A stretch of 64,000 nt of DNA from the NCBI GenBank assembly GCA_965243395.1, contig CBDEUS010000002.1, forward strand, positions 107,444 to 171,443, in the 5' to 3' direction. A program made the translations under genes and the position numbers. Below are positions 1-64,000 of this stretch, one piece after another (positions within the stretch are counted from its first letter, which is position 1; the number at the start of each line of letters is the position of its first letter). Source of the stretch: Gammaproteobacteria bacterium (GTDB taxonomy: Bacteria > Pseudomonadota > Gammaproteobacteria > UBA4575). A model generated the notes under the pieces. It was not told where the DNA came from. It did no database searches and saw only the letters and a program-made list of their open reading frames with translations.

Positions 1-362
1 GGAAGCCATTCCATCGTTGCATTTTCTTTGACGACAATATTTTGATTTTGAAATGCAGTATGCCCATTTGATTGATAAAATTTATTTGCTGCAGGTGTTG
101 TAATAAGTGTAGAAGTATTTTTCTTGCAGCTTACATCTATATTTAAGCTATCTCCTCCGACGACTCCTCCAGGAGGATGTAATATATATAAGTGACATGT
201 TTCTGCTTCAGGATAAAAAGCGCGCTGAATTCTCAAAGGCCCTTCATGTCGAAGCTTGTCCAGAACGGTTCTATCGTGTTTTTTTTGCAAGCTCAACTGT
301 AATCTTGCTTCCCAGTTACTAGACGGGACTTCATCAACACGATTTTTAGCTACAGCAAGCAC
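1..362 (-). CDS. ureD: urease accessory protein UreD/UreH, N-terminal part (gene continues left of window)
   Basis: minus-strand translation of 1-362 reads ...WEARLQLSLQKKHDRTVLDKLRHEGPLRIQRAFYPEAETCHLYILHPPGGVVGGDSLNIDV..., the conserved UreD N-terminal region; probable GTG start at 362; in-frame stop just upstream. Confidence 0.6.
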   Translation of the reverse strand, partial: MLAVAKNRVDEVPSSNWEARLQLSLQKKHDRTVLDKLRHEGPLRIQRAFYPEAETCHLYILHPPGGVVGGDSLNIDVSCKKNTSTLITTPAANKFYQSNGHTAFQNQNIVVKENATMEWL

Positions 363-366
363 AAGG

Positions 367-573
367 TTATTTTTTGCGAGTTTTATTATTTAAAAATGCC
401 TTACAAATACCAACACCTACGAACAACAAAACTAACGCAATAACTGTATATGCAAGCAAGTTTTGTGAATTAGCCAACGCATCATGAGGCCAATGCCCGG
501 GATGTGCGAATAAGCTTATTGGCACTATTATTCCGGCAATAATTGATAAAATTATAATATAGGGTTTAATCAC
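367..573 (-). CDS. small two-helix membrane protein with HPGHWPHD motif (possible HupE/UreJ-like fragment)
   Basis: 68-aa ORF, two hydrophobic segments, His-rich HPGHWPHD between them; sits between ureD and urtE. Confidence 0.3.
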   Translation of the reverse strand: MIKPYIIILSIIAGIIVPISLFAHPGHWPHDALANSQNLLAYTVIALVLLFVGVGICKAFLNNKTRKK

Positions 574-599
574 ATTTACTCCTTATTAAGAATAGACAA

Positions 600-1283
600 T
601 TATACTTTTAAATAGCGATCGATAAGATCATCGTTTAGTTCGTTTATCTTTCCTCCCGCCATCATGGAGCCTTTTTCCATAATGCTGAAATCACTTGCTA
701 CTTTTCTGGCGAAAGGTAATTTTTGTTCTACTAATAATACAGTCAAGCCAAGATCTTTATTCAGTTTGTTTATGATATCGCCTATTTCTGAAACAATATT
801 AGGCTGAATACCTTCCGTGGGTTCATCCAGAATTAAGAGCTCAGGCTCTATTGCCAATGCCCTGCCAATTGCCAACTGCTGCTGTTGCCCTCCTGACAAA
901 TCTCCGCCTCTACGATTTAACATTTCTTTTAATACTGGAAATAGCTCATATATTAATGTGGGTAATTTTTTACCTGATGCAATTAATCCTGTTGCTAAAT
1001 TTTCCTCAACGGTTAACTGTGAAAATATTTCTCTACCTTGAGGAACATATGCAATTTTGTGACGAGCTCGTTGCTCTGAGGGTTTGGATGAAAACTCAAT
1101 TCCATTAAATTTAATTTCTCCATTTTTAACTGGCTCTAGACCCATAATACATTTAAGAAGTGTTGTCTTACCGACTCCATTTCTTCCCATTAAACACATG
1201 CACGCCCCTTTCTCGATTTCCATATCGATATTCCAAAGCGTATGACTTTCACCATAATAATGATCAAGATTGCTAATTTTCAC
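600..1283 (-). CDS. urtE: urea ABC transporter ATP-binding protein UrtE
   Basis: Walker A GRNGVGKTT, ABC signature LSGGQQQ, LivF-type; last gene of urt operon. Confidence 0.85.
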   Translation of the reverse strand: MKISNLDHYYGESHTLWNIDMEIEKGACMCLMGRNGVGKTTLLKCIMGLEPVKNGEIKFNGIEFSSKPSEQRARHKIAYVPQGREIFSQLTVEENLATGLIASGKKLPTLIYELFPVLKEMLNRRGGDLSGGQQQQLAIGRALAIEPELLILDEPTEGIQPNIVSEIGDIINKLNKDLGLTVLLVEQKLPFARKVASDFSIMEKGSMMAGGKINELNDDLIDRYLKV

Positions 1284-2065
1284 TGTTCACCCAAATATAC
1301 TTCGATCACTTTTTGATTATTTTGCACGCTGTCCATAGAACCCTCCGCCAATACACTGCCTTGATGTAGCACAGTTACTCGGTTAGCTAGTGAGCGTACA
1401 AATTCCATATCATGTTCCACCACTACTACAGAATGTTTTTCAGCAAGCTTTGTTAACAGCTCCGCAGTATGTTCTGACTCTTGTTTAGTCATTCCTGCAA
1501 CAGGCTCATCCACCAACAGTAGTTTAGGGTTTTGCATAAGCAACATGCCTATTTCTAACCATTGCTTTTGTCCATGCGAAAGTTCGCCTGCTTCACGAGA
1601 TAAATAATCTTGCAAGGCAATAATTTCGAGTACCTCATGAATTCTATCGTTGTCTTCAGCTGTTAATTTGAAAAATAAATTTTCAAATACTTTTCTTCTA
1701 CCTTCCAAAGCGAGTTTTAAATTTTCAAAAACGGTATGATTTTCAAATACAGTGGGCTTTTGAAATTTACGACCAATCCCTAAATTAGCAATATCCGCTT
1801 CACTGGTTACGGTAAGATCTGTCATGTCATCGAAAATGACTCTTCCCTCATCCGGTCGTGTTTTGCCTGTGATGATATCCATCATGGTTGTTTTACCGGC
1901 ACCATTGGGTCCGATAATACTTCTTAACTCATTTTTATTTACATAAAGGCTCAAATTGTTTATTGCTTTAAAGCCATCAAAACTTACTGTCACACCATCC
2001 AGATATAGAATACTTTCATCAGGCAAATGTAATGCAGAGGGTTCTTGAACACTTGGAATAGTCAT
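1280..2065 (-). CDS. urtD: urea ABC transporter ATP-binding protein UrtD
   Basis: Walker A GPNGAGKTT, signature LSHGQKQ, LivG-type; 4-nt overlap with urtE. Confidence 0.85.
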   Translation of the reverse strand: MTIPSVQEPSALHLPDESILYLDGVTVSFDGFKAINNLSLYVNKNELRSIIGPNGAGKTTMMDIITGKTRPDEGRVIFDDMTDLTVTSEADIANLGIGRKFQKPTVFENHTVFENLKLALEGRRKVFENLFFKLTAEDNDRIHEVLEIIALQDYLSREAGELSHGQKQWLEIGMLLMQNPKLLLVDEPVAGMTKQESEHTAELLTKLAEKHSVVVVEHDMEFVRSLANRVTVLHQGSVLAEGSMDSVQNNQKVIEVYLGEQ

Positions 2066-2069
2066 AACA

Positions 2070-3212
2070 TTAACCTACATTTACTTTTTTTGTGTCGGGT
2101 TCAATAGGTTTACTAGACTTTGTCGCAAAGTTTTTAACTGCTCCTACAATTCCTTTTGGCAAAAACAGCGTCACAAAAACAAACAGGCCGCCTAACATGA
2201 ACAACCAAACCTCGGGAGCAGCCGCAGTGAAATATGTTTTAGCGAAATTAACCACTACTGCACCTAAGGCAGCACCATACAGTGTGCCTCTTCCCCCAAT
2301 GGCCACCCAAATCACCATTTCGATTGAATTGATTGGTGAAAATTCACCTGGGTTAATAATGCCAACCTGCGGAACATAAAGCGCGCCTGCAAGGCCTGCT
2401 AACATGGCAGCTACTACAAAGACGAATAATTTGATGTATTCATCTCTATAACCTAAAGCGCGCACCCTACCTTCCGAGTCACGTATAGCGGTTACCAGAC
2501 TTCCAAGTCTTGATTGCACAATAAACTTACAAATCAGGTAACCAAAAATTACCGCAAGACCTGAACAAATGAATAGCACAACTCGTGTTGCATCAGACTG
2601 AAGATCAAATCCTAAAATATCTTTAAAGTCTGTGAGTCCGTTGTTACCGCCAAAACCAAAATTATTTCTAAAAAATGCAAGCATGAGTGCATACGTTAAC
2701 GCTTGAGTAATGATGGATAAATAAACTCCCGTTACCCTGGAGCGAAATGCAAGCCACCCAAATACAAAAGCAAGCAAACCGGGTACAAAGAAAATCATAA
2801 TGAAAGCAAACCAAAACATATCAAAGCCATACCAGAACCATGGCAACTCTTTATAATTCAAGAAAACCATAAAATCCGGTAATACTGGGTGGCCATAAAC
2901 ACCGCGATCACCAATTTGCCTCATGAGATACATCCCCATTGCGTACCCACCTAATCCAAAAAATGCTCCATGTCCTAAACTCAAAATTCCCAAATACCCC
3001 CAAACGAGATCTAAAGAAATTGCGAGTAATGCGTAGGTTAAATATTTGCCAACCAAGGTAACAACGTAAGTAGACATGTGAAATACAGATGTCTCTGGCA
3101 CAACTAAATTGCAGAAAGGGACTATCACCATAAGAGCTAAAATAACTGCTAGAAAGTAGCGACCTCCTTTATCGATTTCTAATAAACGAAAAATGATGGG
3201 CTTGTATTTCAT
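2070..3212 (-). CDS. urtC: urea ABC transporter permease UrtC
   Basis: 380-aa polytopic LivM-type permease between urtB and urtD. Confidence 0.8.
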   Translation of the reverse strand: MKYKPIIFRLLEIDKGGRYFLAVILALMVIVPFCNLVVPETSVFHMSTYVVTLVGKYLTYALLAISLDLVWGYLGILSLGHGAFFGLGGYAMGMYLMRQIGDRGVYGHPVLPDFMVFLNYKELPWFWYGFDMFWFAFIMIFFVPGLLAFVFGWLAFRSRVTGVYLSIITQALTYALMLAFFRNNFGFGGNNGLTDFKDILGFDLQSDATRVVLFICSGLAVIFGYLICKFIVQSRLGSLVTAIRDSEGRVRALGYRDEYIKLFVFVVAAMLAGLAGALYVPQVGIINPGEFSPINSIEMVIWVAIGGRGTLYGAALGAVVVNFAKTYFTAAAPEVWLFMLGGLFVFVTLFLPKGIVGAVKNFATKSSKPIEPDTKKVNVG

Positions 3213-3214
3213 TT

Positions 3215-4846
3215 TTAACTTTCTGCCGCTCTACCCTTAAGTGCAAACATGCCTCTTGGATACTTTTGTATAAATAAAATAATAAAAATAAGCACGAGAA
3301 TTTTTGCAAACACAGCGCCCGTAAAGGGTTCCATAAATTTGTTAGCGATTCCTAATGTCATGGCGCCAAAGAATGTTCCCCATAAATTTCCAACACCACC
3401 AAAGACAACAACCATGAATGAATCAACAATGTAAGCCTGTCCTAAATTTGGCCCCACGTTTGTAAGCTGGCTAAGTGCCACACCACCAACACCTGCAATT
3501 CCAGAACCCAAACCAAAAGTTAGTGAGTCAACCCAGTTGGTTCGGATGCCCATTGCTTTAGCCATGTTGCGATTCTGGGTTACCGCGCGCATTTGTAACC
3601 CAAATGAAGTTTTCTTAAGTAACCACAGCAACGCAAATAAAACCAATAAGGCAAACAAAACAATGTACATTCTGTTATAGGTAAGAGATAAAGCCGGATT
3701 GAATTCATATGACCCGCTCATCCAATCCGGTGTAATCACAGAACGATTAAGCGGTGAAAAGATTGATCGAACCGCCTGTTGCAGAATTAAACTTAAACCA
3801 AATGTCGCCAATAAAGTTTCAAGAGGTCTGCCATATAAATATCGAATGATCCCACGCTCTATACCTATCCCTACTAAACCTGTAAATATAAATGCAGCCG
3901 GAATAGCGATGAATAATGAATATTCAATCGAATTTGGCATGAGTTGCTGAATGACAAACGTCGTATAGGCACCCAGCATTAACATTTCTCCATGAGCCAT
4001 ATTAATTACACCCATTACACCAAACGTTATCGCCAAGCCCACTGCCGCAAGCAGTAAGACTGATCCTAAACTCAAGCCAAAAAAGATATTTTCGATTTGT
4101 TTATAAAATCCCTTCTTAAGTTTCGTGGACTGTATGGACTCATCTAATGCTTCTAGAAGTTCTGTATCTTTTTCAGGTTTTGCAAGTTGTTCAGCATTTA
4201 ATTTATCAAGCAAAATACCAATCTCTGGATAAAGAGATCCTGACAATGATTTTATGGCATGAACTTGTGTGTCTCGATCATCAGATTGCGCATCCACTGC
4301 GTGGATACAAATTTGCATAAGCTGTCTAACGTCTTCATCAGATTCCTGCTTGACTGCGTTTCTTATTATTTCGATTGACGATGGATTAAGATTTTTTAAG
4401 ATATTTCTTGTTGCTTGTAAGCGAGTTTCTTTATTTTCGCTATAAATAGTTAGCGCTGCTATTTTTTCATTTAACAAGCCGCGTAATTTATTATTTATTC
4501 CTACTTTTCTAAGCTCTTTCTTTTTCTTTTCACCTAACGCTTCATTATTTATTGGATCAAATGTTTTAAAATTTTTTGAATTAATCTTTTCAATTTTGAC
4601 AACTTGTTTGTCTTTTTTTCCGTAATACAACTTCCCATCTAATAAGTTAGATAAGATACTCAGCGCAGACGGATGCCCAGAATCAGAAATAGCATCAATT
4701 GCTTTTGTTTTATCTGAAAAGCTTTTGGAAGTTAAAAGCTCAAAACTGCCTTCAAGTGAGTTGATATTTTCAGAAGACTCACTTGCAAATAAATTGTGTG
4801 TCGAGAACACAAAAAGCAACAGCATTACAGAGTAAAGCTTCATCAT
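3215..4846 (-). CDS. urtB: urea ABC transporter permease UrtB with ~250-aa N-terminal secreted extension
   Basis: C-terminal ~290 aa LivH-type permease; N-terminus has signal peptide plus helical repeat-like domain. Confidence 0.8.
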   Translation of the reverse strand: MMKLYSVMLLLFVFSTHNLFASESSENINSLEGSFELLTSKSFSDKTKAIDAISDSGHPSALSILSNLLDGKLYYGKKDKQVVKIEKINSKNFKTFDPINNEALGEKKKKELRKVGINNKLRGLLNEKIAALTIYSENKETRLQATRNILKNLNPSSIEIIRNAVKQESDEDVRQLMQICIHAVDAQSDDRDTQVHAIKSLSGSLYPEIGILLDKLNAEQLAKPEKDTELLEALDESIQSTKLKKGFYKQIENIFFGLSLGSVLLLAAVGLAITFGVMGVINMAHGEMLMLGAYTTFVIQQLMPNSIEYSLFIAIPAAFIFTGLVGIGIERGIIRYLYGRPLETLLATFGLSLILQQAVRSIFSPLNRSVITPDWMSGSYEFNPALSLTYNRMYIVLFALLVLFALLWLLKKTSFGLQMRAVTQNRNMAKAMGIRTNWVDSLTFGLGSGIAGVGGVALSQLTNVGPNLGQAYIVDSFMVVVFGGVGNLWGTFFGAMTLGIANKFMEPFTGAVFAKILVLIFIILFIQKYPRGMFALKGRAAES

Positions 4847-4954
4847 TTGAGCCTGGATTTGTTATTATTTTAATTGGCGCCACCCCCTCAGTAGAGGATG
4901 GCGCAAGTTTGATTATAGTTTAAGAACAACTATATTTTTAGGGGGATACTGTGT

Positions 4955-6244
4955 TTAGTAATTCTGACCTGAGCATTTTTTAGTCTCAGTATTGTAATTA
5001 CCGCAGTTAATGGGATCAGTCCAGTCTGCAACAATAATCTTGCTTTCTGGTAACCAATCCGTCCAAGCATCTCCTTCAACTTCACCATCAGTCGACCAAA
5101 CAATATCAAATTGACCGTCATCTTGAATCTCACCGATTAAGACTGGCTTTGATAAGTGATGGTTGGGGTGCATGATAGCCGTTCCACCCGTTAGATTAGG
5201 TACTTCAATTCCGTATAACGCGGGGCGCACGGTATCAACATCGGTAGAACCTACTTTCTCAACCGCTTTTGCCCACATCTTGAAACCGATATAGGTCGCT
5301 TCCATTGGATCATTTGTTACACGATCTTCATCACCAATAAATCCGTGCCATGCTTCAATGAATTCGTCGTTTACTTCAGACTCAGCACTCATGAAGTAAT
5401 TCCAGGCTGCTAAGTGTCCAACCAAAGGACCAGTATCAATACCAGATAGTTCTTCTTCACCTACTGAAAATGCAACAACTGGAATGTCCTCTGCAGACAA
5501 GCCCTGGTTACCAAGTTCTTTGTAGAACGGAACATTTGCATCACCATTAATGGTCGAAACCACAGCAGTTTTCTTTCCTGCTGATCCAAAAGATTTAATG
5601 TCTGAAACAATGGTTTGCCAGTCAGAATGTCCGAATGGCGTGTAGTTAATCATGATGTCTTCTTCAGCAACACCTTTTTGCTTTAAGTAAGACTCCAGAA
5701 TTTTGTTAGTCGTACGTGGATATACATAATCCGTACCCGCTAATACCCAACGTTCTGCACCTACTTCATTCATTAAATAGTCAACAGCTGGAATTGCCTG
5801 TTGGTTTGGTGCAGCACCTGTATAGAAAACATTTTTAGAAGACTCTTCACCTTCATACTGAACTGGATAAAAAAGCAATCCATTCAACTCTTCTACAACG
5901 GGTAATACGGATTTACGTGATACTGAAGTCCAGCAGCCGAATATCACATCGACTTTATGTACTTCGATTAATTCACGCATTTTTTCCGCAAATAATGGCC
6001 AGTCTGATGCCGGATCAACAACAACCGCTTCGAGTTCCTTTCCTAGTAATCCACCGGCTTTATTCTGTTCTTCTACCATCATTAAAACCGTATCTTTAAG
6101 TGTGGTTTCACTAATTGCCATGGTCCCTGATAACGAATGCAAAACCCCAACTTTAATTATATCGGCAGACAAACCAATCTGAGGTATAAACATGATTAGT
6201 ACTGCCATGAGTATTGTTTTAAACAAGGGCACTTCTTTCCTCAT
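4955..6244 (-). CDS. urtA: urea ABC transporter substrate-binding protein UrtA
   Basis: 429-aa periplasmic binding protein with signal peptide, first gene of operon. Confidence 0.85.
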   Translation of the reverse strand: MRKEVPLFKTILMAVLIMFIPQIGLSADIIKVGVLHSLSGTMAISETTLKDTVLMMVEEQNKAGGLLGKELEAVVVDPASDWPLFAEKMRELIEVHKVDVIFGCWTSVSRKSVLPVVEELNGLLFYPVQYEGEESSKNVFYTGAAPNQQAIPAVDYLMNEVGAERWVLAGTDYVYPRTTNKILESYLKQKGVAEEDIMINYTPFGHSDWQTIVSDIKSFGSAGKKTAVVSTINGDANVPFYKELGNQGLSAEDIPVVAFSVGEEELSGIDTGPLVGHLAAWNYFMSAESEVNDEFIEAWHGFIGDEDRVTNDPMEATYIGFKMWAKAVEKVGSTDVDTVRPALYGIEVPNLTGGTAIMHPNHHLSKPVLIGEIQDDGQFDIVWSTDGEVEGDAWTDWLPESKIIVADWTDPINCGNYNTETKKCSGQNY

Positions 6245-6358
6245 TTTACTTCTCCTGAGTTTTTTAAATTTTTAATGCTTCATGAAAGTAAAATCTCATT
6301 AATTACTACTCTCACAAACTCACACTTGTACAAATTTGCACAATTGCTCTACATTGGA

Positions 6359-6374
6359 GCAATATGTATGCCAA
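6359..6374 (-). promoter_or_regulatory. sigma-54 (-24/-12) promoter for urtA operon
   Basis: minus strand reads cTTGGCATacataTTGCTcc = TGGCAT-N5-TTGCT, matching the TGGCAC-N5-TTGCW consensus with correct spacing, ~115 nt upstream of urtA start. Confidence 0.6.
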
Positions 6375-6467
6375 GTAATAGAATTGACTGAATACAATAA
6401 GAAGATCAGTCGCTTACCGAAATTTTTAAGGTTTTATCGTTGACCTGAATTTCTGATATCGAATGAA

Positions 6468-6484
6468 TTGCACAGATATAGTGC
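6468..6484. promoter_or_regulatory. NtrC-type enhancer palindrome upstream of the sigma-54 promoter
   Basis: TGCACAGATATAGTGCA (TGCAC-N7-GTGCA) ~100 bp upstream of the -24/-12 element; a further GTGCA half-site follows at 6489-6493. Confidence 0.5.
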
Positions 6485-6580
6485 ATAGATGTGCAGTATT
6501 AGAGCATTGGGGTTAAGTAAGATACGAGTTAGGTTGGAAGTAGAATGTTTATACAAACATCCGCAAATAAAGACAAATAT

Positions 6581-7168
6581 TTAATCAACCGTTATATATA
6601 TATTTTTAAATTCATAATACGAATTTTCATGTGCATGAACTATGGTTTCTCCAGATTCTATTTCTAGATACCACACTAAAGTATTCCATATATCTTCACA
6701 CTTAATTTCGAGCGTATTGTATTTTCCCCGAATGGTTTCGACCTGATAACTCAACCCAACTTTACATGTTCTAACTAAAACCTGATCGCCTAAATTTATT
6801 TTAAAATAAAATTTCCTATCCTTTTCCAACGGCCATATTCTCCCGCCATACTCAACAGTAACAGCATTGTCTTGAAAGGGCTTACAGTTTTTCCACAAGC
6901 TCGGAAATGAAAATTGAAAAAGTCTTTTAATAATGCAACCTTCGTTATCAATCCATGTGAGGCCGCTCTTATCTATCGCTGTGAGGGTTGATTTATAGGG
7001 TTTGCCATTTAGTAATGCTGAATATGTATCACCGATTTCAACTTTCTCCGGATGAAGAATTGTAAAAGTTTCATCAAGTTCAATTATTATCGGCTCATCA
7101 GCAAAGATATTTGCACTGAAAGTAATACTAGCCAGCAGCAAGAAATACTTTATACATCTCGTCAACAT
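6581..7168 (-). CDS. hypothetical secreted protein
   Basis: 195-aa ORF with N-terminal signal peptide, flanked by AT-rich intergenic DNA. Confidence 0.5.
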   Translation of the reverse strand: MLTRCIKYFLLLASITFSANIFADEPIIIELDETFTILHPEKVEIGDTYSALLNGKPYKSTLTAIDKSGLTWIDNEGCIIKRLFQFSFPSLWKNCKPFQDNAVTVEYGGRIWPLEKDRKFYFKINLGDQVLVRTCKVGLSYQVETIRGKYNTLEIKCEDIWNTLVWYLEIESGETIVHAHENSYYEFKNIYITVD

Positions 7169-7558
7169 AAGTTATCCAACTCCTAACAAGAAACATTTTT
7201 ATCTAAATTTATTTTTTCAAGCAGGTTGACTCATTCGATCTTATCCAAGGATTTATATACTTAGTGAGTCTCACAAGTTTTGTGATACATCAGTGTAAAT
7301 TTAAAAATAACTTTATTCTATTGTTTTGGAGTAACAAAAGAATATTTTGATTATCCTAATTAAGAAAATTTCTAACTTATAGTAAATTTCTTAAGTTATT
7401 CATAGGTTTGGCAAAAAGTAATTTGCAAATGAGAATATCTAATTTGTATAAAATTTTTTTTAATAAATATTTAAATCAATTTCATAACTGATAAACAATT
7501 ATCAATAGCCTTGAAACTCCAATTAATTTATTCGTATTTAATGCATACGAAGTAGGTT

Positions 7559-8959
7559 TTAAACGTGAACTTTAATCCACCTATTTTGACGAAAAATTAT
7601 CAATGAAATAACAGCCATAAGGCTTTCCGCAATAAAGATGGCCCAGAAAACACCATCGGGATGCTCAAGAACCTTCAATGAAAACCAGTATGCAAATGGG
7701 ATCTGAATTATCCAAAAACAAATAATATTTATCCAAGTGGGTGTATAGGTGTCACCCGCACCGTTAAAGGCTTGTATCATTGCCAATCCCAACCCATACA
7801 ACCCAAAACCGTAACTTAAAATACGCAAACATTTAGCACCAATATCAATGACATCTGCTTCATGAGTAAACAACCCGATAATAAATTCAGGAATTACAAT
7901 AAATACAAAAGAAATTAAAATCATTAAAGCAACGTTGTATTTAGTAACTTGATAGACCGCCTGTTTTGCTCTTTCTGTATTTTTTGCACCCAAATTTTGG
8001 CCGACTAATGTTGATACCGAATTACTCAAACCCCATACGGGCATAATAATAAAATCGATAACACGTATAGCAATGGTGTAACCCGCAAGTGCTGTACTGC
8101 CAAATTCCGCGATTATTTTCATTAAAAAAATCCAACTCGATGTGGCAATAAAAAATTGCAAAATTCCACCTATGGATACTTTTACCAATAACACGAGTTC
8201 ATCAATAACGAGGGTCAAATCTTTAAATGCTAATTGAATTCTTGAAGAACCTTTATACAAACTGTAAGCCACATACACTATTCCAATACCGCGCCCAAAA
8301 GTTGTGGCAATCGCAGCACCTTCTATACCCAACTTTGGAAAAGGACCTATGCCAAAAATCAAACACGGGTCTAAAAAAATGTTAATGATGCTTGCTATCC
8401 AAATTGCTTTCATAGCAATAACAGGATTCCCTGCGCCCCTGCATATTCCATTTAAAATAAATAACAACAGAATGGTTGCAGACCCGCCGAGCATAATAGC
8501 GGTATAACCATAATACTCATTTATGATTGTTTCAGAGGCGCCTACAAACGATAAAATATCTTTTGCAAATACGAAGCCACAAACTCCTATCACAATAGAA
8601 AGCACGATGCCTAACAATATTGATTGTCCGGCTAGTACTTTCGCACGTTGTATTTCATTTTCACCAATTCTTCTTGCCACTAGTGCTGTTACAGAAATGC
8701 TCAATCCAATTCCAATGGCATACAACAATGTAATCACGGCTTCCGTGATTCCCACCGTAGCCACAGCTTCGGTTCCAAGTTTGGCAACAAAGAAAATATC
8801 CGTGATCGCAAACAGGGCCTCTATAGAAGTTTCCAACATCATCGGAATCGCAAGAAGCACAACTGCTTTATTCAAAGGAATACGTGTATAGTCATACTCA
8901 TCACCCTGCAACGCAGACTTAACGAGCGCCCACCAATTCATTTGTTCAATCGTTTTCAT
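7559..8959 (-). CDS. MATE family efflux transporter
   Basis: 466 aa, 12 predicted TMs, MATE-like composition. Confidence 0.75.
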   Translation of the reverse strand: MKTIEQMNWWALVKSALQGDEYDYTRIPLNKAVVLLAIPMMLETSIEALFAITDIFFVAKLGTEAVATVGITEAVITLLYAIGIGLSISVTALVARRIGENEIQRAKVLAGQSILLGIVLSIVIGVCGFVFAKDILSFVGASETIINEYYGYTAIMLGGSATILLLFILNGICRGAGNPVIAMKAIWIASIINIFLDPCLIFGIGPFPKLGIEGAAIATTFGRGIGIVYVAYSLYKGSSRIQLAFKDLTLVIDELVLLVKVSIGGILQFFIATSSWIFLMKIIAEFGSTALAGYTIAIRVIDFIIMPVWGLSNSVSTLVGQNLGAKNTERAKQAVYQVTKYNVALMILISFVFIVIPEFIIGLFTHEADVIDIGAKCLRILSYGFGLYGLGLAMIQAFNGAGDTYTPTWINIICFWIIQIPFAYWFSLKVLEHPDGVFWAIFIAESLMAVISLIIFRQNRWIKVHV

Positions 8960-9888
8960 GATGCTTTACAACTTTTACAATTAAGTTCATTGCCTGCACA
9001 TAGTTTTGAAGATGACTTATTTGCAGGTAATTCAAAAAGAGCTAATCCAAACAAAATGAGCCCTCCACCAACAAAGATGGAAACCGATAGAGGCTCATTA
9101 TTTAAATAAGAACCCAGTAGTAAGGCACACACCGGTGTTATTAATGCTATGAGTGAAACTTTCACTGCATTTAACTTATTCAATATGTAGTAATACATTG
9201 AAAAACCGGCCGCAGTCGCGATAGCCCCTAAATACAAAATCGAGAGAACAGGTCGAGTAGTAAAATTGCCAACGGACTCACCCGATAATAAAAAAGTCAC
9301 CATGATTAATGGTACGGCTACAAGCAAACCTCCAAACGTAGATTGTGTTCCTGTAATAGGTGCATTGATTTTCTTCAGAATCACAGCACTTGTAGCATGC
9401 GCAACTGTACTCATTAGCATGGCAAGCACACCAAATATTGAATGGATACCCATAGCAGCACTGGTATGAAAAATTACAATTAACCCAATAATTCCTAAAA
9501 CCATTCCAAGTGTTTTATATTTTGTGAAATGGTTTTCATCTAATAAGACAATCGAAGCAACACCCGTGAAAATGGGGGATAAACCAAAAATCACAGAGAT
9601 CCATCCAGATGGAATGTATTGAGCACTCCAATATACAAGTGACATCGCAAAATAAATTCCCAAACCAGCAGCCAGATAGGCAACACAAGCTTGCATATTG
9701 AAAATTAGCTTTTGTCTGGAAACAGCAAATAATACGCCCAGCACAACAAGACCGAGACTCATACGAGACATCAGTCCAAATAACATTCCAGATTCAATGC
9801 TCCACTGGATAGCAAGAGGAGTAGTACTCCAAATCAGCATGACAGATATATAAGTTGTTTTAACCATTAGTAATTTTTCATAAGGCAA
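8956..9888 (-). CDS. DMT/EamA family transporter
   Basis: 310 aa, 10 TMs in two repeated halves; overlaps MATE start by 4 nt. Confidence 0.7.
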   Translation of the reverse strand: MPYEKLLMVKTTYISVMLIWSTTPLAIQWSIESGMLFGLMSRMSLGLVVLGVLFAVSRQKLIFNMQACVAYLAAGLGIYFAMSLVYWSAQYIPSGWISVIFGLSPIFTGVASIVLLDENHFTKYKTLGMVLGIIGLIVIFHTSAAMGIHSIFGVLAMLMSTVAHATSAVILKKINAPITGTQSTFGGLLVAVPLIMVTFLLSGESVGNFTTRPVLSILYLGAIATAAGFSMYYYILNKLNAVKVSLIALITPVCALLLGSYLNNEPLSVSIFVGGGLILFGLALFELPANKSSSKLCAGNELNCKSCKAS

Positions 9889-9918
9889 AAAAAAGGCCGC
9901 TAGTTTTACCTGCGGCCT
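9886..9918 (-). terminator. rho-independent terminator (minus-strand sense)
   Basis: AGGCCGC...GCGGCCT hairpin; minus strand reads hairpin then TTTTTTTT; downstream of the histidine-kinase gene. Confidence 0.5.
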
Positions 9919-10320
9919 TTCGAAACGAATTCTTTGATTCAGCTCAACATAAACACACAGGCAAGGAATTATCTGGACGCACTACCAGATCCCAAGTGAT
10001 TTTTAGTTTTGTGGCTGAAATATTCATGGCGCGAATTCTACATTTACATAATGCCAAGTCAATAGGATTTTCAAAATATTTAAATAAATATGGACGAGTG
10101 GTTAGTCAATTTTGACAGTAGAGTTACATATAAAAGTAATTGGTGTTTTAAACGATGTGAAAAATTTCGGATCTATATGTGTGATCCCCATCAACTTTAA
10201 CATCTTCCAATGCTCCCTTAGCCAAATCTATATCCGCTTGGCTATTTTCTATTAAATTATTCTTTCTGATAGATAGCCCATATCAATATCAGTTATATAT
10301 TAGGTTTTTTTAAGTTATTG

Positions 10321-12300
10321 TTAGGCAGCAATACTATTAATATTTTCTACAGTATATCGATCATCAATTGGCAAAGTAAAAATAAATGTAGATCCTTCGT
10401 TTGGTTTTGATTCTAATGTGATTTTTCCCCCATGTCGCTCAACTATTTTCTTACAAATAGACAATCCAATCCCTGTGCCAGGATATTTATCTCGTGTGTG
10501 TAATCGCTCAAATATTAAGAATATTTTTTCATGATGTTTTTCTTCTATACCAACACCATTGTCTGTTATATAAAACTTCCAATATTCAGATTCTTTGCAT
10601 GCTTTTATGTGGATTTTTGGTGGCTTACTGAGATTATACTTAATGGCATTACTTATAATATTTTGAAAAACAGTTTTTATTTGCACTGGATCAGCGTAAA
10701 TAGTTGGCATTTCATCCCATGAAATCAAAGAATATGTTTCATTAATTTTAATTTTCAGATCATTTTTAATCTGACGCAAAATTTTCTCAATCCATATGGA
10801 TTCCTTTGGTGTATTTTGTGTATCTACACGAGAAAACTTTAATAACCCGTCAATTAGTGATTCCATTCTTGAGCAACCTGATAGAACATAATCAATGAAT
10901 TTATCCGCATCTTTATCTAATTCATTTGAATATCGTTTTGATAATAACTTTGAATAACTGCTTATAGCTCGTAATGGTTCTTGCAAGTCATGAGAGGCTA
11001 CATAAGCAAATAAACTAAGATCTTCATTTGACCTTTTCAGCAATATTGATTGTTTTCTTAACTTCTCGTTTATAACTTTTCGTTCTGAAATTTGATTTTT
11101 TAATGTATCTAGTGCAAGAGATAACTTCGAAAATTCATCATTACCCGAGGTGTCGATCTCAAAGTTTAAATTTTCTTTAGATAACATGTTTGTCACATCA
11201 GATAAATTTGAGAGTCTCAATACAATATCTTTATAAACAAATTTAACTATAATGAATATGAAAATAATAATTGATAAAAGAGCAATTAAATAAAAAATAT
11301 ACTTGCTAGTTAAAATTGTATTACTTAAAGTATTTGCTGAATTTTCAGTACTATCTTTTACAGATTCACTCAATTGATTTACATTTTCATTTATTTTTTT
11401 TGTCAATAAGAAATTTTCTCCGTGAATTTCGTATACTTTTTTATGTGTATTAATTAAATTTAGTTTTAATTCAAATATGTCAGGTGTATCTTGCCCATAT
11501 TTAATTAATGTTAAGATGTGTTTGCCTAATACATCTTGTAGCTGAAGCTCTTTATTGCTCACAACTTCTCTGGTAATCGCCCTCAGCGAATGATCAAATT
11601 CCTGCTCAATTCCTAAAACACTATTCCGAGTACTAGCCTCGTCAATCACTATCAAGTCTTTACGCAATTCAGCAGATCTGGCTATTAAATCAGAAATAAC
11701 TTCAAGATTTAAAATGCTAGTCGTTGTATATTTCTCATATTCCTTTTTATTACGTATTTCCTTTGTATGCTCAGAAATATCTGCTTTTACATTAATTTTC
11801 TTTAGTGATATTAATTGAGTTAATTTTTCTAATGCTTCACGCATCAAAATTGTTTCATTATTATAATTAATTTGACGTTGTAAATTACTAGCTAACGCAT
11901 TGTATTCAAGATTCAAATTAACTTCCAAGATAAGTAGCGTAGATTTTACATTTTTAATTATTTCACTATATTGCAAATTATTTTTTAAGCCCTCAAGTTC
12001 GATATGCATATTATGAATAGATTCAAAAGATTCATCTGTTCTTGTATTTAATTCATATATTGTTTTTGATTCACTCATTTTGATAGTTGACTGTGCAAGA
12101 TCATGTGCATACGTAGACATGGTATTTACACTAACAAGCGCGGGGATAGAAGAATCAGTTAATGCATATTTAGATTCTTCAATTTTACGCAATATTACAC
12201 TTGAAATAATTACAGTAATAATAACTAAAAATAATCCTATTGAAAAAAATAGGATTAGCTTTTGACTAATCTCAAAAGAATTAAACTTATTTAAAAGCAT
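10321..12300 (-). CDS. sensor histidine kinase (HisKA + HATPase_c), membrane-anchored with long coiled-coil; no cognate response regulator in window
   Basis: H-box VASHDLQEPLR, G-boxes DNGVGI and GTGIGLSICK, N-terminal TMs. Confidence 0.8.
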   Translation of the reverse strand: MLLNKFNSFEISQKLILFFSIGLFLVIITVIISSVILRKIEESKYALTDSSIPALVSVNTMSTYAHDLAQSTIKMSESKTIYELNTRTDESFESIHNMHIELEGLKNNLQYSEIIKNVKSTLLILEVNLNLEYNALASNLQRQINYNNETILMREALEKLTQLISLKKINVKADISEHTKEIRNKKEYEKYTTTSILNLEVISDLIARSAELRKDLIVIDEASTRNSVLGIEQEFDHSLRAITREVVSNKELQLQDVLGKHILTLIKYGQDTPDIFELKLNLINTHKKVYEIHGENFLLTKKINENVNQLSESVKDSTENSANTLSNTILTSKYIFYLIALLSIIIFIFIIVKFVYKDIVLRLSNLSDVTNMLSKENLNFEIDTSGNDEFSKLSLALDTLKNQISERKVINEKLRKQSILLKRSNEDLSLFAYVASHDLQEPLRAISSYSKLLSKRYSNELDKDADKFIDYVLSGCSRMESLIDGLLKFSRVDTQNTPKESIWIEKILRQIKNDLKIKINETYSLISWDEMPTIYADPVQIKTVFQNIISNAIKYNLSKPPKIHIKACKESEYWKFYITDNGVGIEEKHHEKIFLIFERLHTRDKYPGTGIGLSICKKIVERHGGKITLESKPNEGSTFIFTLPIDDRYTVENINSIAA

Positions 12301-12507
12301 ATTAAAGAAAATACGAAAAGTGCCGACATACAGTGTACTTGCTTATAACTAAATTACATTGCTGCAAACCGATCGCGGAATAATGAAACAAAGTGTTTTC
12401 AAACTTGCACACAAATCCCTTGTATAAATATTTGAGTAGAAATTAAATTAGCCTTAAAAACTATAGACTATATAACGGCAATGAGTGTGAAAAATTGAGG
12501 TGGGAAA

Positions 12508-13983
12508 ATGAAATATAGCTTTTCAAAAAGTCGTCGAAATTTGATCAAAAATACTGTCTACGCAACAATAGCTTCGCAATTTTCATCTAATGCACTATTT
12601 GCAAGGTCTAACCAAGCTAAATTCATGCTTGAGAATTTAGATTCACAAATAGTAGAACGGGTTAAAAAGATGACAAACGGTAAAGCGTTATCTTTATCAA
12701 TTTTACAACCTAAAGGCTCGCTAGGAAATGTTAAACCTGTTGGGGATAAATTTTCACAACTAACAGGAGTAAAGGTAAATTATATTGAAGCATCACTTGA
12801 TGAAATAAATGTAAAGATACTATCTCAATCACTCTCTAATGAAACATATTTTGACATATCTCTTCCTGCTACTTTTGGATTACCTGATTTAATAGAAGCA
12901 GGTTCAATACGAGAATTAGATGAATTCGTTGAGAAATATGAACCGACTAATTTTGATAGTGAAATGCTTTATCCTATTGGGGATTCCTATAAAGGTAAAT
13001 TTTATGGATACCAAACTGATGGTGATACCTATTTAATGTTTTATAACAAAGTTTGGTTAGAAGATGAAACAGAACAAAATAATTTCTATGAAAAATATGG
13101 TTACCCGCTAGACACCCCTCAGACATGGGAACAACTTGATCAAATGATCGAATTTTTCCATCGGCCAGAGAAAAATATGTATGGTGGTGCTTTATATCGA
13201 AATAAAGATTACATTGCATGGGAATGGTGGACACGTTTTCACGCAAAAGGATATTATCCTTTTAATAATTTGCTACAACCACAAATTAACACACAAGAAG
13301 GTGTTGACGCTCTTTCAGAATTAATTAAAACAACAAAATACTTATACCCTCAATCTAAAACGAATGGACTCTTTGAAAATTGGGAAGCATTTGCAGAAGG
13401 AAATATGTTTTGCAACATTGGCTGGGGAGGAACTCAAAAGTACTTAAATGGACCTAAATCTAAAATTAAAGGTAAATTAGCTTTTGGACCTACTCCGGGT
13501 GGGATCGTAAATCATAAATTGCTGCATACCCCTTATTTCAACTGGGGATGGAATTACACAGTATCCAATTTTTCAAGACATCCTGAGATTGCATATTTAT
13601 TTACGCTTTATGCATGCAGCCCGAATATGTCTACAGAGGCTGTTAAATTTGCGGATGGTTATTTTGACCCATTTCGCAGCGAACATTACGTTAACAAAGA
13701 AATTATCAAAACCTACTCTGAGCCATTTTTAGCTGCACATAAATTTAGTATGGAGAATAGCATTCCTGATTTATATCTCTCAGGACAAGGAGAATATTGG
13801 GACATACTAAAAGAAAACATTGATCTAGCAGACCGTGGCACTCTTAGTCCCGAAATAGCATTAAATACAACGGCTAAAGCATGGAATCAAATTACTTCAC
13901 GATATGGTAAACAAGAACAGTTAGAACAGTGGCGTTTCTTAAAAAGTAAGTATCCAGAAAATATAAGAACTAAACTAATTTAG
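12508..13983 (+). CDS. periplasmic ABC-type solute-binding protein (family 1), Tat-like signal
   Basis: 491 aa, N-terminal SRRNLIK twin-arginine-like signal; divergent from the kinase. Confidence 0.65.
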   Translation: MKYSFSKSRRNLIKNTVYATIASQFSSNALFARSNQAKFMLENLDSQIVERVKKMTNGKALSLSILQPKGSLGNVKPVGDKFSQLTGVKVNYIEASLDEINVKILSQSLSNETYFDISLPATFGLPDLIEAGSIRELDEFVEKYEPTNFDSEMLYPIGDSYKGKFYGYQTDGDTYLMFYNKVWLEDETEQNNFYEKYGYPLDTPQTWEQLDQMIEFFHRPEKNMYGGALYRNKDYIAWEWWTRFHAKGYYPFNNLLQPQINTQEGVDALSELIKTTKYLYPQSKTNGLFENWEAFAEGNMFCNIGWGGTQKYLNGPKSKIKGKLAFGPTPGGIVNHKLLHTPYFNWGWNYTVSNFSRHPEIAYLFTLYACSPNMSTEAVKFADGYFDPFRSEHYVNKEIIKTYSEPFLAAHKFSMENSIPDLYLSGQGEYWDILKENIDLADRGTLSPEIALNTTAKAWNQITSRYGKQEQLEQWRFLKSKYPENIRTKLI

Positions 13984-14004
13984 TCCAGTAACTTTCAAAT
14001 TTAA

Positions 14005-14049
14005 TGGTAGCCAGCGGCAGAATCGAACTGCCGACATGAGGATTTTCAG
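14005..14049 (-). repeat. direct repeat 1: 3' half of a tRNA-Phe(GAA) gene (anticodon loop to CCA), att-site remnant
   Basis: minus strand reads CTGAAAATCCTCATGTCGGCAGTTCGATTCTGCCGCTGGCTACCA: Phe anticodon loop, GTGTC-type variable loop, T-arm and acceptor 3' strand, no 5' half; 42/45 identical to 47417-47461. Confidence 0.75.
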
Positions 14050-14510
14050 AATCACCCGAAATTATTCTCATCTAATAATACCAGTTTCCTCAATCTCAAT
14101 TATGTGGATAAGAGTATCACCAAACAGCTTTGCACTTTGTCAGTACATGTGTATGCGCGTGTTAGATGTCACTATTAACAATGGTATATAACAGAGAAGC
14201 AACAGCCACGTACAACTAAGCAGTAGCTATCACATTTGAGTAAAAAGCTCTTTTGGAAGTTTTATCGTTCTCTGCTTTTGCATGCTTAGTACCCATATGA
14301 GCTGTAAGAGCTAGATCATATGCTCTTATATTACTTTACAAATTTTATTTACGTAAAAGTATGTTCATCGTTAAAAAATGTCCGTTTATTTCTAAAACGA
14401 TGCCATATAACTCTATTTGGCTGGTGAATTATGACTCTACAAGAAGAATAAATTTTTATTCGTTCCTGCCGATAAATTCTTAATTCAATTTACTTTCTAG
14501 CAACAACACA

Positions 14511-15980
14511 ATGAATACAATCAAACTTATTGCTTTATCACTTTTTTCTTTATTTATTCTATTTCCTTTTAATGCGTACGCAGCAACTGCATCACATGAA
14601 ATACAAAATTTTACGACGCACTGGGCTGGAATTCTTGCATTAGTTATATTTGCAATTTCTTATTCTCTGGTAATTTTTGAAGAGCAATTACACTTAAGAA
14701 AATCCAAACCAGTACTTGTTTCTGCCGGTATAGTTTGGCTAATAGTTGCACTTGTATACATATCACATGGAGACACTCATACAGCTGAAGTATTAGTTCG
14801 TCATAATATTCTTGAGTTTGCAGAGTTGTTTTTATTCTTACTCGCTGCAATGACATTTATTAATACAATGTACGAGCGGGGGATATTTGACTGGCTGCGT
14901 GCATGGATGTTGAAAAAAGGATTTAGTCTACGAGGTGTGTTTTGGGCAACAGGTGTTGTTTCATTTTTCCTTTCACCCATAGCGGATAACCTTACAACAG
15001 CTTTACTTATGGCCACCGTCGCCATGGCTGTGGGTGGCACCAATATCAAGTTCACAAGTATCGCTTGTGTCAATATTGTCGTTGCCGCAAATGCCGGTGG
15101 TGCATTCAGCCCATTTGGTGATATCACCACATTAATGGTTTGGCAAAAAGGAATCGTTGAGTTCCAAGAGTTCTTTGTATTATTCATTCCATCAGTGGTG
15201 AATTGGATAATACCTGCAGTAATTTTAAGTTTCTTCATTTCTAACTCAAAACCAGAAAGTGTTCATAAAGAAGTCGTACTACGACAAGGTGCATGGATTG
15301 TAGTAATTTTATTTTTACTAACGATTGCAATGGCTGTATGCACACATAACTTCTTACACCTCCCTCCTGTCCTCGGCATGATGACAGGCTTAGGAATACT
15401 CAAGTTTTTTGGGTATTACTTAAAAATGACAGACAAAGACTCATTTGAAGGAGAAGGAATTGATGAGATTGAAGACGAAGCACTAGATATTGAAGATGAT
15501 GCGACACCAGTAGAATATGAACAAAAAAGACTGCATGAAAAATTTGATATATTCAAATCGATAGAACGTGCCGAGTGGGACACCCTCATGTTTTTTTACG
15601 GTGTTATTTTAAGCGTAGGTGGATTGGGTGCACTGGGTTACATGGCGCTAGGATCCGAATTAATGTATGAAGGGTTAGGTGCTACGAATGCAAATATTCT
15701 TGTAGGTTTCCTTTCTGCATTATTCGACAACATCCCAGTGATGTTTGCGGTACTCGCCATGGAACCGGCAATGAGCCATGGTCAATGGCTGCTTGTAACT
15801 TTAACCGCCGGTGTCGGTGGCTCTATGCTTTCTATTGGGTCGGCTGCAGGCGTTGCCGTAATGGGACAAGCACGCGGAATTTATACATTCTTTGCACATT
15901 TGAAATGGTCTTGGGCCATAGCACTCGGTTATGCCGCAAGTATATGGACACATTTTCTAGTGAATGGAAATTTATTTTAG
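14511..15980 (+). CDS. NhaD/ArsB-superfamily ion transporter (NhaD-like Na+/H+ antiporter)
   Basis: 489 aa, signal-like N-terminus, multiple TMs, SPFGDITT motif, central acidic loop. Confidence 0.6.
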   Translation: MNTIKLIALSLFSLFILFPFNAYAATASHEIQNFTTHWAGILALVIFAISYSLVIFEEQLHLRKSKPVLVSAGIVWLIVALVYISHGDTHTAEVLVRHNILEFAELFLFLLAAMTFINTMYERGIFDWLRAWMLKKGFSLRGVFWATGVVSFFLSPIADNLTTALLMATVAMAVGGTNIKFTSIACVNIVVAANAGGAFSPFGDITTLMVWQKGIVEFQEFFVLFIPSVVNWIIPAVILSFFISNSKPESVHKEVVLRQGAWIVVILFLLTIAMAVCTHNFLHLPPVLGMMTGLGILKFFGYYLKMTDKDSFEGEGIDEIEDEALDIEDDATPVEYEQKRLHEKFDIFKSIERAEWDTLMFFYGVILSVGGLGALGYMALGSELMYEGLGATNANILVGFLSALFDNIPVMFAVLAMEPAMSHGQWLLVTLTAGVGGSMLSIGSAAGVAVMGQARGIYTFFAHLKWSWAIALGYAASIWTHFLVNGNLF

Positions 15981-15998
15981 CGATTAAAATTAATACTA

Positions 15999-16805
15999 AT
16001 GGTTAATCTAGATAATAATATTAAGAAAAAGAAGCTGAGTAAAAAATACTACCAAAAAGAATTACTACACTTACAAAAAGAACTCATCAAATTACAAGAA
16101 TGGGTAAAACAAGAAAAATTACGTGTAGTAGTAGTATTTGAAGGACGCGATGCTGCGGGTAAAGGCGGTGTAATTAAACGCATTATGCAACACCTAAACC
16201 CACGTATATGTCATATTGTTGCACTCGGCACCCCTAGCGATCGTGAACGCAGTCAGTGGTATTTTCAACGCTATGTTGCGCATCTTCCTGCTGCCGGAGA
16301 AATCATGCTATTTGATCGCAGCTGGTACAACCGTGCAGGTGTGGAACGCGTAATGGAGTTTTGTAATGATGATGAATATTGGCAGTTTTTACGCGACTGT
16401 CCTCAGTTTGAAAGAATGTTAATTCAATCTGGCATCATTCTTCGAAAATATTGGTTCTCGGTCAGCAACGAAGAACAAGAACGTCGTTTTCAAGCAAGAA
16501 ATAATGAGCCAACTAAACGCTGGAAACTCAGCCCAATGGATATTGAAGCACGCAACCGGTGGAATGACTATTCACGCGCCAAAGACATTATGTTCGATCA
16601 TACAGATATTCGTGAAGCACCTTGGCATATTGTTGATGCAGATAATAAAAAACGTGCACGTCTAAATTGTATAAGCCATCTACTTAGTTCAATTGACTAC
16701 AAAGATCTAACACCAAAAGTGTCTAAGCTACCGACACGCGTTATAAAGAACAACTATGTCCGTGCACCTATAAATAAAAATAATCTTGTTGACCAAGGTT
16801 ATTAA
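15999..16805 (+). CDS. ppk2: polyphosphate kinase 2 family protein
   Basis: Walker A GRDAAGKGG, PPK2 core VVVFEGRDAAGKGGVIKRIMQHLNPR, lid region FDRSWYNR. Confidence 0.8.
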   Translation: MVNLDNNIKKKKLSKKYYQKELLHLQKELIKLQEWVKQEKLRVVVVFEGRDAAGKGGVIKRIMQHLNPRICHIVALGTPSDRERSQWYFQRYVAHLPAAGEIMLFDRSWYNRAGVERVMEFCNDDEYWQFLRDCPQFERMLIQSGIILRKYWFSVSNEEQERRFQARNNEPTKRWKLSPMDIEARNRWNDYSRAKDIMFDHTDIREAPWHIVDADNKKRARLNCISHLLSSIDYKDLTPKVSKLPTRVIKNNYVRAPINKNNLVDQGY

Positions 16806-16929
16806 CTTTTTTAGATCAAACTTTTGGATGTCAGTGTTTAAGCTGAAATGTTAACTCTTCTTTTAATTGCGAATAGAAGATCTTCTATCCTCTATTCCTG
16901 AGTATATTGATAAGGGGAACACCAATCCT

Positions 16930-16966
16930 CATAGCTCTATGTGCTAAAAGATGACACATAGAGCTT
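16930..16966. terminator. hairpin between convergent ppk2 and flotillin genes
   Basis: inverted repeat CATAGCTCTATGTG...CACATAGAGCT; flanks not strongly T-rich. Confidence 0.35.
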
Positions 16967-17038
16967 ATTGAATAGTAGCATTTGAATCTTACATAAAATG
17001 TATAAGCAGTAAGCTGCATAAGACTAAATAAAAATTAT

Positions 17039-18808
17039 TTAATCGCTATGGTTTTCGCCATTAGTTACTTTTTGTTTTCTTGCTAGCGATTGCGTAAGTC
17101 CATTTAGACTTTCACCATCAATACCAATTTCACTTAACAAGGAATCAACAATTGGGGACTGCACTTTATATTTAAGCGCACTGTTTACGACTTGGTCTGC
17201 AAGATTGGAGTCATCACCTTTACCTGTCCCAGATGACCCATTCCCATTTCCACCACTACCGATAGAATTTAAACCATCAATTTGCATGATTTTAATTCCA
17301 TCAATTTGTTCCATTGGTTTAACACTTTCACGAATGATGTCTGGCATATGTTTAACAATTGCCATTTTCACCTGCATTTCAATTTGCTCTGCAGATAAAA
17401 TATTACTTGCTTCATTGATAGAACGCTTACCTTCTGCATCGACCATATAGCGCATTTTGGCGGCATCAGCAGCAAGCTTTTCAGCATCTGCTGCACCTTG
17501 TGCCTCTATTCTTGCGCTATCTGAATCACCGACTGCTAGAGTTCGTACTGCCTCTGCCTTATCTTCGGCAGCTTGCTTTTCCGCCTCAGCAGCAACTGTG
17601 ACAGTAATTGCTTCACGTTCTGCAATCTTTCTAGCTTCAATTAATTCGATTTGTTTTTGTCGATCTGCAATTTCCTGTTCTTGTGCTGTAACTACTCGCT
17701 CTTCTTCTTTTACGGCTTCTGCCCGTGCAATAGAGGCAGCAGCTTCGGCTTCAGATGTTTCCCTGGATTTCTCAGCAATCACAATAGCCCGATCTTGCTC
17801 GGCAAGTTCAACAGTTTTTATCTTATCGATGTCAGTAGTTTCAATTGCTTTGGCTTTTTGAATATCTTTTTCTTTGATTTGTCTATCTTTCTCGATTCTT
17901 TCTTCTTCAACAGCTCGTTCAGCAAGAATATTTGCTAAGTCTATTTTTTGTTGGGCAGTAATTTGTGCTTCTTCAGCTTCACGTTTTTTTCTAGCTTGTT
18001 CTGAAGCAATTTCCGCAGACTGGGCGGCTCTTTGTATTTCAATTTCACGCTGTTGTTCTAATCTTGCATATTCTTCTTCTTTACCAATTTCAAGCTTTTG
18101 TCTTTCAGCCTCAAGATCCTTAGTTTTTATAGCAACCATAGTATCTTGCTCTATTTCGTTCCTGCGCTTTTTACGTACTTCAATTTCTTCTGTAAGTTTT
18201 GTGAGACCCTCTGCATCAAATGCATTGTTAGGATTAAAATACTCTTTGCTTGTTTGGTCTAATCCAGTCAATGAGACAGCCTCTAATTCTAAACCGTTTT
18301 TAAGTAAGTCTTCTGATACTACTTGTTGCACTTTTTGAACAAAGTCCACACGTTGTTCATGTAACTCTGTCATCGCCATTTCGGCCGCAACAGCTCGCAA
18401 TGCATCAACAAACTTACCTTCTACTAAATCTCTCAATGAGTCTGGCTTCATCGTGCGTAAACCAAGAGTTTGTGCAGCATAAGCTATAGATTCTTGATTT
18501 GGCTTAACACGAACATAGAACTCTGCTAACACGTCTACTCTCATTCTATCTCTTGTAATCAATGCTTGTTCATTTGCGCGTCTTACTTCTAAGCGCAAAG
18601 TATTCATGTTAACGGGAATGATTTCATGGAGAACTGGAAACACTAATGCACCTCCATTCATTACAACCTTTTGGCCGCCAAAACCTGTTCGCACAAAAGA
18701 TACTTCTTTTGATGATCTTTTATATAAGCGCGCAAAAATTAAACCAATTGCAAAAAAAGCAAAAAGAATTATTCCCGCATAAATAACAATGTCATATAGT
18801 TGATACAT
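17039..18808 (-). CDS. flotillin-like SPFH/band-7 protein with long coiled-coil (YqiK-type)
   Basis: N-terminal TM plus SPFH domain, then ~350 aa E/A/K/Q-rich coiled-coil. Confidence 0.75.
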   Translation of the reverse strand: MYQLYDIVIYAGIILFAFFAIGLIFARLYKRSSKEVSFVRTGFGGQKVVMNGGALVFPVLHEIIPVNMNTLRLEVRRANEQALITRDRMRVDVLAEFYVRVKPNQESIAYAAQTLGLRTMKPDSLRDLVEGKFVDALRAVAAEMAMTELHEQRVDFVQKVQQVVSEDLLKNGLELEAVSLTGLDQTSKEYFNPNNAFDAEGLTKLTEEIEVRKKRRNEIEQDTMVAIKTKDLEAERQKLEIGKEEEYARLEQQREIEIQRAAQSAEIASEQARKKREAEEAQITAQQKIDLANILAERAVEEERIEKDRQIKEKDIQKAKAIETTDIDKIKTVELAEQDRAIVIAEKSRETSEAEAAASIARAEAVKEEERVVTAQEQEIADRQKQIELIEARKIAEREAITVTVAAEAEKQAAEDKAEAVRTLAVGDSDSARIEAQGAADAEKLAADAAKMRYMVDAEGKRSINEASNILSAEQIEMQVKMAIVKHMPDIIRESVKPMEQIDGIKIMQIDGLNSIGSGGNGNGSSGTGKGDDSNLADQVVNSALKYKVQSPIVDSLLSEIGIDGESLNGLTQSLARKQKVTNGENHSD

Positions 18809-18821
18809 ATAATGCCCCTTA

Positions 18822-19478
18822 TCAATTTTCGAGAGATTTGTTCGGATTGCGAATTACTTTAAAAACACTTCCTGATTTACTTACTATTAGTACTTTTTCA
18901 CCTTGACTAATTGATTCATCACCATTGTCAGGCTCAACCATTACGTAATGTGTTTGGTTGTGAGAATCAATGAGCTTAGCCTCAGCTGGTGAACCTTTTT
19001 TTGCTGAGCCTAATGTTATTGTTGCTACTCTTCCTTTAAATGAATCTACTGATACAGCTTCAGTTTCATCTCTAGGCATAATCTTATTAATCAAACCGCC
19101 AAAAACTCTCATGCATGGTAATGCACCTAATACAGCTGGGATTGAAGCAAGTGGGCTTGGTAACAAGTGACCTGTCATTCCAATAGCACCCTTTTGAATA
19201 ATTAATCCAATTAAACCAAAAGCGGTCAAAAAGACTATTAATAAAACTAAAAATGGCACTTCTCCAATTCTTAACCATCCCAAGAAGTGTGATAACGTAG
19301 TGTTAGAATCTAAATTTGGACCATCAATATCGAAATCCATATCTGGTAACATAGATTCGAGAACGTTAGAAATCCCTAGACCAATTAATGCACCAACACC
19401 TTCTAAGGCAGCAATAAAAATCATTACTGCAATTGATACAGTAAAAGGAAGATTTTGAGCTTCTAGAAAAAAGTCCAT
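18822..19478 (-). CDS. NfeD/YqiJ-like membrane protein with C-terminal OB-fold
   Basis: 218 aa, N-terminal TMs, C-terminal beta-rich segment; immediately upstream of flotillin. Confidence 0.6.
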   Translation of the reverse strand: MDFFLEAQNLPFTVSIAVMIFIAALEGVGALIGLGISNVLESMLPDMDFDIDGPNLDSNTTLSHFLGWLRIGEVPFLVLLIVFLTAFGLIGLIIQKGAIGMTGHLLPSPLASIPAVLGALPCMRVFGGLINKIMPRDETEAVSVDSFKGRVATITLGSAKKGSPAEAKLIDSHNQTHYVMVEPDNGDESISQGEKVLIVSKSGSVFKVIRNPNKSLEN

Positions 19479-19493
19479 TTAAACCTTCTTCTC

Positions 19494-20180
19494 TTAGCCT
19501 TTTTTCTCAGCCTTAATTTTTGCCAAACGTTCTTTTATTCGATTTTGATGACTTAATTTATCAAGCTCTGCTATTTGTGCTGCAGTCTTTGTATCGGTAG
19601 TGCTTGATGAAGATGGTCCAATCCCGGTTCCTTTTTCCATAATTCGATCAAACGCTTCTTGAGCCTTCTCAACTTTTGCAACTACATCAGAGGAGCCGCT
19701 AATAGTTTTTCCATCTTCTTGCTTGGTTACAGTTTGCTTTCTACTTTCAACAAAGCTTCGAAGCTCTTCCCTCATCTCACGCTTTTTAGCTTTCAAAGCA
19801 ACAATATATCCTTCAAGCTCTTTTTCGCTTTCTGTTGCTTCAGTAATGCTTTTTTCTAATACTGGAATTTGTGCTTCAATATTTATCTGTTGTGCAATAG
19901 CTGCTTCTGCAAGATCATCACGCCCTTCATTAACAGCAAATTCAATTTTTTCAGATAAATCTTCATATTTTTTGTTTTCTTCCATCATTCTTTTATTCGC
20001 TAAATGACGGTTGGCTACTACAGTTCCTAATTCAGAGCGCACATCATATATTGCGCTGTCTATTTCTCTAATCGCTTCTTCCATCACTAGGTCTGGTGCA
20101 GAATTCTCTATAGAGTCAATGATTGCATTGATCCCACCACTCAAAATTCGCCCAACACGTGAACTAATACTTTCGCTCAT
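19494..20180 (-). CDS. PspA/IM30 family protein
   Basis: 228 aa all-helical, N-terminus like PspA (RVGRILSGGINAIIDSIEN...), heptad repeats. Confidence 0.7.
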   Translation of the reverse strand: MSESISSRVGRILSGGINAIIDSIENSAPDLVMEEAIREIDSAIYDVRSELGTVVANRHLANKRMMEENKKYEDLSEKIEFAVNEGRDDLAEAAIAQQINIEAQIPVLEKSITEATESEKELEGYIVALKAKKREMREELRSFVESRKQTVTKQEDGKTISGSSDVVAKVEKAQEAFDRIMEKGTGIGPSSSSTTDTKTAAQIAELDKLSHQNRIKERLAKIKAEKKG

Positions 20181-20182
20181 TA

Positions 20183-20689
20183 CTATGTCTCCTTAATTAA
20201 CTTCGTTTCATTGTCTAGCAAGCGTAATAGCTGTATGTATGTATTAAGCTTGTTTCTAAATATATTCTTTCGAGTAGTATTCGTACTTTGAATAACACCA
20301 AGATGAATCGTCCTCTCGAATAATCTTGATACCCGCTCCATCAATTCATTTTCAAATTCTTGACAACTTAATATGTTTTCCACATTTCTACCTGATGAAA
20401 TGAAGTAAGCTAATATTTCTGCTATTGAATCTCGAATAGGCTCTATAACTTGTGAGTAAGTGTTTTCATCATGCTGAACCTGTTTTATTTGCCTCGATAT
20501 AGGTAGTAAATAGTTCTCAATATTCGTCAGCACTTCACTGTAGTCACTACCGCTCAGATCAGATTTTCGTTTCTCTTTTATTATCGCTCGAATTTTGTCA
20601 CTTGGTGTTTTAGCACCTTCGATATCCAAATTAGCAATAAACTCAGCGTCTTCATGCGAAATTCGCACGCTTAGTGGAATAGTCTTCAT
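20183..20689 (-). CDS. hypothetical protein with N-terminal ribbon-helix-helix-like motif (candidate operon regulator)
   Basis: 168 aa; beta-strand-then-helices pattern LSVRISHEDAEFIANL; stop overlaps pspA-like start. Confidence 0.4.
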   Translation of the reverse strand: MKTIPLSVRISHEDAEFIANLDIEGAKTPSDKIRAIIKEKRKSDLSGSDYSEVLTNIENYLLPISRQIKQVQHDENTYSQVIEPIRDSIAEILAYFISSGRNVENILSCQEFENELMERVSRLFERTIHLGVIQSTNTTRKNIFRNKLNTYIQLLRLLDNETKLIKET

Positions 20690-20725
20690 TTACAGTAAAC
20701 ATGTGTATTCAAATAAATACCTATT

Positions 20726-20743
20726 GTATACATATGTATACAT
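20726..20743. promoter_or_regulatory. perfect 18-bp palindrome TGTATACATATGTATACA, candidate operator
   Basis: self-complementary 18-mer ~35 nt upstream of the RHH-pspA-nfeD-flotillin operon start. Confidence 0.45.
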
Positions 20744-21019
20744 TTGTCAACAAATATCATATGGGTACAACAAACCACAATAATACAAATAGTTACAAAT
20801 TATCTAAATAGCTAAAAATGACGCTCGACTGGAATTATTAAGTCTCTATCAGTTTTTGATCACACTGCAAAGACGGATATTGAGAAATAAACATTAAAAA
20901 TTTGAGTAGATTAAGGGAGATGTACTCCTCTAATCACCTCAGAATTGGCGTATTGATAACGACTAGTTAGTGAATACCACTTATCTGGATAAGAATATCC
21001 ACCTAATTTCCACCAAATT

Positions 21020-21460
21020 CTAAGCTTTGCTAATGCTCGGCGTATCTGCATGAATCAACGATTGAGCGCTATATAGTAAGAATAATACTATTGCCGCCAT
21101 CGTTAGATTTAAGCCAACCCCAAGATAAACTTCGTAATAAACACATAGTGCAGTATCAAAAACCACCCACATAAGTATCGAAACAAGTAACACATTCCAT
21201 GTCCTTTGACTTGGGTTTTCAAAATATTGATTTACAACAAATGTAAATAAAACACCCCAACTGGCTAAAGTTGGACCAAATACACTTAATAAGAATATAG
21301 TGGGGTATGTAGTAGTTCCCGCACCAAATATTAATTCAATACCTTGTTGATGTACTTGTGAAAAAAACGGAAATAGCGTAAGTGCTAAACCAGCAAGCAC
21401 ATGAATTGGTCCTATTATTTTTAGTAGTCGATAAATTTTCATATGTAATAATCTCTGCAA
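21020..21460 (-). CDS. hypothetical membrane protein
   Basis: 146 aa, 4 hydrophobic helices. Confidence 0.5.
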   Translation of the reverse strand: MQRLLHMKIYRLLKIIGPIHVLAGLALTLFPFFSQVHQQGIELIFGAGTTTYPTIFLLSVFGPTLASWGVLFTFVVNQYFENPSQRTWNVLLVSILMWVVFDTALCVYYEVYLGVGLNLTMAAIVLFLLYSAQSLIHADTPSISKA

Positions 21461-21925
21461 TTATAAAAAAGGTTTGGATACCATCAACCAATACAAAACT
21501 AGAACGGAGAAAAATGCGGGAAATCCAAGGCTAAACCAAGTTTTGTAAATCCTATGGTATGAGTCTGGTAACGATTCCCAATTAGCTGTCGCGTATGCAA
21601 TATCTCTCAACCTTGTTTGCATAACTACTACCGGTATCCAGCAAACACCAATCAAAATATACAACCCTATTACAAGATAAAACCATATTGAGTCGAAAGG
21701 ATAATTCAATAAATGCATTAAATGGAATCCAGTAACAGGTTGTATGATTACTGCAGGTGTCGTGAAAATCCAATCTGCAAATACGACAGAGCTAGAAGTG
21801 CTTCTTAATGTATTAATGTCATTGCTTAAATTTGCTCTTACCATGAAGAACGCTGTTCCAAGTCCAGTGCCAAACAATATTGTCGAACTTACTATATGTA
21901 AAAGTTTAAGTATTAAATATTCCAT
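21461..21925 (-). CDS. DUF2269-like integral membrane protein
   Basis: 154 aa, 4 TMs, LKLLHIVSSTILFGTGLGTAFF start typical of that family. Confidence 0.5.
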   Translation of the reverse strand: MEYLILKLLHIVSSTILFGTGLGTAFFMVRANLSNDINTLRSTSSSVVFADWIFTTPAVIIQPVTGFHLMHLLNYPFDSIWFYLVIGLYILIGVCWIPVVVMQTRLRDIAYATANWESLPDSYHRIYKTWFSLGFPAFFSVLVLYWLMVSKPFL

Positions 21926-21926
21926 T

Positions 21927-23036
21927 TTAATGCCTCACAATTTCCCAACTGATATCAAGATGTGCCACTGCATCATCAAATTCATTTAAACTAATCAGCT
22001 CAAAACAAGGCATTGCACCTGTGTGTGCAATATCTTTATTTGCTAATTTTTTTGCGAGAATAATGGCTGGTATTATAGGTATTTCAGGGCCATGTCCATT
22101 TAATGCAGTTAAATACCATGTTAGTTCCTTCAACTTATTATCCTGATCTTTTCCAATTAGATTTATAAACATTCCACCATCCGGTGTTCCCATAAAATTG
22201 AGCACATCGCCAATCTTCTTTATAAGTTTTGCATGTCTATCAGGATTTTTAATTATTCCTAGACGTGATAAGGAAGCTATCAACCAAAATCCGAATTGGG
22301 ACGTTTTCGTTTCAAGAGCAGCATGAAATAAAACCGTCTTTGTATTTGTATACCGCTCAGGGAAAAGACTTAAGTCCGGCACATCGCAAATGCCTAGCCA
22401 TCTTTTTCCTAATTTTGGAAAATCATGTGCATGGATATCTTGCCAACCAAACAACGTTTTCCATTCACCATTAACCCAACATAAAATTGGTTTGCCGCAA
22501 TACGAAAGTACTGCTGCTATCGTTGACTCACCTCTTGGCGCTTTATTCCCGGGAGTGATACAAGTTTTTATTGATTCAATTGAATTAAACTCATGTTTGA
22601 AATGCTTTATAACGGCTGATGACAAACCAGGCAACGTACTGGCGCCCGTAACAAGCAGTACATCTTTATCTTTAGCTTCGTTATTAAAATTCGTAAATCC
22701 TTCTACGAATGATCTTCCATCTGCAAGGTCAATATAGTGGGTTTTAGTTTGGATGCATGCCTCAGCTACTGAATAATCTTGTCCTTGATACGGCCCACTC
22801 GTATGGATCAAACAATCAACATTTAATGACTCAAGCCTTTTAATAAATTCACTGGAATTTTGATCTATGCTTATTGCGACATGGTTGTCTCTATTTTCCA
22901 GCCTTCTTAATAAGGTATTCGCTCTATCTAGACTTCTACCAGCTACGAATAGTTGTATATTCGGATCTCCCGACAAAGCATTACAAATGCGTGTGCCGAA
23001 ATTTCCATATCCACCAAGGACCAAAATCCTATACAT
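21927..23036 (-). CDS. saccharopine dehydrogenase-like NAD(P)-binding oxidoreductase
   Basis: N-terminal Rossmann LVLGGYGNFG, saccharopine-dehydrogenase NADP-binding pattern. Confidence 0.65.
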   Translation of the reverse strand: MYRILVLGGYGNFGTRICNALSGDPNIQLFVAGRSLDRANTLLRRLENRDNHVAISIDQNSSEFIKRLESLNVDCLIHTSGPYQGQDYSVAEACIQTKTHYIDLADGRSFVEGFTNFNNEAKDKDVLLVTGASTLPGLSSAVIKHFKHEFNSIESIKTCITPGNKAPRGESTIAAVLSYCGKPILCWVNGEWKTLFGWQDIHAHDFPKLGKRWLGICDVPDLSLFPERYTNTKTVLFHAALETKTSQFGFWLIASLSRLGIIKNPDRHAKLIKKIGDVLNFMGTPDGGMFINLIGKDQDNKLKELTWYLTALNGHGPEIPIIPAIILAKKLANKDIAHTGAMPCFELISLNEFDDAVAHLDISWEIVRH

Positions 23037-23056
23037 ATCTCAGTGTCACTTCTTTA

Positions 23057-23476
23057 TTAAAATCGATCATTACCTTTAATCTCTAGGTTGTTTATTTTTG
23101 TTTTACCTAAAATTTTTAGTAATAAGTTTCGACAAGAACGTAATACTGGATATAAAAAATATGATCGAGCTTTGGATTTGAATATCCAATAATTTAATCT
23201 ATTGAAAATGCCGGACTTGCTGCTAATTAAAGCCAGCGCATGTATTGCATCTGAGCCATAGAAAATTTTATCATTCATCTTCAGTACCATCCCTTGGTCA
23301 ATGTCTAACCCCATCTTGGTAATTTCCTCACGCACATCACTTTCCTCGCGTGCATCAACTATTTTTAGATTTCCAATATCTTCACGAATGCGAACAACTT
23401 GGCAGTAGTTATTACACGCCGGGCATTCCTTGTCGTACACAAGTAAAATTTCTTCTTTATCCATGATCATTAACAA
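23057..23476 (-). CDS. DCC-type thiol-disulfide oxidoreductase (DUF393)
   Basis: 139 aa, CPACNNYC near N-terminus. Confidence 0.65.
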   Translation of the reverse strand: MLMIMDKEEILLVYDKECPACNNYCQVVRIREDIGNLKIVDAREESDVREEITKMGLDIDQGMVLKMNDKIFYGSDAIHALALISSKSGIFNRLNYWIFKSKARSYFLYPVLRSCRNLLLKILGKTKINNLEIKGNDRF

Positions 23477-24386
23477 TTATTTCTGACACGAGAAACTCTG
23501 CCATCTTTTTAACACCATATCTTTCCAAAGGCTCGAAGTACCACGAAGGATCTAATTTTCGGTCAAACATAATATTCAGCCTGACACGTGTCTCATTTTC
23601 TGAAATTTTTTCAAGTTCAACATGCGTGCCTTTAAAATCAATATAGTTTGATATGTAACTCGTGTCTTTCAAAATTTCTGTCTTTAGGTAGTCATCTCCC
23701 ACATCTGCAATTTTTAATTCTGTATGACCTTCATGAATATTTGTGAAAAACCATTTCTTGTATCGATAGTAAATTTTGTGAACTGCACCTTTGTCTATAT
23801 TTCCGGCCTCTACTTTGTACGGCATTGGGAACATTCTTAGAAACCAATGCCTCTCTTTTTGCAAGTCAATTGGTCTAACCATCCTTTCTTTTATTGTTTC
23901 AATATCAAATGAAACTACTGTTTCAAAACTTACTGTATTATCCCTATCAAAGCTTAAATCTTCATGTGTACCTTCAAACGCAGAAATAAGAACTATTAAG
24001 GGAAGCAAATGCACATATAAACTTCCTTTTCCTTTACCTTTTACTTTTCTCCAAATAAGTTCATAAATAAACCCTAATGTCATCACACCAAAATAAATTG
24101 GCATAAACATCACTACACATAAAAATCCTTCAAATAAAAGGACTGAGCTTCCCAGCATCACAATCAATGAACCTCTTGCAACATTCCAATAACCAGTCCA
24201 CCAATTTTTCTTAGGCTCTTGTCTACTTGTCATCACAGCAAGTATCACTGCAATTAAGAAAGGAGCAGCAACATATAACAATGCAGAGTTATGAAAGTTG
24301 TACCCAATTAATAAACGTACCGCTAGCGATCCAATTGCAGCTAGAAATAATAAAAATAAAATTGTTTTAGTATTCATTTTTCTCAA
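23457..24386 (-). CDS. hypothetical membrane protein with soluble C-terminal domain
   Basis: 309 aa; four N-terminal TMs then ~180-aa soluble domain. Confidence 0.5.
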   Translation of the reverse strand: MRKMNTKTILFLLFLAAIGSLAVRLLIGYNFHNSALLYVAAPFLIAVILAVMTSRQEPKKNWWTGYWNVARGSLIVMLGSSVLLFEGFLCVVMFMPIYFGVMTLGFIYELIWRKVKGKGKGSLYVHLLPLIVLISAFEGTHEDLSFDRDNTVSFETVVSFDIETIKERMVRPIDLQKERHWFLRMFPMPYKVEAGNIDKGAVHKIYYRYKKWFFTNIHEGHTELKIADVGDDYLKTEILKDTSYISNYIDFKGTHVELEKISENETRVRLNIMFDRKLDPSWYFEPLERYGVKKMAEFLVSEIIVNDHG

Positions 24387-25276
24387 CCTATTAGTTGCAA
24401 ATCATCTCTTAGCACTTCAGCTCTCGGGATTCCGATATTGCTTGCGAGATTTAAATGCTTAAGAATTTGGATAACTCTCCATCCTGGATCACATTGACCT
24501 TTTTCAATGCCAATTTGGGCAGATTCTGGAAATGCATGATGATTGTTGTGCCAACATTCCCCATAGGTGGCAACGCCCAGTCCAGGAATATTAGATGCTT
24601 GAACATATGCATCTTTAACCCGCCAATTACCAGGCCCGGGATTGTGACAAAAGTACGTGATTGTCCAGTGACCAACTACGCTGACGGACACTCTTACAAA
24701 TACACCCCATACAACCCAAGACCAACCTCCAAATAAATATAAAGGAACCGCTAAAAGTAGTTGGTGGAATCTCCAGGTTTTCTCCATAAATACAAACCAT
24801 GGATCCTCAGCAATCTCTTTTTCAATGATTATTTTTGGAGGCTTTGCATAGTTAAATTTAGATGTTAACTGCCACCAAATATCTAAAAAGAAATTTCTTC
24901 GATGGGAGAAAAAGTCATGACACTCATTTTGTCGTTGCGCCCAATCCCTTTGATCATGAATACGAATAACGCCAAACGGACCTGCCATGCCAACCAAAAC
25001 CCCAACATATACAAGTAGTCTTGATGCCCACTTAGGAGATTCAAACGTTCTATGAATAAGTAAGCGATGCATTCCAACACTATGCCCAATTAGAAGAGAA
25101 AAGTAAGTTGTCACAACAAATAGTGTAAAAGCACTCCAAGTGAAAGTGATGGGGGCTAATATCACTGCTAGCAATATCATTGATAAATTCCAAGCAGCTT
25201 TTTTAGAATCGATACTAATAGTTCCCTCATTAGCTGAAGCATGTGTAGCCTTAATTCTTAAAACTGGTTTCATCAT
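24383..25276 (-). CDS. membrane fatty-acid desaturase-like His-box protein (paralog 1)
   Basis: His boxes GMHRLLIHRTF and WHNNHHAFP; canonical HxxHH second box replaced by HDQRDWAQRQNECHDFFSH. Confidence 0.6.
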   Translation of the reverse strand: MMKPVLRIKATHASANEGTISIDSKKAAWNLSMILLAVILAPITFTWSAFTLFVVTTYFSLLIGHSVGMHRLLIHRTFESPKWASRLLVYVGVLVGMAGPFGVIRIHDQRDWAQRQNECHDFFSHRRNFFLDIWWQLTSKFNYAKPPKIIIEKEIAEDPWFVFMEKTWRFHQLLLAVPLYLFGGWSWVVWGVFVRVSVSVVGHWTITYFCHNPGPGNWRVKDAYVQASNIPGLGVATYGECWHNNHHAFPESAQIGIEKGQCDPGWRVIQILKHLNLASNIGIPRAEVLRDDLQLIG

Positions 25277-25286
25277 AATCAGTACC

Positions 25287-26267
25287 TCAATTATTTGTAG
25301 CTAATGTTGTCTTGGTGTTATCCAAATCATATTGCCCAGGAAGTTTTCTTTTAGTTATGGATTTAAGTTCTTTTCTTAATGGCATGTCTTCTGGAAGTTT
25401 TATATCCCATACAAGACCAATCTCAGATAAAAACATTAACACCCACCATCCCGGATCAACTTGATCTTCATAAATACCTAATAACGCAGAGCCGGGATAA
25501 GCATGATGATTATTGTGCCAACACTCTCCCATAGTGATCCAACCTGTATATTTAATGTTATATCCTTGAACGGCGGCACCTTCAACTTCCCAATCACGAT
25601 GACCTTCGTTATGTGCAAAGTAACCAATTAACCAATGCCCAGTAACAGAAACACTAACGCGGCAGCAGATGCCCCAAATAACCCAAGAAATACCTCCAAA
25701 ATAGAAAAGTAATATTGCCCACGGTAATTGTTGCAACATCCATGTGTTCTCCATGAATTTATAAACTTTGTCATTTGAAATTCGTGTTTCTGGCTCAAAT
25801 AAAGGTGGGTTATCAAGATTCAAATCACAATGTATTTGCCACCATCCATCTTTAAGAAAACTATTTCCATGACAGAAATAATCATGGCACTCACTTTGTC
25901 GCTGTGCCCAATCTCGTATATCGTGTGTTTTAACCATTCCGATTGGCCCAGCCATTCCTACTAATGTTCCCAAGTGAACAAAAAAATATTCAATCCACTT
26001 AGGACATTCATAACTGTTATGTATTAATCTACGATGCATCCCTAATGAATGCCCTAAACAAAGCGTTGTTGCAGTGAAAATAATAAATACGAAAAAAGCA
26101 CTGAGTGAGAACGTTAAATAGCCACCAACTAATGACGAAACATACATACTTGTAATCCAAATTGATTTTTTGGGTGACCATCTCACTGTTCCATTTATTG
26201 GATTCGCGCCATTCGTATCATTAATTCTTGGCACTCCATTATTTGTATTCATCGTTACACCCCCCAT
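25287..26267 (-). CDS. membrane fatty-acid desaturase-like His-box protein (paralog 2)
   Basis: same boxes: GMHRRLIHNSY, THDIRDWAQRQSECHDYFCH, WHNNHHAYP; tandem paralog. Confidence 0.6.
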   Translation of the reverse strand: MGGVTMNTNNGVPRINDTNGANPINGTVRWSPKKSIWITSMYVSSLVGGYLTFSLSAFFVFIIFTATTLCLGHSLGMHRRLIHNSYECPKWIEYFFVHLGTLVGMAGPIGMVKTHDIRDWAQRQSECHDYFCHGNSFLKDGWWQIHCDLNLDNPPLFEPETRISNDKVYKFMENTWMLQQLPWAILLFYFGGISWVIWGICCRVSVSVTGHWLIGYFAHNEGHRDWEVEGAAVQGYNIKYTGWITMGECWHNNHHAYPGSALLGIYEDQVDPGWWVLMFLSEIGLVWDIKLPEDMPLRKELKSITKRKLPGQYDLDNTKTTLATNN

Positions 26268-27016
26268 TCATTTGTATTAAATTCACGTTTTTTTAAAGGA
26301 AGAATCCACATTTGATAAATAGATGTGAACCACATAAAAGTCGAAGCAGCTGTGTAACCAAAACCACCGATTAAAGTGAACCATGCAAATATTGGAATCC
26401 ATTTAGTAAGCCACCATGACATGACATCTACAATTAAAAACAAGAAAGGTAGAGCGATTGCTGATGCCTTAAGCCAATTAGGAATTCCAACCGCAAAGCT
26501 AAAAATCAATCCTACAAAGAAGAAAATAAATGAAATACCAAACAAATGAATATGTGAAACTCTTGTTAGCGAACCAATAGAAGCACCTTCATCTATTTCG
26601 CTCACAGATTTAACGTTTTCAAACTTAGTAAAGTCTGGTAGTCCAGGTTCTTCATCATGGCAAAAGACACAATTCTTTTGAAAAATAATGTTTATGTTTT
26701 CATTCCAACCTTTTTCTGATGCACCTTCTCTTACCCATTTAATAATTTGTGCGCGATCATGCGATGATGCTTTGTCTTTCATCGAGCCATTTAATTTATT
26801 CTCTAATTTGCTATTTTCACGATTGCCGTAGTAGCTATAGACGATGTCATCTACTGAGACACCAAGCTTTCCATCCGCCATGCCGTGAGTAAGTAAAATT
26901 TGCATTCCTGCCATCAATAACCCCAAACCTATCGCTAATAAATAACCAGTAAATAGCACACGAACGGATAGTGCTAATGATGGTAGATTCATATACTCGC
27001 CATATTTGGTCTTCAT
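26255..27016 (-). CDS. membrane protein with a single CxxCH haem-c motif
   Basis: 253 aa; N-terminal TM, CVFCH motif, C-terminal TM bundle; overlaps desaturase paralog 2 start. Confidence 0.5.
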   Translation of the reverse strand: MKTKYGEYMNLPSLALSVRVLFTGYLLAIGLGLLMAGMQILLTHGMADGKLGVSVDDIVYSYYGNRENSKLENKLNGSMKDKASSHDRAQIIKWVREGASEKGWNENINIIFQKNCVFCHDEEPGLPDFTKFENVKSVSEIDEGASIGSLTRVSHIHLFGISFIFFFVGLIFSFAVGIPNWLKASAIALPFLFLIVDVMSWWLTKWIPIFAWFTLIGGFGYTAASTFMWFTSIYQMWILPLKKREFNTNEWGV

Positions 27017-27186
27017 ATTCTTCCCTTAAAAAATGAGATCTATTAGTTAATAAACTGTGTTCAGCAGGAAGATTAGGGGGCAAACAAGGAAATAACTTCC
27101 CGCTTTATAGAGAAGGAATAGAAATAAAATTTACTGTTGAAAACCAGTAAGTTAGATAATTACTGGTTTATAAAATAGGAATGTAA

Positions 27187-28200
27187 TTAGTCAGATTCTA
27201 GGTTTTTTCTGTAGTTTCCTGGGGACATCCCAGTAATTTCACGAAATGCCGAGTAGAAGTTGGACTGGGACTTAAACCCGTTTGCTAAGCCTACAGAAAG
27301 TACTGATGCATTAGGCTCATTGGTTAGCATATTTTTAGCCTCAGTAACGCGTCTTTCTCTTATGAATCGAGGAAATCCACAGTCATATTGTGTATTGATT
27401 AATTCAGATAATTGATGACTATTAATATCGAGCATTTCTGCAAGCATGCTTAAACTTAGGTTCTCATTTTGATAAACCTTGTCATCATTCATAAGTTTTT
27501 CTAAAGAAGCACGCACAGATTCAACATTGATGCCTCCTAAAGTAGATTTTGCGTAGGCAGCTTCCGTAATTTCAACAATGTCACTTAGCAATTCAGGAAA
27601 GATAATTACCGATGCTGTAACTAATAACATTGCAATCCCTATTGAAGAGGCATATGCGCCAAAAAAGATTGTGTGGTTTATATAAGGCACAGATAAACCG
27701 AGTATCAAAGCTAACAAAGCCATCAACGCAAACAACAAACCAAAGAATATTTCAAATTTGAAACGACTACTCTGAGGGCGTAATTGGAAAATAATTCTTG
27801 CAATCCAAAATGTATATCCTGTTCCAATTAAAAAAGCGATTACCGGAATTATTTTTACAGGAAGAAATAAACCTATAGCGACTGGCACAAAGTGAAGAAT
27901 ATGATAGATGCTTAGCTTCGATTCCGGGAATAAAACTACTCGACTGAAAAAATAAAACGTCATTGGAACAAAAAGCAATAAATATAAATATCCACGATTA
28001 TTGAGTAAATCAGTATCGTTGGAAAAATATAGATAATGCCAAAATTGCAAACCAGAAAGAGAAATCAGCAATGCAACACAAGACAACTTGCTGATGAAGT
28101 TCTTCCTAATATTTGGGAGAAAAAATAAATATGAAAAAAGAAGAATAACTGCGCTGAATATAGAAAACCCAGCTATCAATTGTACAAATGTAGATACCAT
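27187..28200 (-). CDS. AraC-family transcriptional regulator with N-terminal 6-7 TM domain
   Basis: C-terminal AraC HTH (SQSNFYSAFREITGMSPGNYR); N-terminal 200 aa hydrophobic. Confidence 0.7.
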   Translation of the reverse strand: MVSTFVQLIAGFSIFSAVILLFSYLFFLPNIRKNFISKLSCVALLISLSGLQFWHYLYFSNDTDLLNNRGYLYLLLFVPMTFYFFSRVVLFPESKLSIYHILHFVPVAIGLFLPVKIIPVIAFLIGTGYTFWIARIIFQLRPQSSRFKFEIFFGLLFALMALLALILGLSVPYINHTIFFGAYASSIGIAMLLVTASVIIFPELLSDIVEITEAAYAKSTLGGINVESVRASLEKLMNDDKVYQNENLSLSMLAEMLDINSHQLSELINTQYDCGFPRFIRERRVTEAKNMLTNEPNASVLSVGLANGFKSQSNFYSAFREITGMSPGNYRKNLESD

Positions 28201-28368
28201 CTTATTGTTCTTGTGCCCCAGCTAAATATACATCTACATTCTATATGTGATTAGCCGACATGTATTCATCGGATCAATAAATTTAAGCCAAATAAAAACA
28301 GTAGATTACGATTTATATGACTCTTGTTTGAATAATATCCACCGTACTTCCACCAAAGTATTGATTAT

Positions 28369-29151
28369 CTATACCCAAGTGCTATTCAAGGTATCCCTAA
28401 AATAGTTATTTAAACCCTCAGCTTCAGCCTCAGAGCTTTTTTGAGCAAATTTTGTGTCCTCTAATCGATTTAATTCAGATTCAATAAACTCATTTAGTAC
28501 TGTAATCTTTTCTGAAGTATCTTTCTCAAATCCAGATTTTTTTCGCTCTAGCAAGTTATTTATGGCACTAAGAAGCTTATTGTCATCAACTAACTTTTCT
28601 ATTAGTTTGGAAAATTCAGTGGGCACCACGCCATAATCATTTTCTATCCATTGCACTGCTAATAATGGGCGAAGAACATAAAAATATTTTTTTAAACGAA
28701 CTTGTTCTTTCTGCAAATGCTCTTTATATGTTCTTTTAGCCATACTTAAATAATGATAGGCGCATGAAACTGGTGAAAAACTTTTTGGGAGTAAGTTTTG
28801 AAACCCATCAGAAAATTTTTCCTTATCTTTATAGACAATAGGAGACCCTATCCACTCAATCAAAGGTGGATTAGATTTTCGTAACAATCCGAGTGCCTTT
28901 CTCAGATCCCAACCATTTATATCAAGCAAATCATCTATAGGTAATTCGATCACATCTCTTTTGTGTTCAAGATCAATAGATAGATACCACTCAGGTGGAT
29001 GTATATAAATAAAACGTACGTCAAAATCACTATCTTTAGATGCAAACCCCCACGCTCGACTACCCGATTCACAGGCATACAAAACTTGAACATTATATTC
29101 ATCTTCAATTTCATCAAGCTTTTGAAGGATCTCTTCTTTTCTTTCTATCAT
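28369..29151 (-). CDS. Pol-beta-superfamily nucleotidyltransferase (RtcB-associated RlaP-like family)
   Basis: GS...D.D motif in CESGSRAWGFASKDSDFDVRFIY; ~260 aa; operonic with rtcB. Confidence 0.5.
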   Translation of the reverse strand: MIERKEEILQKLDEIEDEYNVQVLYACESGSRAWGFASKDSDFDVRFIYIHPPEWYLSIDLEHKRDVIELPIDDLLDINGWDLRKALGLLRKSNPPLIEWIGSPIVYKDKEKFSDGFQNLLPKSFSPVSCAYHYLSMAKRTYKEHLQKEQVRLKKYFYVLRPLLAVQWIENDYGVVPTEFSKLIEKLVDDNKLLSAINNLLERKKSGFEKDTSEKITVLNEFIESELNRLEDTKFAQKSSEAEAEGLNNYFRDTLNSTWV

Positions 29152-29159
29152 AGGTATAT

Positions 29160-29459
29160 CTAGAAAAAAGTTTTAACAGTTAAAACTATTCCTAAGATTG
29201 GTAGCAATAAAAGCCAAATAATAAATATAGTGGCAATTAATATATTAGCTAAATACGAAGACTCCACTCCTTCGTCTTCCCAATCTTCATCTGCACAAAT
29301 TACAGATACAAAATCTGAATTAAACTCAACATTAGAATGTTTATTATCAATTGCGATATCAATCGCATCTTTTAGTAACATTAAACCATCCTTATTGCCT
29401 GCAATATTATCTTCATATCTTTCACTGTAAATTTTTACCCAAGCTGTTTCATTATACAT
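29160..29459 (-). CDS. hypothetical protein with C-terminal membrane anchor
   Basis: 99 aa, acidic N-terminal part, single C-terminal TM; between the nucleotidyltransferase and rtcB. Confidence 0.4.
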   Translation of the reverse strand: MYNETAWVKIYSERYEDNIAGNKDGLMLLKDAIDIAIDNKHSNVEFNSDFVSVICADEDWEDEGVESSYLANILIATIFIIWLLLLPILGIVLTVKTFF

Positions 29460-29473
29460 TCAACTACTCCTAA

Positions 29474-30670
29474 CTATCCTTTTACACATACAACTTGACG
29501 CAAAGTGTGTTCAACGCTTACTAAATCATTTTGGTTTTCCATCACCACATCAATATCTTTATATGCGCCAGGAATTTCATCTAACACACCTTTGTCTTTA
29601 CGACATTCAACACCAGCCGTTTGCGCTTCAATATCTTCTTCATTGAAATGGCGTTTTGCTTTACCACGACTCATACGTCGACCTGCACCATGCGAACATG
29701 AACTAAATGATTCAGGGTTACCTTTGCCACGAACAATGTAAGATTTAGCGCCCATACTACCCGGAATAATTCCAAGCTCATCCACACCAGCACGAATCGC
29801 ACCTTTGCGTGTAATGTAAACATTTTCACCAAAATGGTTTTCCATAGACACATAATTATGATGACAATTGATGGCTTCTTTAGTGATACCAAATTTCGGT
29901 AACACTTTTTTTAATGCATCAATTATCAAGCGCATCATTTCTTTGCGATTTTCCATTGCGTAATCTTGAGCCCAGTTCACTGCATTTACATAGTCATCAA
30001 AGTGCTCTGCCCCTTCAGTAAAATATGCTAAATCTTTATCTGGCAAATTATGAATATGCTTTTGCATATCTTTTTGTGCTAATCGAATAAAGAATTGGCC
30101 AATAATATTCCCTACTCCACGGCTACCCGAATGAAGCATAATCCATACATCATTATTTTCATCTAAACAGATTTCAATAAAATGATTCCCACCACCAAGT
30201 GTGCCTAGTTGACGCACCCAAGTTTGATAAGGCTTTTTCTGCATCTTTAAAAGTTTGGGGTGTTTTTCTAGTAAGCGATCTAAACCGTCAGATAAAGGTC
30301 GTATAGTTGAATTGCGAGCTTTATCTGACTTATGCATATCAAAACCAACAGGTATTGCAACTTCAATAGCAGTACGCACTTTGCGTAAGTTATCTGGAAG
30401 ATCATTAGCATTCATTGAAAGACGCAAAGCATTCATTCCACAACCAATGTCTACACCAACCGCAGCAGGAATAATTGCACCTTTACATGGAATTACCGAA
30501 CCCACAGTCGCACCTTTACCAAAGTGCACATCCGGCATCGCCGCAATATGACTATGGATAAAAGGCAACTGTGATAGGTTGCATAGTTGCTGGTAGGCTT
30601 CGTGCTCTATGTCATCAGTATAGATTTTTACTCGCACATTACCTTTGGTAATGACTTTTTTAATTGGCAT
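29474..30670 (-). CDS. rtcB: RNA-splicing ligase RtcB
   Basis: 398 aa with RtcB metal/GTP-binding His motifs (HNYVSMENHFGENVYITRKGA, GSMGAKSYIV, SCSHGAGR). Confidence 0.85.
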   Translation of the reverse strand: MPIKKVITKGNVRVKIYTDDIEHEAYQQLCNLSQLPFIHSHIAAMPDVHFGKGATVGSVIPCKGAIIPAAVGVDIGCGMNALRLSMNANDLPDNLRKVRTAIEVAIPVGFDMHKSDKARNSTIRPLSDGLDRLLEKHPKLLKMQKKPYQTWVRQLGTLGGGNHFIEICLDENNDVWIMLHSGSRGVGNIIGQFFIRLAQKDMQKHIHNLPDKDLAYFTEGAEHFDDYVNAVNWAQDYAMENRKEMMRLIIDALKKVLPKFGITKEAINCHHNYVSMENHFGENVYITRKGAIRAGVDELGIIPGSMGAKSYIVRGKGNPESFSSCSHGAGRRMSRGKAKRHFNEEDIEAQTAGVECRKDKGVLDEIPGAYKDIDVVMENQNDLVSVEHTLRQVVCVKG

Positions 30671-30718
30671 ATGTCACCCTAATTAATCTCTAAAATATTC
30701 ATTTCTATTAGAACCATC

Positions 30719-30884
30719 ATGTCGCTTTTTCTTCAAGCAACAATTCTTGAAATCTACGCCCTGATCCACATACACATGGATCATTCCGGCCGAACTTCTC
30801 GCTAAGTTCTTTATTGCCATGAACGATTCTATTTCCTCGTTTAACGTTTGTTTCTGATGGGAATCCTTTACGACGTTTACTCAT
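30719..30884 (-). pseudogene. small SEC-C-motif-like ORF, apparently frameshifted
   Basis: minus strand: [55 protein letters not shown]; the +1 frame after CGSGRR reads [13 protein letters not shown], completing CxCGSG...K.CC only with a frameshift. Confidence 0.25.
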
Positions 30885-30950
30885 ACGCTCAAAAGGATTG
30901 ATCCTTATTTTTAAATTTACACATGTTGCACCTCACATTACTAAACTAAA

Positions 30951-31337
30951 TCAGTTGTATTTTTTGCGATAGTTACTGGTAAAAGGTTGCGCAACAATTT
31001 GATAATCATCTTGATAGCGTATCCTTCCAATTTCCTCACATTTAATCATATCTACAGCAATACCTTTATTTTGTATTACAGAAAAGAGCTTCCACATAAC
31101 GCGTATATGCTCTTGTGCACTAGGTTTAAACCAACACAGGCAGCGATAGTTACCGGGTATCTTCAAAATAGGAGGCACAATTAAATTTCTATCAATCCAT
31201 CTAAACACATATTGAACTTCTTCATATTCATAATCAGTGAATGAATTGTTGTATTTTAGCTTGTACGCAAGATGTATTAGGCCTTGTTCATAACGTGACC
31301 TCCTGTCTTGGCACAGCCCAATAAATCGTAAGTACAT
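30951..31337 (-). CDS. hypothetical protein
   Basis: 128-aa ORF upstream of the SPFH gene. Confidence 0.4.
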   Translation of the reverse strand: MYLRFIGLCQDRRSRYEQGLIHLAYKLKYNNSFTDYEYEEVQYVFRWIDRNLIVPPILKIPGNYRCLCWFKPSAQEHIRVMWKLFSVIQNKGIAVDMIKCEEIGRIRYQDDYQIVAQPFTSNYRKKYN

Positions 31338-31426
31338 TTTTAATATCCATTTATATTATTTCTCAAATTTAATTAAATGACGCAGGCCCTCAAATAATAG
31401 AGGGCCTTTGTCAGTTTATACTCACG

Positions 31427-32575
31427 CTACCCATCAACTTTGATTTGTACCGTGTCTTTTAGGATGCCATCCAAACCTCCGAAGACAGTTAGTTTGTCTA
31501 CTTTGTCAGTGACTTTTTCCAACGTCTCCAACTCTTTCAAGCGCATCAAGGTTGGGTTGTCATCCATCAATTTCGCAGTGTTCAACAATGAACGTGTAGC
31601 TGCAGTTTCTTCACGTCTTTTAATGACATTTGCTTGCGCCACTTTTTCTGCTTGAACTACTTGGTTCAAGATATCTTTCATGTCGCCTGGCAAAATGACA
31701 TCTTTCACGCCAACGCTGCGAATTTCGATACCGTATTCAGATACGTTTGCTTTAACAGATTCGTAGACGTATTTGTCTAGTTCATCTTTAGTTACAAGCA
31801 ATGCATCCAAAGTGCGTGTACCAATTACCTGACGAAGTGCAAATTGCATTTCGCGGTAAATGTATCCAGCAAGGTCTACCAATTCATGACGCGCTTTAAT
31901 TGGGTCACGAATTTGATATTGAGCTGACAAGTTTGCACGTAGGCTAACTTTGTCTTTTGTCAAAACCTCTTGACCTTGCACTTCCATGCTTTGCATTCGC
32001 AAATCAACTTGTTCAACTATTACGTTGCGGTTGTATTTCCAGTATGCGTACAAGCCTGGTTGCAATGATTCTTTTAATTCACCATCCACAACCAATAGGC
32101 CAACATAGTTGTCTGCAACTTCTGCGATGTAAATTGAATTAATCAATTCACTTGGTACTTGTTTCGCACGTGTGTGCACAAACTGACCCACTTTATTTGC
32201 AGGCAATGCAAAATCTTCTGCAATATTTTGCACTTCAACTGTCATTTCAACTGGACCTTTCCAAAATAATTGGCGTGTACCAGGTGCTACAACAGTGCTC
32301 AATTGGCCACGTTGATAAACCAATCCAACTTCATATGCGTCGGTTTCAACAACTTGGAAGTATTTTGTTACTATCTCAGGTTGTTCTTTTACCAAGACAT
32401 CCACATATTTGTGGTTGAATTGCGCTTCCGTTACATCATAAATCTCGACTTGAATTCGGCCGAAAATATCGAAATATCGATATACGCCTGGTTCAAGCAC
32501 TTTTACAATGCTTCGGTTTTTCAAGTAAATTCCTCGCTCATGCTGCGCAATAACAATTCTTTTAAATCCGAACAT
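31427..32575 (-). CDS. SPFH/band-7 domain protein (soluble, no N-terminal TM)
   Basis: 382 aa; SPFH core then coiled-coil with DVILPGDMKDILNQVVQAEKVAQANVIKRREETAATR. Confidence 0.65.
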   Translation of the reverse strand: MFGFKRIVIAQHERGIYLKNRSIVKVLEPGVYRYFDIFGRIQVEIYDVTEAQFNHKYVDVLVKEQPEIVTKYFQVVETDAYEVGLVYQRGQLSTVVAPGTRQLFWKGPVEMTVEVQNIAEDFALPANKVGQFVHTRAKQVPSELINSIYIAEVADNYVGLLVVDGELKESLQPGLYAYWKYNRNVIVEQVDLRMQSMEVQGQEVLTKDKVSLRANLSAQYQIRDPIKARHELVDLAGYIYREMQFALRQVIGTRTLDALLVTKDELDKYVYESVKANVSEYGIEIRSVGVKDVILPGDMKDILNQVVQAEKVAQANVIKRREETAATRSLLNTAKLMDDNPTLMRLKELETLEKVTDKVDKLTVFGGLDGILKDTVQIKVDG

Positions 32576-32724
32576 AATTACTCCTTATTAAATAAAGTTT
32601 CGGGAAATGCTCCACATATAAATTGCGGGTAAACTCCTGTTGTAGTAACGGGTCTAAAATCTTTCGCATGTCATTGCGATACCCCAACTATCGCTTTGAA
32701 CATGTTTCAGTCTCTAGACTGGTT

Positions 32725-32740
32725 ATCACAAGCTTGTGAT
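32725..32740. promoter_or_regulatory. 16-bp perfect palindrome ATCACAAGCTTGTGAT upstream of the SPFH gene
   Basis: self-complementary 16-mer ~150 nt upstream of the SPFH start codon. Confidence 0.3.
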
Positions 32741-32836
32741 CACGCAGGCAATCTACATGTTGCGACATAAAAAACTCTCAACCGTAGTTGAGCTATTTGA
32801 AATGTCGCGGGAACATTTCCCTGGTTAGTGTTTTCA

Positions 32837-32895
32837 CACAAAATGCGGATTCGAACCGCAGGCTTTCGCCATTACCAATGAACAACGTTTAAAGT
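32837..32895 (-). other. tRNA-like remnant (T-arm TGCGG-ATTCGAA-CCGCA) without a foldable anticodon arm
   Basis: clear T-arm; downstream sequence does not form anticodon or D arms. Confidence 0.25.
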
Positions 32896-32897
32896 TG

Positions 32898-32969
32898 TCG
32901 AAAGAACAGGAATCGAACCTGCAACATTTCCGTTATCAGCGGAATGCTCTCCCTTTGAGCTATCTTTCA
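32898..32969 (-). tRNA. tRNA-Ile (anticodon GAU), CCA not encoded
   Basis: minus-strand cloverleaf: T-arm ACAGG-AATCGAA-CCTGC, anticodon arm TTCCG/TTATCAG/CGGAA (anticodon GAT), D-arm GCTC...GAGC. Confidence 0.55.
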
Positions 32970-33193
32970 CTGGTGTATCGGACCACTTACAACTTTGTAT
33001 ACACATTGCAATCACCTTTCGGCTTAGCTTTTGTGCACAGGTCTGAATTCAAGAATCAGATCCGCTAAGTAAATAAATGTCTCTCAATACTCATGAACTC
33101 AATGTTTATAAAACATCGAATTACAATTCTTTAAATACAGGTGACCTGCCCCATTGCAGGCCACCATTTTTCACGCCCCCTTTCTCCTAAAAT

Positions 33194-33760
33194 TTAACGT
33201 CGCTCTTTAGGACATTGTGTTTTCAAGAACGCCATTTGGTCTGCCAAAATTTTGCGGTTAGATAAAATCAATCCTTCTGCATAATTTGGCTCATATGGAA
33301 TTCCTAATAATGAAATTCCTATTCTTTCTGCCTCACTAGGCATTAAGCTATCTTTACGTGCATTACATGCACGGCATGCTGTAACCACATTCATCCATGT
33401 GTTTTTCCCACCACGTGATAGTGGAATCACATGATCGCGCGTTAAGCGATTTCGAGAATATTGATCACCGCAATACATGCACATGTAATCATCACGTCGA
33501 AACAATCTTGCATTTGTCAGTGCAGGCACTTCACGAATGTGGTCGTCTGATCGCATCACACCATGTGTTGCAACAATACTGTTCACATCAATAAATGAAC
33601 GAGTTCTTGTTCTGCGATTTACACCACCATGAATACGAAAAGAATTTGAACCCATTTCGTAAACAACTTGTTCTCGTGCATACACTAATGCTGCATATTC
33701 CCAGTTCATCCATTCAACTGGACGCCCAGCTACGTCTAAACGCAAAATTAAATTTTCCAT
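33194..33760 (-). CDS. HNH endonuclease (free-standing, within tRNA array)
   Basis: CMYCGDQYSRNRLTRDHVIPLSRGGKNTWMNVVTACRACNARK = HNH C-x2-C...H...N...C-x2-C motif. Confidence 0.8.
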   Translation of the reverse strand: MENLILRLDVAGRPVEWMNWEYAALVYAREQVVYEMGSNSFRIHGGVNRRTRTRSFIDVNSIVATHGVMRSDDHIREVPALTNARLFRRDDYMCMYCGDQYSRNRLTRDHVIPLSRGGKNTWMNVVTACRACNARKDSLMPSEAERIGISLLGIPYEPNYAEGLILSNRKILADQMAFLKTQCPKERR

Positions 33761-33820
33761 TTAACTTTTCTCTTTTATAAAGTTACTGTTTAACAATTTG
33801 GATGATTGAAGAGTTTAATT

Positions 33821-33897
33821 TGGTACGCAGCCCCAGATTTGAACTGGGAATCAAGTAGGTTTGAGCTACTCAGGTCTTCCAATTGCCTCAGCTGCGC
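33821..33897 (-). tRNA. class-I (77 nt) tRNA with Leu anticodon CAA
   Basis: TGG-T-acceptor ACGCAGC, T-arm CCCAG-ATTTGAA-CTGGG, 5-nt variable loop, anticodon arm AGTAG/GTTTGAG/CTACT (anticodon CAA, U33 A37), D-loop with GG, A73. Confidence 0.6.
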
Positions 33898-33909
33898 AAA
33901 AATTTAATT

Positions 33910-33986
33910 TGGTATCCCTGGCAAGATTCGAACTTGCAACATTCTGGTTTTAAGTCAGATGCGTCTTCCGGTTGCGCCACAGGGAC
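33910..33986 (-). tRNA. class-I (77 nt) tRNA with Leu anticodon UAA
   Basis: T-arm GCAAG-ATTCGAA-CTTGC, 5-nt variable loop, anticodon arm TCTGG/TTTTAAG/TCAGA (anticodon TAA), A73. Confidence 0.6.
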
Positions 33987-33997
33987 GTAATGTAATT

Positions 33998-34076
33998 TGG
34001 TAGCCACCCTCGGATTTGAACCGAGATGCACCATGTTCTAAGCATGGTAGGTATGCCAATTCCCGTCAGATGGCCA
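33998..34076 (-). tRNA. class-I (79 nt) tRNA with Leu anticodon UAG
   Basis: T-arm CTCGG-ATTTGAA-CCGAG, 5-nt variable loop, anticodon arm CCATG/TTCTAAG/CATGG (anticodon TAG); acceptor closes with two G-U pairs. Confidence 0.55.
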
Positions 34077-34118
34077 AAATTTTTATTTTTATAATTTAGT
34101 TATACATAAATTATGATT

Positions 34119-34193
34119 TGGTACCCCTAGTAAGATTCGAACTCACATCAACTGATTTAGAAGATCAGTGCTTTTCCAATTAAGCTATAGAGG
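34119..34193 (-). tRNA. tRNA-Arg (UCU)
   Basis: T-arm GTAAG-ATTCGAA-CTCAC, anticodon arm CTGAT/TTAGAAG/ATCAG. Confidence 0.65.
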
Positions 34194-34217
34194 TAAAAAA
34201 CTAATTGAATTATTTTT

Positions 34218-34313
34218 GGTACCCCAACCAAGATTCGAACTTGGATCTACCACTAATCTGGTGCGTGAATCACGGGATATAAATCCGCTGCTTTACCGTT
34301 AAGCTATTGGGGC
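34218..34313 (-). tRNA. 96-nt tRNA-like gene with intact acceptor, T and D arms but no canonical anticodon arm
   Basis: acceptor ACCCCAA/TTGGGGC, T-arm CCAAG-ATTCGAA-CTTGG, D-arm GCTT-TACCGTT-AAGC; 61 nt between T and D arms with only a CGTGA-A-TCACG mini-hairpin; best weak fold gives anticodon UAU. Confidence 0.4.
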
Positions 34314-34322
34314 AAAATTTTT

Positions 34323-34396
34323 TGGACACTCCGCTCAGAATTGAACTGAGTCCTCAAGGGTTGCAACCTTGCGTCTTGCCGATCGACCACGGAGTG
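34323..34396 (-). tRNA. tRNA-Cys (GCA)
   Basis: T-arm CTCAG-AATTGAA-CTGAG, anticodon arm CAAGG/GTTGCAA/CCTTG, U73 discriminator. Confidence 0.7.
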
Positions 34397-34472
34397 TTGG
34401 CACATCCGGAAAGATTTGAACTTTCATCTTTGGGTTTGGAGGCCAATGTTCTGCCAATTGAACTACAGATGC
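34397..34472 (-). tRNA. tRNA-Trp (CCA)
   Basis: T-arm GAAAG-ATTTGAA-CTTTC, anticodon loop TTTGGAG (anticodon CCA), D-arm GTTC-TGCCAATT-GAAC. Confidence 0.65.
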
Positions 34473-34474
34473 TC

Positions 34475-34550
34475 TGGCTGGGAGTCCTGGACTCGAACCA
34501 AGATCTCAAGAGTCAAAGTCTTGCGTCTTAACCAGTTAGACGAATTCCCA
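34475..34550 (-). tRNA. tRNA-Gln (UUG)
   Basis: T-arm CCTGG-ACTCGAA-CCAAG, anticodon arm CAAGA/GTCAAAG/TCTTG. Confidence 0.7.
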
Positions 34551-34559
34551 TTTTTGTTT

Positions 34560-34635
34560 TGGCGCGGTTGGAAAGACTCAAACTTTCATCTTCGACTTTC
34601 GTAGAGTCGTGCTTTATCCGATTAAGCTACAACCG
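34560..34635 (-). tRNA. tRNA-Arg (ACG)
   Basis: T-arm GAAAG-ACTCAAA-CTTTC, anticodon arm CGACT/TTCGTAG/AGTCG, acceptor GCGGTTG/CAACCGC. Confidence 0.7.
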
Positions 34636-34644
34636 CAAAAACTT

Positions 34645-34720
34645 TGGTAGCCCGAATCCGATTCGAACGGATAACTTTCGCTTTGTAAGAACGACACTCT
34701 GCCAATTGAGTTATCGGGCT
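34645..34720 (-). tRNA. tRNA-Val (UAC)
   Basis: T-arm ATCCG-ATTCGAA-CGGAT, anticodon loop TTGTAAG, acceptor AGCCCGA/TCGGGCT. Confidence 0.65.
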
Positions 34721-34728
34721 AAAATTTT

Positions 34729-34800
34729 TGGTAGTTACGGTTAGAATCGAACTAACAAGTCCAGGGTTATGAGCCCTAGCCGAAGACCACTTCCGTAACT
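34729..34800 (-). tRNA. tRNA-Met (CAU), initiator-like anticodon stem, shortened D-arm
   Basis: RNA anticodon arm TAGGG-CTCATAA-CCCTG (GGG/CCC stem as in initiators); only 12 nt between anticodon arm and acceptor (4-bp stem, 4-nt loop); total 72 nt. Confidence 0.5.
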
Positions 34801-34808
34801 AAAGTATT

Positions 34809-34882
34809 TGGTGGATCCAGTAGGAGTCGAACCTACCTCTGCGGGTTAAAAGCCCGCTGCACAACCGCTATGCCATAGATCC
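34809..34882 (-). tRNA. tRNA-Lys (UUU)
   Basis: T-arm GTAGG-AGTCGAA-CCTAC, anticodon arm GCGGG/TTAAAAG/CCCGC. Confidence 0.7.
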
Positions 34883-34883
34883 T

Positions 34884-34959
34884 TGGCACGCCTGAAAGGA
34901 GTTGAACCTTTATCTCACTGGTTCGAAGCCAGTGGCTCTTCCAATTAAGCTACAGACGT
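34884..34959 (-). tRNA. tRNA-Arg (UCG)
   Basis: T-arm AAAGG-AGTTGAA-CCTTT, anticodon arm ACTGG/TTCGAAG/CCAGT. Confidence 0.65.
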
Positions 34960-34961
34960 AT

Positions 34962-35052
34962 TGGCGGAGAAGAACAGATTCGAACTGTTGAATGAAAAAT
35001 TTCCATCCCTCCTTTAGCAAAGGAGTGCTTTAAACCACTCAGCCACTTCTCC
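34962..35052 (-). tRNA. tRNA-Ser (GCU), class II
   Basis: 91 nt; T-arm AACAG-ATTCGAA-CTGTT, 19-nt variable arm, anticodon arm CTCCT/TTAGCAA/AGGAG. Confidence 0.7.
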
Positions 35053-35112
35053 AATTTATAATTTGCAGCGCTTCGCGATATTTAATTTGCGAGTAATACC
35101 CACTCGCAAGCG

Positions 35113-35188
35113 TGGGGTGAACTACCGGACTCGAACCGGTATCTACCAGATTCACGTTCTGGGGCTTTGCCATTAAGCTAAGCTCACC
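35113..35188 (-). tRNA. tRNA-His (GUG) with encoded G-1 and C73
   Basis: T-arm ACCGG-ACTCGAA-CCGGT, anticodon arm CCAGA/TTCACGT/TCTGG (anticodon GTG, position 33 = C), C73, extra 5' G at 35188. Confidence 0.65.
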
Positions 35189-35199
35189 ATAATTATTTT

Positions 35200-35291
35200 T
35201 GGCGGAAGGCGGAGGGCACGATCCCCACCAACTAAAAAGCCAGCCACCAGTTTTCAAGACTGGGACACCCCCACTGGGTGAATCACCTTCC
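35200..35291 (-). tRNA. tRNA-Ser (UGA), class II, non-canonical T-loop
   Basis: 92 nt; anticodon arm CCAGT/TTTCAAG/ACTGG; T-loop reads GCACGAT rather than ATTCGAA. Confidence 0.5.
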
Positions 35292-35316
35292 TTATATATG
35301 TAAATTTGGAGCGGAT

Positions 35317-35391
35317 AATCGGATTCGAACCGATATTTATGGTTTGGAAGACCATCACTCTGCCAATTGAGTTATACCCGCAGATTTGGTC
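35317..35391 (-). tRNA. tRNA-Gly (UCC)
   Basis: T-arm ATCGG-ATTCGAA-CCGAT, anticodon arm ATGGT/TTGGAAG/ACCAT. Confidence 0.7.
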
Positions 35392-35396
35392 TGAGT

Positions 35397-35474
35397 GGCT
35401 GGATTCGAACCAACGACCTCTCGCTTCCAAGGCGAGTACTCTGCCCAGGCTGAGCTACACTCAGAGAATTAATT
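35397..35474 (-). tRNA. tRNA-Pro (UGG)
   Basis: T-arm GCTGG-ATTCGAA-CCAAC, anticodon arm CTCGC/TTCCAAG/GCGAG, acceptor CTGAGTG/CACTCAG. Confidence 0.65.
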
Positions 35475-35491
35475 AAATATAAAAAATTATT

Positions 35492-35567
35492 TGGTGCATC
35501 GAGTTGGACTTGAACCAACGACCACACGATTATCGGTCGTGCGCTCTACCAACTGAGCTATCGATGC
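35492..35567 (-). tRNA. tRNA-Ile (GAU)
   Basis: canonical D-arm GCTCTACCAACTGAGC, T-arm GTTGG-ACTTGAA-CCAAC, anticodon arm CACGA/TTATCGG/TCGTG (anticodon GAT, position 33 = C), acceptor GCATCGA/TCGATGC. Confidence 0.7.
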
Positions 35568-35568
35568 T

Positions 35569-35644
35569 TGGTGTTCCTGACCAGAATTGAACTGGCATCT
35601 CGAGTTTGAAAGACTCGTGACCTCACCATTAGTCGACAGGAACT
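35569..35644 (-). tRNA. tRNA-Glu (UUC)
   Basis: anticodon arm CGAGT/TTGAAAG/ACTCG, acceptor GTTCCTG/CAGGAAC. Confidence 0.7.
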
Positions 35645-35657
35645 AATAAAATATTTT

Positions 35658-35733
35658 TGGCGGACCCGATCGGACTCAAACCGACATCCCCTTTATCGAC
35701 AGTAAAGTGCTTTATCAATTAAGCTACGAATCC
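35658..35733 (-). tRNA. tRNA-Asp (GUC)
   Basis: anticodon arm CTTTA/TCGACAG/TAAAG, T-arm ATCGG-ACTCAAA-CCGAC. Confidence 0.65.
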
Positions 35734-36088
35734 AACTTTTGTTTAAAGGTTGAGACTATGCCTTTAAAAATCACTCTTTTGTTGAAGTACCTAACGCATT
35801 GCTGTGCGATAGTTGCCAACGTGTCCACATTACCCTGGTTGCTCCAGCGATTATGTTAGTGATCATGACTGCTTTTTTTAAAGTGTAGCGATTCACTTGT
35901 CGCGTTAATCTATTCAGCTATTCACTTACCGAGAACCTTGCCAGGCTCTAAACGGAGGCTATCCGAACGTGCAATGAAGTAACTAAAGTTCTTTGGCTTG
36001 CGACCGCAGAATCTTCCATGTTCCCAAGTGGGCATGGACTTAAGTCATTTTCAATTAACACCGAGACGCGTCTTTGCGTTTCACCGTA
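35734..36088 (-). other. 355-nt non-coding spacer inside the tRNA array; candidate structured or stable RNA
   Basis: no minus-strand ORF, no recognisable tRNA; short palindromes AGACGCGTCT and TGATCA. Confidence 0.25.
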
Positions 36089-36165
36089 TGGTGATCTATG
36101 TGGGAGTCGAACCCACGACCTATTGATTCTAAGTCAATCGCTCTACCAATCTGAGCTAAAAGATC
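36089..36165 (-). tRNA. class-I (77 nt) tRNA with Leu anticodon UAG (second copy)
   Basis: T-arm GTGGG-AGTCGAA-CCCAC, 5-nt variable loop, anticodon arm ATTGA/TTCTAAG/TCAAT (anticodon TAG), canonical D-arm, A73. Confidence 0.6.
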
Positions 36166-36605
36166 AGGTACTACTAAGACGTGCACGTCTCAGTTGCTTC
36201 ATTATTTTTTGAATAACGAAATACAACACGCCTTTTGTCTTTCCTCTGCCGAGTACTTAACCGAATATTCGGATCATGGCTTCCACCCATTTCCCTAATA
36301 ATCTGCACAACCGCACTTGTCTGCAAAACTCGTACTATGTTGTACTACCTGTTATCTCTCGTAGTACGCAATCTAGTATCACGGGTTACAGCACTACCTG
36401 TATCTTTCTCACGACCCGTATTCCCAAGTAAACCTGGTACGTCAATCGTGGTACTTCCGCGTATTGCTTGGCTACTATTGCCGATTGAATTACGACAACA
36501 TGGAGACCAGGCTTGCTTGGTTTGACCTACTTTGAAAAGTGGGCGAAATACCGTAGTCGTATTCCTTTCCTATCGTTGCCGATAGTTATCGTGCCAAGCC
36601 ACATA
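36166..36605 (-). other. 440-nt non-coding spacer inside the tRNA array; candidate ncRNA
   Basis: no minus-strand ORF; 14-bp perfect palindrome AGACGTGCACGTCT at 36176-36189; + strand ORFs here are antisense and implausible. Confidence 0.25.
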
Positions 36606-36681
36606 TTTGGTGGAGGATCACGGATTTGAACCGTGCGCCTTCTGTTTGCAATACAGACGCTCTGCCAACTGAGCTAATCCC
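36606..36681 (-). tRNA. tRNA-Ala (UGC) with G3:U70
   Basis: anticodon arm TCTGT/TTGCAAT/ACAGA; acceptor strands GGGGGAT/ATCCTCC give the G3:U70 Ala identity pair. Confidence 0.75.
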
Positions 36682-36690
36682 CCAAACTTA

Positions 36691-36765
36691 TTTGGCTGCG
36701 ACGGTTGGACTCGAACCAACATTGCTTCGCTTAACAGACGAATGTTCTACCATTGAACTACATCG
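36691..36765 (-). tRNA. tRNA-Asn (GUU)
   Basis: anticodon arm TTCGC/TTAACAG/ACGAA, T-arm GTTGG-ACTCGAA-CCAAC. Confidence 0.65.
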
Positions 36766-36775
36766 CAATTATATT

Positions 36776-36852
36776 TGGTGCATCAGGATGGATTCGAACC
36801 ACCATCGCGTCGGGCTTCAACCGACCGCTCTACCCATTGGAGCTACCGATGC
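36776..36852 (-). tRNA. tRNA-Phe (GAA); sequence differs from the att-site Phe fragments
   Basis: anticodon arm GTCGG/GCTTCAA/CCGAC, D-arm GCTCTACCCATTGGAGC; its T-arm and acceptor differ from the 14005/47417 repeats. Confidence 0.7.
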
Positions 36853-36860
36853 AAAAATAA

Positions 36861-36945
36861 TTGGTGGAGAGAGATGGATTCGAACCACCACGCTAATAAT
36901 TAGCACTGGGTTACAGCCAGCGTGTCTCACCAATGACTGTCTCTC
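36861..36945 (-). tRNA. tRNA-Tyr (GUA), class II
   Basis: 85 nt; 15-nt variable hairpin ACGCTAATAATTAGC; anticodon arm ACTGG/GTTACAG/CCAGC. Confidence 0.65.
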
Positions 36946-36959
36946 CTAAAGTTAAAACT

Positions 36960-37035
36960 GGAGCTGGTGATAGGCGTCGAACCTACAACCTACTGCTTAC
37001 AAAGCAGTTGCTCTGCCATTTGAGCTACACCAGCA
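36960..37035 (-). tRNA. tRNA-Thr (UGU)
   Basis: anticodon arm ACTGC/TTACAAA/GCAGT, acceptor GCTGGTG/CACCAGC. Confidence 0.7.
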
Positions 37036-37039
37036 AAAA

Positions 37040-37075
37040 ATATGGGACAGTCGCACATGCGCACAACTCAACTTA
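37040..37075 (-). promoter_or_regulatory. candidate sigma-70 promoter for the tRNA array
   Basis: minus strand reads TTGTGC-N18-TATTTT about 7 nt upstream of the first tRNA 5' end; weak match. Confidence 0.25.
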
Positions 37076-37161
37076 GGAGTTGGGCATAATTTAAAAATTA
37101 AATTACGCACTGCCCCGCCTACTTCAATCATCCAAATTGTTAAAGAGCTACTGCCAGGACT

Positions 37162-37204
37162 AAAAAACCCCGGAAGGCGAACCTAACCGGGGTTTTATTT
37201 TGAT
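37162..37204. terminator. bidirectional rho-independent terminator hairpin
   Basis: AAAAAACCCCGGAAGGCGAACCTAACCGGGGTTTTATTTT: 8-bp GC-rich stem flanked by an A-run and a T-run; separates gene 37495-38148 from the tRNA array. Confidence 0.6.
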
Positions 37205-37494
37205 TCCGGAAGGCTCGCAACGCGCACCCTCCGAATTAATTTGGAAGGTACTACGTAATTGGGTCCTCTAAGGTGGCCCCAATAAAATTATTTGTGCCGA
37301 GATTCGATATCTCATGCACAGCAACACACCACAAAAAACACGACGGCTTTAATAACCGCTGCATTAGTTGCGCTGAAAAACTAGTTGTATATGTACTTCT
37401 ATTCATAGTGCGCGAAAGTCTAATGATATGGATTTTAAAGTCAAGTAATATTTTACTAAGTAAAGTGTGAATTTACGCCCAATTATCGGCCAAA

Positions 37495-38148
37495 TTAATC
37501 CTCAAGGGCTGACAAAAAAGAAATCATTGCTTTACGTTGTTTTTCATTTAAAGAGAGTGATGCAGAAATTATTTCTTGAATGTCCGTTAATTGTTTTTGA
37601 AATTCTTTATTGTTCAATTCTTTAGGTGCTTCATCCAACCAACCTACTGGTTTTTTTGCTGCAACTTCAATTCCTCTTGCAAACTCATCACTCATGCTTG
37701 GAATAAATGGTGTTTTGTAATGTTGTTGAAATAATTCCCATGATACTCCTGCTGATTCACATTCTTTTTTAGAACAAACCTTATTACCAGACTTTCCACA
37801 TAGGGTCTTAAAGTTTGTAAATCTAACGATTTGAAGAAATGGGTCTAAGTTTTTTACAGGAGCAGTGCCAAATAATAACCAATTGGTGGAATATCCAGTA
37901 ACTTTGCTAATACCTTCAATGATTTTTAAATTTGGGTTTTGTGGAGCCGACGTTTCGTAAAGAGAAAGAAGTTGTTTTGACACCTTTAGTCTTCTTTTTT
38001 TCAATAATTGCATCATCTCACTTGGATCAATGCCATTAACTACACGTGCAAAACGCACCCTTGATGAAACTGTAGCTAATTCATTTTTTCGTTTTGAACT
38101 ACTAGTTGATTTTTTGGAGACACGACGTTTAGATTTATTTTTTACCAT
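37495..38148 (-). CDS. hypothetical protein with strongly basic N-terminus
   Basis: 217 aa; N-terminal MVKNKSKRRVSKKSTSSSKRKNE; no recognisable domain. Confidence 0.45.
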   Translation of the reverse strand: MVKNKSKRRVSKKSTSSSKRKNELATVSSRVRFARVVNGIDPSEMMQLLKKRRLKVSKQLLSLYETSAPQNPNLKIIEGISKVTGYSTNWLLFGTAPVKNLDPFLQIVRFTNFKTLCGKSGNKVCSKKECESAGVSWELFQQHYKTPFIPSMSDEFARGIEVAAKKPVGWLDEAPKELNNKEFQKQLTDIQEIISASLSLNEKQRKAMISFLSALED

Positions 38149-38199
38149 TCGTTTTTCACTTCATGTTTTCAAGCAATAATTTTAAATTCTTATTATTTT

Positions 38200-39915
38200 C
38201 TATGGTATGACGGGTACTCGCATATGCGTAGGCGTTTCTCCTCCGAAACAAATTTTTTGCATAGCACTTATTGCCTCAGTCTCATAAGGAATGGAATCTC
38301 CAGTGTTTGGGTTTCGATCAAATCTTGGGAAACTGCTGCTTGTGATATGGACCCTAATTTGATGTCCCTTTTTGAAAACATAACTTGTAGGCCACAGTTC
38401 AATCTCAATCTTTTTCGCATTTTTACAGCTTTGTCCTTCTAATTGATACTCCGCTCTTTTTATGCCATCAGTAACGTTATAGGAACTTCCATCTTCAAAT
38501 ACATCCGTAATTCTAACTACAAAATCTGTATTACTTACATTTGTTTGCACATAAAGAAATGCAGATACAGGACCAGTTATTTCAGTATCTTCATTCAGCA
38601 CTTCGCTTGTATAAACAAGTACATCTTTTCTCGATTCGATTTCATTTTGCAGTGCGATCCCAGCCCGTGGACCTAAAACTACTCCACCATTTGATGGAAC
38701 TGGAATATTTGGATCATAGACATAATGATCAAACCCAAATTTTTCAGGATTAGCCCAAGTTAATTTTCCCGAATGTGCTGAAGTACCCGCAGTTCCATCA
38801 CTGGAAATGTATAAATTCTTAAATTGAGTCCTCGCTAATGGCCATTCGTTTTCATATCTCCATTCATTCTTACCAAGTACAAATAATTTAATTTTTCCCA
38901 AGCCATTTTTCTCATTGTTTTGTTCTAATAATTTTTTGTCAAACCAATTTAAGGCTTCTTTGATACTTGTCTCTCTATATGTTGGTACTTTATTTAAACT
39001 AGGTATTTTTACTTCTCTTGCATGTGACCACGGACCGACTATTATTTCTCCCTGTTTTAATTGCACGAAATCATTAATTTGAGAGGGTAAAAATGGGTCA
39101 AACCAGCCAGCAAGCATTTGCACGGGGGCACTTATTGTTTTTGCTCTATCGACACCATCAATATTAATCCAGTAGTTATTTTTAGTATTGTTTAGTACCC
39201 AGTCGTTAAAAAACTGTATGTCTTTATCAGCGCGCTCGTCTGCTTCAATTAATGGGAACCCATCAAATCCTTTTTCCATATCCTTAATTTTAGGTTCGAT
39301 GTCTTTTTTGCCACCACTTTGAAGTGACCATCTAAGTGCGCTCTCAAGAGAGAAAGCACCGCCTGGGTAAAACATGTCATAGAAGCTAGTACTAACAATA
39401 TGCAAGTGGTAAGCACTGATACTTGGATTAATTTGATCAGAGATGGCTAGCTGTGTGTATCCAAAAGCAGAACCACCCCACATGCCAAGTTGTCCATTGA
39501 ACCATGGTTGCTCGTTCAACCATTGCAATGTTTCGATTCCATCACTTCTTTCATTTATTAATGGATAGTAATCACCTTGAGATTTATAACGCCCACGTGT
39601 TCCTTGAATAACAACATTGTATCCACGAGATGCCCAGTATCTTGCGACTGATTCTGATTTCAAACGATTCGAGAATGTATTTGTAAAAGGTATTCTTACT
39701 AAAATCGTAGGTACCGGTTTATTAACAATTGGCCTATAGACATCAGAGACAAGAGTTATATTGTCTGATGTAATTAAACTTTTATCTTCATGTTTTACTA
39801 CTTTATATTCTCTTGATCGAACTCCTTCATTCGGAAGAAATAATTCTTGTGTAATGGTTTGACAACCATATAACAGAAAAAATAACAAAAAAGAAAGATA
39901 TCTAAAAAGTTTCAT
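38200..39915 (-). CDS. CocE/NonD-family hydrolase (S15 X-Pro dipeptidyl-peptidase fold), secreted
   Basis: 571 aa, signal peptide, catalytic-Ser context GGSAFGY, alpha/beta-hydrolase plus C-terminal beta-sandwich. Confidence 0.7.
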   Translation of the reverse strand: MKLFRYLSFLLFFLLYGCQTITQELFLPNEGVRSREYKVVKHEDKSLITSDNITLVSDVYRPIVNKPVPTILVRIPFTNTFSNRLKSESVARYWASRGYNVVIQGTRGRYKSQGDYYPLINERSDGIETLQWLNEQPWFNGQLGMWGGSAFGYTQLAISDQINPSISAYHLHIVSTSFYDMFYPGGAFSLESALRWSLQSGGKKDIEPKIKDMEKGFDGFPLIEADERADKDIQFFNDWVLNNTKNNYWINIDGVDRAKTISAPVQMLAGWFDPFLPSQINDFVQLKQGEIIVGPWSHAREVKIPSLNKVPTYRETSIKEALNWFDKKLLEQNNEKNGLGKIKLFVLGKNEWRYENEWPLARTQFKNLYISSDGTAGTSAHSGKLTWANPEKFGFDHYVYDPNIPVPSNGGVVLGPRAGIALQNEIESRKDVLVYTSEVLNEDTEITGPVSAFLYVQTNVSNTDFVVRITDVFEDGSSYNVTDGIKRAEYQLEGQSCKNAKKIEIELWPTSYVFKKGHQIRVHITSSSFPRFDRNPNTGDSIPYETEAISAMQKICFGGETPTHMRVPVIP

Positions 39916-40658
39916 CTTGGTTTTTTTCGCTTCACACCTAGCAATTTAGCAAACCCCCATTTTCTGAAACCGAGCATCATTGCAACACCATTACGCTTAT
40001 TAGCAGGTATTTTCAAATCTTCGCTAATTAACTGGTCAAAGTATCTTGCAACTTCATCAAGCTTCTCATGCATTTTATGGATTGCCCCGTCGGTAAGCAT
40101 TCCGCCAACGAAATGGAGTTTTTCATCTTGATGCAAAAATTTAGTTTTTAGAAACTCTGTTAACACTTCTTGATTGAAAAACTTTTGTACAGGCCCATTG
40201 TCAGACCATTTAAAATTTCGAGCCGTTAATACTCGAATTCGATTGAATGGTTGTAGCTCTATAAGTCCAATTTTTTCTAATTTTATAAAATGCTTGTTAA
40301 GCTCGGCTTCAGATATATCAAACGTATCTTTTATTTCATATTCTTTCCAATGATTGAGAACAAGGTAAGTGACGAGTAGTAAACGATGATTATTCACAAA
40401 CTCTTTTTCTTGCTCTAGCGTAAGTTGTGTCACCAAAGGTTGTTGTTGCTCAGAATCTAAAACAATTTCTTTGATATCGATTCCAAGCCAACTGCACAAA
40501 GTTTCAAGTCGATTTAAAGATAGTCCTCCCGTGGAAAAGAGTCTTCTGATACTGGGCTCACTGAGCTGTAATACTTTTGCTGCATCGCTGTATGTTTTCC
40601 CCTGCTCCCTTATCCGTTTCTTTAGAGCAACATGAATTGATTTGCTTTGAATTGCCAT
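39912..40658 (-). CDS. HTH-domain transcriptional regulator
   Basis: 248 aa; N-terminal HTH (KTYSDAAKVLQLSEPSIRRLFSTG); 4-nt overlap with the hydrolase; divergent from the lipid operon. Confidence 0.5.
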   Translation of the reverse strand: MAIQSKSIHVALKKRIREQGKTYSDAAKVLQLSEPSIRRLFSTGGLSLNRLETLCSWLGIDIKEIVLDSEQQQPLVTQLTLEQEKEFVNNHRLLLVTYLVLNHWKEYEIKDTFDISEAELNKHFIKLEKIGLIELQPFNRIRVLTARNFKWSDNGPVQKFFNQEVLTEFLKTKFLHQDEKLHFVGGMLTDGAIHKMHEKLDEVARYFDQLISEDLKIPANKRNGVAMMLGFRKWGFAKLLGVKRKKPR

Positions 40659-40768
40659 AATGTATTATATATTGATACATATTGACTATATTTTGCAATT
40701 ATTTAGATAAATATTGCAAATATTGAGACAAAACGGAAATATACTCTCAAATACAAGGGAGTATCAGC

Positions 40769-41500
40769 GTGAGTCCATTTGTCATAATTGTCGCTATAGG
40801 GATCAGCATGATCATAATTGAAAGATTGTGGCCAAACGCTGTGTTACCCAATACTCCACGTTGGTGGGCAAGAGCTTTTACATTTAATTTTGCCCAAGCG
40901 TTAATCAGTTTTATTGCGGCGGTTACTTGGGACAAGTGGTTTCCATACTTCAATTTATTTGATATCGACACACTTCCTAACGCTGTTCAAATATTTATTG
41001 GCTACATCACAATTACATTTATCTATTATTGGTGGCATCGTGCACGACATGAAATTCCTTTGCTGTGGAATGTGTTTCACCAAATTCATCATAGTCCAGC
41101 AAGACTAGAGGTAATCACAAGCTTTTATAAACATCCGCTAGAAATATTCGTAAACGGAGTACTATCAAGTTGGTTGTTACATAGCTTATTAGGTGTAACA
41201 CCCACCGTTGCTGCCTCTGTTGTGATGATCACCGGTCTTGCTGAATTCTTTTATCACTGGAATATACGCACACCTTACTGGTTAGGATACTTGTTTCAGC
41301 GCCCAGAAAGTCATCGCGTGCATCATCAGCATGGGCTTCATCATTTTAATTATTCGGATTTACCGGTTTGGGACATGTTATTTGGAACATTCAATAATCC
41401 TAAATCAACACCCATGCAAACAGGATTTGAAATTAAAGATGAATTACAGCTTAAAACCATGTTGCTTGGAAAGCCTGTTGTTAATAGGAAAACATCATGA
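40769..41500 (+). CDS. fatty-acid hydroxylase / sterol desaturase family membrane protein
   Basis: His boxes HRARHEIPLLWNVFHQIHHS and HRVHHQHGLHHFN. Confidence 0.7.
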   Translation: MSPFVIIVAIGISMIIIERLWPNAVLPNTPRWWARAFTFNFAQALISFIAAVTWDKWFPYFNLFDIDTLPNAVQIFIGYITITFIYYWWHRARHEIPLLWNVFHQIHHSPARLEVITSFYKHPLEIFVNGVLSSWLLHSLLGVTPTVAASVVMITGLAEFFYHWNIRTPYWLGYLFQRPESHRVHHQHGLHHFNYSDLPVWDMLFGTFNNPKSTPMQTGFEIKDELQLKTMLLGKPVVNRKTS

Positions 41501-41994
41501 AGCATAAAATAATTTTTTTATTCTTAATATTCATAGGCAGTGTACGCGCAGTTGCAGATATTGGTGGATATTCAAACGTATCTTCGTTTTTCTCATTATT
41601 TAATGCATCACCCGCTATGAAAGTTTTCACGGCACACAAAAATTATGAGACATTTTCACCAATTTTTATGCTTGATTTTCATGGAAACAATGGTGCTTCC
41701 ACATCTGTTGAATTAACACCTGAACTCTATAGAAAATTAGAAGGCCCTTACAATCGAAGAAACATATTTGGCGCTGCTATTTCCTATGGTCCTGTTCTCG
41801 TAAGCAATCAAAATACAGCAGATTTATTTTACAGTGTTGCTAGGTATAGTTTTTGTAATCCAGGTAAGCTGATTAAAGAATTAGAAATTGATGTGCCGGA
41901 TGATGTAAACAAAGTGACGGTTCGTTATCTTCATCAAGAAAATGTAAATACTGATTATCCTGTTCAATTGGAGGTGGACTGTGAAAAATTCTAA
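41497..41994 (+). CDS. hypothetical secreted protein
   Basis: 165 aa with signal peptide; 4-nt overlap with the upstream gene. Confidence 0.45.
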   Translation: MKHKIIFLFLIFIGSVRAVADIGGYSNVSSFFSLFNASPAMKVFTAHKNYETFSPIFMLDFHGNNGASTSVELTPELYRKLEGPYNRRNIFGAAISYGPVLVSNQNTADLFYSVARYSFCNPGKLIKELEIDVPDDVNKVTVRYLHQENVNTDYPVQLEVDCEKF

Positions 41995-43219
41995 CTGGAC
42001 TGCTGGTATGTTCGCAATCTTCAGAATTTTACTAGGATCGTATTTAGTAGTGCACTTTCTACATCTTGTACCATGGGGCGCAGAAGTTTTTGGTAACAAT
42101 GGAACGCTACATAGTTCTTCAGTCAGTCCACTCATGGGTATCATACCGAACCCACTAAACACATTAGGTGATAGTTATTTTATAAGTGTATTACTTGTGA
42201 TCGGTGCAATAAGTGGAATACTACTTGTATTAGGCAAGTGGGACCGCATAGGTGCTGCTATTTCATTGGTTGTATTAGCATGGCTCTATCAACGAAATCC
42301 TCTGATTGCGAATCCTTCGTTACCATTACTTGGTTGGATGTTGCTTGCTTATTGCTTTATACCTTTAGGAGGAATAGGCCGGGCATTTATAAATAACCGA
42401 GATACGACAAATTTTAACTGGCGATTACCAGGATCTGTATGGTGGGCAGCATGGATCGTATTAGGTGTAGCTTATACATATAGTGGCTATACAAAGTTAT
42501 TAAGTCCATCATGGGTGGACGGCTCTGCAATAAGTATTGTTCTAGAAAATCCTCTAGCAAGAGACTATTTTTTAAATAGTTTCCTTTTATCTATAGATCC
42601 ATGGTTTTTAAAAGGCCTTACGTGGGCAATTACATGGATTGAATTATTATTTCTACCACTAATTGCATTTAAGTCAACGCGATTTATTGTGTGGGCGTTG
42701 ATGTTGATTGTGCAGTTTGGCTTTCTTTTCTTGCTTAACTTTGCAGATTTAACGTTTCCAATGTTGCTTATCCATTTATTGCTATTCGACCCTCAATGGA
42801 TCAAACCAAAGCCAAATAAAAAAGAAACGATTTTCTATGATGGAAATTGTGCATTGTGTCATTCTGTTATACGCCTTGCATTATCTGAAATGCCAAGAGG
42901 ACGATACACATTTTCACCACTTCAAGGTAAATTGTTTGAAAATGCAATTCCAGAAAGTGCACGTTCACAATTACCCGATTCCTTTCTCGTTCTTACAAGT
43001 GACAATAAAGTGAAAGTCGAAGGTGATGCAGTTTTGCATGTGCTTCGTAGCTTTGGAGGACTGTGGTACTTATTAGGAACAGCTTTGAGTATTTTACCCA
43101 AAGTGATAATAAATTTCGGATATCGGGTTGTAGCAATAGTAAGATACCGATTATTTGGAACAAAAAGTAATTTGTGCCCGATAGTACCAACTGAATTCCA
43201 AAAATTATTCGTTAGTTAA
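41981..43219 (+). CDS. HTTM-like membrane domain fused to DCC thiol-disulfide oxidoreductase domain
   Basis: N-terminal ~290-aa polytopic HTTM-like domain; C-terminal FYDGNCALCH... matches the DUF393/DCC motif. Confidence 0.6.
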   Translation: MKNSNWTAGMFAIFRILLGSYLVVHFLHLVPWGAEVFGNNGTLHSSSVSPLMGIIPNPLNTLGDSYFISVLLVIGAISGILLVLGKWDRIGAAISLVVLAWLYQRNPLIANPSLPLLGWMLLAYCFIPLGGIGRAFINNRDTTNFNWRLPGSVWWAAWIVLGVAYTYSGYTKLLSPSWVDGSAISIVLENPLARDYFLNSFLLSIDPWFLKGLTWAITWIELLFLPLIAFKSTRFIVWALMLIVQFGFLFLLNFADLTFPMLLIHLLLFDPQWIKPKPNKKETIFYDGNCALCHSVIRLALSEMPRGRYTFSPLQGKLFENAIPESARSQLPDSFLVLTSDNKVKVEGDAVLHVLRSFGGLWYLLGTALSILPKVIINFGYRVVAIVRYRLFGTKSNLCPIVPTEFQKLFVS

Positions 43220-43223
43220 AACT

Positions 43224-43658
43224 ATGAGCAAGAGTAGTAAATATGCAATTGTTCTTTGGGTATTGCTTGGACTTTTCTGTTTTCGAGTACTTGCACAACT
43301 ATTTCAATTTATTTTTGATAGCCCATTTTTGCCACCGTTTGATGCTTGGTACAGCGGAGCGTTGGCCTATCCTTATTTGCTGATTTCTCAGGTGCTGATT
43401 ATCAGTATTTATTCATTTATCTGCATTCAATTTACCAAAGGTGTCTTTACGCCATCTAATCGGGTAGGAGTATTTTTCTTAGCAATTGGGGGCGTTTATG
43501 TGTGCTTTATGCTAGGAAGATTGCTTATTGGTCAGCTATTTACTTCTTCTGCTTGGTTTCACGCTTACATTCCCATTTTCTTTCATTTTATTCTTGCGCT
43601 ATTCCTAATTGTAGTTGGAATATTTCATATCAGAAATAAGAATATAGATGACTACTGA
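43224..43658 (+). CDS. hypothetical membrane protein
   Basis: 144 aa, 4 TMs. Confidence 0.45.
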   Translation: MSKSSKYAIVLWVLLGLFCFRVLAQLFQFIFDSPFLPPFDAWYSGALAYPYLLISQVLIISIYSFICIQFTKGVFTPSNRVGVFFLAIGGVYVCFMLGRLLIGQLFTSSAWFHAYIPIFFHFILALFLIVVGIFHIRNKNIDDY

Positions 43659-46236
43659 AGCAGTAAATAGATGGTTACCATGGGTTGCATACCCGCTTGG
43701 TATTGGAATAGGGATCTATCTGCATTTAACTATGCTGTCTTGGGGTATTGATATTCAAATTAGTACTTATGTACCAGTATTCCTTGCAGCTGGAATAATT
43801 ACATTGCTTGAGATTTATTTTCCATATTTACAACAATGGAAACCCAATACTCAAGATATAAAAAATGATGCAATGTACATGCTTGTGGTACAAACGATCT
43901 TGCCAAAAGTATTGGCATTTCTTACTGCATTAGTACTGTTACGTTATTCAAACGAAAGTGGATTATTTAATTTAAACCTTTGGCCTCATCACTTACCGGT
44001 TTGGCTTCAGGCAGTGCTAATGATTTTAGTGGCTGATTTTCTCCGTTACTGGCTTCATGTTGCTTCTCATAAAAATCGTTTCTTATGGAGATTTCATGCA
44101 GTTCATCATTCTCCTAAAAAATTGTATTGGATAAACACCGGAAGATTTCATCCCATTGAAGAAGTTGCTCAGTTTTTACTCGATGCTTTACCTTTCATTC
44201 TATTGGGTGTCAGTGAATATGTTTTGGCATTTTATTTCGTTTTCTATGCTATCAATGGTTTTTTTCAGCACTCCAATATAAGACTTAAGTTTGGTGTATT
44301 GAATTACGTAATTAGCACAGCAGAACTACATCGTTGGCATCATTCACGTCTTGAGAATGAATCTAATTCTAACTATGGAAATAACACAATTATCTGGGAT
44401 CTAGTCTTTTGTACAAGATACCTGCCTAGTGATAGAAGCATTGAAAAAATAGGGCTCATTAATTCTAAATATCCCATAACGTTTTTAGATCAACTTAAAA
44501 CACCATTTGTTGGAGGACTGGATAAAAAGTATTTGCCATTGCCTAGCATTAAACAGCTAATTGTGAACGGTTTAATTAAGCTTCAAATGAACATTACCAA
44601 ACATACTATTTGGAAACCTATGCTAAAAGCTGCCATAGACCCTATGCATACGCAATTTAGTTTCCTAAAAAAACTCATTGAAGAAAATGCTGATACTGAA
44701 TTCGGCAAAGAACATCATTTTAAAAAAATTAACTCTTATGAAGATTACTGCAGGCTTGTTCCTATTCAGTCATACGAAAGCTTAAGTCCATATTTTACAA
44801 AACAAGATAAGTTAAAAGAATTTTCGATAAACAGCCAACAACCGTTTATGTATGCCGTTACAAGCGGTACTACGGGTGCATCTAAACTTATACCGATTCT
44901 TGATAAGACAGTTAAACAAAATAAAAAACACCAGAAGCTTTTTACCTATATTCAATACAGAGACAATCCGGGAACATTCAGCGGTAAAATGCTTGGAATT
45001 GTAAGCCCTGCGATTGAAGGATATACAGAGCCAGGTACGCCATTTGGCTCAGTATCTGGTGTTCTATATAAAAACATGCCTTCGATCATGAAATCGAAAT
45101 ATGTGCTTCCATTTGAAATTTTTTCAATTGAAAACTATGACCTTAAATATCAGCTAATTCTTAGGATTGCTCTATCACACAAAGATATCACCTACTTTGT
45201 TACAGCAAATCCATCAACTTTACTATTACTCAACAAAATACTAAACGAGGATATTTCTGTATTAGCAAATGAAATTGAGCAAGGAGATTTTAGAGAATAC
45301 GAAACTTTACCAAAGAGCATCCAAACATTTATTACAAAGAATTTGAAGCCAAATCCTGATCGGGCAAATGAACTACGTCAGCTGATATTGAATAAAAAAG
45401 AAATTACTTTTGCGGATGTGTGGCCACAATTACAAACTGTTGTTACTTGGACGGGTGGTAGTTGTGGTATCGCAATAGATGCGGTTAAGCAAAAACTTCC
45501 AGCCATTACAAAAGTAATCGAGCTAGGTTATATGGCTACTGAAGTCAGAGGGACTATAACAATTGATGCAGAAAAAAATCTTGGTTTACCTACAATTCAA
45601 GATAATTTCTTTGAATTTGTTGAAAGAGATGATTGGGAGAATGAAAAACATAACTTCATAACAATTGATCAACTATCTAAAAACAAAGAATACTATATTT
45701 TCATAACAACAAACTCTGGTCTTTATCGATATTTCATCAACGACATAGTAAGAGTAAATGGAAAAATTGAAAATACACCTACTATTCAATTCATACAAAA
45801 AGGAAAAGGTGTAACTAGTATTACTGGCGAAAAATTATATGAATGTCAGGTTATTGAATCGATGAAACTAACGGAAAAAGAATTTAATTTCTCAAACATT
45901 TTTTACATGATGCTTGCTGATAATGTACATTCAAACTACGAATTATTCATTGAGACACCTGAGAATTATGACCCTCCTTTGGAAGCAATAAGAGACTATA
46001 TTGAGACTTGTCTATGCAAATTAAATATTGAATACCAAAGTAAGCTTGCAAGCGGGAGATTAAAACCACTTTCTTTGCATCATATAAAAAGTGGGACAAG
46101 AGAAAGTTTTAAGAAATTTTATATTGAAAAAGGTCAAAAAGAGAGTCAATTTAAAATCGTGGCACTTCAATATAAGGATGAACTAGAGTTTGATTTTGAG
46201 AATTATATTATAGAATTATTTGAAAAGGCGAGTTAA
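43648..46236 (+). CDS. fusion protein: N-terminal fatty-acid hydroxylase domain + C-terminal GH3-family acyl-acid amido synthetase domain
   Basis: residues ~1-260: TMs and His boxes HVASHKNRFLWRFHAVHHS / HRWHHS; residues ~300-862: GH3 nucleotide-binding motif YAVTSGTTGASKLIP. Confidence 0.65.
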   Translation: MTTEAVNRWLPWVAYPLGIGIGIYLHLTMLSWGIDIQISTYVPVFLAAGIITLLEIYFPYLQQWKPNTQDIKNDAMYMLVVQTILPKVLAFLTALVLLRYSNESGLFNLNLWPHHLPVWLQAVLMILVADFLRYWLHVASHKNRFLWRFHAVHHSPKKLYWINTGRFHPIEEVAQFLLDALPFILLGVSEYVLAFYFVFYAINGFFQHSNIRLKFGVLNYVISTAELHRWHHSRLENESNSNYGNNTIIWDLVFCTRYLPSDRSIEKIGLINSKYPITFLDQLKTPFVGGLDKKYLPLPSIKQLIVNGLIKLQMNITKHTIWKPMLKAAIDPMHTQFSFLKKLIEENADTEFGKEHHFKKINSYEDYCRLVPIQSYESLSPYFTKQDKLKEFSINSQQPFMYAVTSGTTGASKLIPILDKTVKQNKKHQKLFTYIQYRDNPGTFSGKMLGIVSPAIEGYTEPGTPFGSVSGVLYKNMPSIMKSKYVLPFEIFSIENYDLKYQLILRIALSHKDITYFVTANPSTLLLLNKILNEDISVLANEIEQGDFREYETLPKSIQTFITKNLKPNPDRANELRQLILNKKEITFADVWPQLQTVVTWTGGSCGIAIDAVKQKLPAITKVIELGYMATEVRGTITIDAEKNLGLPTIQDNFFEFVERDDWENEKHNFITIDQLSKNKEYYIFITTNSGLYRYFINDIVRVNGKIENTPTIQFIQKGKGVTSITGEKLYECQVIESMKLTEKEFNFSNIFYMMLADNVHSNYELFIETPENYDPPLEAIRDYIETCLCKLNIEYQSKLASGRLKPLSLHHIKSGTRESFKKFYIEKGQKESQFKIVALQYKDELEFDFENYIIELFEKAS

Positions 46237-46244
46237 CCGCAGTC

Positions 46245-47369
46245 ATGCTGATTGAAAACGCCAATCTAAAAAAAATAGATATCCCCTTTGTAGTCTCTTT
46301 TAAACACTCCTCTGCCGAACGATCTAAAACGGAGAGTGTTCTCGTAGAGATGATTTCCAAAAGCAGTATATCTGGTTATGGGGAATCATGTCCAAGAGAA
46401 TATGTAACATCAGAAAATATTGAGAGTGTAAAAGTATTTTTTAATAAAAATATTCTCTCTTTCAAAGATTATGTAAATGACATAGATAGCCTAAAAATTT
46501 GGTTGGGAAACAATATTGAAAGTATTGATCTTAATCCTGCAGCAATGTGTGCTATTGAAATGGCCTTTTTAGATATGTTTTCAAAAAATAAGGGTATATC
46601 AATTGAGAATTCAATAGGCATTCCTGAACTGCAAGGTCAATTTAAATATACAGCAGTAATTGGAGATAGTAGTTCAGAAATATTTTATAGCATTCTTAAA
46701 AAGTATATTGATATGGGTTTTGATGATTACAAAATTAAGCTCTCTGGTATCTTAGAGAAGGATCAAGAAAAATGTCATATATTAAATACTAAACTAACAT
46801 TCCCTTTTCGCTTACGCTTCGATGCTAATAATTTATGGAATAATCATGAAACTGCGATCAGTTACTTATCTAAACTAGATATCGATTATTTTGCAATTGA
46901 AGAACCCCTTACACCAAATGATTATCTAGGTTTAGCCAAACTCTCAAGTGAGCTAAATAAACAAATCATATTAGATGAGAGTTTTTTGAACCTTGGTCAA
47001 TTCGATAACCTCTTTGAAAATCCTGAAATGTGGATAATTAATCTTCGAGTATCAAAAATGGGCGGTTTATTAAGATCAATGAAGATTATTGATATAGCAA
47101 AAAATCATGGGATTAAAATAATTATCGGTGCTCAGGTCGGTGAAACAAGCCTTCTTACAAGAGCAGCTCTAACTATTGCAAATTATGCAAGAGATATTCT
47201 TATTGCCCAAGAAGGTGCGTTTGGAAATTTATTACTGAAATCAGATTTATGTGATTCACCCATTATGTTTGGTAAATCAGGCATCCTTGATTCTTCCAAA
47301 TTACAAACAACCAGCTCTGGCTTTGGGTTTGAACTTAAAAACTACGAACACTTCGAGCAGCTAAGTTAG
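46245..47369 (+). CDS. enolase-superfamily enzyme (MR/MLE subgroup; OSBS / N-acylamino-acid racemase / dipeptide-epimerase-like)
   Basis: catalytic pattern KIKLSG, DANNLW, IEEP, ILDES, NLRVSKMGG. Confidence 0.65.
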   Translation: MLIENANLKKIDIPFVVSFKHSSAERSKTESVLVEMISKSSISGYGESCPREYVTSENIESVKVFFNKNILSFKDYVNDIDSLKIWLGNNIESIDLNPAAMCAIEMAFLDMFSKNKGISIENSIGIPELQGQFKYTAVIGDSSSEIFYSILKKYIDMGFDDYKIKLSGILEKDQEKCHILNTKLTFPFRLRFDANNLWNNHETAISYLSKLDIDYFAIEEPLTPNDYLGLAKLSSELNKQIILDESFLNLGQFDNLFENPEMWIINLRVSKMGGLLRSMKIIDIAKNHGIKIIIGAQVGETSLLTRAALTIANYARDILIAQEGAFGNLLLKSDLCDSPIMFGKSGILDSSKLQTTSSGFGFELKNYEHFEQLS

Positions 47370-47416
47370 TTTGCTACTTAAAGAAATACTATCAAGTTTG
47401 TAAAAAACTGACTCAA

Positions 47417-47461
47417 TGGTGGCCAGGGGCAGAATCGAACTGCCGACACGAGGATTTTCAG
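47417..47461 (-). repeat. direct repeat 2: 3' half of a tRNA-Phe(GAA) gene, att-site remnant
   Basis: minus strand reads CTGAAAATCCTCGTGTCGGCAGTTCGATTCTGCCCCTGGCCACCA; identity to a tRNA ends exactly at the 5' side of the anticodon loop. Confidence 0.75.
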
Positions 47462-47585
47462 CCTGCTTCATAACTGTAGATACTCGTGCACGTTTCGTGT
47501 TTAATAGTAATTAAATCTTACACTTAAAACGTTTAATTAATTTTAAACGTGTCTAATCGTAGCACGAAATCTTCCACCAAATGGT

Positions 47586-48881
47586 ATGAAAAAAGTGCAA
47601 GGGTGGTGCAAAGTTCGCTACGAGGATTTTTTGGAGGATGACCATATGAGTAAACATCAAATCCACTTAACCAAACACGATGTACAAAACTATCCACGAC
47701 CCGAACAAGGAATGCTTCGATTGTGGGACAGCGAGATTGAAGGTTTGTATGTTTTAATTCCAGCTGCAGGAAAACGAACCGCATACTTTCGTTATCGCAT
47801 TCAAGGACGCCAACGTGATTTTCGCATTGGTCGCATCGATCGTCTGAGCTTGAAGGCAATACGTGATGAAGCCAAAAAGTGCGCCGCGAGAGTCGAGCTT
47901 GGCCAAGACATACAAGAAGCCAGAAATGCAGCTAAGCTTGCGCTACGTGAAGCCAAAAATAATCAAGGTGCGCCCAATCTCCAATTGTTTGGAGACTTCT
48001 ATCAACACTATTACATCGATTATGCAAAAGCGACACTGAAAGATTATCGAAAACGTCTACGAGCCATCGAATTTAACTTTTCACAATGGTTTGATAAACG
48101 TTTAGATGAAATCAATGTGCCGTTAGTGGCTAGTTGGCGTAATCACAAACTGGCAACACCTGTTACAGTAGGCAAAGGCGACAATCAAAAACAACGTGAA
48201 CGTACTACCGGCGCGATCAATCGACCGGTTGGCTATTTGAAAGCGCTACTCTCCGTTGCTTATGAAGAAGCGGAGCTTTTGGATCATCACCCTCTTGATC
48301 GACTCAAACCTTTGAAAGAACCTCGACACAAGCGTGATCGGTTCTTAACCAATGAAGAATTTAAACGTTTACGTAATAGTTTGCGCGGACGTGATGATTA
48401 TCTACCGGTTTTAATAGAACTGGGTATTAACACAGGTTTGCGTTTGAATGAGATGCTCACCTTAGAATGGGGATCAGTTGATTTACGTAATCAGACGCTG
48501 ACGGTGGAAAGTCATTACGCCAAAAGCAAACGCAAGCGAACCGTTCCACTCAATAATTCGATTACCGCAGTCATACGTGATTGGAAACTTCGTACTCAAC
48601 GCTTTGGTCCATGGGTATTCACCAATCCGAATACCGATAATCACTACGTCTCCATTTACCGCGCATGGAATACAGCGATGCAAGAAGCCGGCATTGAAAA
48701 CTTCGTGCGTCATGATTTACGCCGTACCTTTGGCAGTTGGCTCGCCGAACGCGGTGAGAGCATTTATGTGATTAAGAATTTACTCGGACACTCCAGTGTG
48801 AAAGTCACCGAAGAAAGTTATGCGTATCTACAAGACAAATCTCAACGCGATGCGGTAGAACGCCTTGAAGCGATCGCATAG
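47586..48881 (+). CDS. int: tyrosine recombinase, P4-type integrase
   Basis: 431 aa; C-terminal catalytic box HDLRRTFGSWLAERG...LLGHSSVKVTEESYAY (R, H-x-x-R, Y). Confidence 0.85.
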   Translation: MKKVQGWCKVRYEDFLEDDHMSKHQIHLTKHDVQNYPRPEQGMLRLWDSEIEGLYVLIPAAGKRTAYFRYRIQGRQRDFRIGRIDRLSLKAIRDEAKKCAARVELGQDIQEARNAAKLALREAKNNQGAPNLQLFGDFYQHYYIDYAKATLKDYRKRLRAIEFNFSQWFDKRLDEINVPLVASWRNHKLATPVTVGKGDNQKQRERTTGAINRPVGYLKALLSVAYEEAELLDHHPLDRLKPLKEPRHKRDRFLTNEEFKRLRNSLRGRDDYLPVLIELGINTGLRLNEMLTLEWGSVDLRNQTLTVESHYAKSKRKRTVPLNNSITAVIRDWKLRTQRFGPWVFTNPNTDNHYVSIYRAWNTAMQEAGIENFVRHDLRRTFGSWLAERGESIYVIKNLLGHSSVKVTEESYAYLQDKSQRDAVERLEAIA

Positions 48882-49194
48882 TACTGCATGGAATAGTGTC
48901 ATTCATGACATTAAAAACCTCGTTGTACCCGATGCGAAAGAGCTCGCCCATTTGCTCGTATCCGAAAAAGAAATCCCTGGCATCGTACGCCTGTGGCTTG
49001 GGATGTATATTCTTAGCCATCTTAAACCGGATGGAAAACTGCTTAGAAGACACCAACGAAATCTCGTTCGCGATATTTATCAAGAGGCAATTAAAAATAA
49101 TATGAAACGTAAAGATGCAATCGAGTTTATCAGTAAACAAATCCACAAAAGCCCAAAAACCATCGAGGGTTACATCGATTCTCCACGTGAGTGA
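48865..49194 (+). CDS. hypothetical small protein (uncertain)
   Basis: 109-aa + strand ORF just downstream of int; competes with a minus ORF 48805-49320. Confidence 0.3.
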   Translation: MKRSHSTAWNSVIHDIKNLVVPDAKELAHLLVSEKEIPGIVRLWLGMYILSHLKPDGKLLRRHQRNLVRDIYQEAIKNNMKRKDAIEFISKQIHKSPKTIEGYIDSPRE

Positions 49195-49393
49195 GGTGCA
49201 GAGCCCAAATCCTCGCCTCATATAAAACAATCCACTCGGTTTCTGACAGTTACGACAAAGATTTAACGAACAGTTATTTTTTCCACTGTTGTTCCACCTA
49301 AAACACCTGAGTTTTTTCAAAAAATTCCGGTTTTAACCATTATTAACCGTCGCTATGGTGCATGCTTCATAGATCGAACACGAAGGTATCAAC

Positions 49394-49660
49394 ATGGAAC
49401 AAATGAGTAAAATAATTGGTTCAATACAAAATGGTGAAATCTTCACTTCAGGAGAAGCCGCAAAGTATTTAGGCGTATCGTACGAAACTCTAAAACGTGC
49501 CCGCTATACCAGCAAACTCAATGGGCAACCTGCTCCCAAACACATGCGTCTCAACTATCGAACTGTGGTCTATCGTAAAACCAGTTTGGATGAATGGCTG
49601 AACTCACTAGAAGAATTTGAAACTGGCGCAGAGGCCAATACGGCTCTGTATGAGAAATAG
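49394..49660 (+). CDS. AlpA/excisionase-like HTH protein
   Basis: 88 aa; HTH FTSGEAAKYLGVSYETLKRARY; typical position downstream of a P4-type int. Confidence 0.55.
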   Translation: MEQMSKIIGSIQNGEIFTSGEAAKYLGVSYETLKRARYTSKLNGQPAPKHMRLNYRTVVYRKTSLDEWLNSLEEFETGAEANTALYEK

Positions 49661-50123
49661 AGAAAAACCATTTCGATTTAAATGGGCAGATGCAGTACGA
49701 AATTCAGACTTACCCGCTACAACAAAACACGTGTTATTAGCGCTATCGACTTATATGAAGAATACAGGAACAGACTGTTGGCCTTCTTATCAAAGGATTG
49801 CCAAAGATACGAGTCGCAACCGAACCACAGTAATTAAGCATATACAAAATGCGGTGAATTTAGGTTGGATAGTCAAAAAAGTCAGGCACGATGTTCATGG
49901 TGATCATACAAGTAATGTGTATCTACCCAGAATTCCTAACAGTAGTCTTACTAAACAACTACCTGGTTGCAAACAACAACAACCTTGGTCAAAACTAAAT
50001 GGGACAGTAGTAGCAGCAGCCGACTCTAACAATACAATTAACCATATAACTAACAAGACGAATACGGTTATTAATGTAGAAGAATCAAGAAAACAAGTGC
50101 GTGAACTCGTAGGCTTAAAGTAA
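49617..50123 (+). CDS. phage/plasmid replication-associated HTH protein (HTH_36-like)
   Basis: TTKHVLLALSTYMKNTGTDCWPSYQRIAKDTSRNRTTVIKHIQNAVNLGWI. Confidence 0.5.
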   Translation: MKLAQRPIRLCMRNREKPFRFKWADAVRNSDLPATTKHVLLALSTYMKNTGTDCWPSYQRIAKDTSRNRTTVIKHIQNAVNLGWIVKKVRHDVHGDHTSNVYLPRIPNSSLTKQLPGCKQQQPWSKLNGTVVAAADSNNTINHITNKTNTVINVEESRKQVRELVGLK

Positions 50124-50137
50124 CAGGAATTTCAAAG

Positions 50138-50365
50138 ATGGATGATGGTTATGTACATATTTCAGTAGTTGAACATTTAGTATCGTTAGGCTTCGATGAT
50201 GTGACAATGTGCAGCTTAAATGAGAAGCAGCTAAAAGCGATGGAAACATTAGCAAAAGAAGCAGGTATCAAGATACTCGATGAAAATCCAGAAGAGTATT
50301 TAAAAATTAATAATTATTCCCCACATTTCAAATTGATTAAGGGCGGCGGGAAAGGGAGACAATGA
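50138..50365 (+). CDS. hypothetical small protein
   Basis: 75-aa ORF following the replication-HTH gene. Confidence 0.35.
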   Translation: MDDGYVHISVVEHLVSLGFDDVTMCSLNEKQLKAMETLAKEAGIKILDENPEEYLKINNYSPHFKLIKGGGKGRQ

Positions 50366-50396
50366 CTTAAATTAATTACTAAATTAGAAAGCCAAA

Positions 50397-51155
50397 TTAT
50401 TCAGAAAAAAATTCTTTTATAATATATTCACTACCTGAAATTATATTTTCATATAAAGCAAATGAAAAACTTAATAAACTTAATAATAATAATATCAAAA
50501 TCACTATCCTAACTGGCTTTCGTATAGTCGAGTACCTCCCAAATACCTCCCAAAATAATTCACGCTCAACCTCTTTAGTCTGTTCTATATCAAGCTCATT
50601 ATCTGAATTTAATATAGGCATGCCTAAAGAATAAATTTTACTTTTGTACTCAAAATATAGTACTGATTGATTTTCTTGAACATTAACTAATGGTATATCA
50701 GAAGCCTTAATGCCAAAATTTGATAATTCAGACTTACTTAGCTCTTTTATATATCCTTTTGTTTTTATTCTTTCAAAAAATTTTGGGAGCTCACTTTTTG
50801 CTTTCACAATATCTAATGAAATCCATGCAATCCAGCGTGGAGCATGTTTGTGAGACTTATAATCTGAAAATGATGAGTATGTCTTGATAAATTTTGGGCA
50901 AAATATCATATAAAGTATATATGCAATGACAAAAAACAAGGATGCAGCCCAAAGATATTGCCATGTAAATGGAAGTTGAAAATTTATAGTTAACGAAGAA
51001 TTTTCATTAACTTTGAATATAACTTGCTCGGGAACATTTTCTAATATTTTTGCAATTGCAGGTACAATTGCAAACCAAGCCACAAGATAGCGAAATACAG
51101 TTATATTAAATTTTTCGTTATACCATTGCCAATGAGAATATACATTATTCAACAT
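50397..51155 (-). CDS. hypothetical membrane protein (partner of radical-SAM gene)
   Basis: 252 aa; TMs at N-terminus, middle and C-terminus; start overlaps the radical-SAM stop by 7 nt. Confidence 0.45.
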   Translation of the reverse strand: MLNNVYSHWQWYNEKFNITVFRYLVAWFAIVPAIAKILENVPEQVIFKVNENSSLTINFQLPFTWQYLWAASLFFVIAYILYMIFCPKFIKTYSSFSDYKSHKHAPRWIAWISLDIVKAKSELPKFFERIKTKGYIKELSKSELSNFGIKASDIPLVNVQENQSVLYFEYKSKIYSLGMPILNSDNELDIEQTKEVERELFWEVFGRYSTIRKPVRIVILILLLLSLLSFSFALYENIISGSEYIIKEFFSE

Positions 51156-52375
51156 TTCACTTTATCCCACTTATAAATTTTCCTTCCGGATTTATCTTTA
51201 TCACCATTAAAGTATACTCCATAAAAAGTTGTTGGGTTAAATGGTGAATCCAGATTTTGCCAACGATGAAGCAAATAATCCTCAACAGTATTATGTGCAT
51301 TATTTCTTTTTGGTAATCGAGAATTTGAATTTAAGTGTTTATCAATTGATCCAGCTGGTTTCCAATATTTTTGGATTCGATCGTATGTAATATTTTCAAA
51401 TCCAGATTTTTTAACCGCATGACTTATTTGATACTTATTCCAATTTTCAAATCCATCAAATTGATCTACTCCACTACAACAACAGTTTGTGTCTGACATA
51501 TATTGAAGCTCATTATCAGCAGCACCAAATGTTATCCCAAATTTATTAGAAGCTGATTTAACTTCTTTTAGTCGTTCAATCTTATATTCAGGAGGTAGCA
51601 CATATTCTCTACCATCACGATTGGCTTTAGATAATTTATAATGATTATTTATATCAAAATCTAACTTAAGCGATAGGCGTCGCCATAACTCATTATTTTT
51701 TTCAATTGGTAGTTTCAAGTGTTCTAAACCGAGATGCTTTATCCCACTTGCAGCAATTGCGCTTACAAACTTGCTTGGATCTTCACTTACATTTGGTATA
51801 TATGGTTGCCATCTAACAGTTGTATTAATACCATTTCGCGATAGCTTACTTATTGCTTTTAATTTTTCTGAGGATGTAGGCGCATGTGGTTCAGAATAAT
51901 TAGAAATCTCATTTATTGCACTAGAGAAAGAATACTGAACAACTAAATGTGGATTAGATTTTAGAACATCTAAATATTCTTTTTCAGCAACTAGCGGTGA
52001 TTTTGTACTTATTACTACAGGATAATTTATCTCACATAAATATTTTAAAATCGCTAATGACACCCCACTTTTTTTCTCTGCAGGTTGAAATGGATCACTC
52101 ATACCTCCGAAATGTAGCGGAAGTCGATGTCTTATAGCTTCTGAAACAATACCTGTGGCCGTATCCGGATGTTTTATCGCAAATTTAAATCTTTTAATAA
52201 TTTTTTCAGGATCTGCAATTTTTAATTTTTTAGATGAAGTATTTCCCCCTCGAAGTCTGGCAAAACAGTAGCTACAGTTAAAATTACATCCCGAATATGT
52301 ATCAAGCCTAAAAGGTAAACCACAAAAACTGAATTGGCTAGTGATTCCAATTGGCGTCGTATATTCTATTGTCAT
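51149..52375 (-). CDS. radical SAM protein, spore-photoproduct-lyase-like (COG1533-type)
   Basis: CNFNCSYC = Cx3Cx2C near N-terminus; 408 aa. Confidence 0.65.
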   Translation of the reverse strand: MTIEYTTPIGITSQFSFCGLPFRLDTYSGCNFNCSYCFARLRGGNTSSKKLKIADPEKIIKRFKFAIKHPDTATGIVSEAIRHRLPLHFGGMSDPFQPAEKKSGVSLAILKYLCEINYPVVISTKSPLVAEKEYLDVLKSNPHLVVQYSFSSAINEISNYSEPHAPTSSEKLKAISKLSRNGINTTVRWQPYIPNVSEDPSKFVSAIAASGIKHLGLEHLKLPIEKNNELWRRLSLKLDFDINNHYKLSKANRDGREYVLPPEYKIERLKEVKSASNKFGITFGAADNELQYMSDTNCCCSGVDQFDGFENWNKYQISHAVKKSGFENITYDRIQKYWKPAGSIDKHLNSNSRLPKRNNAHNTVEDYLLHRWQNLDSPFNPTTFYGVYFNGDKDKSGRKIYKWDKVKC

Positions 52376-52592
52376 TCCTGTGGCTATAAATTAAGAATAA
52401 ATACAGGGTTGTCACATAGTATATTCCGATCAATATCGAAAAAACTCTGGATAGTATCTGCCTAATTCAATTTGTTAAAATTCAGAGTCGTGAATATGAG
52501 AAATCTCCCTGAGTGCAGTGAACCGCTTATCTGCCTAACTTGAAAAATTGTGAAATCTTGGCATAAAAAAGAGGTTTATTTGATATAATTAA

Positions 52593-52667
52593 TGGAGGCC
52601 AGGGTCGGAGTTGAACCGACGTATTACACCTTGCTGGGGGTATGCATCACCACTCTGCCACCTGGCC
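52593..52667 (-). pseudogene. degenerate tRNA-like gene (Cys-like: anticodon GCA, U73) with broken anticodon stem and A33
   Basis: acceptor GGCCAGG/CCTGGCC, T-arm GTCGG-AGTTGAA-CCGAC, D-arm GCA-TCACCACTC-TGC; no 5-bp anticodon stem; loop CAGCAAG lacks U33; overlaps the ImmA stop by 21 nt. Confidence 0.4.
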
Positions 52668-53270
52668 TTTTAAGCTCACTCTTTGCAAATTTGCTAAAAT
52701 CTTCATTGCTTCGATTAAGGAGCAATCGTAAATTCTCATAATTTTTTCTTTATCTCTTTCGTCTCCAAGTAATCTTGAATCTAATAAAAACGCATCTCTA
52801 AATAAATCTGCTTGGCACTCGGAATCAGTATGTCTATCTACTGATTGAAATTCATCAGTTAAGTTTAGGTACTTGGATTTGTGATTACAGAAATAATGTC
52901 CAAGTTCGTGTGTAATTACTTGGAGAGCATCAAAAGAATATGATTCAGCAGCTGCCCAGATGCTTTCTCTAAACTGAAAAAAATTGGATGGATTATCTGT
53001 ATTATCTTTAGGACAAAATCTAGCTGGCCCGAAGTCCAATAAATCATCCTCAAGCAATTCAAAGTATGGATAATTGTTATCTGGGCTATGCTTAATACTA
53101 AAATATGTAATTAATTTTGTTGGATCTGCAAGATTTTTATTATTATTTCTAACAAATCCATATTCCAAACAGTAGTCTATAGCCTGATGTGCGATAGAAA
53201 CAATCTCATCATCTGATTTATACGGTACTTTGCAACCATAATTTCTTGTATCACGTAGAGTACTCATCAA
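52647..53270 (-). CDS. ImmA/IrrE-family metallopeptidase
   Basis: HExxH in THELGHYFCNH; 207 aa; overlaps the upstream XRE gene. Confidence 0.7.
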   Translation of the reverse strand: MMSTLRDTRNYGCKVPYKSDDEIVSIAHQAIDYCLEYGFVRNNNKNLADPTKLITYFSIKHSPDNNYPYFELLEDDLLDFGPARFCPKDNTDNPSNFFQFRESIWAAAESYSFDALQVITHELGHYFCNHKSKYLNLTDEFQSVDRHTDSECQADLFRDAFLLDSRLLGDERDKEKIMRIYDCSLIEAMKILANLQRVSLKGQVAEW

Positions 53271-53610
53271 GAATAGCCTTTATTCTTTTTTTGTCCTCAA
53301 CAGAAAGTTTTTTAAATCTTTGATGAAATGAATGAGTTAAAGCCCTCTCATCCAAACTATAATCATCAAGGTTAAGTTTTAATTGATTAATTGATAATTC
53401 CGCCCACTCATTCCATTGTTTTTTTGTAATCCCAAGGTTTTTAAAGAATTTGTAAGTCTTATTAATTATGTCTGTAGAAATTGGTTTCTTGCCATTCTCA
53501 ACCGCTGATAAATAACTAAGTTTGATACCCAAATACTCAGCCATTTCTGTCATGGTTACACCTTTATCTGTTCTGGCAATTCTGGCTTCTCTACCAAATT
53601 TTGTAATCAT
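53251..53610 (-). CDS. XRE-family HTH transcriptional regulator
   Basis: MTEMAEYLGIKLSYLSAVENGKKPIS; classic XRE-ImmA pair. Confidence 0.7.
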   Translation of the reverse strand: MITKFGREARIARTDKGVTMTEMAEYLGIKLSYLSAVENGKKPISTDIINKTYKFFKNLGITKKQWNEWAELSINQLKLNLDDYSLDERALTHSFHQRFKKLSVEDKKRIKAILDEYST

Positions 53611-53721
53611 ATTAAAATCACTCCAATATAATCTATTCGGGTTAAAATATTAACCTATATAGGTTAACTTTTCAAGACTAGGCAGAAGTAATTTAATGAC
53701 CATGTAATTGCTTGTTTTTGA

Positions 53722-53752
53722 AGGTGGAACCGGTAGAACTCGAATCTACGGT
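53722..53752 (-). repeat. tRNA 3'-end fragment (T-arm + acceptor strand only)
   Basis: GGAACCG then GTAGA-ACTCGAA-TCTAC; no foldable anticodon or D arm follows. Confidence 0.4.
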
Positions 53753-53822
53753 CAAAGGATTGTGTGGTTTCTTATTTTGTAAGAATTGAGGATATTTGAA
53801 TCAAGTTGGATCCTGATGATCA

Positions 53823-54413
53823 TTAATCATTAAATCCGACTATAAATGAGATGCTATACATATCATTCCCTTCCGCATCGGTAATGATAGTGATGTTTTC
53901 TTGGGTAAGTATTTGATGCTCTTTTGGAATGTATTCTTGTTCAAGTACGGGACGCACTAATTTTAACAAAGACCGAGGTGATAACGACTCAATATCAATT
54001 ACTGAGAAAAATAAGGTAATGGCTGTCATCCCATCTTGCCACCATAATTCCAACCGGTAAGGTCTCTGGTTTTCTAACATACCGGATTTAGCACCAAGAT
54101 CCCCTTCACGTAATTGAGAATCATTACAATATTGATTAGGTATAAATTTAGATCGATTAGGTACTGGATACTTTGAAGTAGATTCAGAGTAACTACAATT
54201 ATGTGCAAAAGATCTAGAACCAATTTTCATGCGCTCTTTTTGTTGATCTTCTTGCCACCAAAAATATCCTATTATTCCACCCAGCATGAGGACAAGTGCG
54301 TTACCAGTGGTCAGTCCATGATCTAACACATAAACGGTTCCTAATATCAGAGCTGAAAGCCCGATAAGGTAAACGATCGTTTTGCCTGTATTTTTAATGG
54401 CCTTTAATTGCAT
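53823..54413 (-). CDS. hypothetical membrane protein
   Basis: 196 aa, two N-terminal TMs. Confidence 0.45.
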   Translation of the reverse strand: MQLKAIKNTGKTIVYLIGLSALILGTVYVLDHGLTTGNALVLMLGGIIGYFWWQEDQQKERMKIGSRSFAHNCSYSESTSKYPVPNRSKFIPNQYCNDSQLREGDLGAKSGMLENQRPYRLELWWQDGMTAITLFFSVIDIESLSPRSLLKLVRPVLEQEYIPKEHQILTQENITIITDAEGNDMYSISFIVGFND

Positions 54414-54469
54414 TCTTGTTTCATGAGTATATAGGTTTTACTTACTGTAGACTATAGTCCGTAGACTAT

Positions 54470-54733
54470 ATGTCACATCTGGATAAGGTCTATCACATGA
54501 TAGACCAACGGATTCTGCAAGATTGTTTTGGAGATGTGCTCCGAGAAGCTAGATTGCGTGCATCCTTATCACAAGAAGCCTTAGCGATGGAATGCGAGCT
54601 AGATCGTACTTTTATTTCAATGTTAGAGCGAGGTCAAAGACAGCCTTCACTCTCAACAATTTTTGCTCTATCTGATGCCCTTGGTATTAGACCCTCTACT
54701 CTATTGAAAAAAGTAGAAACTGCAACTGAGTAG
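54470..54733 (+). CDS. XRE-family HTH transcriptional regulator
   Basis: LSQEALAMECELDRTFISMLERGQRQPSLSTIFALSDALGIRPSTLL. Confidence 0.6.
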   Translation: MSHLDKVYHMIDQRILQDCFGDVLREARLRASLSQEALAMECELDRTFISMLERGQRQPSLSTIFALSDALGIRPSTLLKKVETATE

Positions 54734-54972
54734 AGGATATGTATACTGAATGTCGCTCTAAAAATTGGAGCAACTATCAAATAGTTAATTAATAGTTGAT
54801 ATATACATAATTGATTTCCACCTAATTTCCATCAAATAAACTTCAATAATTCAGTTTATTTTAAACCCTTCTTCAGTATGCTTTCAGCTAGTCTTCAGCA
54901 CGAAAAACTAGTCAAAAACCTCCCCGCAGTAACCTATTTATTTAATATAGAAATGCGGACAATCAAACCTCA

Positions 54973-54996
54973 ATGCTTCAATATCCGCTTTCAGCC
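54973..54996. repeat. intergenic imperfect-palindrome repeat, copy 1
   Basis: ATCCGCT-TTCAGCCAAT-AGCGGAT; a related half-site TGCGGACAAT lies 20 nt upstream. Confidence 0.55.
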
Positions 54997-55027
54997 AATA
55001 GCGGATAAAAATATAATTACCTGGCGA

Positions 55028-55702
55028 TTAATCCCAATTAACAAACTTTTTATGAGAAAAAAACAAAATATTAATAATCCAATACAAAATAACTATCAGT
55101 ACCAACATTGTCGGAATACCAACAATGTAAAATACTTGCTCTATTGGCATTTCTTTAACGTTAGAACCTTGCATTTTTATAATCTTATCCGTGAATGCTA
55201 ATAGGGCCCAAATCAGAGAAAATCCGATTCGCCATACATGTCTAATTATGCGTTGATTTCCTGATAAGCCTGATAGATATAAATTTCGGATATCTCCAAT
55301 TGCACAAAGAAAGGCAAAGCCTGCCCAAAAAAGATAAACACTTGGAACATTTACATCACGCCAACCAGCACTTACAAAAAGTGCAGCTATAGCAAAGATA
55401 ACAATCCATGCTAGAGCCACATATTCCATGAAGCCAGTTTCATATTTTTTATGCTTCGCTGTTAGCCATGCAGTGAATACTGTATAGATCACAACAGCAC
55501 TTAAAAACATGTCATCTGTGGATTCTTTTAAATGTGCGGCTACGAATCCTGAAACTAGCATGATGGTCATTGAAACAGTGAACCAATTACCAGCTTTCCG
55601 ATGACTAATGCCTCCTTTGATTACGAACAAGGCAACAACAGCAGTAATGAGTCCAATGGCTCCTGTAGGAGTATGAATCATCCAAACTACTATTTCTTTC
55701 AT
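55028..55702 (-). CDS. hypothetical polytopic membrane protein
   Basis: 224 aa, ~6 TMs. Confidence 0.5.
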   Translation of the reverse strand: MKEIVVWMIHTPTGAIGLITAVVALFVIKGGISHRKAGNWFTVSMTIMLVSGFVAAHLKESTDDMFLSAVVIYTVFTAWLTAKHKKYETGFMEYVALAWIVIFAIAALFVSAGWRDVNVPSVYLFWAGFAFLCAIGDIRNLYLSGLSGNQRIIRHVWRIGFSLIWALLAFTDKIIKMQGSNVKEMPIEQVFYIVGIPTMLVLIVILYWIINILFFSHKKFVNWD

Positions 55703-55769
55703 TTAATTATTCTCTATCTGTTGAACTATTAAATAAAATGAATGACCGCTTTGGCTCGTTAGCAGTCAT

Positions 55770-55799
55770 TTTGAACGTTTGTTTTCAAGCTTCCAACCA
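55770..55799. repeat. intergenic imperfect-palindrome repeat, copy 2
   Basis: AATGACCGCT-TTGGCTCGTT-AGCAGTCATT. Confidence 0.55.
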
Positions 55800-55824
55800 A
55801 ACTTCCCTTAAATTAATCTAAATT

Positions 55825-55852
55825 ATGTCCGCTTTCGGCCAATAGCGGACAT
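55825..55852. repeat. intergenic imperfect-palindrome repeat, copy 3 (25 bp right of copy 2)
   Basis: ATGTCCGCT-TTCGGCCAAT-AGCGGACAT; 9-bp perfect arms, 10-nt spacer. Confidence 0.6.
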
Positions 55853-55859
55853 TCATGAA

Positions 55860-56429
55860 CTAACCTTTTTCAAATAAATATTCATAGTTATTTCCATCAT
55901 CTTCTGATTCATGGATTAGTTCCCAGCCTGCATTATTAGCTAGTTCATTATATGCAGCCGAACCTAGGGAATAATATTTAAAAGAAATACCATTCATCTC
56001 ACCTATTGTTGTGTTTTTTTCCTTCGCAGACGTAAACAGAAATCGTCCACCACTAGCTACTGAATTAAAAACATTGTTTAGAACTTCTATCTGATCATCA
56101 GGATTGAGATGAAATAGTGCACCCCAACAAAGAACACCATCAATTGTAGTCTTAGGAAAAACATAATCTTGTAGACGTGAGTGGATTACAGCTGAGTTAG
56201 TAAAGTTTGATTTAAAAGATTCAACCATTAACCTTGAACTATCAACACCAAGTATATTCATCCCCATCTGTTTTATTGTATTGGCAAGCGGTAATCCTGT
56301 ACCGCAACCTAAATCAACAATAGTTGAACCTGGCTTTAAATTTTTGAATGCTAACTTAACAGAATCAACTCCCACGTCGTCATTCCTAGATTTAAGATAC
56401 CAGTCAAATATTTGATCGTATTCTTTCAA
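55860..56429 (-). CDS. class I SAM-dependent methyltransferase
   Basis: motif I VDLGCGTGL; 189 aa. Confidence 0.7.
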   Translation of the reverse strand: MKEYDQIFDWYLKSRNDDVGVDSVKLAFKNLKPGSTIVDLGCGTGLPLANTIKQMGMNILGVDSSRLMVESFKSNFTNSAVIHSRLQDYVFPKTTIDGVLCWGALFHLNPDDQIEVLNNVFNSVASGGRFLFTSAKEKNTTIGEMNGISFKYYSLGSAAYNELANNAGWELIHESEDDGNNYEYLFEKG

Positions 56430-56470
56430 GATTGTTAAATTGGTTTTTATCTGTTTTGGATCGTTTCAGT

Positions 56471-56932
56471 CTAATTTATCTTGTATTCTTTTTCCCAGTT
56501 ATCTAACTCAGCAAGTGTTAGTTCAATCATACGATCAGGGTTATTTCTCAGCAGCTTTAGTTTTTCTTTCGGTATATACACCAAATCATCTAAGTGCCTG
56601 CTAGACCATCGAACAAGATGAGTAAGGGTATGAACCAAGTCCTTACCGCTTTGAGTTAAATAATAAAGTTTACGGGTTCCATATTCAGGATGCGGTATCA
56701 CATCAATCAACTCATACTCAAGCAATCGATCTAGTCGGTTGCTCAGAATATTAGTGGAAATACCTTCCTCAGCGTCAAGTAGCTCTTTGTACTCATGTCG
56801 ATTGAAAAACAGTAGATCACGGATGATAAGAAGCGTCCATTTATCGCCAAGGACATCTAAGGCACACGCCACTGGACATTTCGTACGTTCACAGTGCAGT
56901 TGCTTAGGTGATGCCATATATATTACTTGCAA
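56471..56932 (-). CDS. HxlR-family winged-helix transcriptional regulator
   Basis: CPVACALDVLGDKWTLLIIRDLLFFNRHEYKEL. Confidence 0.65.
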   Translation of the reverse strand: MQVIYMASPKQLHCERTKCPVACALDVLGDKWTLLIIRDLLFFNRHEYKELLDAEEGISTNILSNRLDRLLEYELIDVIPHPEYGTRKLYYLTQSGKDLVHTLTHLVRWSSRHLDDLVYIPKEKLKLLRNNPDRMIELTLAELDNWEKEYKIN

Positions 56933-56973
56933 AATAAAAGTGATGTGTCTATAGTTTCATATCCACTTCCATT

Positions 56974-57696
56974 TTGCAAGTGGTATTTACTGAGGACATT
57001 ATTATGCCAACACATAACGTCGTGACACATAGAGAATGGGTAGCCGCTCGCAAACAACTGCTCGTAGAAGAAAAAGAATTTACTCGTCTTCGAGACCAGC
57101 TAAGCCAAAAACGTCGAGATTTACCTTGGGTAAAACTTGAAAAAGAATATGTATTTGATGGACCCAGTGGTCAGCATACTCTTTCAGATTTATTTGAGGG
57201 ACAAAGCCAGTTAATAGTGTATCACTTCATGTTAGGGCCTGATTGGGATGAAGGTTGTAAGAGCTGTTCGTTTTGGGCAGACAATTTTGAAGGTACAGAT
57301 ATTCATCTAAAGCATCGTGATATTACCTTTCTTGCCATATCAAGAGCTGAAATTGAAAAAATTGAAGCTTATAAAAAACGTATGGGCTGGACCTTTAAAT
57401 GGTTTTCTTCATTCAATACAGATTTCAATTATGACTTCCAAGCCTCGTTTACTTCGGATCAGAAAGAAAAGAATGAAGTGATCTATAACTACATTAAACA
57501 ACCCTATTTTATAGATGAGATGGCAGGGGTAAGTGTATTTATCAAAGATGAGAATAATAACATCTTTCACACCTACTCTACTTATGCTCGTGGTTTGGAT
57601 ATTTTAAATGGTGCCTACAACTATATTGATTTAACACCTATGGGACGTAATGAGGAAGACGGCATGTCATGGCTACGGCATCATGATCAATATTAG
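56974..57696 (+). CDS. DUF899 thioredoxin-like family protein
   Basis: 240 aa; CKSCSF motif; divergent from the HxlR regulator. Confidence 0.55.
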   Translation: MQVVFTEDIIMPTHNVVTHREWVAARKQLLVEEKEFTRLRDQLSQKRRDLPWVKLEKEYVFDGPSGQHTLSDLFEGQSQLIVYHFMLGPDWDEGCKSCSFWADNFEGTDIHLKHRDITFLAISRAEIEKIEAYKKRMGWTFKWFSSFNTDFNYDFQASFTSDQKEKNEVIYNYIKQPYFIDEMAGVSVFIKDENNNIFHTYSTYARGLDILNGAYNYIDLTPMGRNEEDGMSWLRHHDQY

Positions 57697-57723
57697 TTTC
57701 AAATATAAATCTATCAATACCAT

Positions 57724-58119
57724 ATGAAAGCTTTAACTAGTGGCAGGTGCATGTGCGGTGCAATACGTTATGAATTTAACGACAAACCTTTATATTCACT
57801 CATCTGCCAATGTACACAGTGTCAAAAAATTACTGGCGCTGGTAATGCGCCTTCCATAGCAATTGCAAATGAAACATTCAAGCTTGAAGGAAAACTAAGT
57901 TATTTTAAACAGTTAGCAGAAGATGGAAATACGGTCAGCAATGGGTTTTGTTCAAAATGTGGAAATCCCATTCTCAAAACAACCACCGCATTTCAAGACC
58001 GAGTTTACCTGCATGTAGGTAGTTTAGATGATCCAGGAAAGTTTGAACCAGAATTCGTTGTATTTAGTAGAAGTGGGTATTCATGGGACACCGTTGATCC
58101 TAAATTAAAGCGGCTCTAA
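57724..58119 (+). CDS. GFA-family (CENP-V / glutathione-dependent formaldehyde-activating-like) zinc protein
   Basis: CMCGAIRYEF, CQCTQCQKITG, CSKCGNP cysteine pattern. Confidence 0.65.
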   Translation: MKALTSGRCMCGAIRYEFNDKPLYSLICQCTQCQKITGAGNAPSIAIANETFKLEGKLSYFKQLAEDGNTVSNGFCSKCGNPILKTTTAFQDRVYLHVGSLDDPGKFEPEFVVFSRSGYSWDTVDPKLKRL

Positions 58120-58161
58120 TTAAAGCTAATTAATCTTAATCAATAGAAGAAAAGAATTACC

Positions 58162-58572
58162 ATGAAAAAATTTATTCTCGCTACACTTTCATTTTTCATT
58201 TTAACTATGCCCTGGGCATATTCGTGGCATGTGATTTGGTTTCATGAGCTTTATGGACAACTAGGAGCATTTACGCGCACATCGCCCATTATGCCTCTTG
58301 GTATTGCGGCGGTATTAATACAAGGTGCTGTTATATCTTATCTCTATCCATTTTATTACCGAGGTGGGCATCCAATATTTCAAGGAATTAAGTTCAGCTT
58401 AATTATCGGTTTAATGGTGTATACAGTGATGGGTTTTGCTAATGCTGCAAAGCTTGCGATTGAGCCTATTTCAACCTACTTGGCGTACCATACAATTTTT
58501 CAGCTCATTCAGTTCGTTGTTACCGGTGCAGCACTAGGATTAATTTATGGTAGAACACTGAACTCAGCATAA
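58162..58572 (+). CDS. hypothetical membrane protein
   Basis: 136 aa, 4 TMs. Confidence 0.45.
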   Translation: MKKFILATLSFFILTMPWAYSWHVIWFHELYGQLGAFTRTSPIMPLGIAAVLIQGAVISYLYPFYYRGGHPIFQGIKFSLIIGLMVYTVMGFANAAKLAIEPISTYLAYHTIFQLIQFVVTGAALGLIYGRTLNSA

Positions 58573-58579
58573 ATAATTT

Positions 58580-58607
58580 ATGTCAGATTTCGACCATTAG
58601 CGGTCAT
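58580..58607. repeat. intergenic imperfect-palindrome repeat, copy 4 (degenerate left arm)
   Basis: ATGTCAGAT-TTCGACCATT-AGCGGTCAT, between convergent genes. Confidence 0.5.
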
Positions 58608-58612
58608 TCCTT

Positions 58613-58975
58613 TTACAAATCAACCAAGACATTAAACCCACCCATAATCATTCTATTGATTTCAAATGGCATATTATTTTCATCACAGCTTTCTTTCATG
58701 CGTGGATCTTGAAATACCTTTTGATTGACTTCATCACGATGTTCTCTTGATTTATATACGACAAATGCAAATATTACGGTCTCACCATCGGATGAATTGG
58801 CCGCTTTGCGGAATGCGCCATTAGACATTTCTGAATCAATATCATCAGCGATGCATTCTTTATAAGCTAAAGCACCATGCTCCATCCAGACTGCACCCAT
58901 TTTCTTTGCCAAATCTTTATATGCATCAATATTAGATTCAGGTAGTGGGATTACATAACCATCGACATAACTCAT
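58613..58975 (-). CDS. DUF1428-like small protein
   Basis: 120 aa, MSYVDGYVIPLPESNIDAYKDLAKKMGAVWMEHGALAYKECIADD. Confidence 0.45.
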   Translation of the reverse strand: MSYVDGYVIPLPESNIDAYKDLAKKMGAVWMEHGALAYKECIADDIDSEMSNGAFRKAANSSDGETVIFAFVVYKSREHRDEVNQKVFQDPRMKESCDENNMPFEINRMIMGGFNVLVDL

Positions 58976-59012
58976 TTTTTAATTCCTAATATAATTACTT
59001 TTATAAGACTAA

Positions 59013-59040
59013 ATGTCCGCTTTGGGCCGTAAGTAGTCAT
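59013..59040. repeat. intergenic imperfect-palindrome repeat, copy 5 (degenerate right arm)
   Basis: ATGTCCGCT-TTGGGCCGTA-AGTAGTCAT. Confidence 0.5.
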
Positions 59041-59177
59041 CTTAAACCATGACCTGGTGAGATGTATTCCTTGTTTCAGATACTTGAAAGGCGATATGCG
59101 GACCACCAATCCCCTGTTCTTAATAAGTATAGCTAATTTTTATAATCACTTTTGTAGCAAAGGAAGAAAATAATATG

Positions 59178-59582
59178 TTAATCATGTTTGGGTAAGTCGT
59201 CTACAATATCAATTATGCGCCTACCATAGAAAAAATGACTATCAGAATGTAATTCTTCAGGTAGTTCATTGTTATTACATTTTCTGATTAAAAGCTGAGA
59301 GAAAACACGCCAGTCCATCGCATTTGTGTTGAAAAGTGTTTCGCCACAACTCGAACAAAATACTCGTTTCATCTCTAAGGTTGGATGTTGATGACTTGAT
59401 AATTTCTCCTCTCCCTGCACGATATTAACTTGATCTTTATTCCAAGCAGTTACGGAGTGAAAAGGAATGCATAGTAAGTCACGACAATCCTCACAATGGC
59501 AAAACCCTTTTACTCTTGGCTTACCAGATAGGGATATTTTAACTTCACCACATTCACATTTTATTTGATATTGTTTATCCAT
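59178..59582 (-). CDS. GFA-family zinc protein (second copy)
   Basis: CECGEVKI, CHCEDCRD, CSSCGETLF cysteine pattern. Confidence 0.6.
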   Translation of the reverse strand: MDKQYQIKCECGEVKISLSGKPRVKGFCHCEDCRDLLCIPFHSVTAWNKDQVNIVQGEEKLSSHQHPTLEMKRVFCSSCGETLFNTNAMDWRVFSQLLIRKCNNNELPEELHSDSHFFYGRRIIDIVDDLPKHD

Positions 59583-59611
59583 TATTAAAATCTCAATTAC
59601 TTTATACTGTA

Positions 59612-60196
59612 TTAAAATATTTTATTTAGATGTCCTGAAAATCGTTTAAGGTCGCTATCAATCTGCGGGTTTTTCATTACATCGAAACATGCAAATGTTT
59701 CTAGCGCTGTCATGCCAAAAAAACGAAAGTTCATGTGCATCGGGAAAAACAAATCATCTACTTTTTTTCCTTGAAATAGATATTCACTCTGATTTTCAAA
59801 TGATTCTTCAGGTGCATTGAAAGTTAATGAAAGCATATACTTAGTATTAGTTAGTGTGCCACCTCCCCCATAGTTTAATTTTGGGTTCTCGGTTGTTCTG
59901 CCATCTCCATTGCATAAGTCACCACCCATACCGGCTGAATATACTTCATCCATATACTTCTTAAAACTCCATGGTACTCCCATCCAATTAACGGGACTTT
60001 GCAAAATGATGTAGTTCGCCCATTTATGTTTTTCTAATTCATCCTTTACATCATATTCCTCTGCACTAACCGTCCTTTGTACTTGGTAACCTTTTTCTTT
60101 TAAATAAGAGATAGCGCTATCCGTTAACGTTTGATTAAGTTTGCCTTCTGAAAATGGATATGGCTGATGCGCTTTAATATGTAGAATATTTTTCAT
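59612..60196 (-). CDS. flavodoxin-like-fold NAD(P)H dehydrogenase (quinone) family protein
   Basis: 194 aa; N-terminus [12 protein letters not shown]... and [15 protein letters not shown] match the Flavodoxin_2/KefF-like family. Confidence 0.6.
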
Positions 60197-60281
60197 ATAA
60201 GCTAGTCTCTAATAATTTTACGGTTAACTGCGAGTTGAAACATTCATTTGATATTCCAACTCGCATCTGGATTAAATGCCA

Positions 60282-61115
60282 TTACGCTACTTTTGCTTTA
60301 TTTAAGTCTGGCCCAACTTGTAGATCCCAAAGACTGTCTTGGTACTTTTTACAATCTTCAATAAAACGCTCAGGATAAACATTGCGAAAGTTATGATTGT
60401 CCTTTGGTATAACATCAACCATAAACTCAATCATACTTTGTGGATCAAGTTGTAACTCATCACCAGAAAACAAACCTTGAATTTCACGAATGGGTGCTTC
60501 GGCACTAAAATTATTGCTAGGCTCATACCACTGATCTAAGGTGTCATACATACGATCATTAAACCCTGTACGGAAAGGCCCTGGGTTAATCGTTGCGATA
60601 GTGACGCCTGTATCTTGCATTTCTTCACGCATCAATTGAACAATTGCTTCAAGTGCATGTTTTGAAGCAACATAAGGCGCAAGATATGGAAAGGTTGAAA
60701 ATCCGACGATAGAAGAAGTAAATATAATTTTGCCTTTCCCTTTTTCAACAAAAGCTTTTGCAAATGCTTGAGCTAATTCAAGTGTATTAAATACATTGAC
60801 TTCAAAAACTTGTCGAATCCGATCTACAGGGATTTCTGCCACAGGTCCTGTTTGTCCAGTCGCTGCATTTGGTACAAATATATCTACTTTATCTGAATAT
60901 TTTCGGATAATGGTTTCATGGTCATCCTTGTTTAAGTAATCTAACTTAGTCACTTCTAACTCAACACCCTCTGTATTAGCTGCTTCCATTAATGCCGAAA
61001 CCTGTGGCCAATTTTCACAAGTGGCAATTACATTGTGACCATTTTTCGCAAGCCCAATTGCCGTACCTTTACCAAGTCCTGAGCCTGCACCTGTAATTAA
61101 AATTGTTTTACTCAT
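60282..61115 (-). CDS. SDR-family oxidoreductase
   Basis: TGAGSGLG cofactor motif, catalytic YVASK; 277 aa. Confidence 0.75.
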   Translation of the reverse strand: MSKTILITGAGSGLGKGTAIGLAKNGHNVIATCENWPQVSALMEAANTEGVELEVTKLDYLNKDDHETIIRKYSDKVDIFVPNAATGQTGPVAEIPVDRIRQVFEVNVFNTLELAQAFAKAFVEKGKGKIIFTSSIVGFSTFPYLAPYVASKHALEAIVQLMREEMQDTGVTIATINPGPFRTGFNDRMYDTLDQWYEPSNNFSAEAPIREIQGLFSGDELQLDPQSMIEFMVDVIPKDNHNFRNVYPERFIEDCKKYQDSLWDLQVGPDLNKAKVA

Positions 61116-61144
61116 TTTTCATACCTCATATATTAAAATGTGAA

Positions 61145-61465
61145 TTAAATGATTTGATGTCCTTTATGAATGACTGGATTTCTCTCCAGTACATTAGTTA
61201 ATTTCTCAATGGCTGAATTCAGATGAGGTGTTTCCCAATGAGCACTCTCATCATCTACAGTCCTCCATTTTTCATACGATAAAATAGTGTTAGCTTTCTC
61301 TTTATCGTGGATAAAGAAATATTCGATTGCCCCAGCTTCCTTTCGAGTATTTGTTGCTAGGTCATTTAGAATCGCTTTCAACTCATCATATTTGCCATCT
61401 TTGGCAGTGAGTTCTGCAATGGTGTACATGTATTCACTCATAGTATTTTCTCCTTTCAATCTCAT
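61145..61465 (-). CDS. ABM (antibiotic-biosynthesis-monooxygenase-like) domain protein
   Basis: 106 aa, ferredoxin-like fold pattern. Confidence 0.5.
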   Translation of the reverse strand: MRLKGENTMSEYMYTIAELTAKDGKYDELKAILNDLATNTRKEAGAIEYFFIHDKEKANTILSYEKWRTVDDESAHWETPHLNSAIEKLTNVLERNPVIHKGHQII

Positions 61466-61545
61466 GAATTTTTCAATGTTGAAAAATATATCGATTCAGG
61501 TTACTATAATCAACCAGTATACTTTTAGTAACCTAATAAGTTTTC

Positions 61546-61902
61546 ATGGAAAGTAGAGTAAAAACAGATAGTAAAGGCCGTAAAAGTGTCATTGAGCCAT
61601 GTTTAGAACCATGTCCAATTGAACGTGGTATGCGAATACTTGGAGGCAAATGGAAAGGATCTATTTTGTGGCATTTGAAAGATGAGCCAGTTCGATTTAA
61701 TGACCTAACACGAATGTTGGGTGGTGCTAGTAAGAAGATGGTTGATCAGCGGTTGAAAGAAATGGAAAAGGAAGGATTAATTGTTCGTAAAGTTCTAAGT
61801 GAACGCCCGATTGCTGTTACCTACCAAGCGACAGAATTTGGCAAAAGTGCTTTAAGCATTCTTGATGGCTTAAAAACTTGGACTGAAGCAAATAATCTCT
61901 AA
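61546..61902 (+). CDS. HxlR-family winged-helix transcriptional regulator
   Basis: CPIERGMRILGGKWKGSILWHLKDEPVRFNDLTRML; divergent from the ABM/SDR genes. Confidence 0.7.
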   Translation: MESRVKTDSKGRKSVIEPCLEPCPIERGMRILGGKWKGSILWHLKDEPVRFNDLTRMLGGASKKMVDQRLKEMEKEGLIVRKVLSERPIAVTYQATEFGKSALSILDGLKTWTEANNL

Positions 61903-61923
61903 AAGACCAAACTTTTCTAGTAA

Positions 61924-61950
61924 ATGTCCGCTTTAGATCGTTAGCGGTCA
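61924..61950. repeat. intergenic imperfect-palindrome repeat, copy 6
   Basis: ATGTCCGCT-TTAGATCGTT-AGCGGTCA, between the HxlR gene and terS. Confidence 0.5.
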
Positions 61951-62153
61951 ATTTAAACTATGCTCTGCAGAGATGTATTCATCCAATCAGCTAAATTTAA
62001 TTAAAGTAAAACAGTGTATTACGCACTGCATGACACCGAATAGACTTCTATCCACCATACTTCCACCAACTCTCAGCTTTTTTAGCATCAATAATTCTCT
62101 TATCTATGAGCTCATGATGCCTAAAACCTGTCATTTCCTGTATTTTAGTCTTT

Positions 62154-62609
62154 ATGAAAATCTGTTCCAAAAACTTAAAACGAGATCTGTTTGTCCGTCA
62201 TTATCTAAACCATCTCAACATTAATGAGGCATATAAACGAGCGGGGTTTTCGCCAGATGATGCCAATGCAAATCGATATTTCCATCGCAAAGATGTCCAA
62301 TTAGCATTGGAAGCACATGCTGCTAAGACATTACAGAAACTTGATATCAGTATTGACAAAACGATCAAGCATCTTGCTGCTATAGCTTATGGAAACGCTC
62401 TAGACGTAATGGAATATGAGACTGGGAAATGGAAGTTTAAAGAACTTCATGAACTCCCGCCTTGGGTCGCAGTATCGTTAAGAAAGTTTGATAAACAAGA
62501 TAATAGAATATCTTATTCTTTTGAACCAAAAATTCCAGCTCTTAAACTTTTACTTAAGTACCTTGAACTAAGAAAATTACTAAACAGACAGTCACAAGTC
62601 GGAAATTGA
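62154..62609 (+). CDS. terS: phage terminase small subunit (Terminase_2 / P27-like), orphan
   Basis: N-terminus KRDLFVRHYLNHLNINEAYKRAGFSPDDA matches the FV-EYL-NATEAA-RAGYS signature; no large-subunit or structural genes nearby. Confidence 0.65.
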   Translation: MKICSKNLKRDLFVRHYLNHLNINEAYKRAGFSPDDANANRYFHRKDVQLALEAHAAKTLQKLDISIDKTIKHLAAIAYGNALDVMEYETGKWKFKELHELPPWVAVSLRKFDKQDNRISYSFEPKIPALKLLLKYLELRKLLNRQSQVGN

Positions 62610-62645
62610 AATTTAGCTATGTTCTTATTAAACAACCAAATCTTT

Positions 62646-63263
62646 CTAGTTTGAAATTTCATTTATCGCATCTGCAATTTCTTGACTTAACTCTGCAAGG
62701 GCTTCACTTTCAGCAACAACTATTGCGTCATAATTATCCGCAGCTGGTATTTTTGAAATCTTTGACCTCTTTCTCATTATTTCCTTTCTTCCACGATCAG
62801 TTAATAGTGACCAACGAGCCTCAATTGTTGCCTCTTCACCAATTACGCTATCAAATCTGGTGACATCAATTGCGACTTGATAATCAATAGGTACAAATCG
62901 ATTCCATGGGTATGTATTTATTTTTTCTGTACCTAGTAAAGTTGCGAAATTGTCGCTAAGCACTCTAGATACATTGTTATTCAATGACTCTGCCCAACGA
63001 TGGAACTCATCAATGACGAGTTCATTCCCACCGTTTTTTGTGACAATCTGGGGTCGATTAACATAGTCAGGTAATTTAATTGGACCGATACCAATCGAAA
63101 GTGTATCCCCGCTAAGACTATTTGGAATGTTATCAACCTCTGCAAGTGAAGTAAGTACATAAAATTTTGTTGGCTTACTTGAGCATCCACTAACACTTAA
63201 CGCAATTAAAGTTAGTGTGACACATGCAATCTTTGTTAATTTAAAAATATTTTTAGTATTCAC
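62646..63263 (-). CDS. pqiC: PqiC/YmbA-like ABC-transport auxiliary lipoprotein
   Basis: lipobox LSVSGC; ~205 aa; immediately downstream of an MCE-domain gene. Confidence 0.6.
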   Translation of the reverse strand: MNTKNIFKLTKIACVTLTLIALSVSGCSSKPTKFYVLTSLAEVDNIPNSLSGDTLSIGIGPIKLPDYVNRPQIVTKNGGNELVIDEFHRWAESLNNNVSRVLSDNFATLLGTEKINTYPWNRFVPIDYQVAIDVTRFDSVIGEEATIEARWSLLTDRGRKEIMRKRSKISKIPAADNYDAIVVAESEALAELSQEIADAINEISN

Positions 63264-63274
63264 ATTGTCCTCTC

Positions 63275-64000
63275 TTATTTTTTACCAGCTATAAGTGCTT
63301 CTGGATGTCGTTCTAAATAGTTTGTTAATACACGGATTGACTGAGCCATCTCTTTAAATTCAACCATCATGTTGGCTAAGTCATATTGAAGAGCTGAATC
63401 AGGTGCGACTATTCCATCTACCGATTCAAGTGTTTGTGTAGCTTGCACTAATGTTTCGTTGGTAGAGTGAATAATATTTTTCATATCCGGGTCATTAATC
63501 AAATGATTCATGCCTTGGGTTGTTTCAAGTAAATTTTGCCCAATTTCATCAAGTGGTAGATTTTGGAAGTTTCTAGCCACTTTCGTAATCATTTCTTCAA
63601 TTTCTGCTATTGTAGTTGGTATTGTTGGTAACTCTGGATGGGCATGTTCGATTCTTGCCAGCTTCATCTCTGCATTTGGGTGAAACTCCAAATCAACAAA
63701 CAATTGACCTGTTAGCATACTGCCTGTTTGCAATTGTGCCTTCAGACCGCGCTCAACAAGAGCACCAATAACATCTTCATCACTTCTTTCTACAAGTTGT
63801 TTGCCGTTGATGTATGGGATTCGCTCTGGTTCTAACTCTACTGTTACAGGAATGTATATTTCTAGTGATTCCGGATCCTCCATGATATGAATATCTGTTA
63901 CCTCACCTAACTTAATACCACGAAATTCAACTGGAGCACCAACACTCAAACCACGAACTGAGCCACTAAAAAACATTACATAAGGAATTTTTTCATCGTA
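63275..64000 (-). CDS. pqiB: PqiB-like MCE-domain protein, C-terminal part (gene continues right of window)
   Basis: MCE-domain sequence GSVRGLSVGAPVEFRGIKLGEVTDI; frame stays open upstream of the listed Met to position 64000. Confidence 0.6.
   Translation of the reverse strand, partial: YDEKIPYVMFFSGSVRGLSVGAPVEFRGIKLGEVTDIHIMEDPESLEIYIPVTVELEPERIPYINGKQLVERSDEDVIGALVERGLKAQLQTGSMLTGQLFVDLEFHPNAEMKLARIEHAHPELPTIPTTIAEIEEMITKVARNFQNLPLDEIGQNLLETTQGMNHLINDPDMKNIIHSTNETLVQATQTLESVDGIVAPDSALQYDLANMMVEFKEMAQSIRVLTNYLERHPEALIAGKK

Follow-up and report, generated by a model that had tools for sequence, protein, structure and literature searches.

The window analysed here, a stretch of 64,000 nucleotides from a gammaproteobacterium, raises the question of how two copies of one half of a tRNA-Phe gene came to lie on either side of 33.4 kb of DNA, with an integrase gene placed just beyond the second copy. 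The locus probably records successive site-specific insertions, stacked at a single tRNA-Phe(GAA) gene. It is a feature of known kind, repeated insertion into one tRNA gene being a well-known route of bacterial genome growth.

The tRNA-Phe half-repeats

Copy 1 (14005–14049; plus strand TGGTAGCCAGCGGCAGAATCGAACTGCCGACATGAGGATTTTCAG) and copy 2 (47417–47461; plus strand TGGTGGCCAGGGGCAGAATCGAACTGCCGACACGAGGATTTTCAG) are found exactly where the initial annotation had placed them, in direct orientation, with the tRNA sense on the minus strand for both, and are identical at 42 of 45 positions. Each corresponds to positions 32–76 of tRNA-Phe(GAA) and comprises the anticodon loop, the 3′ strand of the anticodon stem, the variable loop, the T arm, the 3′ acceptor strand, A73 and CCA. 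A 34-nt core pattern, with up to three mismatches allowed, matches these two sites only (0.00 chance matches expected; 100 shuffles), and an ungapped scan revealed no third copy, the next best match (30/45) being located within the tRNA array described below. Neither copy is called as a tRNA by ARAGORN or Rfam, and, with as many as 6 mismatches in 31 allowed, no 5′ half of tRNA-Phe is present across the whole window; the earlier statement that neither copy is complete and that the intact tRNA-Phe is absent from the window thus holds.

The break point of both copies is the 5′ edge of the anticodon loop. Copy 2 matches genuine tRNA-Phe genes of many gammaproteobacteria at 45 of 45 positions (100% identity over 45–47 nt), including 19 with a CCTGGCC acceptor, and all of these alignments end at 47461. 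The same break nucleotide is present in the fragments of four other loci (L010, L039, L120 and L128), such that six fragments in five genomes share an identical break point, as the anticodon-loop crossover proposed initially would have it. Together, these observations support the assignment of both repeats as 3′ tRNA fragments of the kind that integrases displace, with the break at the anticodon loop.

Copy 2 is pristine, while copy 1 has decayed. The mismatches between them are confined to positions which, in 121 genuine tRNA-Phe genes, are either invariant or never occupied by the base in question; A44, G66 and T72 of copy 1 each occur in 0 of the 121. Since these three substitutions are unseen in genuine genes, copy 1 is likely the older fragment. 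Its first 12 nt (anticodon loop and 3′ stem) are the same as those of copy 2. Copy 1 lies 21 nt from the stop codon of the SBP gene and is read as the outermost and oldest junction. Its broken-side flank contains no P-arm-like motifs and no integrase.

The integrase and element Y

The integrase gene reported to the right of copy 2 is real, and is an intact open reading frame (47586–48881, plus strand) encoding a 431-residue tyrosine integrase. The protein has an N-terminal Arm-DNA-bind_3 domain (PF13356; E = 2.7e-13) and a C-terminal Phage_integrase catalytic domain (PF00589; E = 9.2e-28), and matches phrog_1 (1.9e-61); the catalytic residues (R286, K313/315, H376-x-x-R379, W385, H402 and Y413/415) are intact, so that both the domains and the R-K-H-R-H/W-Y set are those of a P4-type (arm-binding) integrase. 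Homologs were identified at 85, 59, 59 and 56% identity. In a phage collection the best among the 12 matches listed, which do not include P4 itself, is from Pseudomonas phage vB_Pae_U1 (29% identity).

The gene starts 124 nt beyond the point where copy 2 is broken off, and is transcribed away from this copy. The intervening segment (47462–47585, plus strand) is a putative P arm / integrase promoter region, with four AAACGT/ACGTTT motifs (4 in 150 nt, against 0.1 expected), which form the sole such cluster besides the integrase gene itself; these motifs may act as arm-type or operator sites. Downstream of the integrase are genes for an AlpA/Xis-like HTH_17 protein (49394–49660, plus strand), which is a candidate excision regulator and is kept in L126, L127 and L128, and for a replication-initiator-like protein (HTH_36; 49617–50123, plus strand). 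These are followed by a regulator pair, comprising an ImmA-like metalloprotease-like protein and an XRE repressor (52647–53610, minus strand), and by a second XRE gene (54470–54733, plus strand), the latter common to the L127 element.

The layout of a minus-strand fragment followed by a plus-strand integrase gene recurs in five independent relatives (L128, Legionella gratiana, L127 and L137-140). In L128 the integrase is 56% identical and the adjoining fragment is identical to copy 2 (45/45); in L127 (59%) the fragment derives from a tRNA with a CAT anticodon, and in L137-140 (31%) from a tRNA-Pro. In L. gratiana Lyon 8420412 (L120/L044; NZ_LNYE01000003.1, about 5.1–17.1 kb) the order is fragment, integrase, ~12 kb of DNA and intact tRNA-Phe, with three copies of an arm motif, GTCTACATGG, next to the integrase and a single inverted copy next to the intact tRNA. 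Because the layout recurs in this manner, copy 2 is taken as the displaced-fragment end of an integrase-bearing element, hereafter denoted element Y; the assignment of copy 2 as an attR-type junction, from which Y extends rightward, is supported. Abutting a displaced fragment is usual for integrases of this clade. The location of the integrase 'outside' the repeats is therefore its normal placement, a point which the initial annotation overlooked.

With respect to the features by which islands are recognised in Islander, Y has a displaced, same-orientation tRNA fragment at one boundary (copy 2) and a tyrosine integrase gene inside, while a regenerated full-length tRNA at the other boundary is absent within the window. 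Between copy 2 and 64000 the sequence contains neither an intact tRNA-Phe nor a 5′ half, and the P-arm motifs do not cluster a second time, hence the far end of Y is out of view. The intact tRNA-Phe, as the right end of Y, would lie more than 16.5 kb away, beyond 64000, or would have been lost. The genes at 55–64 kb (redox enzymes, HxlR regulators and pqiBC-like genes) resemble ordinary chromosome; if they are core, then the far junction of Y has been lost. A lone small-terminase gene (62154–62609, plus strand; Pfam Terminase_2, 1e-14; phrog_51), 36 nt from pqiC, may be a far part of Y or an unrelated remnant. As this gene and one HNH gene are the only phage-type genes present, the region does not classify as a prophage; the annotated genes gave no matches to capsid, tail, portal or large terminase, and at the nucleotide level phage records match only the tRNAs.

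The interval between the repeats

The interval between the repeats (14050–47416; hereafter X) is a 33.4-kb mosaic segment which, by Pfam/PHROGs annotation, is without an integrase. The first part of its cargo consists of CitMHS-PPK2, flotillin/YqiJ/PspA, fatty-acid desaturases and hydroxylases, AraC, RlaP-RtcB, Band7 and HNH; the remainder of a tRNA array with a GOLLD RNA, an S15 peptidase, a GH3 fusion protein and an enolase-superfamily enzyme. The CitMHS-PPK2 block (14327–16932, plus strand) has 92.5% nucleotide identity with a metagenome contig (L129) in which the flanks are unrelated on both sides, and the pair is also conserved next to differing genes in L130 and the P0131 context. The genes for RlaP, of an RNA-repair nucleotidyltransferase family, and the RNA ligase RtcB (28369–30670, minus strand; Pfam 2.9e-96 and 6.2e-131, respectively) are separated by a 99-residue open reading frame.

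No integrase remnant was evident in X, a tblastn search with the Y integrase giving nothing better than E = 0.2, and no recombinase domain is present in any of the open reading frames scanned. Outside the tRNA array, X correlates with the left core in tetranucleotide composition at 0.89 or more, against 0.75 for the array; X is thus host-like, with no compositional island signature. The Islander rule requires a tandem member to have its own integrase (PMC4383910); X has a displaced tRNA fragment of its own (copy 1), but no integrase of its own, and so is not a tandem member by this rule. X is best read as an older, immobilised insertion, that is, as the product of tandem accretion.

The tRNA array and GOLLD RNA

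The array (32897–37034, minus strand) comprises 25 tRNAs called by ARAGORN and 1–3 further tRNA-like genes (26–28 in total). These cover 19 amino acids, or all 20 if an uncalled gene with a CAT anticodon (34729–34804) is a real tRNA-Met. The array sequences differ from the host-type tRNA-Phe; the tRNA-Phe of the array (36776–36852) matches it at 40 of 76 positions, in agreement with the initial description of its sequence as different. An HNH endonuclease gene (33194–33760) lies within the array.

The array also contains a full-length GOLLD, a giant structured RNA (35747–36234, minus strand; Rfam RF02032, model positions 1–416 of 416), missed in the initial annotation. Its score of 153.5 bits (E = 4.7e-41) is above the gathering threshold of 150 by a small margin, and a tRNA-Leu(UAG) (36089–36165) is nested in its linker. 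Horizontally transferred modules of tRNA clusters, GOLLD and HNH are known, as with the Mycobacterium '32-tRNA cluster' (PMC6582537), and GOLLD is located near tRNA islands in phages and prophages (PMC12286853). The array, GOLLD RNA and HNH gene here likely form a horizontally acquired module, with the RtcB/RlaP RNA-repair genes nearby. X is therefore considered partly foreign, because of its non-host-type tRNAs, its full-length GOLLD with nested tRNA and its HNH gene.

Origin of the locus

In the proposed mechanism, an arm-binding tyrosine integrase would recombine the attP of an element, bearing tRNA-Phe positions 32–76, with the chromosomal tRNA-Phe gene, the exchange of strands taking place in the anticodon loop that joins the two halves of the anticodon stem. 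The element copy would complete the tRNA gene, and the original 3′ half would be shifted to the far side of the insert, resulting in a 45-nt direct repeat. Insertion of X would have displaced the native 3′ half to give copy 1 beside the SBP gene; element Y would then have entered the regenerated gene and displaced the 3′ half supplied by X to give copy 2. X would have lost its integrase and P arm and been reshuffled, to become a fixed cargo region. Y still has, directly beside copy 2, its intact integrase together with the genes for the AlpA-like and replication-initiator-like proteins. The decay of copy 1 is consistent with a longer time as a non-functional fragment, as the tandem order predicts. 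Precedent is provided by the Islander collection, in which 2083 of 3919 islands have an anticodon-centred attP and 125 of 3919 are tandem arrays at tDNAs (PMC4383910).

Several observations count against such a stack: X has neither an integrase nor a remnant of one at either end, has a core-like tetranucleotide composition and holds the CitMHS-PPK2 block, which in relatives occurs in unrelated chromosomal contexts; moreover, no empty site was found, and the far end of Y is outside what the window shows. The related genomes available, which are much rearranged, yielded neither an empty site nor an SBP-to-pqiC junction. The nearest relatives of the SBP (L001 and L006; 79–81% amino acid identity) have other genes after it and no tRNA-Phe there, and all of the window proteins that were looked up are singletons at 90% identity. 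The initial proposal of tandem islands sharing copy 2 thus survives in part: the recurrent layout, and the intact tRNA ~12 kb away in L. gratiana, bear out copy 2 as the end of an integrase element, but the absence of an integrase or remnant and of a compositional signature, and the occurrence of CitMHS-PPK2 elsewhere, do not bear out 14–47 kb as one discrete island, present or former.

The core-like composition of X, its lack of mobility genes except one HNH, the conservation of CitMHS-PPK2 as a pair in relatives and the absence of P-arm-like motifs from the broken-side flank of copy 1 would each fit with two tRNA-Phe genes ~33 kb apart, with ordinary chromosome between them, having been hit separately by elements. 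At the left site, the fragment would then be all that a later deletion spared, the integrase, element and regenerated tRNA having gone. We consider this unlikely, as the deletion must have had one end precisely where the fragment is broken, and have taken a whole tRNA gene with it. Furthermore, the interval bears foreign material (the divergent tRNA array, GOLLD and HNH), the two fragments agree in orientation and break point, which a tandem array would predict, and two full tRNA-Phe copies lie close together in only 2 of 119 tRNA-Phe loci surveyed in other genomes. It is far more improbable still that the repeats were not made by an integrase, and reflect chance, decayed duplicated tRNA pseudogenes or an assembly chimera at a short repeat. 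There appears to be a single assembly with no close database relative, and hence no cross-check of the assembly; nevertheless, zero chance matches are expected, the same break is present in six fragments from five genomes, and an intact integrase abuts copy 2, likewise in the relatives. The three differences between the copies are also unlike a collapsed or chimeric repeat, and 45 nt is too short a repeat to mislead assembly at the megabase scale.

A further question is whether X can still move. Its position between att-derived repeats, in tandem with an element whose integrase is intact, and the identity of the exchange regions (first 12 nt) of copies 1 and 2 would suit a CIME-like island excised together with Y, by the Y integrase, via copy 1 and the distant tRNA. 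However, copy 1 is decayed and its broken edge has neither an anticodon-stem-like half-site nor AAACGT motifs, making such a live composite very unlikely. X combines a near-complete foreign tRNA set, the GOLLD nanocage RNA and the RtcB/RlaP genes between att remnants, and its identity as a cis-mobilisable 'translation rescue' island, still movable by the integrase of the neighbouring element, is an idea that we regard as doubtful. If true, GOLLD and tRNA arrays would have a vehicle other than phages in Legionellales-like bacteria, and GOLLD would be physically linked to tRNA repair, for example in anticodon-nuclease defence. Equally doubtful is the idea that the tRNA-Phe of the array now serves as the working gene of the cell, should the native one have been lost.

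Comparison with known systems

The array resembles those described previously (PMC6582537, PMC12286853) in its large size, the GOLLD within it with a tRNA in the linker, and the internal HNH gene. It differs in its low-GC gammaproteobacterial host, which is probably Legionellales-like, in having no phage structural genes nearby, in the presence of RtcB and RlaP 2–4 kb away and in the location of the module between tRNA-Phe att remnants. The tDNA islands with an anticodon-centred attP form Williams class 'A' in the Islander database (PMC4383910), and the locus shares with them a direct-orientation 3′ fragment beginning at the anticodon loop, a tyrosine integrase inside and beside one att junction, and serial fragments of the same tRNA; unlike Islander islands, it shows no regenerated full tRNA within the window, and its inner member, X, is without an integrase.

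The L. gratiana island is similar in its tRNA-Phe target, break point, order (minus-strand fragment, plus-strand integrase and intact minus-strand tRNA) and integrase domain architecture. Its integrase is, however, only 23% identical; the island stands alone, both of its ends can be seen, each with clear arm-type repeats, and it has no tRNA array. P4/CP4-57-type integrases and the pheV/pheU islands of Enterobacteriaceae combine Arm-DNA-bind_3 and catalytic domains with a downstream AlpA-like gene, the pheV/pheU islands having a tRNA-Phe target and variable cargo; all of these features are shared by the present locus. In E. coli K-12 islands, for example ssrA→intA and leuX→intB, the integrase gene comes after the intact tRNA, whereas here and in the five relatives its neighbour is the displaced fragment, from which it points away. 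Cis-mobilisable elements (CIMEs) are known from CIME/ICE accretion in Streptococcus thermophilus (ICESt1/ICESt3). Although no conjugation module is seen here and the outer att remnant looks decayed, the arrangement of X and Y is like that of these CIMEs in having an integrase-less, att-bounded segment in tandem with a recombinase-encoding element.

Two fragments of tRNA-Phe broken at one nucleotide

The initial annotation described two direct repeats, each a partial tRNA-Phe(GAA) gene, and this description is correct: copy 1 (minus strand, 14049→14005; CTGAAAATCCTCATGTCGGCAGTTCGATTCTGCCGCTGGCTACCA) and copy 2 (minus strand, 47461→47417; CTGAAAATCCTCGTGTCGGCAGTTCGATTCTGCCCCTGGCCACCA) are in direct orientation and identical at 42 of 45 positions. 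A 34-nt core pattern, with up to three mismatches allowed, matches only these two places (0 matches in 100 shuffles), and an ungapped scan of both strands gave no third copy, the runner-up (30/45) being a tRNA of the array in the intervening DNA. Chance similarity or an assembly artefact is a very unlikely source of the repeats.

Both copies correspond to positions 32–76 of tRNA-Phe(GAA). Genuine tRNA-Phe genes from many gammaproteobacteria and Negativicutes match copy 2 at 100% identity over 45–47 nt, and all alignments of copy 2 to real tRNA-Phe stop where the anticodon loop has its 5′ edge, at 47461; tRNA-Phe fragments at two comparison loci (L010 and L039) are broken at the identical nucleotide. 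Neither copy is called as a tRNA by ARAGORN or Rfam, no intact tRNA-Phe of this type is called, and the 5′ half is absent from the whole window even when 6 mismatches in 31 are allowed, in agreement with the earlier statements that neither copy is a complete gene and that the intact tRNA-Phe lies outside the window. Since the window is without any 5′ half, a split tRNA (through an intron or a non-restoring insertion) was rejected. The tRNA-Phe of the array, which the annotation had noted to be different in sequence, matches the host type at 40 of 76 positions, and was for this reason rejected as the partner of copy 1.

The copies were compared with tRNA-Phe sequences of the same core from other genomes: all 121 have G at position 44 and C at position 72, and C or T at position 66. 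Copy 1 has A44, G66 and T72, and has thus drifted as a fragment free of selection. Copy 2 is an exact match to the 19 genes with a CCTGGCC acceptor among the sequences compared, and is either young or unaltered by chance.

Copy 1 lies 21 nt from the stop codon of the SBP gene to its left. The histidine kinase–SBP pair (10321–13983) is the sole part of the left flank common to relatives (L001 and L006); in L006 it is located between tRNA-Gln/ispE and prs, breaking the usual lolB-ispE-prs-rplY-pth-ychF order, so that even the ‘core’ flank is rearranged in this lineage. The loci with SBP relatives (L001–L006) have only this pair in common with the window, and these nearest relatives provide no empty site because they are too rearranged. 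No conserved neighbour was found when the window proteins were compared with 119 tRNA-Phe loci of other genomes, among the matches listed, and the window proteins that were looked up are all singletons at 90% identity. Judged from the taxa of the SBP homologues and from the genomes that have this tRNA-Phe sequence, the host would be an uncultured, low-GC gammaproteobacterium that is probably Legionellales-like.

The integrase adjoins the inner fragment

The gene for a tyrosine recombinase of 431 aa (47586–48881, plus strand; phrog_1, 1.9e-61) begins 124 nt from the edge at which copy 2 is broken, and points away from this copy. The protein combines an Arm-DNA-bind_3 domain with a catalytic one, and its active-site residues are intact as judged from the sequence. 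Between copy 2 and the gene, AAACGT/ACGTTT motifs are clustered (4 in 150 nt, 0.1 expected). An HTH_17/AlpA-like gene (49394–49660) follows, a replication-initiator-like gene is also found downstream, and an ImmA-like/XRE pair and a second XRE gene lie further right; defence-system models gave no convincing match to the cargo of this integrase-bearing element (hereafter Y). A palindrome, (T)AAACGTTTA, occurs once upstream of the integrase gene (47526–47535) and twice within it (48095–48104 and 48362–48371), and could serve as an operator or as an arm-type site. Viral contigs scanned with the tRNA pattern and the integrase yielded nothing related, and a metagenome scan with the integrase profile returned relatives at 31% identity only.

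The arrangement of fragment and integrase recurs at comparison loci. In L128 (integrase 56% identical) a fragment on the opposite strand lies 121 nt upstream and matches copy 2 at 45 of 45 positions, whilst the same place holds a displaced 3′ fragment of a CAT-anticodon tRNA in L127 (59% identical) and a tRNA-Pro(CGG) 3′ fragment in L137–L140 (31% identical). Legionella gratiana (NZ_LNYE01000003.1) has an integrase of the same architecture (23% identical) beside a tRNA-Phe fragment at ~5.15 kb, which is broken at the same nucleotide as the window copies, and an intact tRNA-Phe in the same orientation at ~17.1 kb, on the integrase side. There are three copies of the motif GTCTACATGG next to this integrase and a single inverted one immediately 3′ of the intact tRNA, so both ends belong to one element. 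In five independent comparators, the integrase clade is therefore found beside the displaced tRNA fragment and not the regenerated tRNA. Because the layout recurs, the integrase gene of this clade normally abuts the displaced fragment, and its position right of copy 2 and not between the repeats, which the initial annotation had remarked upon, is the expected one. Y, which extends rightward from 47462, has copy 2 as its junction on the fragment side. Island-finding software must accommodate integrase genes that adjoin a displaced fragment.

The right-hand end of the integrase element

By analogy with L. gratiana, Y would be closed on its right by an intact minus-strand tRNA-Phe, and we infer that this gene is located to the right. 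None was found between copy 2 and 64000, nor, the integrase gene itself excepted, was a second AAACGT/ACGTTT cluster marking the right end. Two of the three features by which Islander, a survey of tDNA-integrated islands, describes such elements are present for Y within the window; the third, the far tRNA, is unseen. In two relatives (L126 and L127) the element continues for over 10 kb and no tRNA is reached, so the end of Y may, by the same comparison, lie past the window; alternatively, it may have been lost.

Genes from 55 to 64 kb are chromosomal-looking (methyltransferase, HxlR regulators, DUF899, GFA, SDR, flavodoxin-like and pqiC/MlaD-like). REP-like palindromes, TCCGCTTTnnGCCnnnAGCGGA, are restricted to the right-hand 55–62 kb (54984–55005 and 55828–55849, with weaker examples at 59016 and 61927; 0.04 expected). 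A small-terminase gene (Terminase_2, phrog_51; 62154–62609, plus strand) lies 36 nt from pqiC with no intervening tRNA, and no further packaging or structural genes were found near it; it could be a prophage remnant, or else belong to the integrase element as a satellite-type (PICI-like) feature. An odd tRNA-like gene (52593–52667, minus strand; Rfam tRNA model, 45.9 bits), to which ARAGORN assigns a 4-nt anticodon, ‘cagc’, overlaps the 3′ end of an ImmA-like ORF (52647–53270). Its acceptor stem (GGCCAGG/CCTGGCC) is that implied by copy 2, but its discriminator is T and its D arm is unrelated; it was rejected as the regenerated tRNA of Y since neither the anticodon arm nor the T arm resembles the 45-mer.

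The interval between the copies is a mosaic

The 33.4-kb interval between the copies (14050–47416; hereafter X) contains neither an integrase nor an integrase remnant, and phage structural genes are absent. From the left it carries a CitMHS transporter and PPK2, then flotillin/YqiJ/PspA; fatty-acid desaturases, DCC1-like proteins and an AraC regulator, followed by RlaP and RtcB; a Band7 protein and a tRNA array enclosing an HNH endonuclease gene; and, in the right part, an S15 peptidase, fatty-acid hydroxylases, a GH3/hydroxylase fusion and an enolase-superfamily enzyme. X is a mosaic. The CitMHS–PPK2 block (14327–16932, plus strand) is 92.5% identical at the nucleotide level to positions 7713–10331 of L129, a metagenome contig and the closest relative found, with nothing shared beyond the block and unrelated genes flanking it on either side in L129; the neighbours of the pair differ in two more relatives. 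These comparisons of sequence suggest a block that moves or undergoes repeated rearrangement. In L128, PPK2 immediately adjoins the tRNA-Phe fragment, but in L129, L130 and L141 no tRNA lies beside PPK2, so that the idea of PPK2 as an ancestral neighbour of tRNA-Phe was dropped.

Copy 1 and the shared block are separated by 277 nt of unique non-coding sequence, which contains no anticodon-stem-like half-site and no AAACGT motifs; if an integrase was formerly located beside copy 1, it has been cleanly deleted. X lacks the integrase of its own that Islander requires of a tandem member, and is therefore better termed an att-flanked island remnant.

Genes for lipid modification are clustered at 40769–47369 (plus strand) and 23057–26267 (minus strand), and comprise fatty-acid hydroxylases, a fused FA_hydroxylase–GH3 protein (862 aa), DCC1-like oxidoreductases, two desaturases and the enolase-superfamily enzyme; the GH3 family comprises acyl-amido synthetases of plant type. 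Four intergenic copies of the motif TCCACC-N4-TTCCAYCAA, all on the plus strand, were found (20998–21016, 28338–28356, 54817–54835 and 62051–62069; 0.08 expected). They are distributed over X, the integrase element and the neighbourhood of the terminase gene, and the motif is also present in L127 (8636–8660); it may be the binding site of a regulator.

A tRNA array with a complete GOLLD RNA

The array (32897–37034, minus strand) comprises 25 tRNA genes by ARAGORN and one further tRNA by Rfam (34220–34313); a weak tRNA-Sec-like match (35204–35291; 32.8 bits) is below the Rfam threshold. With an uncalled CAT-anticodon tRNA-like sequence (34729–34804) included, all 20 amino acids are covered. The array sequences are divergent, and nucleotide searches of phage and plasmid collections gave generic tRNA similarity only, with no close relative. 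Mid-array lies a GOLLD RNA (RF02032; 35747–36234, minus strand) that is complete (model positions 1–416; 153.5 bits against a gathering threshold of 150, E 4.7e-41), with tRNA-Leu(UAG) (36089–36165) nested within its linker. The HNH endonuclease gene (33194–33760, minus strand) is inside the array, and the RNA-repair genes RlaP and RtcB (28369–30670, minus strand) are 2–4 kb from it; this proximity suggests a possible functional link of tRNA supply with tRNA repair.

Probable serial insertion and its alternatives

The best-supported reading of the locus is serial insertion at one tRNA-Phe gene. X would have inserted first, displacing the native 3′ half as copy 1; Y would then have inserted into the regenerated gene, displacing the 3′ half contributed by X as copy 2. 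This sequence of events explains the direct orientation and identical break point of the repeats, the stronger decay of the outer copy and the presence of the integrase beside the inner one, and draws on features that are directly established: the two repeats and their identity as tRNA, the break point they have in common, an integrase that is intact, and a geometry found across its clade. In the Islander survey (PMC4383910), tandem arrays and att sites centred on the anticodon are both common. The tandem islands proposed in the initial annotation are supported in part by the repeats, the break point and the Y junction, whilst the lack of an integrase in X counts against them; X would have arrived as an island and later lost this gene.

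The lack of an integrase counts in favour of the main rival, in which there were two separate tRNA-Phe loci, the DNA between them is native, and the left locus suffered a deletion. The tetranucleotide composition of X correlates with that of the left-hand core at 0.89 or above, the tRNA array excepted, and GC and tetranucleotide composition is uninformative for delimiting foreign DNA. We consider two separate loci unlikely. A composite of X and Y that is still mobile (CIME-like) is possible but disfavoured, as the state of the copy 1 junction counts against it. Under serial insertion, X is a snapshot of islands turning into fixed chromosome, with a decayed outer att remnant and reshuffled cargo devoid of an integrase.

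Comparison with known systems

The window locus works like an Islander class-A array of tDNA islands, in which attP is anticodon-centred, and the P4-architecture integrase with a tRNA-Phe target is common to the window and the Legionella islands. Enterobacterial islands likewise have P4-architecture integrases that target tRNA-Phe. The locus bears the textbook marks of a genome that grows through repeated site-specific insertion into a tRNA gene, and its main use is therefore in the correct annotation of the region. The GOLLD-bearing cargo is somewhat more interesting than the repeats themselves.

In mycobacteria, the combination of a tRNA array, an HNH gene and a GOLLD RNA that encloses a tRNA has been described as a horizontally transferred, probably phage-derived module (PMC6582537), and GOLLD is usually reported close to tRNA islands in phages and prophages (PMC12286853). 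The triad in the window (large tRNA array, GOLLD with nested tRNA, HNH) is the same as the mycobacterial one, and is a new instance of the known module that differs in its host lineage, its non-prophage chromosomal context and the nearby RtcB/RlaP. A full-length GOLLD within an array of ~27 genes is thus found beside RtcB/RlaP on a gammaproteobacterial chromosome, outside a prophage; a new host lineage together with a recurring RNA-repair neighbourhood would offer a testable lead on GOLLD function.

Follow-up and report, generated by a model that had tools for sequence, protein, structure and literature searches.

A tRNA-array cassette ending in an RtcB RNA ligase gene lies beside an RlaP-type nucleotidyltransferase gene in a gammaproteobacterial genome

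RNA-repair operons of the form RtcB-RlaP(-RtcA) have reportedly been recognized in Pseudomonas by Burroughs and Aravind in 2016, and Morgado et al. are said to have described, in 2020, tRNA arrays of Mycobacterium that contain GOLLD RNA together with an HNH endonuclease gene. The Pseudomonas RlaP enzymes, which are found in rtcB operons, add one or two NMPs to damaged RNA 3'-OH ends; the RlaP authors themselves flagged that this 3'-OH product is incompatible with ligation by RtcB (PMC12776372). Mycobacterial arrays of this kind were also treated by Behra et al., 2019 (PMC6582537), a paper in which the word "RtcB" does not occur. In Anabaena, TrcR represses a trn array together with all8564 (an HNH gene), a slipin gene and rtcB, and translational stress induces them (PMC8421152, PMC10272220), the L-array being silent in normal growth (PMC8421152). 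Phages pair tRNAs with RNA ligases and RlaP as counter-defence sets (PMC7824862), and the general idea of spare tRNAs combined with re-ligation has already been published both for those sets (PMC7824862) and for the Anabaena array with rtcB (PMC8421152, PMC10272220).

The window considered here, by which is meant the whole 64,000-nt stretch of DNA that was analysed, comes from a gammaproteobacterium known from metagenome assembly only. Its features bearing on these systems are as follows.

28369..29151, minus strand: RlaP-family Pol-beta nucleotidyltransferase, 260 aa (PF10127)
29160..29459, minus strand: p99, predicted tail-anchored membrane protein, 99 aa, of a small uncharacterised family
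29474..30670, minus strand: RtcB RNA ligase, 398 aa (PF01139); last gene of the mobile cassette
30683..30884, minus strand: small SEC-C zinc-knuckle gene (PF02810), apparently needing a +1 frameshift
30951..31337, minus strand: p128, orphan ORF in the slot of a 476-aa PcfJ-like gene in loci L039 and L041
31427..32575, minus strand: SPFH/Band-7 (slipin-like) protein, 382 aa (PF01145, E=8e-28)
32897..32969, minus strand: single tRNA, anticodon GAU, between HNH and SPFH (ARAGORN/Rfam)
33194..33760, minus strand: HNH endonuclease, 188 aa (PF14279 + PF01844), at the array end
33788-33811 (right arm) and 37122..37145 (left arm), no strand assigned: 24-nt inverted repeat bracketing the main array, its right arm just upstream of HNH
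33821..37034, minus strand: main tRNA array, ~26 co-oriented genes with CCA encoded (ARAGORN, Rfam)
35747..36234, minus strand: GOLLD RNA (RF02032), with a tRNA at 36089-36165 in its linker
37495..38148, minus strand: p217, putative cassette regulator, 217 aa, at the head of the array

RtcB matches Pfam PF01139 over the whole model (positions 1-426 of 426; E=6.2e-131; 437.9 bits, the cut-off being 27), and its metal-binding and nucleophile motifs (GVDIGCG at 72, GGGNHF at 159, LHSGSRG at 179, CHHNY at 269 and SHGAGR at 326) line up with the Pyrococcus and Thermus RtcB structures (2epg, 1uc2). The active-site motifs are intact, the catalytic residues within them (Asp, Cys and three His, and the guanylylated His) being presumably those assigned in the Pyrococcus enzyme, and GTP/Mn-dependent joining to a 5'-OH is predicted for this protein. 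An earlier note on this DNA had recognized a clear RtcB ligase gene with no RtcR or RtcA. The ligase is confirmed, and neither RtcA nor RtcR was found by a Pfam scan that covered the neighbours and most larger ORFs outside 53251-63976, a region with 16 ORFs of 110 aa or more. The E. coli-type RtcB model NF007153 (NCBIfam) scored 175.9 against a cut-off of 407 and the PrfH-linked model TIGR03073 (NCBIfam) 144.6 against 271.8, and the Pfam scan detected no PrfH or other release-factor-like gene among the neighbours of RtcB. With NF007153 below threshold and no RtcA or RtcR in the scanned ORFs, this is not an rtcBA/rtcR operon of the E. coli type; by these models the ligase belongs to a subfamily other than the E. 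coli one, and does not form part of an RtcB2-PrfH module either. More than 100 RtcB homologues at 77-97% identity occur in gammaproteobacterial metagenomes, and at least 8000 sequences scored at E<=1e-60 in the same search; an exact-sequence look-up of the window's RtcB and p99 returned no record.

Judged by DNA comparison, RtcB is the terminal gene of a horizontally mobile cassette of about 8.6 kb (~29478-38115), in which p217 is followed by ~28 tRNAs with GOLLD embedded among them, then HNH, a further tRNA, SPFH, a variable gene, SEC-C and finally RtcB. ARAGORN at default settings finds 25 tRNAs in the whole array region (32790-37034), and relaxed settings together with Rfam bring this to ~28-29, all on one strand, so that the array has the at least 20 closely spaced, co-oriented and non-periodic tRNA genes that define an L-array. 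A 3' CCA is encoded in every array tRNA inspected. Where the earlier note spoke of a complete tRNA set, the array is real and near-complete, with Met covered only by an atypical CAU tRNA at ~34732-34800. GOLLD RNA forms a 14-subunit RNA cage; the copy found here matches RF02032 over the entire model (153.5 bits against a gathering score of 150, E ~1e-42, positions 1-416 of 416), the tRNA inside it appears intact (71 bits), and the adjoining 373 nt without an ORF (36235-36607) may be its variable 5' part. The p217 gene, which is followed by a hairpin and T-run, shows weak PHROG matches to transcriptional regulator and repressor families. Homologues of the HNH protein (36-39%) lie on Burkholderiales megaplasmids, and weaker ones, seen as sequence matches only, on Nostoc and Mycobacterium plasmids. 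GOLLD and the HNH, SPFH and frameshifted SEC-C genes are all absent from the earlier note.

The cassette recurs in four other gammaproteobacterial metagenome genomes, each time in different chromosomal surroundings. The L039 copy has RtcB at 97%, 25 ARAGORN tRNAs in the same order and 92-93% DNA identity across the array, GOLLD (155.8 bits), HNH at 100%, SPFH at 98%, p217 at 96%, the SEC-C gene and the 24-nt inverted repeat. In L041 there are 20 tRNAs, GOLLD (154.8 bits), HNH, SPFH, PcfJ, SEC-C and RtcB; in L053, 12 tRNAs interrupted by an IS element precede HNH, SEC-C and RtcB, p217 is 73% identical, and both arms of the repeat are altered; L054 retains a remnant with two tRNAs, SPFH, SEC-C and RtcB. 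SPFH identity is 66-68% in L041 and L054, and the tRNA between HNH and SPFH is Ile in L039 and Met in L041. Homology between the window and L039 breaks exactly at p128, which has no family match in Pfam, NCBIfam, PADLOC or PHROG; the possibility that it is a remnant of PcfJ was rejected, there being no similarity. The horizontal spread and homing-type HNH expected of an L-array are seen both in the occurrence of the L039 copy at an unrelated site and in the one megaplasmid HNH homologue inspected (Methylibium RPME01), which follows a 27-tRNA array. Whether RtcB would be found in relatives that lack the array had been raised as a check on its link to the tRNAs, and the answer is mixed: RtcB is linked to an array in L039, L041 and L053, and to the remnant in L054, but RtcB homologues at 82-88% identity stand without any array in L040 and L055.

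Another reading would derive the cassette from a phage or some other mobile element, as its relic or satellite, with products that serve the counter-defence of that element during infection and not a stress response of the host. RtcB and RlaP do score best or very well against phage families (phrog_1075, 506 bits, and phrog_14344, 280 bits), the HNH is of the homing type, GOLLD and tRNA islands have been described as typical of phages and prophages (PMC12286853), and of 20 viral contigs encoding an RtcB 40-59% identical to this one, 7 have tRNAs within 10 kb of it. GOLLD, however, was found in none of seven viral loci with RtcB and tRNAs, the other cassette proteins were not found beside viral RtcB genes, and the ~10 kb to either side of the cassette are free of phage genes for structure, replication or lysis. 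The cassette also brings a putative regulator with it and in several genomes occupies an ordinary chromosomal setting, and this origin is considered unlikely. No phage genes were seen near GOLLD in the scanned neighbourhood, though the cassette is mobile and carries the homing-type HNH, and plasmid and phage collections contained no near-identical DNA to 28000-38000. PADLOC gave no defence model for RtcB, p99, RlaP, SPFH, p128 or p217, and generic domain matches only for HNH and SEC-C.

The protein encoded at 28369-29151 matches PF10127 along its full length (model positions 2-249 of 249; E=2.9e-96; 322.4 bits, the cut-off being 23) and carries the Pol-beta G[GS]...DxD signature as G30-S31 and D42-x-D44. 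A CD-NTase or aminoglycoside nucleotidyltransferase identity was rejected, PF10127 being the only nucleotidyltransferase family to score, and the profile search that had been called for thus upholds the suggestion of an RlaP-type enzyme of about 260 aa with a GS...D.D signature. Sequence search found no solved structure of a relative. Its closest relative in genome and metagenome scans is at locus L001 (86% identity), the next being at most 56% identical. Between RlaP and RtcB lies p99, also noticed earlier as a 99-aa tail-anchored protein; its AlphaFold (AF2) model (pLDDT 92.8) has one predicted C-terminal TM helix, residues 69-98, for which placement the tail-anchored description is apt. No match to p99 was found in Pfam, NCBIfam, PADLOC or PHROG, no structural neighbours of the model were found, and a full HMMER search puts its family at ~25 representatives. 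A metagenome scan for closer relatives of RlaP or p99 yielded none above 67% partial identity.

All three genes lie on the minus strand, with spacers of 14 nt between RtcB and p99 and 8 nt between p99 and RlaP, so that RlaP starts 322 nt downstream of the RtcB stop; AGGAG stands 8 nt before the p99 ATG, within the 14-nt spacer. A pattern scan revealed no terminator-like site in either spacer, the two weak hairpin matches being both intragenic (30582-30565 in RtcB, and 29352-29367 on the opposite strand in p99). RlaP is now probably co-transcribed behind RtcB. DNA comparison nevertheless shows the tight spacing to be no inheritance: at six loci that carry a close homologue of RtcB, the similarity to the window stops at 29466-29478, the RtcB stop codon, and homology to L001 (contig CBDCUI010000005.1), the closest relative of the flank, begins at 29452, the p99 start. 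In L001 the 23 nt before that start read as the end of an ORF, FKNIKD and a stop, not as the RtcB terminus VCVKG, and a different gene appears to precede p99-RlaP there. Because the homology breaks at the RtcB stop in six loci and resumes at p99 in L001, RtcB-p99-RlaP is not a single inherited operon; the earlier picture of RtcB in an operon with the nucleotidyltransferase does not describe an ancestral unit but two blocks with separate histories that join in the 14-nt spacer. The p99-RlaP pair is part of a chromosomal flank that the nearest relative also has, and the RtcB-RlaP pairing is a recent junction seen only in this genome. RlaP does have an RNA ligase gene in its neighbourhood here, this link to RtcB being unique to this genome among the loci compared.

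The adjacency may alternatively be an accident of the cassette's landing place, with RlaP and p99 acting apart from RtcB and contributing nothing to it, perhaps together with the neighbouring AraC-type regulator and membrane/lipid genes. Besides the separate histories of the blocks, neither RlaP nor p99 occurs at any of the six close RtcB loci (0/6); among the 16 remoter RlaP loci that the genome scan gave, tblastn shows RtcB at one only (L011); the RlaP genes of Bacillales appear solitary, other ligase families having been checked in 8 of those 16 loci; at L058, the only locus where a p99 homologue was seen in context, a thioesterase and a rhomboid protease lie nearby and there are no RNA-repair neighbours; and the 3'-OH product of RlaP is not a substrate for RtcB. 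On the other side, clustering of RlaP with RNA ligases is documented (PMC12776372, PMC7824862), RlaP relatives adjoin RNA end-processing enzymes in three loci (RtcB in L011, a CCA-adding-like enzyme in L004 and a phosphoesterase in L002), and the same orientation, the 14-nt gap and the preserved ribosome-binding site are more than random insertion would usually produce. An accidental pairing is regarded as rather unlikely, if somewhat less so than the phage origin.

The newest thing at this locus is the small SEC-C gene upstream of RtcB, which reads through in full only with a +1 slip; the other parts are of known kinds. Its frame 0 runs from 30884 to 30750, ending ...CVCGSGRRF, base 30749 is skipped, and the +1 frame continues from 30748 to 30683 with a further 21 residues to a stop 12 nt before the RtcB ATG. 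Counts by codon position are 80/67/377 upstream in frame 0 and 98/68/160 downstream in frame +1. Sequencing error was rejected as the cause, since the DNA alignment is gapless across independent assemblies, including the isolate genomes of Aliikangiella and Gimesia, and the frame switch is supported by synonymous substitutions. The slip site reads UUU UAA G in L041, L053, L054, L056 and L139 and UUU UGA C in L057 and in Gimesia; L059 has the same site-B frame switch at the protein level, and in the window and L039 the 0-frame stop after UUU is replaced by CAA. Within the family the frameshift falls at two alternative positions, unshifted homologues also exist, and the shift recurs across phyla. 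Recoding is very probably needed for the full-length SEC-C protein.

The gene for release factor 2, prfB, has a programmed +1 frameshift at CUU UGA C. The SEC-C family resembles it in slipping on a slippery XUU-U codon before a 0-frame stop, with both frames conserved and coding conservation moving to the +1 frame; it differs in that the product is not a release factor, the slip can fall at either of two positions, the window has CAA, and no clear Shine-Dalgarno-like stimulator was found upstream of the slip. Frameshifted ribosomes would terminate 11-12 nt before the RtcB start, so translation of RtcB might be activated by the slip through coupling. One tentative idea, which we hold to be possible but not probable, is that the slip is a prfB-like sensor of impaired A-site decoding (slow termination, or depleted or cleaved tRNA-Gln) that regulates RtcB; were it so, bacteria would have a second +1 frameshift that is both cellular and widespread, and RNA repair a mode of regulation not seen before. 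A structure masking the RtcB ribosome-binding site was also looked for and was not convincing: all that RNAalifold predicted from five sequences was a weak hairpin of 9 bp downstream of the slip and a long-range pairing of 5 bp. The gene heads RtcB here and a Pnkp/Hen1/RNA-ligase/RlaP cluster in the planctomycete Gimesia; that it always stands beside RNA repair was rejected, since the genes that follow it in Aliikangiella and in a spirochaete are unrelated or of unknown kind, and Manganitrophus has only a decayed copy.

The gene immediately upstream of RtcB encodes a SecA-type zinc knuckle, a kind of domain that binds ribosomes, and its expression needs a frameshift at a stop codon, an event tied to decoding in the A site. 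The main substrate of RtcB could on these grounds be rRNA, for example 16S cut at the decoding centre as in RtcB2-PrfH, with the SEC-C protein directing the ligase to damaged ribosomes or sensing them; repair of colicin-E3-cut ribosomes by RtcB has been published (PMC9223846, PMC13166195). The sub-threshold TIGR03073 score and the lack of PrfH among the scanned neighbours count against this, however, as does the physical linkage of RtcB to tRNA genes, and an rRNA substrate seems quite improbable, the least favoured of the readings considered.

The reading preferred, with somewhat better than even confidence, is that the locus consists of two separately inherited blocks, the L-array cassette and p99-RlaP, joined in the 14-nt spacer and serving as a translation-damage response. 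The sequence comparisons show which genes are present, that the catalytic motifs are intact, and how the cassette is built, where it recurs and where it ends; co-transcription, the substrates of RtcB and RlaP, the stress trigger and any role of p99 are what we infer in the following scheme. Once anticodon nucleases, toxins or stress aimed at the ribosome have cut tRNA or rRNA, the cassette would supply extra tRNAs, RtcB would reseal RNA halves bearing a 2',3'-cyclic phosphate or 3'-phosphate and a 5'-OH, and RlaP would add one or two nucleotides to 3'-OH ends missing bases, as for Pseudomonas RlaP. To our knowledge, a matching translational-stress regulon is known only from cyanobacteria, and the comparison suggests a conserved translation-damage response that may move between phyla as a cassette. 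With GOLLD here physically tied to the genes of an RNA ligase and an SPFH protein, the locus offers a handle on the purpose of long tRNA arrays and of GOLLD itself. The end chemistries of RlaP and RtcB mismatch, and since the two have been fused here naturally, and recently, in a stretch that can be cloned in one piece, their cooperation is testable; the frameshift-dependent leader gene is a concrete candidate for damage sensing without RtcR. All three questions (the purpose of the array and GOLLD, RlaP-RtcB cooperation and RtcR-less sensing) can be put to one compact 10-kb piece of DNA.

Set against the described systems, the locus shares with the Pseudomonas RtcB-RlaP(-RtcA) operons (Carruthers, Fatma & Huang 2025, PMC12776372) an RtcB and a PF10127 RlaP in one co-directional string, and the division of labour proposed for them, with missing 3' nucleotides put back by RlaP before the ligase closes the break, would be the same; it differs in that no RtcA or RtcR was found in the ORFs scanned, p99 lies in between, the order is RtcB-p99-RlaP, and RtcB is of another subfamily. 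The TrcR regulon of Anabaena PCC 7120 likewise has a horizontally acquired array of ~26 tRNAs with an adjacent HNH, rtcB and a slipin/SPFH gene, but its genes are dispersed (the array on a plasmid, rtcB and slipin chromosomal) and tied only by their shared repressor, whereas here they form one 8.6-kb gammaproteobacterial cassette together with GOLLD RNA and the SEC-C gene. As in the Mycobacterium arrays, a large tRNA array encloses GOLLD, GOLLD in turn encloses a tRNA-like gene, and an HNH gene is in or next to the array; the phylum is another, and the tRNA within GOLLD looks intact here. Replacement tRNAs with heal-and-seal enzymes also recall the phage tRNA/ligase/RlaP sets and the repair of PrrC-cut tRNA-Lys by T4 Pnkp/Rnl1 (PMC7824862, PMC12776372), unlike which the present set is chromosomal, has no phage genes nearby and has no kinase/phosphatase end-healing enzyme; the viral relatives of RtcB (at most 59%) in turn lack the other cassette genes.

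RtcB, p99 (a 99-aa ORF) and RlaP lie at the downstream end of a run of features that is wholly on the minus strand, from 38148 down to 28369. The three genes are separated by 14 nt (RtcB-p99) and 8 nt (p99-RlaP), with AGGAG preceding the p99 start codon.

Features of the window from 38148 down to 28369
37495-38148, minus: p217, putative regulator of 217 aa, weakly similar to phage transcriptional regulators (PHROG)
37034-33821, minus: main tRNA array (ARAGORN, Rfam)
35747-36234, minus: GOLLD RNA, full length, inside the array; 153.5 bits against a gathering score of 150, E about 1e-42 (Rfam RF02032)
33194-33760, minus: HNH endonuclease (Pfam)
32897-32969, minus: single tRNA between HNH and SPFH
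31427-32575, minus: SPFH/Band-7 protein (Pfam)
30951-31337, minus: p128, orphan ORF of 128 aa
30717-30884, minus: SEC-C-motif ORF, 55 aa
29474-30670, minus: RtcB, 398 aa; PF01139 over the whole model, E=6.2e-131 (Pfam)
29160-29459, minus: p99, 99 aa (ORF list)
28369-29151, minus: RlaP, 260 aa; PF10127, E=2.9e-96, model positions 2-249 of 249 (Pfam)

The earlier note had described RtcB, a nucleotidyltransferase of about 260 aa and, between them, a 99-aa tail-anchored protein; the ORF list, Pfam, motifs and an AlphaFold model confirm these as three tightly packed genes and, as judged from sequence, all three products are intact. RtcB keeps every motif for its two metals and the guanylylated histidine (GVDIGCG 72, GGGNHF 159, LHSGSRG 179, CHHNY 269, SHGAGR 326), with which the Thermus and Pyrococcus RtcB structures align. 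The nucleotidyltransferase, which the note took to be RlaP-type, matches PF10127 over its full length, no other nucleotidyltransferase family in Pfam scoring on it, and carries the Pol-beta signature (G30-S31 ... D42-x-D44). For p99 there is no family match in Pfam, NCBIfam, PADLOC or PHROG; by a full HMMER search it belongs to a small family, with about 25 representatives of some 100 aa each. The model built on that family (pLDDT 92.8) has a small N-terminal alpha/beta domain and a single C-terminal membrane helix, so that the label "tail-anchored" is correct; no solved structure is significantly similar to its fold. A pattern scan detected no terminator-like site in either spacer, and two weak hairpin matches within the RtcB and p99 coding sequences. 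As the note also held, neither RtcA nor RtcR was found among the neighbours and the larger ORFs scanned, which lie outside 53251-63976. In PADLOC, RtcB, p99, RlaP, SPFH, p128 and p217 match no known defence system, and the HNH and SEC-C proteins have generic domain matches only.

More than 100 RtcB homologues at 77-97% identity are found, chiefly in uncultured Gammaproteobacteria; the context comparison covers six fetched loci.

Gene order at the six loci with close RtcB homologues
L039 (RtcB 97%): p217, 25 ARAGORN tRNAs in window order, GOLLD (155.8 bits), HNH (100%), tRNA, SPFH (98%), 476-aa PcfJ-like gene, SEC-C, RtcB
L041 (RtcB 85%): 20 tRNAs, GOLLD (154.8 bits), HNH, tRNA, SPFH, PcfJ, 316-aa gene, SEC-C, RtcB, then a 700-aa gene
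L053 (RtcB 90%): p217, 12 tRNAs split by an IS element, HNH, SEC-C, RtcB
L054 (RtcB 86%): two tRNAs, SPFH, SEC-C, RtcB
L040 (RtcB 88%) and L055 (RtcB 82%): RtcB without the array

The cassette of about 8.6 kb from p217 to RtcB thus recurs and moves horizontally as a unit. DNA identity between window and L039 is 92-93% over 38115-29478, the sole break being PcfJ in place of p128. The slot between SPFH and SEC-C is variable, holding the PcfJ-like gene in L039 (8279-9709) and L041 and the unrelated p128 in the window, and the 316-aa gene changes place, lying before SEC-C in L041 and after RtcB in L054.

Neither RlaP nor p99 is present at any of the six loci. Homology to the window stops at 29466-29478, the RtcB stop codon, in all six comparators; in L039 an unrelated decarboxylase on the opposite strand follows. 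The nearest relative of the flank, the 6.9-kb contig L001, is homologous to the window from position 29452, where p99 starts, and downstream of it, with 83% DNA identity across p99-RlaP and then 90% over AraC-type regulator and desaturase genes. In L001 the 23 nt that precede p100, the p99 counterpart, read as the end of an ORF, ...FKNIKD and a stop, where RtcB would finish in ...VCVKG. Since homology to the RtcB loci ends at the stop codon and that to L001 begins at p99, the joint is a recombination junction within the 14-nt spacer. RlaP-p99 was joined to the cassette secondarily, and the string RtcB-p99-RlaP is unique to this genome. The note's observation is confirmed, and its reading of a single RNA-repair operon beside the tRNA array is supported in part: for the gene identities and the adjacency of the array, and not for one inherited operon, RlaP lying outside RtcB's mobile cassette. 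As to RtcB in relatives that lack the array, array and RtcB occur together in L039, L041 and L053 (with two tRNAs in L054), and RtcB occurs without it in L040 and L055.

In genome and metagenome scans the closest RlaP is that of L001 (86%); all others are at or below 67%, and no tRNA array is found at their loci. More distant RlaP genes adjoin RtcB (L011), a CCA-adding-like enzyme (L004) or a phosphoesterase and a T4 gp30.3-like gene (L002), and those of Bacillales appear to stand alone. The single context seen for a p99 homologue has thioesterase and rhomboid protease neighbours.

Elsewhere the window consists of ordinary chromosome, with ABC transporters, a MatE exporter, a histidine kinase, lipid desaturases and hydroxylases, and a PspA/YqiJ/flotillin cluster. 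Membrane and lipid genes, including that cluster, lie on both sides of the island (17039-28200 and 40769-47369); its flanks carry two fatty-acid desaturases, two fatty-acid hydroxylase domains (one fused to a GH3 ligase) and two DCC1-like oxidoreductases. The island may have inserted into a membrane-stress or lipid-remodelling region. Outside the cassette, about 4 kb from a tyrosine integrase (47586-48881), lies a tRNA-like gene (52593-52667, minus; Rfam 45.9 bits) with an 8-nt anticodon loop, read by ARAGORN as a four-base anticodon, "cagc".

The tRNA array that the note had placed beside RtcB comprises 25 genes by default ARAGORN and about 28-29 by relaxed ARAGORN together with Rfam; CCA is encoded in all array genes inspected. 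The GOLLD linker holds an intact-looking tRNA (36089-36165), and GOLLD has the same arrangement in L039 and L041. Upstream of it, 36235-36607 (373 nt), with neither ORF nor tRNA, may be its variable 5' half. Odd tRNAs occur at 33821-34075, 36089-36165, 34217-34313 and 34732-34800. A long variable arm is usual for bacterial tRNA-Leu; four array tRNAs with Leu anticodons (CAA, UAA, and UAG twice) are just 77-78 nt and lack it. A 97-nt tRNA has an ambiguous anticodon, its L053 counterpart being Ile-UAU by ARAGORN, and the sole Met-type gene, a CAU tRNA, has a reduced D-arm. The main array lies between the two arms of a 24-nt inverted repeat (CTTTAACAATTTGGATGATTGAAG and its complement), at 37122-37145 and 33788-33811. 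One arm overlaps a putative -35 box that precedes the first tRNA, and the other is immediately upstream of the HNH gene; the repeat is kept in L039, and both arms are altered in L053. It could serve as a pair of repressor operators or as a stem for precursor processing. At 32790-32886, downstream of the single tRNA, is a T-arm-like hairpin (GCGGTTCGAATCCGC), called a 97-nt "tRNA-Ser(cga)" by relaxed ARAGORN, which may be a tRNA in decay or what is left of an attachment site.

Frame 0 of the SEC-C gene codes for ...GRNDPC.CGSGRRF, with only the first two zinc-knuckle cysteines. The last two, and a conserved tail (K.CCLK...DGS.R..Y.R[DE], then a stop), are in the +1 frame in the window, L039, L041, L053 and L054, whose DNA alignment is gapless; with that frame counted the gene spans 30683-30884 (minus). 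L041, L053, L054, the isolate genome of Aliikangiella coralliicola and a spirochaete genome have UUU UAA G, with a frame-0 stop, as the slip site; the window and L039 have UUU CAA G. Counted by codon position, pairwise differences number 80/67/377 upstream (frame 0) and 98/68/160 downstream (frame +1), indicating that the coding frame really switches, and the gene is predicted to need a +1 frameshift to complete its zinc knuckle and tail. The prfB +1 frameshift site is CUU UGA C, and the predicted SEC-C slip, UUU plus a stop with a +1 switch, follows the same pattern. Spacer structure prediction gave nothing convincing.

The SEC-C family has at least 449 members, spread over several phyla, with two alternative slip sites. 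Of the 120 best members, about 13 are full-length proteins (64-89 aa) without interruption and 60 stop at the second site, after ...CCL..G.F; in Gimesia fumaroli that site is UUU UGA C and the +1 frame reads DGVNRDHFFQR. The same second-site switch is seen at the protein level in a viral contig of high GC. In the window, 12 nt separate the end of the +1 frame from the RtcB ATG (11-12 nt in other loci), with RtcB's AGGGTG following that end directly, a spacing by which frameshifted ribosomes could be coupled to RtcB initiation. In Gimesia a small SEC-C gene heads a cluster of RNA ligase, HD/kinase protein, Hen1, Pnkp and two RlaP genes; across the SEC-C loci inspected the link to RNA repair is not universal. 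A decayed, unannotated copy on a Candidatus Manganitrophus plasmid (CP114562.1, 7001-7135) is flanked by a tyrosine recombinase and a SIR2/ATPase gene pair; it has lost a cysteine and is interrupted by a stop in frame. A literature search found no paper joining the SEC-C motif with a frameshift, and none joining RtcB, SEC-C and RNA repair.

According to published work, RtcB joins ends that carry a 2',3'-cyclic phosphate or a 3'-phosphate to ends with a 5'-OH. The RlaP of Pseudomonas extends the 3'-OH of damaged RNA by one or two nucleotides, and has been proposed to undo "smart" ribotoxins such as RloC, which cut and then remove a base (PMC12776372). In Anabaena a 26-gene trn array and its HNH neighbour all8564 are repressed by TrcR and induced when translation is impaired (PMC8421152, PMC10272220), as are rtcB (77-fold) and the slipin alr0740 (42-fold) (PMC10272220). 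The best explanation, in which we have moderate confidence, is that the cassette is a translation-damage response, supplying spare tRNAs and resealing cut RNA, to which RlaP, joined secondarily with p99, would add end restoration. Its main uncertainties are the mismatch in end chemistry, RlaP leaving a 3'-OH that RtcB cannot use (PMC12776372), and the confinement of the three-gene string to one genome. The strongest argument for a translation-damage response is that the gene set of the Anabaena regulon (long tRNA array, HNH, rtcB and slipin) is here fused as one physical cassette.

Several of its elements have precedents. The RtcB-RlaP pairing is already known, phages pair tRNAs with ligases and RlaP (PMC7824862), and GOLLD and HNH inside tRNA arrays are known from Mycobacterium (PMC6582537). 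An HNH-family homologue follows a 27-tRNA array on a Methylibium megaplasmid, where there is no GOLLD and no annotated RtcB within 9 kb, and weaker homologues occur on Nostoc and Mycobacterium plasmids. On a 151-kb viral contig (IMG/VR 3300025853_000035), a stretch of 11 kb holds seven tRNAs, a permuted tmRNA and an RtcB with 54% identity to that of the window (44-732, 5090-5544, 10001-11164). Three features appear to be new: all the parts are fused in a single cassette of a gammaproteobacterium, RlaP-p99 has been captured secondarily behind RtcB, and the leader gene is a frameshifted one; it is the linkage of GOLLD with RtcB, together with the frameshift lead, that raises the interest of the finding.

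Follow-up and report, generated by a model that had tools for sequence, protein, structure and literature searches.

A tRNA gene array in the 64,000-nt stretch of DNA analyzed here (the window) is probably an accessory, horizontally acquired L-array of the phage type, carrying a GOLLD RNA and an HNH endonuclease gene, which has become fused to an RtcB RNA-repair module and which would provide a back-up for translation. The L-array comprises 26 array tRNAs and one further tRNA embedded in a full-length GOLLD, with the HNH gene at its 3′ end; the co-oriented repair module comprises a tRNA associated with Band-7 (b7a-tRNA), a Band-7 protein, a small SEC-C protein, and RtcB, to which the window adds RlaP. 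This view of a phage-derived accessory array fused to RNA repair follows from the variability of the module among its copies and from the occurrence of viral relatives beside RNA ligases. Such clusters are already known from Mycobacterium and cyanobacteria, and the window is a rich further example, not a novel kind. What is possibly new is a leader ORF containing 19 to 20 of the 20 amino acids, together with an attenuator-like switch, upstream of the array. The module was found in six other contigs (L001, L002, L082, L083, L164, and L165); in order, it consists of a small ORF, the array (with GOLLD in some copies), HNH, b7a-tRNA and Band-7 where present, and RtcB. All coordinates are those of the window, and every feature of the block lies on the minus strand.

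tRNA Genes and GOLLD RNA

A sequence-only reading of this DNA had folded 28 minus-strand tRNA genes and named ARAGORN as a check; the count is borne out by ARAGORN and the Rfam tRNA model together, the union of which is 28 tRNA-type genes between 32897 and 37034. At default settings ARAGORN called 25 genes in this interval, and the Rfam model likewise gave 25 matches of at least 29 bits: 23 from the gathering run, and two added by the E-value run, namely the Tyr tRNA (36.7 bits) and a CAU gene at 34732–34800 (30.8 bits). Both tools agree on 23 of the 28. Leu-CAA (33821–33897) and Leu-UAG (33998–34075) were called by ARAGORN and missed by Rfam; the CAU gene and a 94- to 97-nt gene (34217–34313) were found by Rfam only. 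The anticodon of this last gene is ambiguous in the window, and its orthologues in L002, L082, and L083 were called as Ile-UAU. The gene at 35200–35291 is sub-threshold, with 32.8 bits on the tRNA-Sec model; it is called Ser-UGA under relaxed ARAGORN settings, and default settings suffice to call its L082 orthologue. The anticodons cover all 20 amino acids and match the earlier list exactly. The preference for U at the wobble position, which that reading had expected for an AT-rich source, is how a set with a single tRNA for each codon box looks and does not point specifically to such a donor.

The five genes of block 1 (36608–37034; ARAGORN and Rfam) are Thr-UGU, Tyr-GUA, Phe-GAA, Asn-GUU, and Ala-UGC, in an order identical in L001 and L083 and, minus Thr, in L082. 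Block 2 (33821–35733; ARAGORN at default and relaxed settings, Rfam) holds 21 genes, the first part being Asp, Glu, Ile-GAU, Pro, Gly, Ser-UGA, His, Ser-GCU, Arg-UCG, Lys, and CAU, and the second Val, Arg-ACG, Gln, Trp, Cys, the long-arm UAU gene, Arg-UCU, Leu-UAG, Leu-UAA, and Leu-CAA. Spacers between tRNAs measure 1 to 60 nt, except around GOLLD (355 and 442 nt) and HNH (851 nt). A 3′-CCA is encoded in 27 of the 28 genes, and the mean GC content of the array tRNAs is 50%; chromosomal tRNAs at other loci from gammaproteobacteria have 61 to 73%. Several members are non-canonical, including Leu-type genes that lack a long variable arm, the UAU gene with its long arm, and the low-scoring CAU gene, and thus some may not be chargeable.

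The two “non-coding spacers” of the sequence-only reading proved to be two halves of one GOLLD RNA of ~861 nt (35747–36607), which matches RF02032 with 153.5 bits (E 4.7e-41) over model positions 1 to 416 of 416, just 3.5 bits higher than the gathering score of 150. Orthologues in L001 (155.8 bits) and L082 (155.0 bits) also pass the same model. The part matched by Rfam (hairpin, linker, and 3′ domain) occupies 35747–36234 and is preceded by a conserved 5′ domain of 373 nt (36235–36607), in which 279 of 373 positions are invariant among the window, L001, and L082, with eight compensated pairs and a folding z of −2.65. The linker harbors a tRNA (36089–36165; ARAGORN, Rfam 71.1 bits) with a class-I body and the anticodon UAG (Leu); its L082 counterpart has the same body and the anticodon CCA. 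In other settings, GOLLD is known to assemble into a 14-mer RNA cage.

HNH Endonuclease and RNA-Repair Genes

The HNH gene within the array and the RtcB gene beside it, both noted earlier, were confirmed by Pfam. The former (33194–33760) encodes 188 aa and matches HNH_5 (E 1.7e-16), HNH, and HNH_4; its family counts 4662 proteins at E ≤ 1e-10. RtcB (29474–30670, 398 aa) scores 437.9 bits with Pfam RtcB and 505.9 bits with the PHROG tRNA splicing ligase. The gene for RlaP, an RNA-ligase–associated Pol-beta nucleotidyltransferase (28369–29151; Pfam RlaP, 322.4 bits), adjoins RtcB, among the loci compared, only in the window and is absent from L001, L002, L082, and L083; RlaP is described as repairing RNA 3′ ends. 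Immediately upstream of RtcB throughout the lineage lies orf55 (30717–30884), whose small protein product carries a SEC-C zinc motif (Pfam E 7.8e-6) and is conserved in L001, L002, and L082.

The SPFH/Band-7 (slipin-type) protein of 382 aa (31427–32575; Pfam Band_7 E 7.9e-28) has homologues that carry the source names slipin or PA4582-like. Directly upstream of it in the window, L001, and L083 is a second tRNA-Ile(GAU) without CCA (32897–32969; Rfam 64.5 bits). In L083 the order of RtcB and Band-7 is reversed, yet this tRNA still directly precedes Band-7, and it is absent where Band-7 is absent (L002 and L082). It fits the b7a-tRNA of RtcB repair systems, RtcB, Band-7, and b7a-tRNA together being a described system. 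The earlier count of two Ile-GAU genes therefore stands, but not the placing of both in the array, because this one lacks CCA, lies beyond HNH, and tracks Band-7. What had been read as a T-arm remnant is a T-arm–like hairpin in the conserved Band-7 leader (32837–32890), with a terminator-like match at 32860–32844. It is shared with L083, where the GGCGAAAGCCTGCGGTTCRAATCCGCA element of this leader is also found 3′ of the b7a-tRNA, and is neither a decayed tRNA nor an att site.

Viral Relatives

Relatives of the HNH protein are encoded in 255 IMG/VR contigs, and 23 of the 60 viral HNH loci scanned have at least five tRNAs (maximum 33). Six viral loci have a GOLLD-like RNA upstream of HNH (nhmmer E 1.5e-51 to 3e-15), an RNA ligase adjoins array relatives in viral loci L103 and L105, and large IMG/VR viral contigs contain relatives of the ~95-nt tRNA(UAU). 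Gene order and HNH are common to the window array and the viral arrays. The att-like tRNA-Phe fragments that had been said to flank the array were not recovered: no tRNA-Phe fragment repeat was found in the 64,000-nt window, the sole integrase of which (47586–48881) is 10 kb off, with unrelated genes intervening.

These viral ties would also be compatible with the decaying remnant of a prophage tRNA island that has no host function and is kept by chance or by a selfish HNH. Viral contigs are the typical setting of GOLLD, the HNH family, and the ~95-nt tRNA(UAU), several tRNAs are non-canonical, content differs among relatives, one copy is disrupted by an IS, and the few L-arrays studied reportedly show poor expression. 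However, no phage structural, packaging, or lysis genes were found within ~10 kb on either side of the array, and stems and CCA are intact in 27 of 28 tRNAs. The GOLLD 5′ domain has kept its invariant positions and compensated pairs among lineages whose proteins are only 66 to 78% identical; the leader ORF, terminator, and inverted repeat described below are retained across seven loci, and linkage to RtcB is kept in each contig that reaches that far. We consider a decaying remnant unlikely.

The Module in Related Contigs

Flanks and tRNA content differ among the copies of the module, tRNA number ranging from 12 to 28. L001 has an identical HNH, the same tRNA order, and 94 to 97% nucleotide identity to the window; its flanks are unrelated on either side, a PcfJ gene is inserted, and the block shared with the window spans unk217 (a candidate regulator; see below) to RtcB. 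The L002 array has been cut by a DDE transposase (IS) and is down to ~15 tRNAs, so the missing tRNAs must be encoded elsewhere in the L002 genome. L083 has 20 tRNAs and no GOLLD. Module proteins are 72 to 91% identical to those of L002 and L082, in contrast to ~47 to 63% for the adjacent Sacchrp_dh and DUF2269 genes. The varied flanks of L001, the IS-cut L002 copy, this contrast in identity, and the IMG/VR relatives support the accessory, foreign, phage-like origin that had been proposed. The Sacchrp_dh/DUF2269 neighborhood is common to the window, L002, and L082, which points to long residence and vertical descent in the lineage rather than recent insertion. The host is an uncultured gammaproteobacterium, and its nearest named relative is an Arenicellales MAG.

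The relatives' loci suggest that the array is supernumerary to the host's own tRNA set. That it is instead the organism's main tRNA operon, conserved vertically, is extremely improbable: all relatives found have same-order arrays and the chromosomal neighborhood is partly common to L002 and L082, but the IS-broken L002 copy is without about half of the tRNAs, tRNA number varies widely, the set has one tRNA per codon box, odd Leu-type tRNAs, and a GC content of 50%, its single CAU gene is weak, and its gene order and HNH recur in viral arrays.

Region Upstream of the Array

Upstream of the array lies unk217 (37495–38148), a 217-aa candidate regulator with a weak HTH match (Pfam HTH_3 E 0.008) and weak phage-repressor-like matches (PHROG repressor families, E 7e-5 to 8e-3). 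It is conserved in this position in L001, L002, L082, L164, and L165, is absent from L083, and has only seven relatives among 5.8 billion proteins. The next gene is a 51-aa leader ORF (37251–37406, from the ORF list), preceded by a sigma-70–like promoter found by sequence scan (TTGACT-16-TAGACT, 37417–37444); the ATG is ~10 nt past the −10 hexamer, and thus the mRNA would be nearly leaderless. The layout TTGACW...TAxACT precedes the leader ORF in all six other loci as well, and the scan of the minus strand from the terminator to the first tRNA gave no second promoter-like site. The six orthologues of the leader ORF measure 48 to 58 aa, with 22 to 90% identity and an in-frame 7-codon indel. The ORF contains all 20 amino acids, the numbers of distinct amino acids at the seven loci being 20, 20, 20, 19, 19, 19, and 20; only 2.3% of 51-aa windows in the window's own proteins hold all 20. 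Alternatively, the product of the leader ORF might be a small protein with a function of its own.

The attenuator-like region that follows (37162–37253) can adopt alternative RNA folds from segments A (37243–37251), B (37224–37235), D (37205–37215), T5 (37182–37196), and T3 (37164–37177), T5:T3 being a predicted intrinsic terminator. For the nascent RNA the predicted fold is A:B plus D:T5; masking 15 nt at the stop codon changes it to B:D and frees T5. This switch is seen in the window, L002, L082, L083, and L164, and did not appear in L165 in the same masking analysis. Both alternative folds are ~99% pairable in five sequences, a value that drops to 25 to 69% if the partners are slid. At full length, the terminator form has the minimum free energy in all loci but L082, where terminator and antiterminator forms are within 0.1 kcal/mol; the antiterminator comes within 5 kcal/mol in L002 and L082 only. 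Covariation is sparse, with one fully compensated pair in A:B, a value matched by 141 of 500 shuffles. In all loci, a conserved structured leader (GGCGGGGCAG ... CTGYCCC; 37035–37121) stands immediately 5′ of the first tRNA, and a T/C change in its 3′ arm preserves the pair as G·U or G–C.

Next to this leader is the upstream arm of a 31-nt inverted repeat (37122–37152; pair I1, 90% complementary), the downstream arm of which (33781–33811) lies past the last array tRNA and before the start codon of HNH. Its 22-nt core occurs twice in the window, against 0.01 expected copies. The duplex has a z of −6.5 in the window and is degraded in L082 (z −1.6), and the arms co-vary in L002 and L083. Such co-variation is also expected of paired protein-binding sites or of terminal repeats. 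The two arm mismatches in L083 are G·U on the sense strand, which favors an RNA duplex.

Were the repeats terminal, or were HNH homing into tRNA/RtcB loci, the array would be an actively mobile cassette that spreads selfishly and not because it benefits the host, a possibility we regard as quite unlikely. The inverted repeat brackets the array exactly, with HNH just outside, its arms change jointly between loci, L001 has different flanks, and tRNA cluster spread driven by homing endonucleases is a model proposed in the literature. Nevertheless, the block shared by the window and L001 extends far past the inverted repeat, neither a target-site duplication nor a transposase accompanies the repeat, the G·U mismatches in L083 speak for RNA, and among 40 scanned chromosomal loci of the same HNH family, 38 have no adjoining tRNA array.

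A DNA-binding repressor, unk217 or another regulator, could control the array in place of attenuation, with the arms as operators and the small ORF unrelated; we view this as doubtful, although it carries some weight. With its weak HTH and phage-repressor matches, unk217 is directly upstream, the core TTGGATGATTG is conserved in sequence in both arms, and one arm precedes the array and the other HNH. In Anabaena, moreover, TrcR represses a regulon made up of the trn array, HNH, RtcB, and slipin, which the window block resembles in parts: array, HNH, RtcB, and a slipin-type protein. On the other hand, L083 is without unk217 yet retains the leader ORF, attenuator, and inverted repeat, no promoter-like site adjoins the upstream arm, and in L083 and L164 the arms have diverged in sequence with complementarity kept.

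Discussion

The accessory L-array favored here has parallels in the literature. Mycobacterium arrays include GOLLD, HNH, a GOLLD-internal tRNA, Ile-TAT, Arg-TCG, and a Leu-TAG with a short arm. The TrcR regulon of Anabaena is a further parallel, and array deletion in Anabaena is reported to lower fitness under translational stress. L-arrays are described as spreading horizontally, as induced by translational stress, and as having rtcB nearby, and phage tRNAs co-occur with RNA ligases and RlaP.

The control of the block is more tentatively drawn than its working. Transcription would start at the promoter of the nearly leaderless 51-aa ORF. When this ORF is completed, segment A would be hidden under ribosomes, so that the B:D hairpin and the terminator form and the array is off; a ribosome stalled anywhere in the ORF, which draws on all 20 amino acids, would allow the A:B plus D:T5 antiterminator to form, and RNA polymerase would enter the array. 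A 23- to 31-bp duplex of the inverted-repeat arms would join the two ends of the 3.3-kb array transcript by pairing and is possibly a processing site; GOLLD would be produced from the array's own transcript.

In its working, the block would be a back-up for damaged translation. If anticodon nucleases, toxins, antibiotics, or starvation were to cleave or deplete the host's tRNAs, the array may then provide a tRNA for each codon box, covering all 20 amino acids, and RtcB with RlaP would reseal and trim the broken tRNAs.

Results

ARAGORN called 25 minus-strand tRNA genes between positions 32897 and 37034 of the window, and the Rfam tRNA model gave 23 matches at its gathering score over the same minus-strand span. 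A permissive Rfam run added tRNA-Tyr (36.7 bits) and a gene with the anticodon CAU at 34732-34800 (30.8 bits). The gene at 35204-35291 produced a sub-threshold match to the tRNA-Sec model (32.8 bits) and was called Ser-UGA by relaxed ARAGORN, which also found a 97-nt gene at 34217-34313 whose anticodon call is unstable in the window but whose orthologues in three related contigs (L002, L082, and L083) were called Ile-UAU. The union of the two programs comprises 28 genes in which all 20 amino acids are represented, so that the hand-folding of the sequence-only reading proved accurate both in its count of 28 and in its anticodon list, which is identical to that of the union. The 3′-CCA is encoded by 27 of the 28 genes, and the inter-tRNA spacers measure 1-60 nt except at GOLLD and HNH. 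A single strand carries 27 of the genes within 3.2 kb, and no gene order is repeated among them, which is the layout of an L-array. The mean GC content of the array tRNAs is 50%, compared with 61-73% for chromosomal tRNAs of other gammaproteobacterial loci; GC content was rejected as a sign of foreign origin because tRNA genes raise GC in any AT-rich genome.

Several members of the array are unusual in form. All four Leu-anticodon tRNAs (33821-33897, 33910-33986, 33998-34075, and 36089-36165, minus strand) are 77-78 nt long and lack the long variable arm of bacterial tRNA-Leu, and two of the four were missed by the Rfam tRNA model; a short-armed Leu-TAG is likewise reported from Mycobacterium arrays (PMC6582537). 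A tRNA of about 95 nt with the anticodon UAU and a long variable arm, unusual for tRNA-Ile, recurs in these arrays, both in the window (34217-34313) and in viral loci from IMG/VR (L098, 4815-4908; L100, 2496-2589; L104, 9878-9972; L109, 9850-9943; L116, 4456-4551; L121, 4036-4130), and in the viral contigs it often immediately precedes the HNH gene. A double-hairpin element of about 50 nt (CGCTTGCGAGTGGGTATTACTCGCAA...ATCGCGAAGCG) recurs in tRNA spacers (window 35060-35115; L001, 8023-8079 and 9891-9937; L083, about 7065-7115 and 7515-7570) with a copy number that differs among related arrays; a small mobile element or a processing element is a possible identity.

No tRNA gives the top Rfam match of the window; that match is the GOLLD RNA (RF02032), which occupies 35747-36234 (minus strand) between tRNA-Ala and tRNA-Asp (153.5 bits against a gathering score of 150; E = 4.7e-41; model positions 1-416 of 416). 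Its orthologues score 155.8 bits in L001, an 823-kb contig, and 155.0 bits in L082, a metagenome contig. The tRNA with the anticodon UAG (36089-36165) sits in the variable linker of the GOLLD model. GOLLD RNAs form a 14-mer cage, occur in the vicinity of phage and prophage tRNA islands, and in some cases have a tRNA within the linker (PMC12286853; PMC12990946), and a less conserved 5′ domain of about 400 nt precedes their conserved 3′ domain (PMC12286853). The stretch of 373 nt that separates tRNA-Ala from the Rfam match (36235-36607) fits such a 5′ domain: 279 of the 373 positions are invariant in the window, L001, and the diverged L082; RNAalifold found 8 pairs preserved through two-sided changes; the region folds better than shuffled sequences (z = -2.65); and parts of it match viral GOLLD-like RNAs from HMM positions 47 and 178 on. 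What had been taken for two noncoding spacers is therefore a single GOLLD RNA of about 861 nt, split by its embedded tRNA.

GOLLD is an optional component, since Rfam detected it neither at E ≤ 0.001 in L002, L083, and a further chromosomal locus, L004, nor at the gathering score in any of nine viral loci with large arrays. In L083, tRNA-Ala directly precedes tRNA-Asp, which leaves no GOLLD there. In L004, an element of about 360 nt between tRNA-Ala and tRNA-Asp (127-487) matches the 5′ domain alone (nhmmer E = 2.3e-15 and 1.7e-5) and the 3′ domain is absent, which suggests that the 5′ domain may be able to stand on its own.

The embedded tRNA has a near-identical body in the window and in L082 (11924-11998), with the anticodon UAG in the former and CCA in the latter, and the tRNAs inside the GOLLD-like RNAs of the viral loci L103 (8495-8566), L105 (7493-7564), and L096 (5502-5576) carry the anticodons UAG, CUA (amber-suppressor type), and UAA. 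Judged from these sequences, the anticodon of the embedded tRNA appears free to change, which would be odd for a decoding tRNA.

Downstream of the array lies a co-oriented series of genes for a homing-type HNH endonuclease (33194-33760, beside the array), tRNA-Ile(GAU), an SPFH/Band-7 protein, a 128-aa ORF, a 55-aa SEC-C protein, RtcB, a 99-aa ORF, and RlaP. RtcB (29474-30670) and Band-7 (31427-32575) are neighbors on the same strand, and the pair is also found in L001 and L083. RlaP, a further ligase-associated partner, acts as a nucleotidyltransferase: it extends damaged RNA 3′ ends by one or two nucleotides and restores the chargeability of repaired tRNAs (PMC12776372; PMC7824862).

The tRNA-Ile(GAU) gene in this block had been counted as the second of two such genes in the array. 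A second copy does exist (32897-32969, minus strand; 64.5 bits), but it encodes no CCA, lies beyond the HNH gene, and stands directly before Band-7. This arrangement was found in all three Band-7 loci checked (window, L001, and L083), including L083, where the order of RtcB and Band-7 is reversed, and neither of the two loci without Band-7 (L002 and L082) has a second tRNA-Ile(GAU). In some bacteria RtcB lies beside Band-7 and a predicted "band 7-associated tRNA" that is closely tRNA-like (Burroughs and Aravind 2016, as summarized in bioRxiv 10.1101/312249). To judge from its sequence and position, the gene at 32897-32969 fits that description in its summarized form, and we refer to it as a putative b7a-tRNA. 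The adjacent segment at 32837-32890, read earlier as a T-arm remnant, is instead a hairpin of the Band-7 leader, and L083 has it too, following the b7a-tRNA.

In L004 a tRNA-Met gene lies about 440 nt upstream of a Band-7 homolog. A second SPFH system, consisting of flotillin, YqiJ (NfeD-like), and PspA, is encoded 11 kb from the module (17039-20689), and L083 also has a flotillin gene near its array. A 24-nt motif, ATATCCACCTAATTTCCACCAAAT, occurs in three intergenic copies that are 83-100% identical (20995-21018, 28335-28358, and 54814-54837), one of them immediately downstream of RlaP.

The window is chromosomal, with genes for ABC and other transporters, a histidine kinase, flotillin, YqiJ, PspA, fatty-acid desaturases and hydroxylases, and a GH3-family enzyme, and no virion genes were found in it. 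The module proteins are recorded from a contig of 1.3 Mb. Nor does the window contain a tRNA-Phe fragment repeat, contrary to the att-like tRNA-Phe fragments that had been proposed to bracket the array. No convincing direct repeats were found on either side of the module or of the integrase segment, and the integrase, 10 kb from the module, is part of a different segment; the att repeats and structural genes of a prophage or integrative island are thus missing from the module. The integrase is of the tyrosine type (47586-48881, plus strand) and lies in a segment of higher GC, with no att repeat found, 4 kb from a lone tRNA-like gene at 52593-52667 (minus strand). The latter scores 45.9 bits in Rfam, encodes CCA, has an abnormal anticodon loop (a 4-base "cagc" according to ARAGORN), and adjoins a radical-SAM gene (51149-52375, minus strand).

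A related module lies in L001, which has an identical HNH protein and an unchanged tRNA order and is 94-97% identical in nucleotide sequence over the stretch from unk217, a 217-aa protein encoded upstream of the array (37495-38148, minus strand), to RtcB; its flanking genes are unrelated on both sides, and Band-7 is separated from RtcB by an inserted PcfJ gene. L002, an Arenicellales MAG, is the nearest named relative (HNH 79%). Its array is interrupted by a DDE transposase, about 15 tRNA genes are left, and GOLLD and Band-7 are absent. L082 has unk217, at least 18 tRNA genes, GOLLD, HNH, the 55-aa SEC-C protein (orf55; 30717-30884, minus strand, in the window), and RtcB, while L083 has 20 tRNA genes in the same order followed by HNH, RtcB, tRNA-Ile(GAU), and Band-7. 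Two short contigs, L164 and L165, add further examples of the upstream region. When the window is compared with L002 or L082, identity is 72-91% for the proteins of the module and about 47-63% for the adjacent Sacchrp_dh and DUF2269 proteins.

The unrelated flanks in L001, module proteins that are far closer than their neighbors, and the presence of viral relatives are signs of horizontal spread, but the neighborhood is partly common to L002 and L082, which suggests vertical descent within the lineage. The array is partly dispensable and variable in content, is better conserved than its surroundings, and has kept a similar neighborhood in several relatives. This pattern points to an accessory module long resident in the lineage and not to a fresh insertion. 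The earlier description of a foreign accessory array was broadly right, but its anatomy had been misread at GOLLD, the b7a-tRNA, and the att fragments.

The HNH family was assessed as a marker of arrays. It is present in at least 598 species (one genome per species), mostly gamma- and betaproteobacterial MAGs, and 38 of the 40 chromosomal HNH loci scanned have no array, the exceptions being L002 and L004; therefore, HNH alone does not define the system on chromosomes. The unk217 protein, which gives weak HTH and phage-repressor matches, is rare (seven proteins known, with a single locus in a metagenome scan) and absent from L083, and was not retained as a core part.

Among viruses, relatives of the HNH protein occur in 255 IMG/VR contigs at 42-52% identity, and 23 of the 60 viral loci scanned have at least five tRNA genes, several of them 20-33, on the same strand as HNH. 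A sequence profile built on the window-type GOLLD recovered GOLLD-like RNAs upstream of HNH in six viral loci (E = 1.5e-51 to 3e-15). In two of the loci, the large viral contigs L103 and L105, a gene for an Rnl-type RNA ligase (4835-5980 and 5432-6595, respectively) lies just upstream of the GOLLD-like RNA, the tRNAs, and HNH, and several proteins with strong PHROG matches are encoded as well. Among 50,697 phage records, megablast found no match to the interval from 30 to 40 kb of the window, and the sole blastn match to the GOLLD region was the embedded tRNA. The ligase linkage in L103 and L105 mirrors the RtcB linkage of the window with a different ligase family. Many viral loci (L085, L091, L093, L094, L096, L103, L105, L119, L131, and L132) have tRNAs with the anticodon CUA, labeled "Pyl" by ARAGORN and of the amber-suppressor type, suggesting that stop codons may be reassigned or suppressed in those phages.

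The region between unk217, or the gene that replaces it, and the first tRNA has the same organization in all seven loci (the window and six other contigs): a sigma-70-like promoter (37444-37417, minus strand, in the window), an ATG about 10 nt past the -10 hexamer, an ORF (37251-37406, minus strand; 48-58 codons across the seven loci), and two hairpins, the second of which is an intrinsic terminator. The ORF has no Shine-Dalgarno sequence, and the predicted mRNA is nearly leaderless. The predicted leader peptides are 22-90% identical to that of the window, one having an in-frame insertion of 7 codons, and contain 20, 20, 20, 19, 19, 19, and 20 of the 20 amino acids; by comparison, just 2.3% of 51-residue windows of the window's own proteins contain all 20.

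After the stop codon follow segments that could pair in alternative ways, either A:B (37243-37251 and 37224-37235) with D:T5 (37205-37215 and 37182-37196), or B:D with T5:T3 (T3, 37164-37177). Both pairing sets are about 99% pairable in five sequences, compared with 25-69% when the partners are slid, and covariation in the region is thin, with one A:B pair changed from A-U to G-C. The nascent RNA up to the terminator loop is predicted to fold as A:B and D:T5, and masking 15 nt at the stop codon shifts the predicted fold to B:D with T5 free. The switch is predicted in five of six distinct, mutually related loci (window, L002, L082, L083, and L164) and fails in L165. The full-length energy minimum is the terminator form except in L082, where the two forms lie within 0.1 kcal/mol. 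On this evidence we regard a leader-ORF attenuator upstream of the array as a tentative proposal that is more likely to be wrong than right.

The main array is also bracketed by a 31-nt inverted repeat (33781-33811 and 37122-37152; 90% complementary), the 22-nt core of which occurs twice in the window against 0.01 copies expected. In L002 each arm has lost one base and the end GAAG has become GATAT in both; in L083 the core reads GATTTTTGATG in both arms, and its two mismatches are G.U pairs on the sense strand. The predicted arm duplex has z scores from -5.0 to -6.5 in four loci and is degraded in L082 (z = -1.6). Processing stems that pair the ends of the transcript are familiar from rRNA operons, and read-through transcription would put both arms of the repeat in one transcript, able to pair its ends. 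The arms are also possible paired operators or terminal repeats.

Discussion

The present study indicates that the array belongs to a class already described, of which it is itself an ordinary member, and that it also combines this class with the described RtcB–Band-7 system. All the features listed here for the Mycobacterium arrays are present, and the partners known from Anabaena adjoin one another in the window. In the Mycobacterium mucogenicum group, PMC6582537 describes horizontally acquired clusters of about 32 tRNAs with GOLLD, a tRNA-like gene inside GOLLD, and HNH, as well as the rare isoacceptors Ile-TAT and Arg-TCG and a Leu-TAG with a short variable loop, and a phage origin has been inferred for them (Behra et al. 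2019, PMC6582537; Morgado et al. 2020, RNA Biol 17:1001, as cited in PMC12286853). The window shares with that description about 30 co-oriented tRNA genes, GOLLD with an embedded tRNA-like gene, HNH, Ile-UAU, Arg-UCG, and the short-loop Leu-UAG. However, the host here is a gammaproteobacterium and not a member of the Actinomycetota, and the GOLLD-embedded tRNA is a good tRNA (71 bits) as opposed to the pseudo-tRNA described for Mycobacterium. Moreover, the array of the window follows a conserved leader ORF and terminator and is joined to RtcB, Band-7, the b7a-tRNA, and RlaP, none of which is mentioned in the sections of the Mycobacterium papers covered here.

The L-arrays of Santamaria-Gomez et al. 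contain up to 43 tRNA genes in one orientation, with spacing that allows cotranscription; they are nonperiodic, supernumerary, and horizontally spread, have an HNH neighbor, and are enriched for rtcB nearby, and that of Anabaena PCC 7120 is induced by translational stress (PMC8421152). The Anabaena TrcR regulon comprises the array, HNH genes, RtcB, and a slipin (PMC10272220), and these members share a response to translational stress. The array of the window is likewise long and nonperiodic, with an HNH neighbor, RtcB, and a slipin-type partner. That it may be supernumerary has indirect support in the transposase-broken, half-empty copy of L002 and in the 50% GC of the array tRNAs. In contrast, the Anabaena partners lie scattered, with the RHH repressor TrcR as their common link, whereas those of the window are contiguous and the control proposed for them is a leader-ORF attenuator; GOLLD, present in the window, has no occurrence in PMC8421152, which deals with the Anabaena trn operon. 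With the RtcB–Band-7–b7a-tRNA system, as far as the summary in bioRxiv 10.1101/312249 describes it, the window shares RtcB next to Band-7 and a tRNA-like ncRNA, and differs from it in the attachment of a 27-gene tRNA array with GOLLD.

Large-phage tRNA islands combine many tRNAs with RNA-ligation and end-healing enzymes, RNA ligases and RlaP among them, that counter tRNA-cleaving defenses (PMC7824862), and the T4 tRNA cluster carries the homing endonuclease SegB (as cited in PMC8421152). Neighborhoods of HNH, GOLLD, and tRNAs akin to that of the window are seen in the viral loci L103 and L105. The window, by contrast, is part of a chromosome: transporter, lipid, and regulator genes lie to either side, and there are no virion genes. 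Its ligase is RtcB, whereas the viral loci seen have an Rnl-type ligase.

In the trp and his attenuators a short ORF precedes mutually exclusive hairpins, one of them an intrinsic terminator, and the position of the ribosome decides between them. The candidate leader resembles these in having a short ORF followed by predicted mutually exclusive hairpins that include an intrinsic terminator, but it lacks a run of a single amino acid and holds 19-20 of the 20 instead, the regulated genes are tRNAs, and, unlike in trp, an untranslated leader would give read-through, the opposite default. We propose, as a possibility, that because this nearly leaderless ORF, about 50 codons long, draws on all 20 amino acids, its translation would sample every tRNA species. 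Were any tRNA cleaved, uncharged, or missing, the ribosome would stall at the corresponding codon and segment A would be left free, the antiterminator would form, and a full back-up set of tRNAs would be transcribed together with GOLLD and the repair genes; the long-range duplex of 23-31 bp would then mark the array for excision from the transcript. This joint reading, in which an all-amino-acid leader attenuator of a new kind switches the array on and the duplex marks it for excision, is doubtful, and we give it less than even chances.

The structure of the 14-mer GOLLD cage is now solved, but to our knowledge no function has been established for this RNA since 2009. The loci presented here form a natural comparison series, with arrays that have GOLLD (window, L001, and L082), an array that lacks it (L083), and one with a 5′-domain-like piece only (L004). 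Because the array is tied to RNA-ligase genes in every case of this series, and RNA ligase, GOLLD, tRNAs, and HNH also occur together in the viral relatives, these genomic associations support the view that GOLLD may belong to a tRNA-damage response. In addition, the array, HNH, RtcB, and slipin, which in Anabaena are linked by a shared repressor only, are contiguous here, providing independent genomic support for their functional grouping. The GOLLD present/absent series, the contiguous block of array and repair genes, and the candidate all-amino-acid leader switch are the points of interest of this locus. If the proposed mechanism is true, the integrity of the tRNA pool would be monitored by a general sensor with a direct connection to a replacement pool, and GOLLD would have its place in a defined stress response. 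A genuine leader-ORF switch would account for the way in which silent L-arrays detect translational stress.
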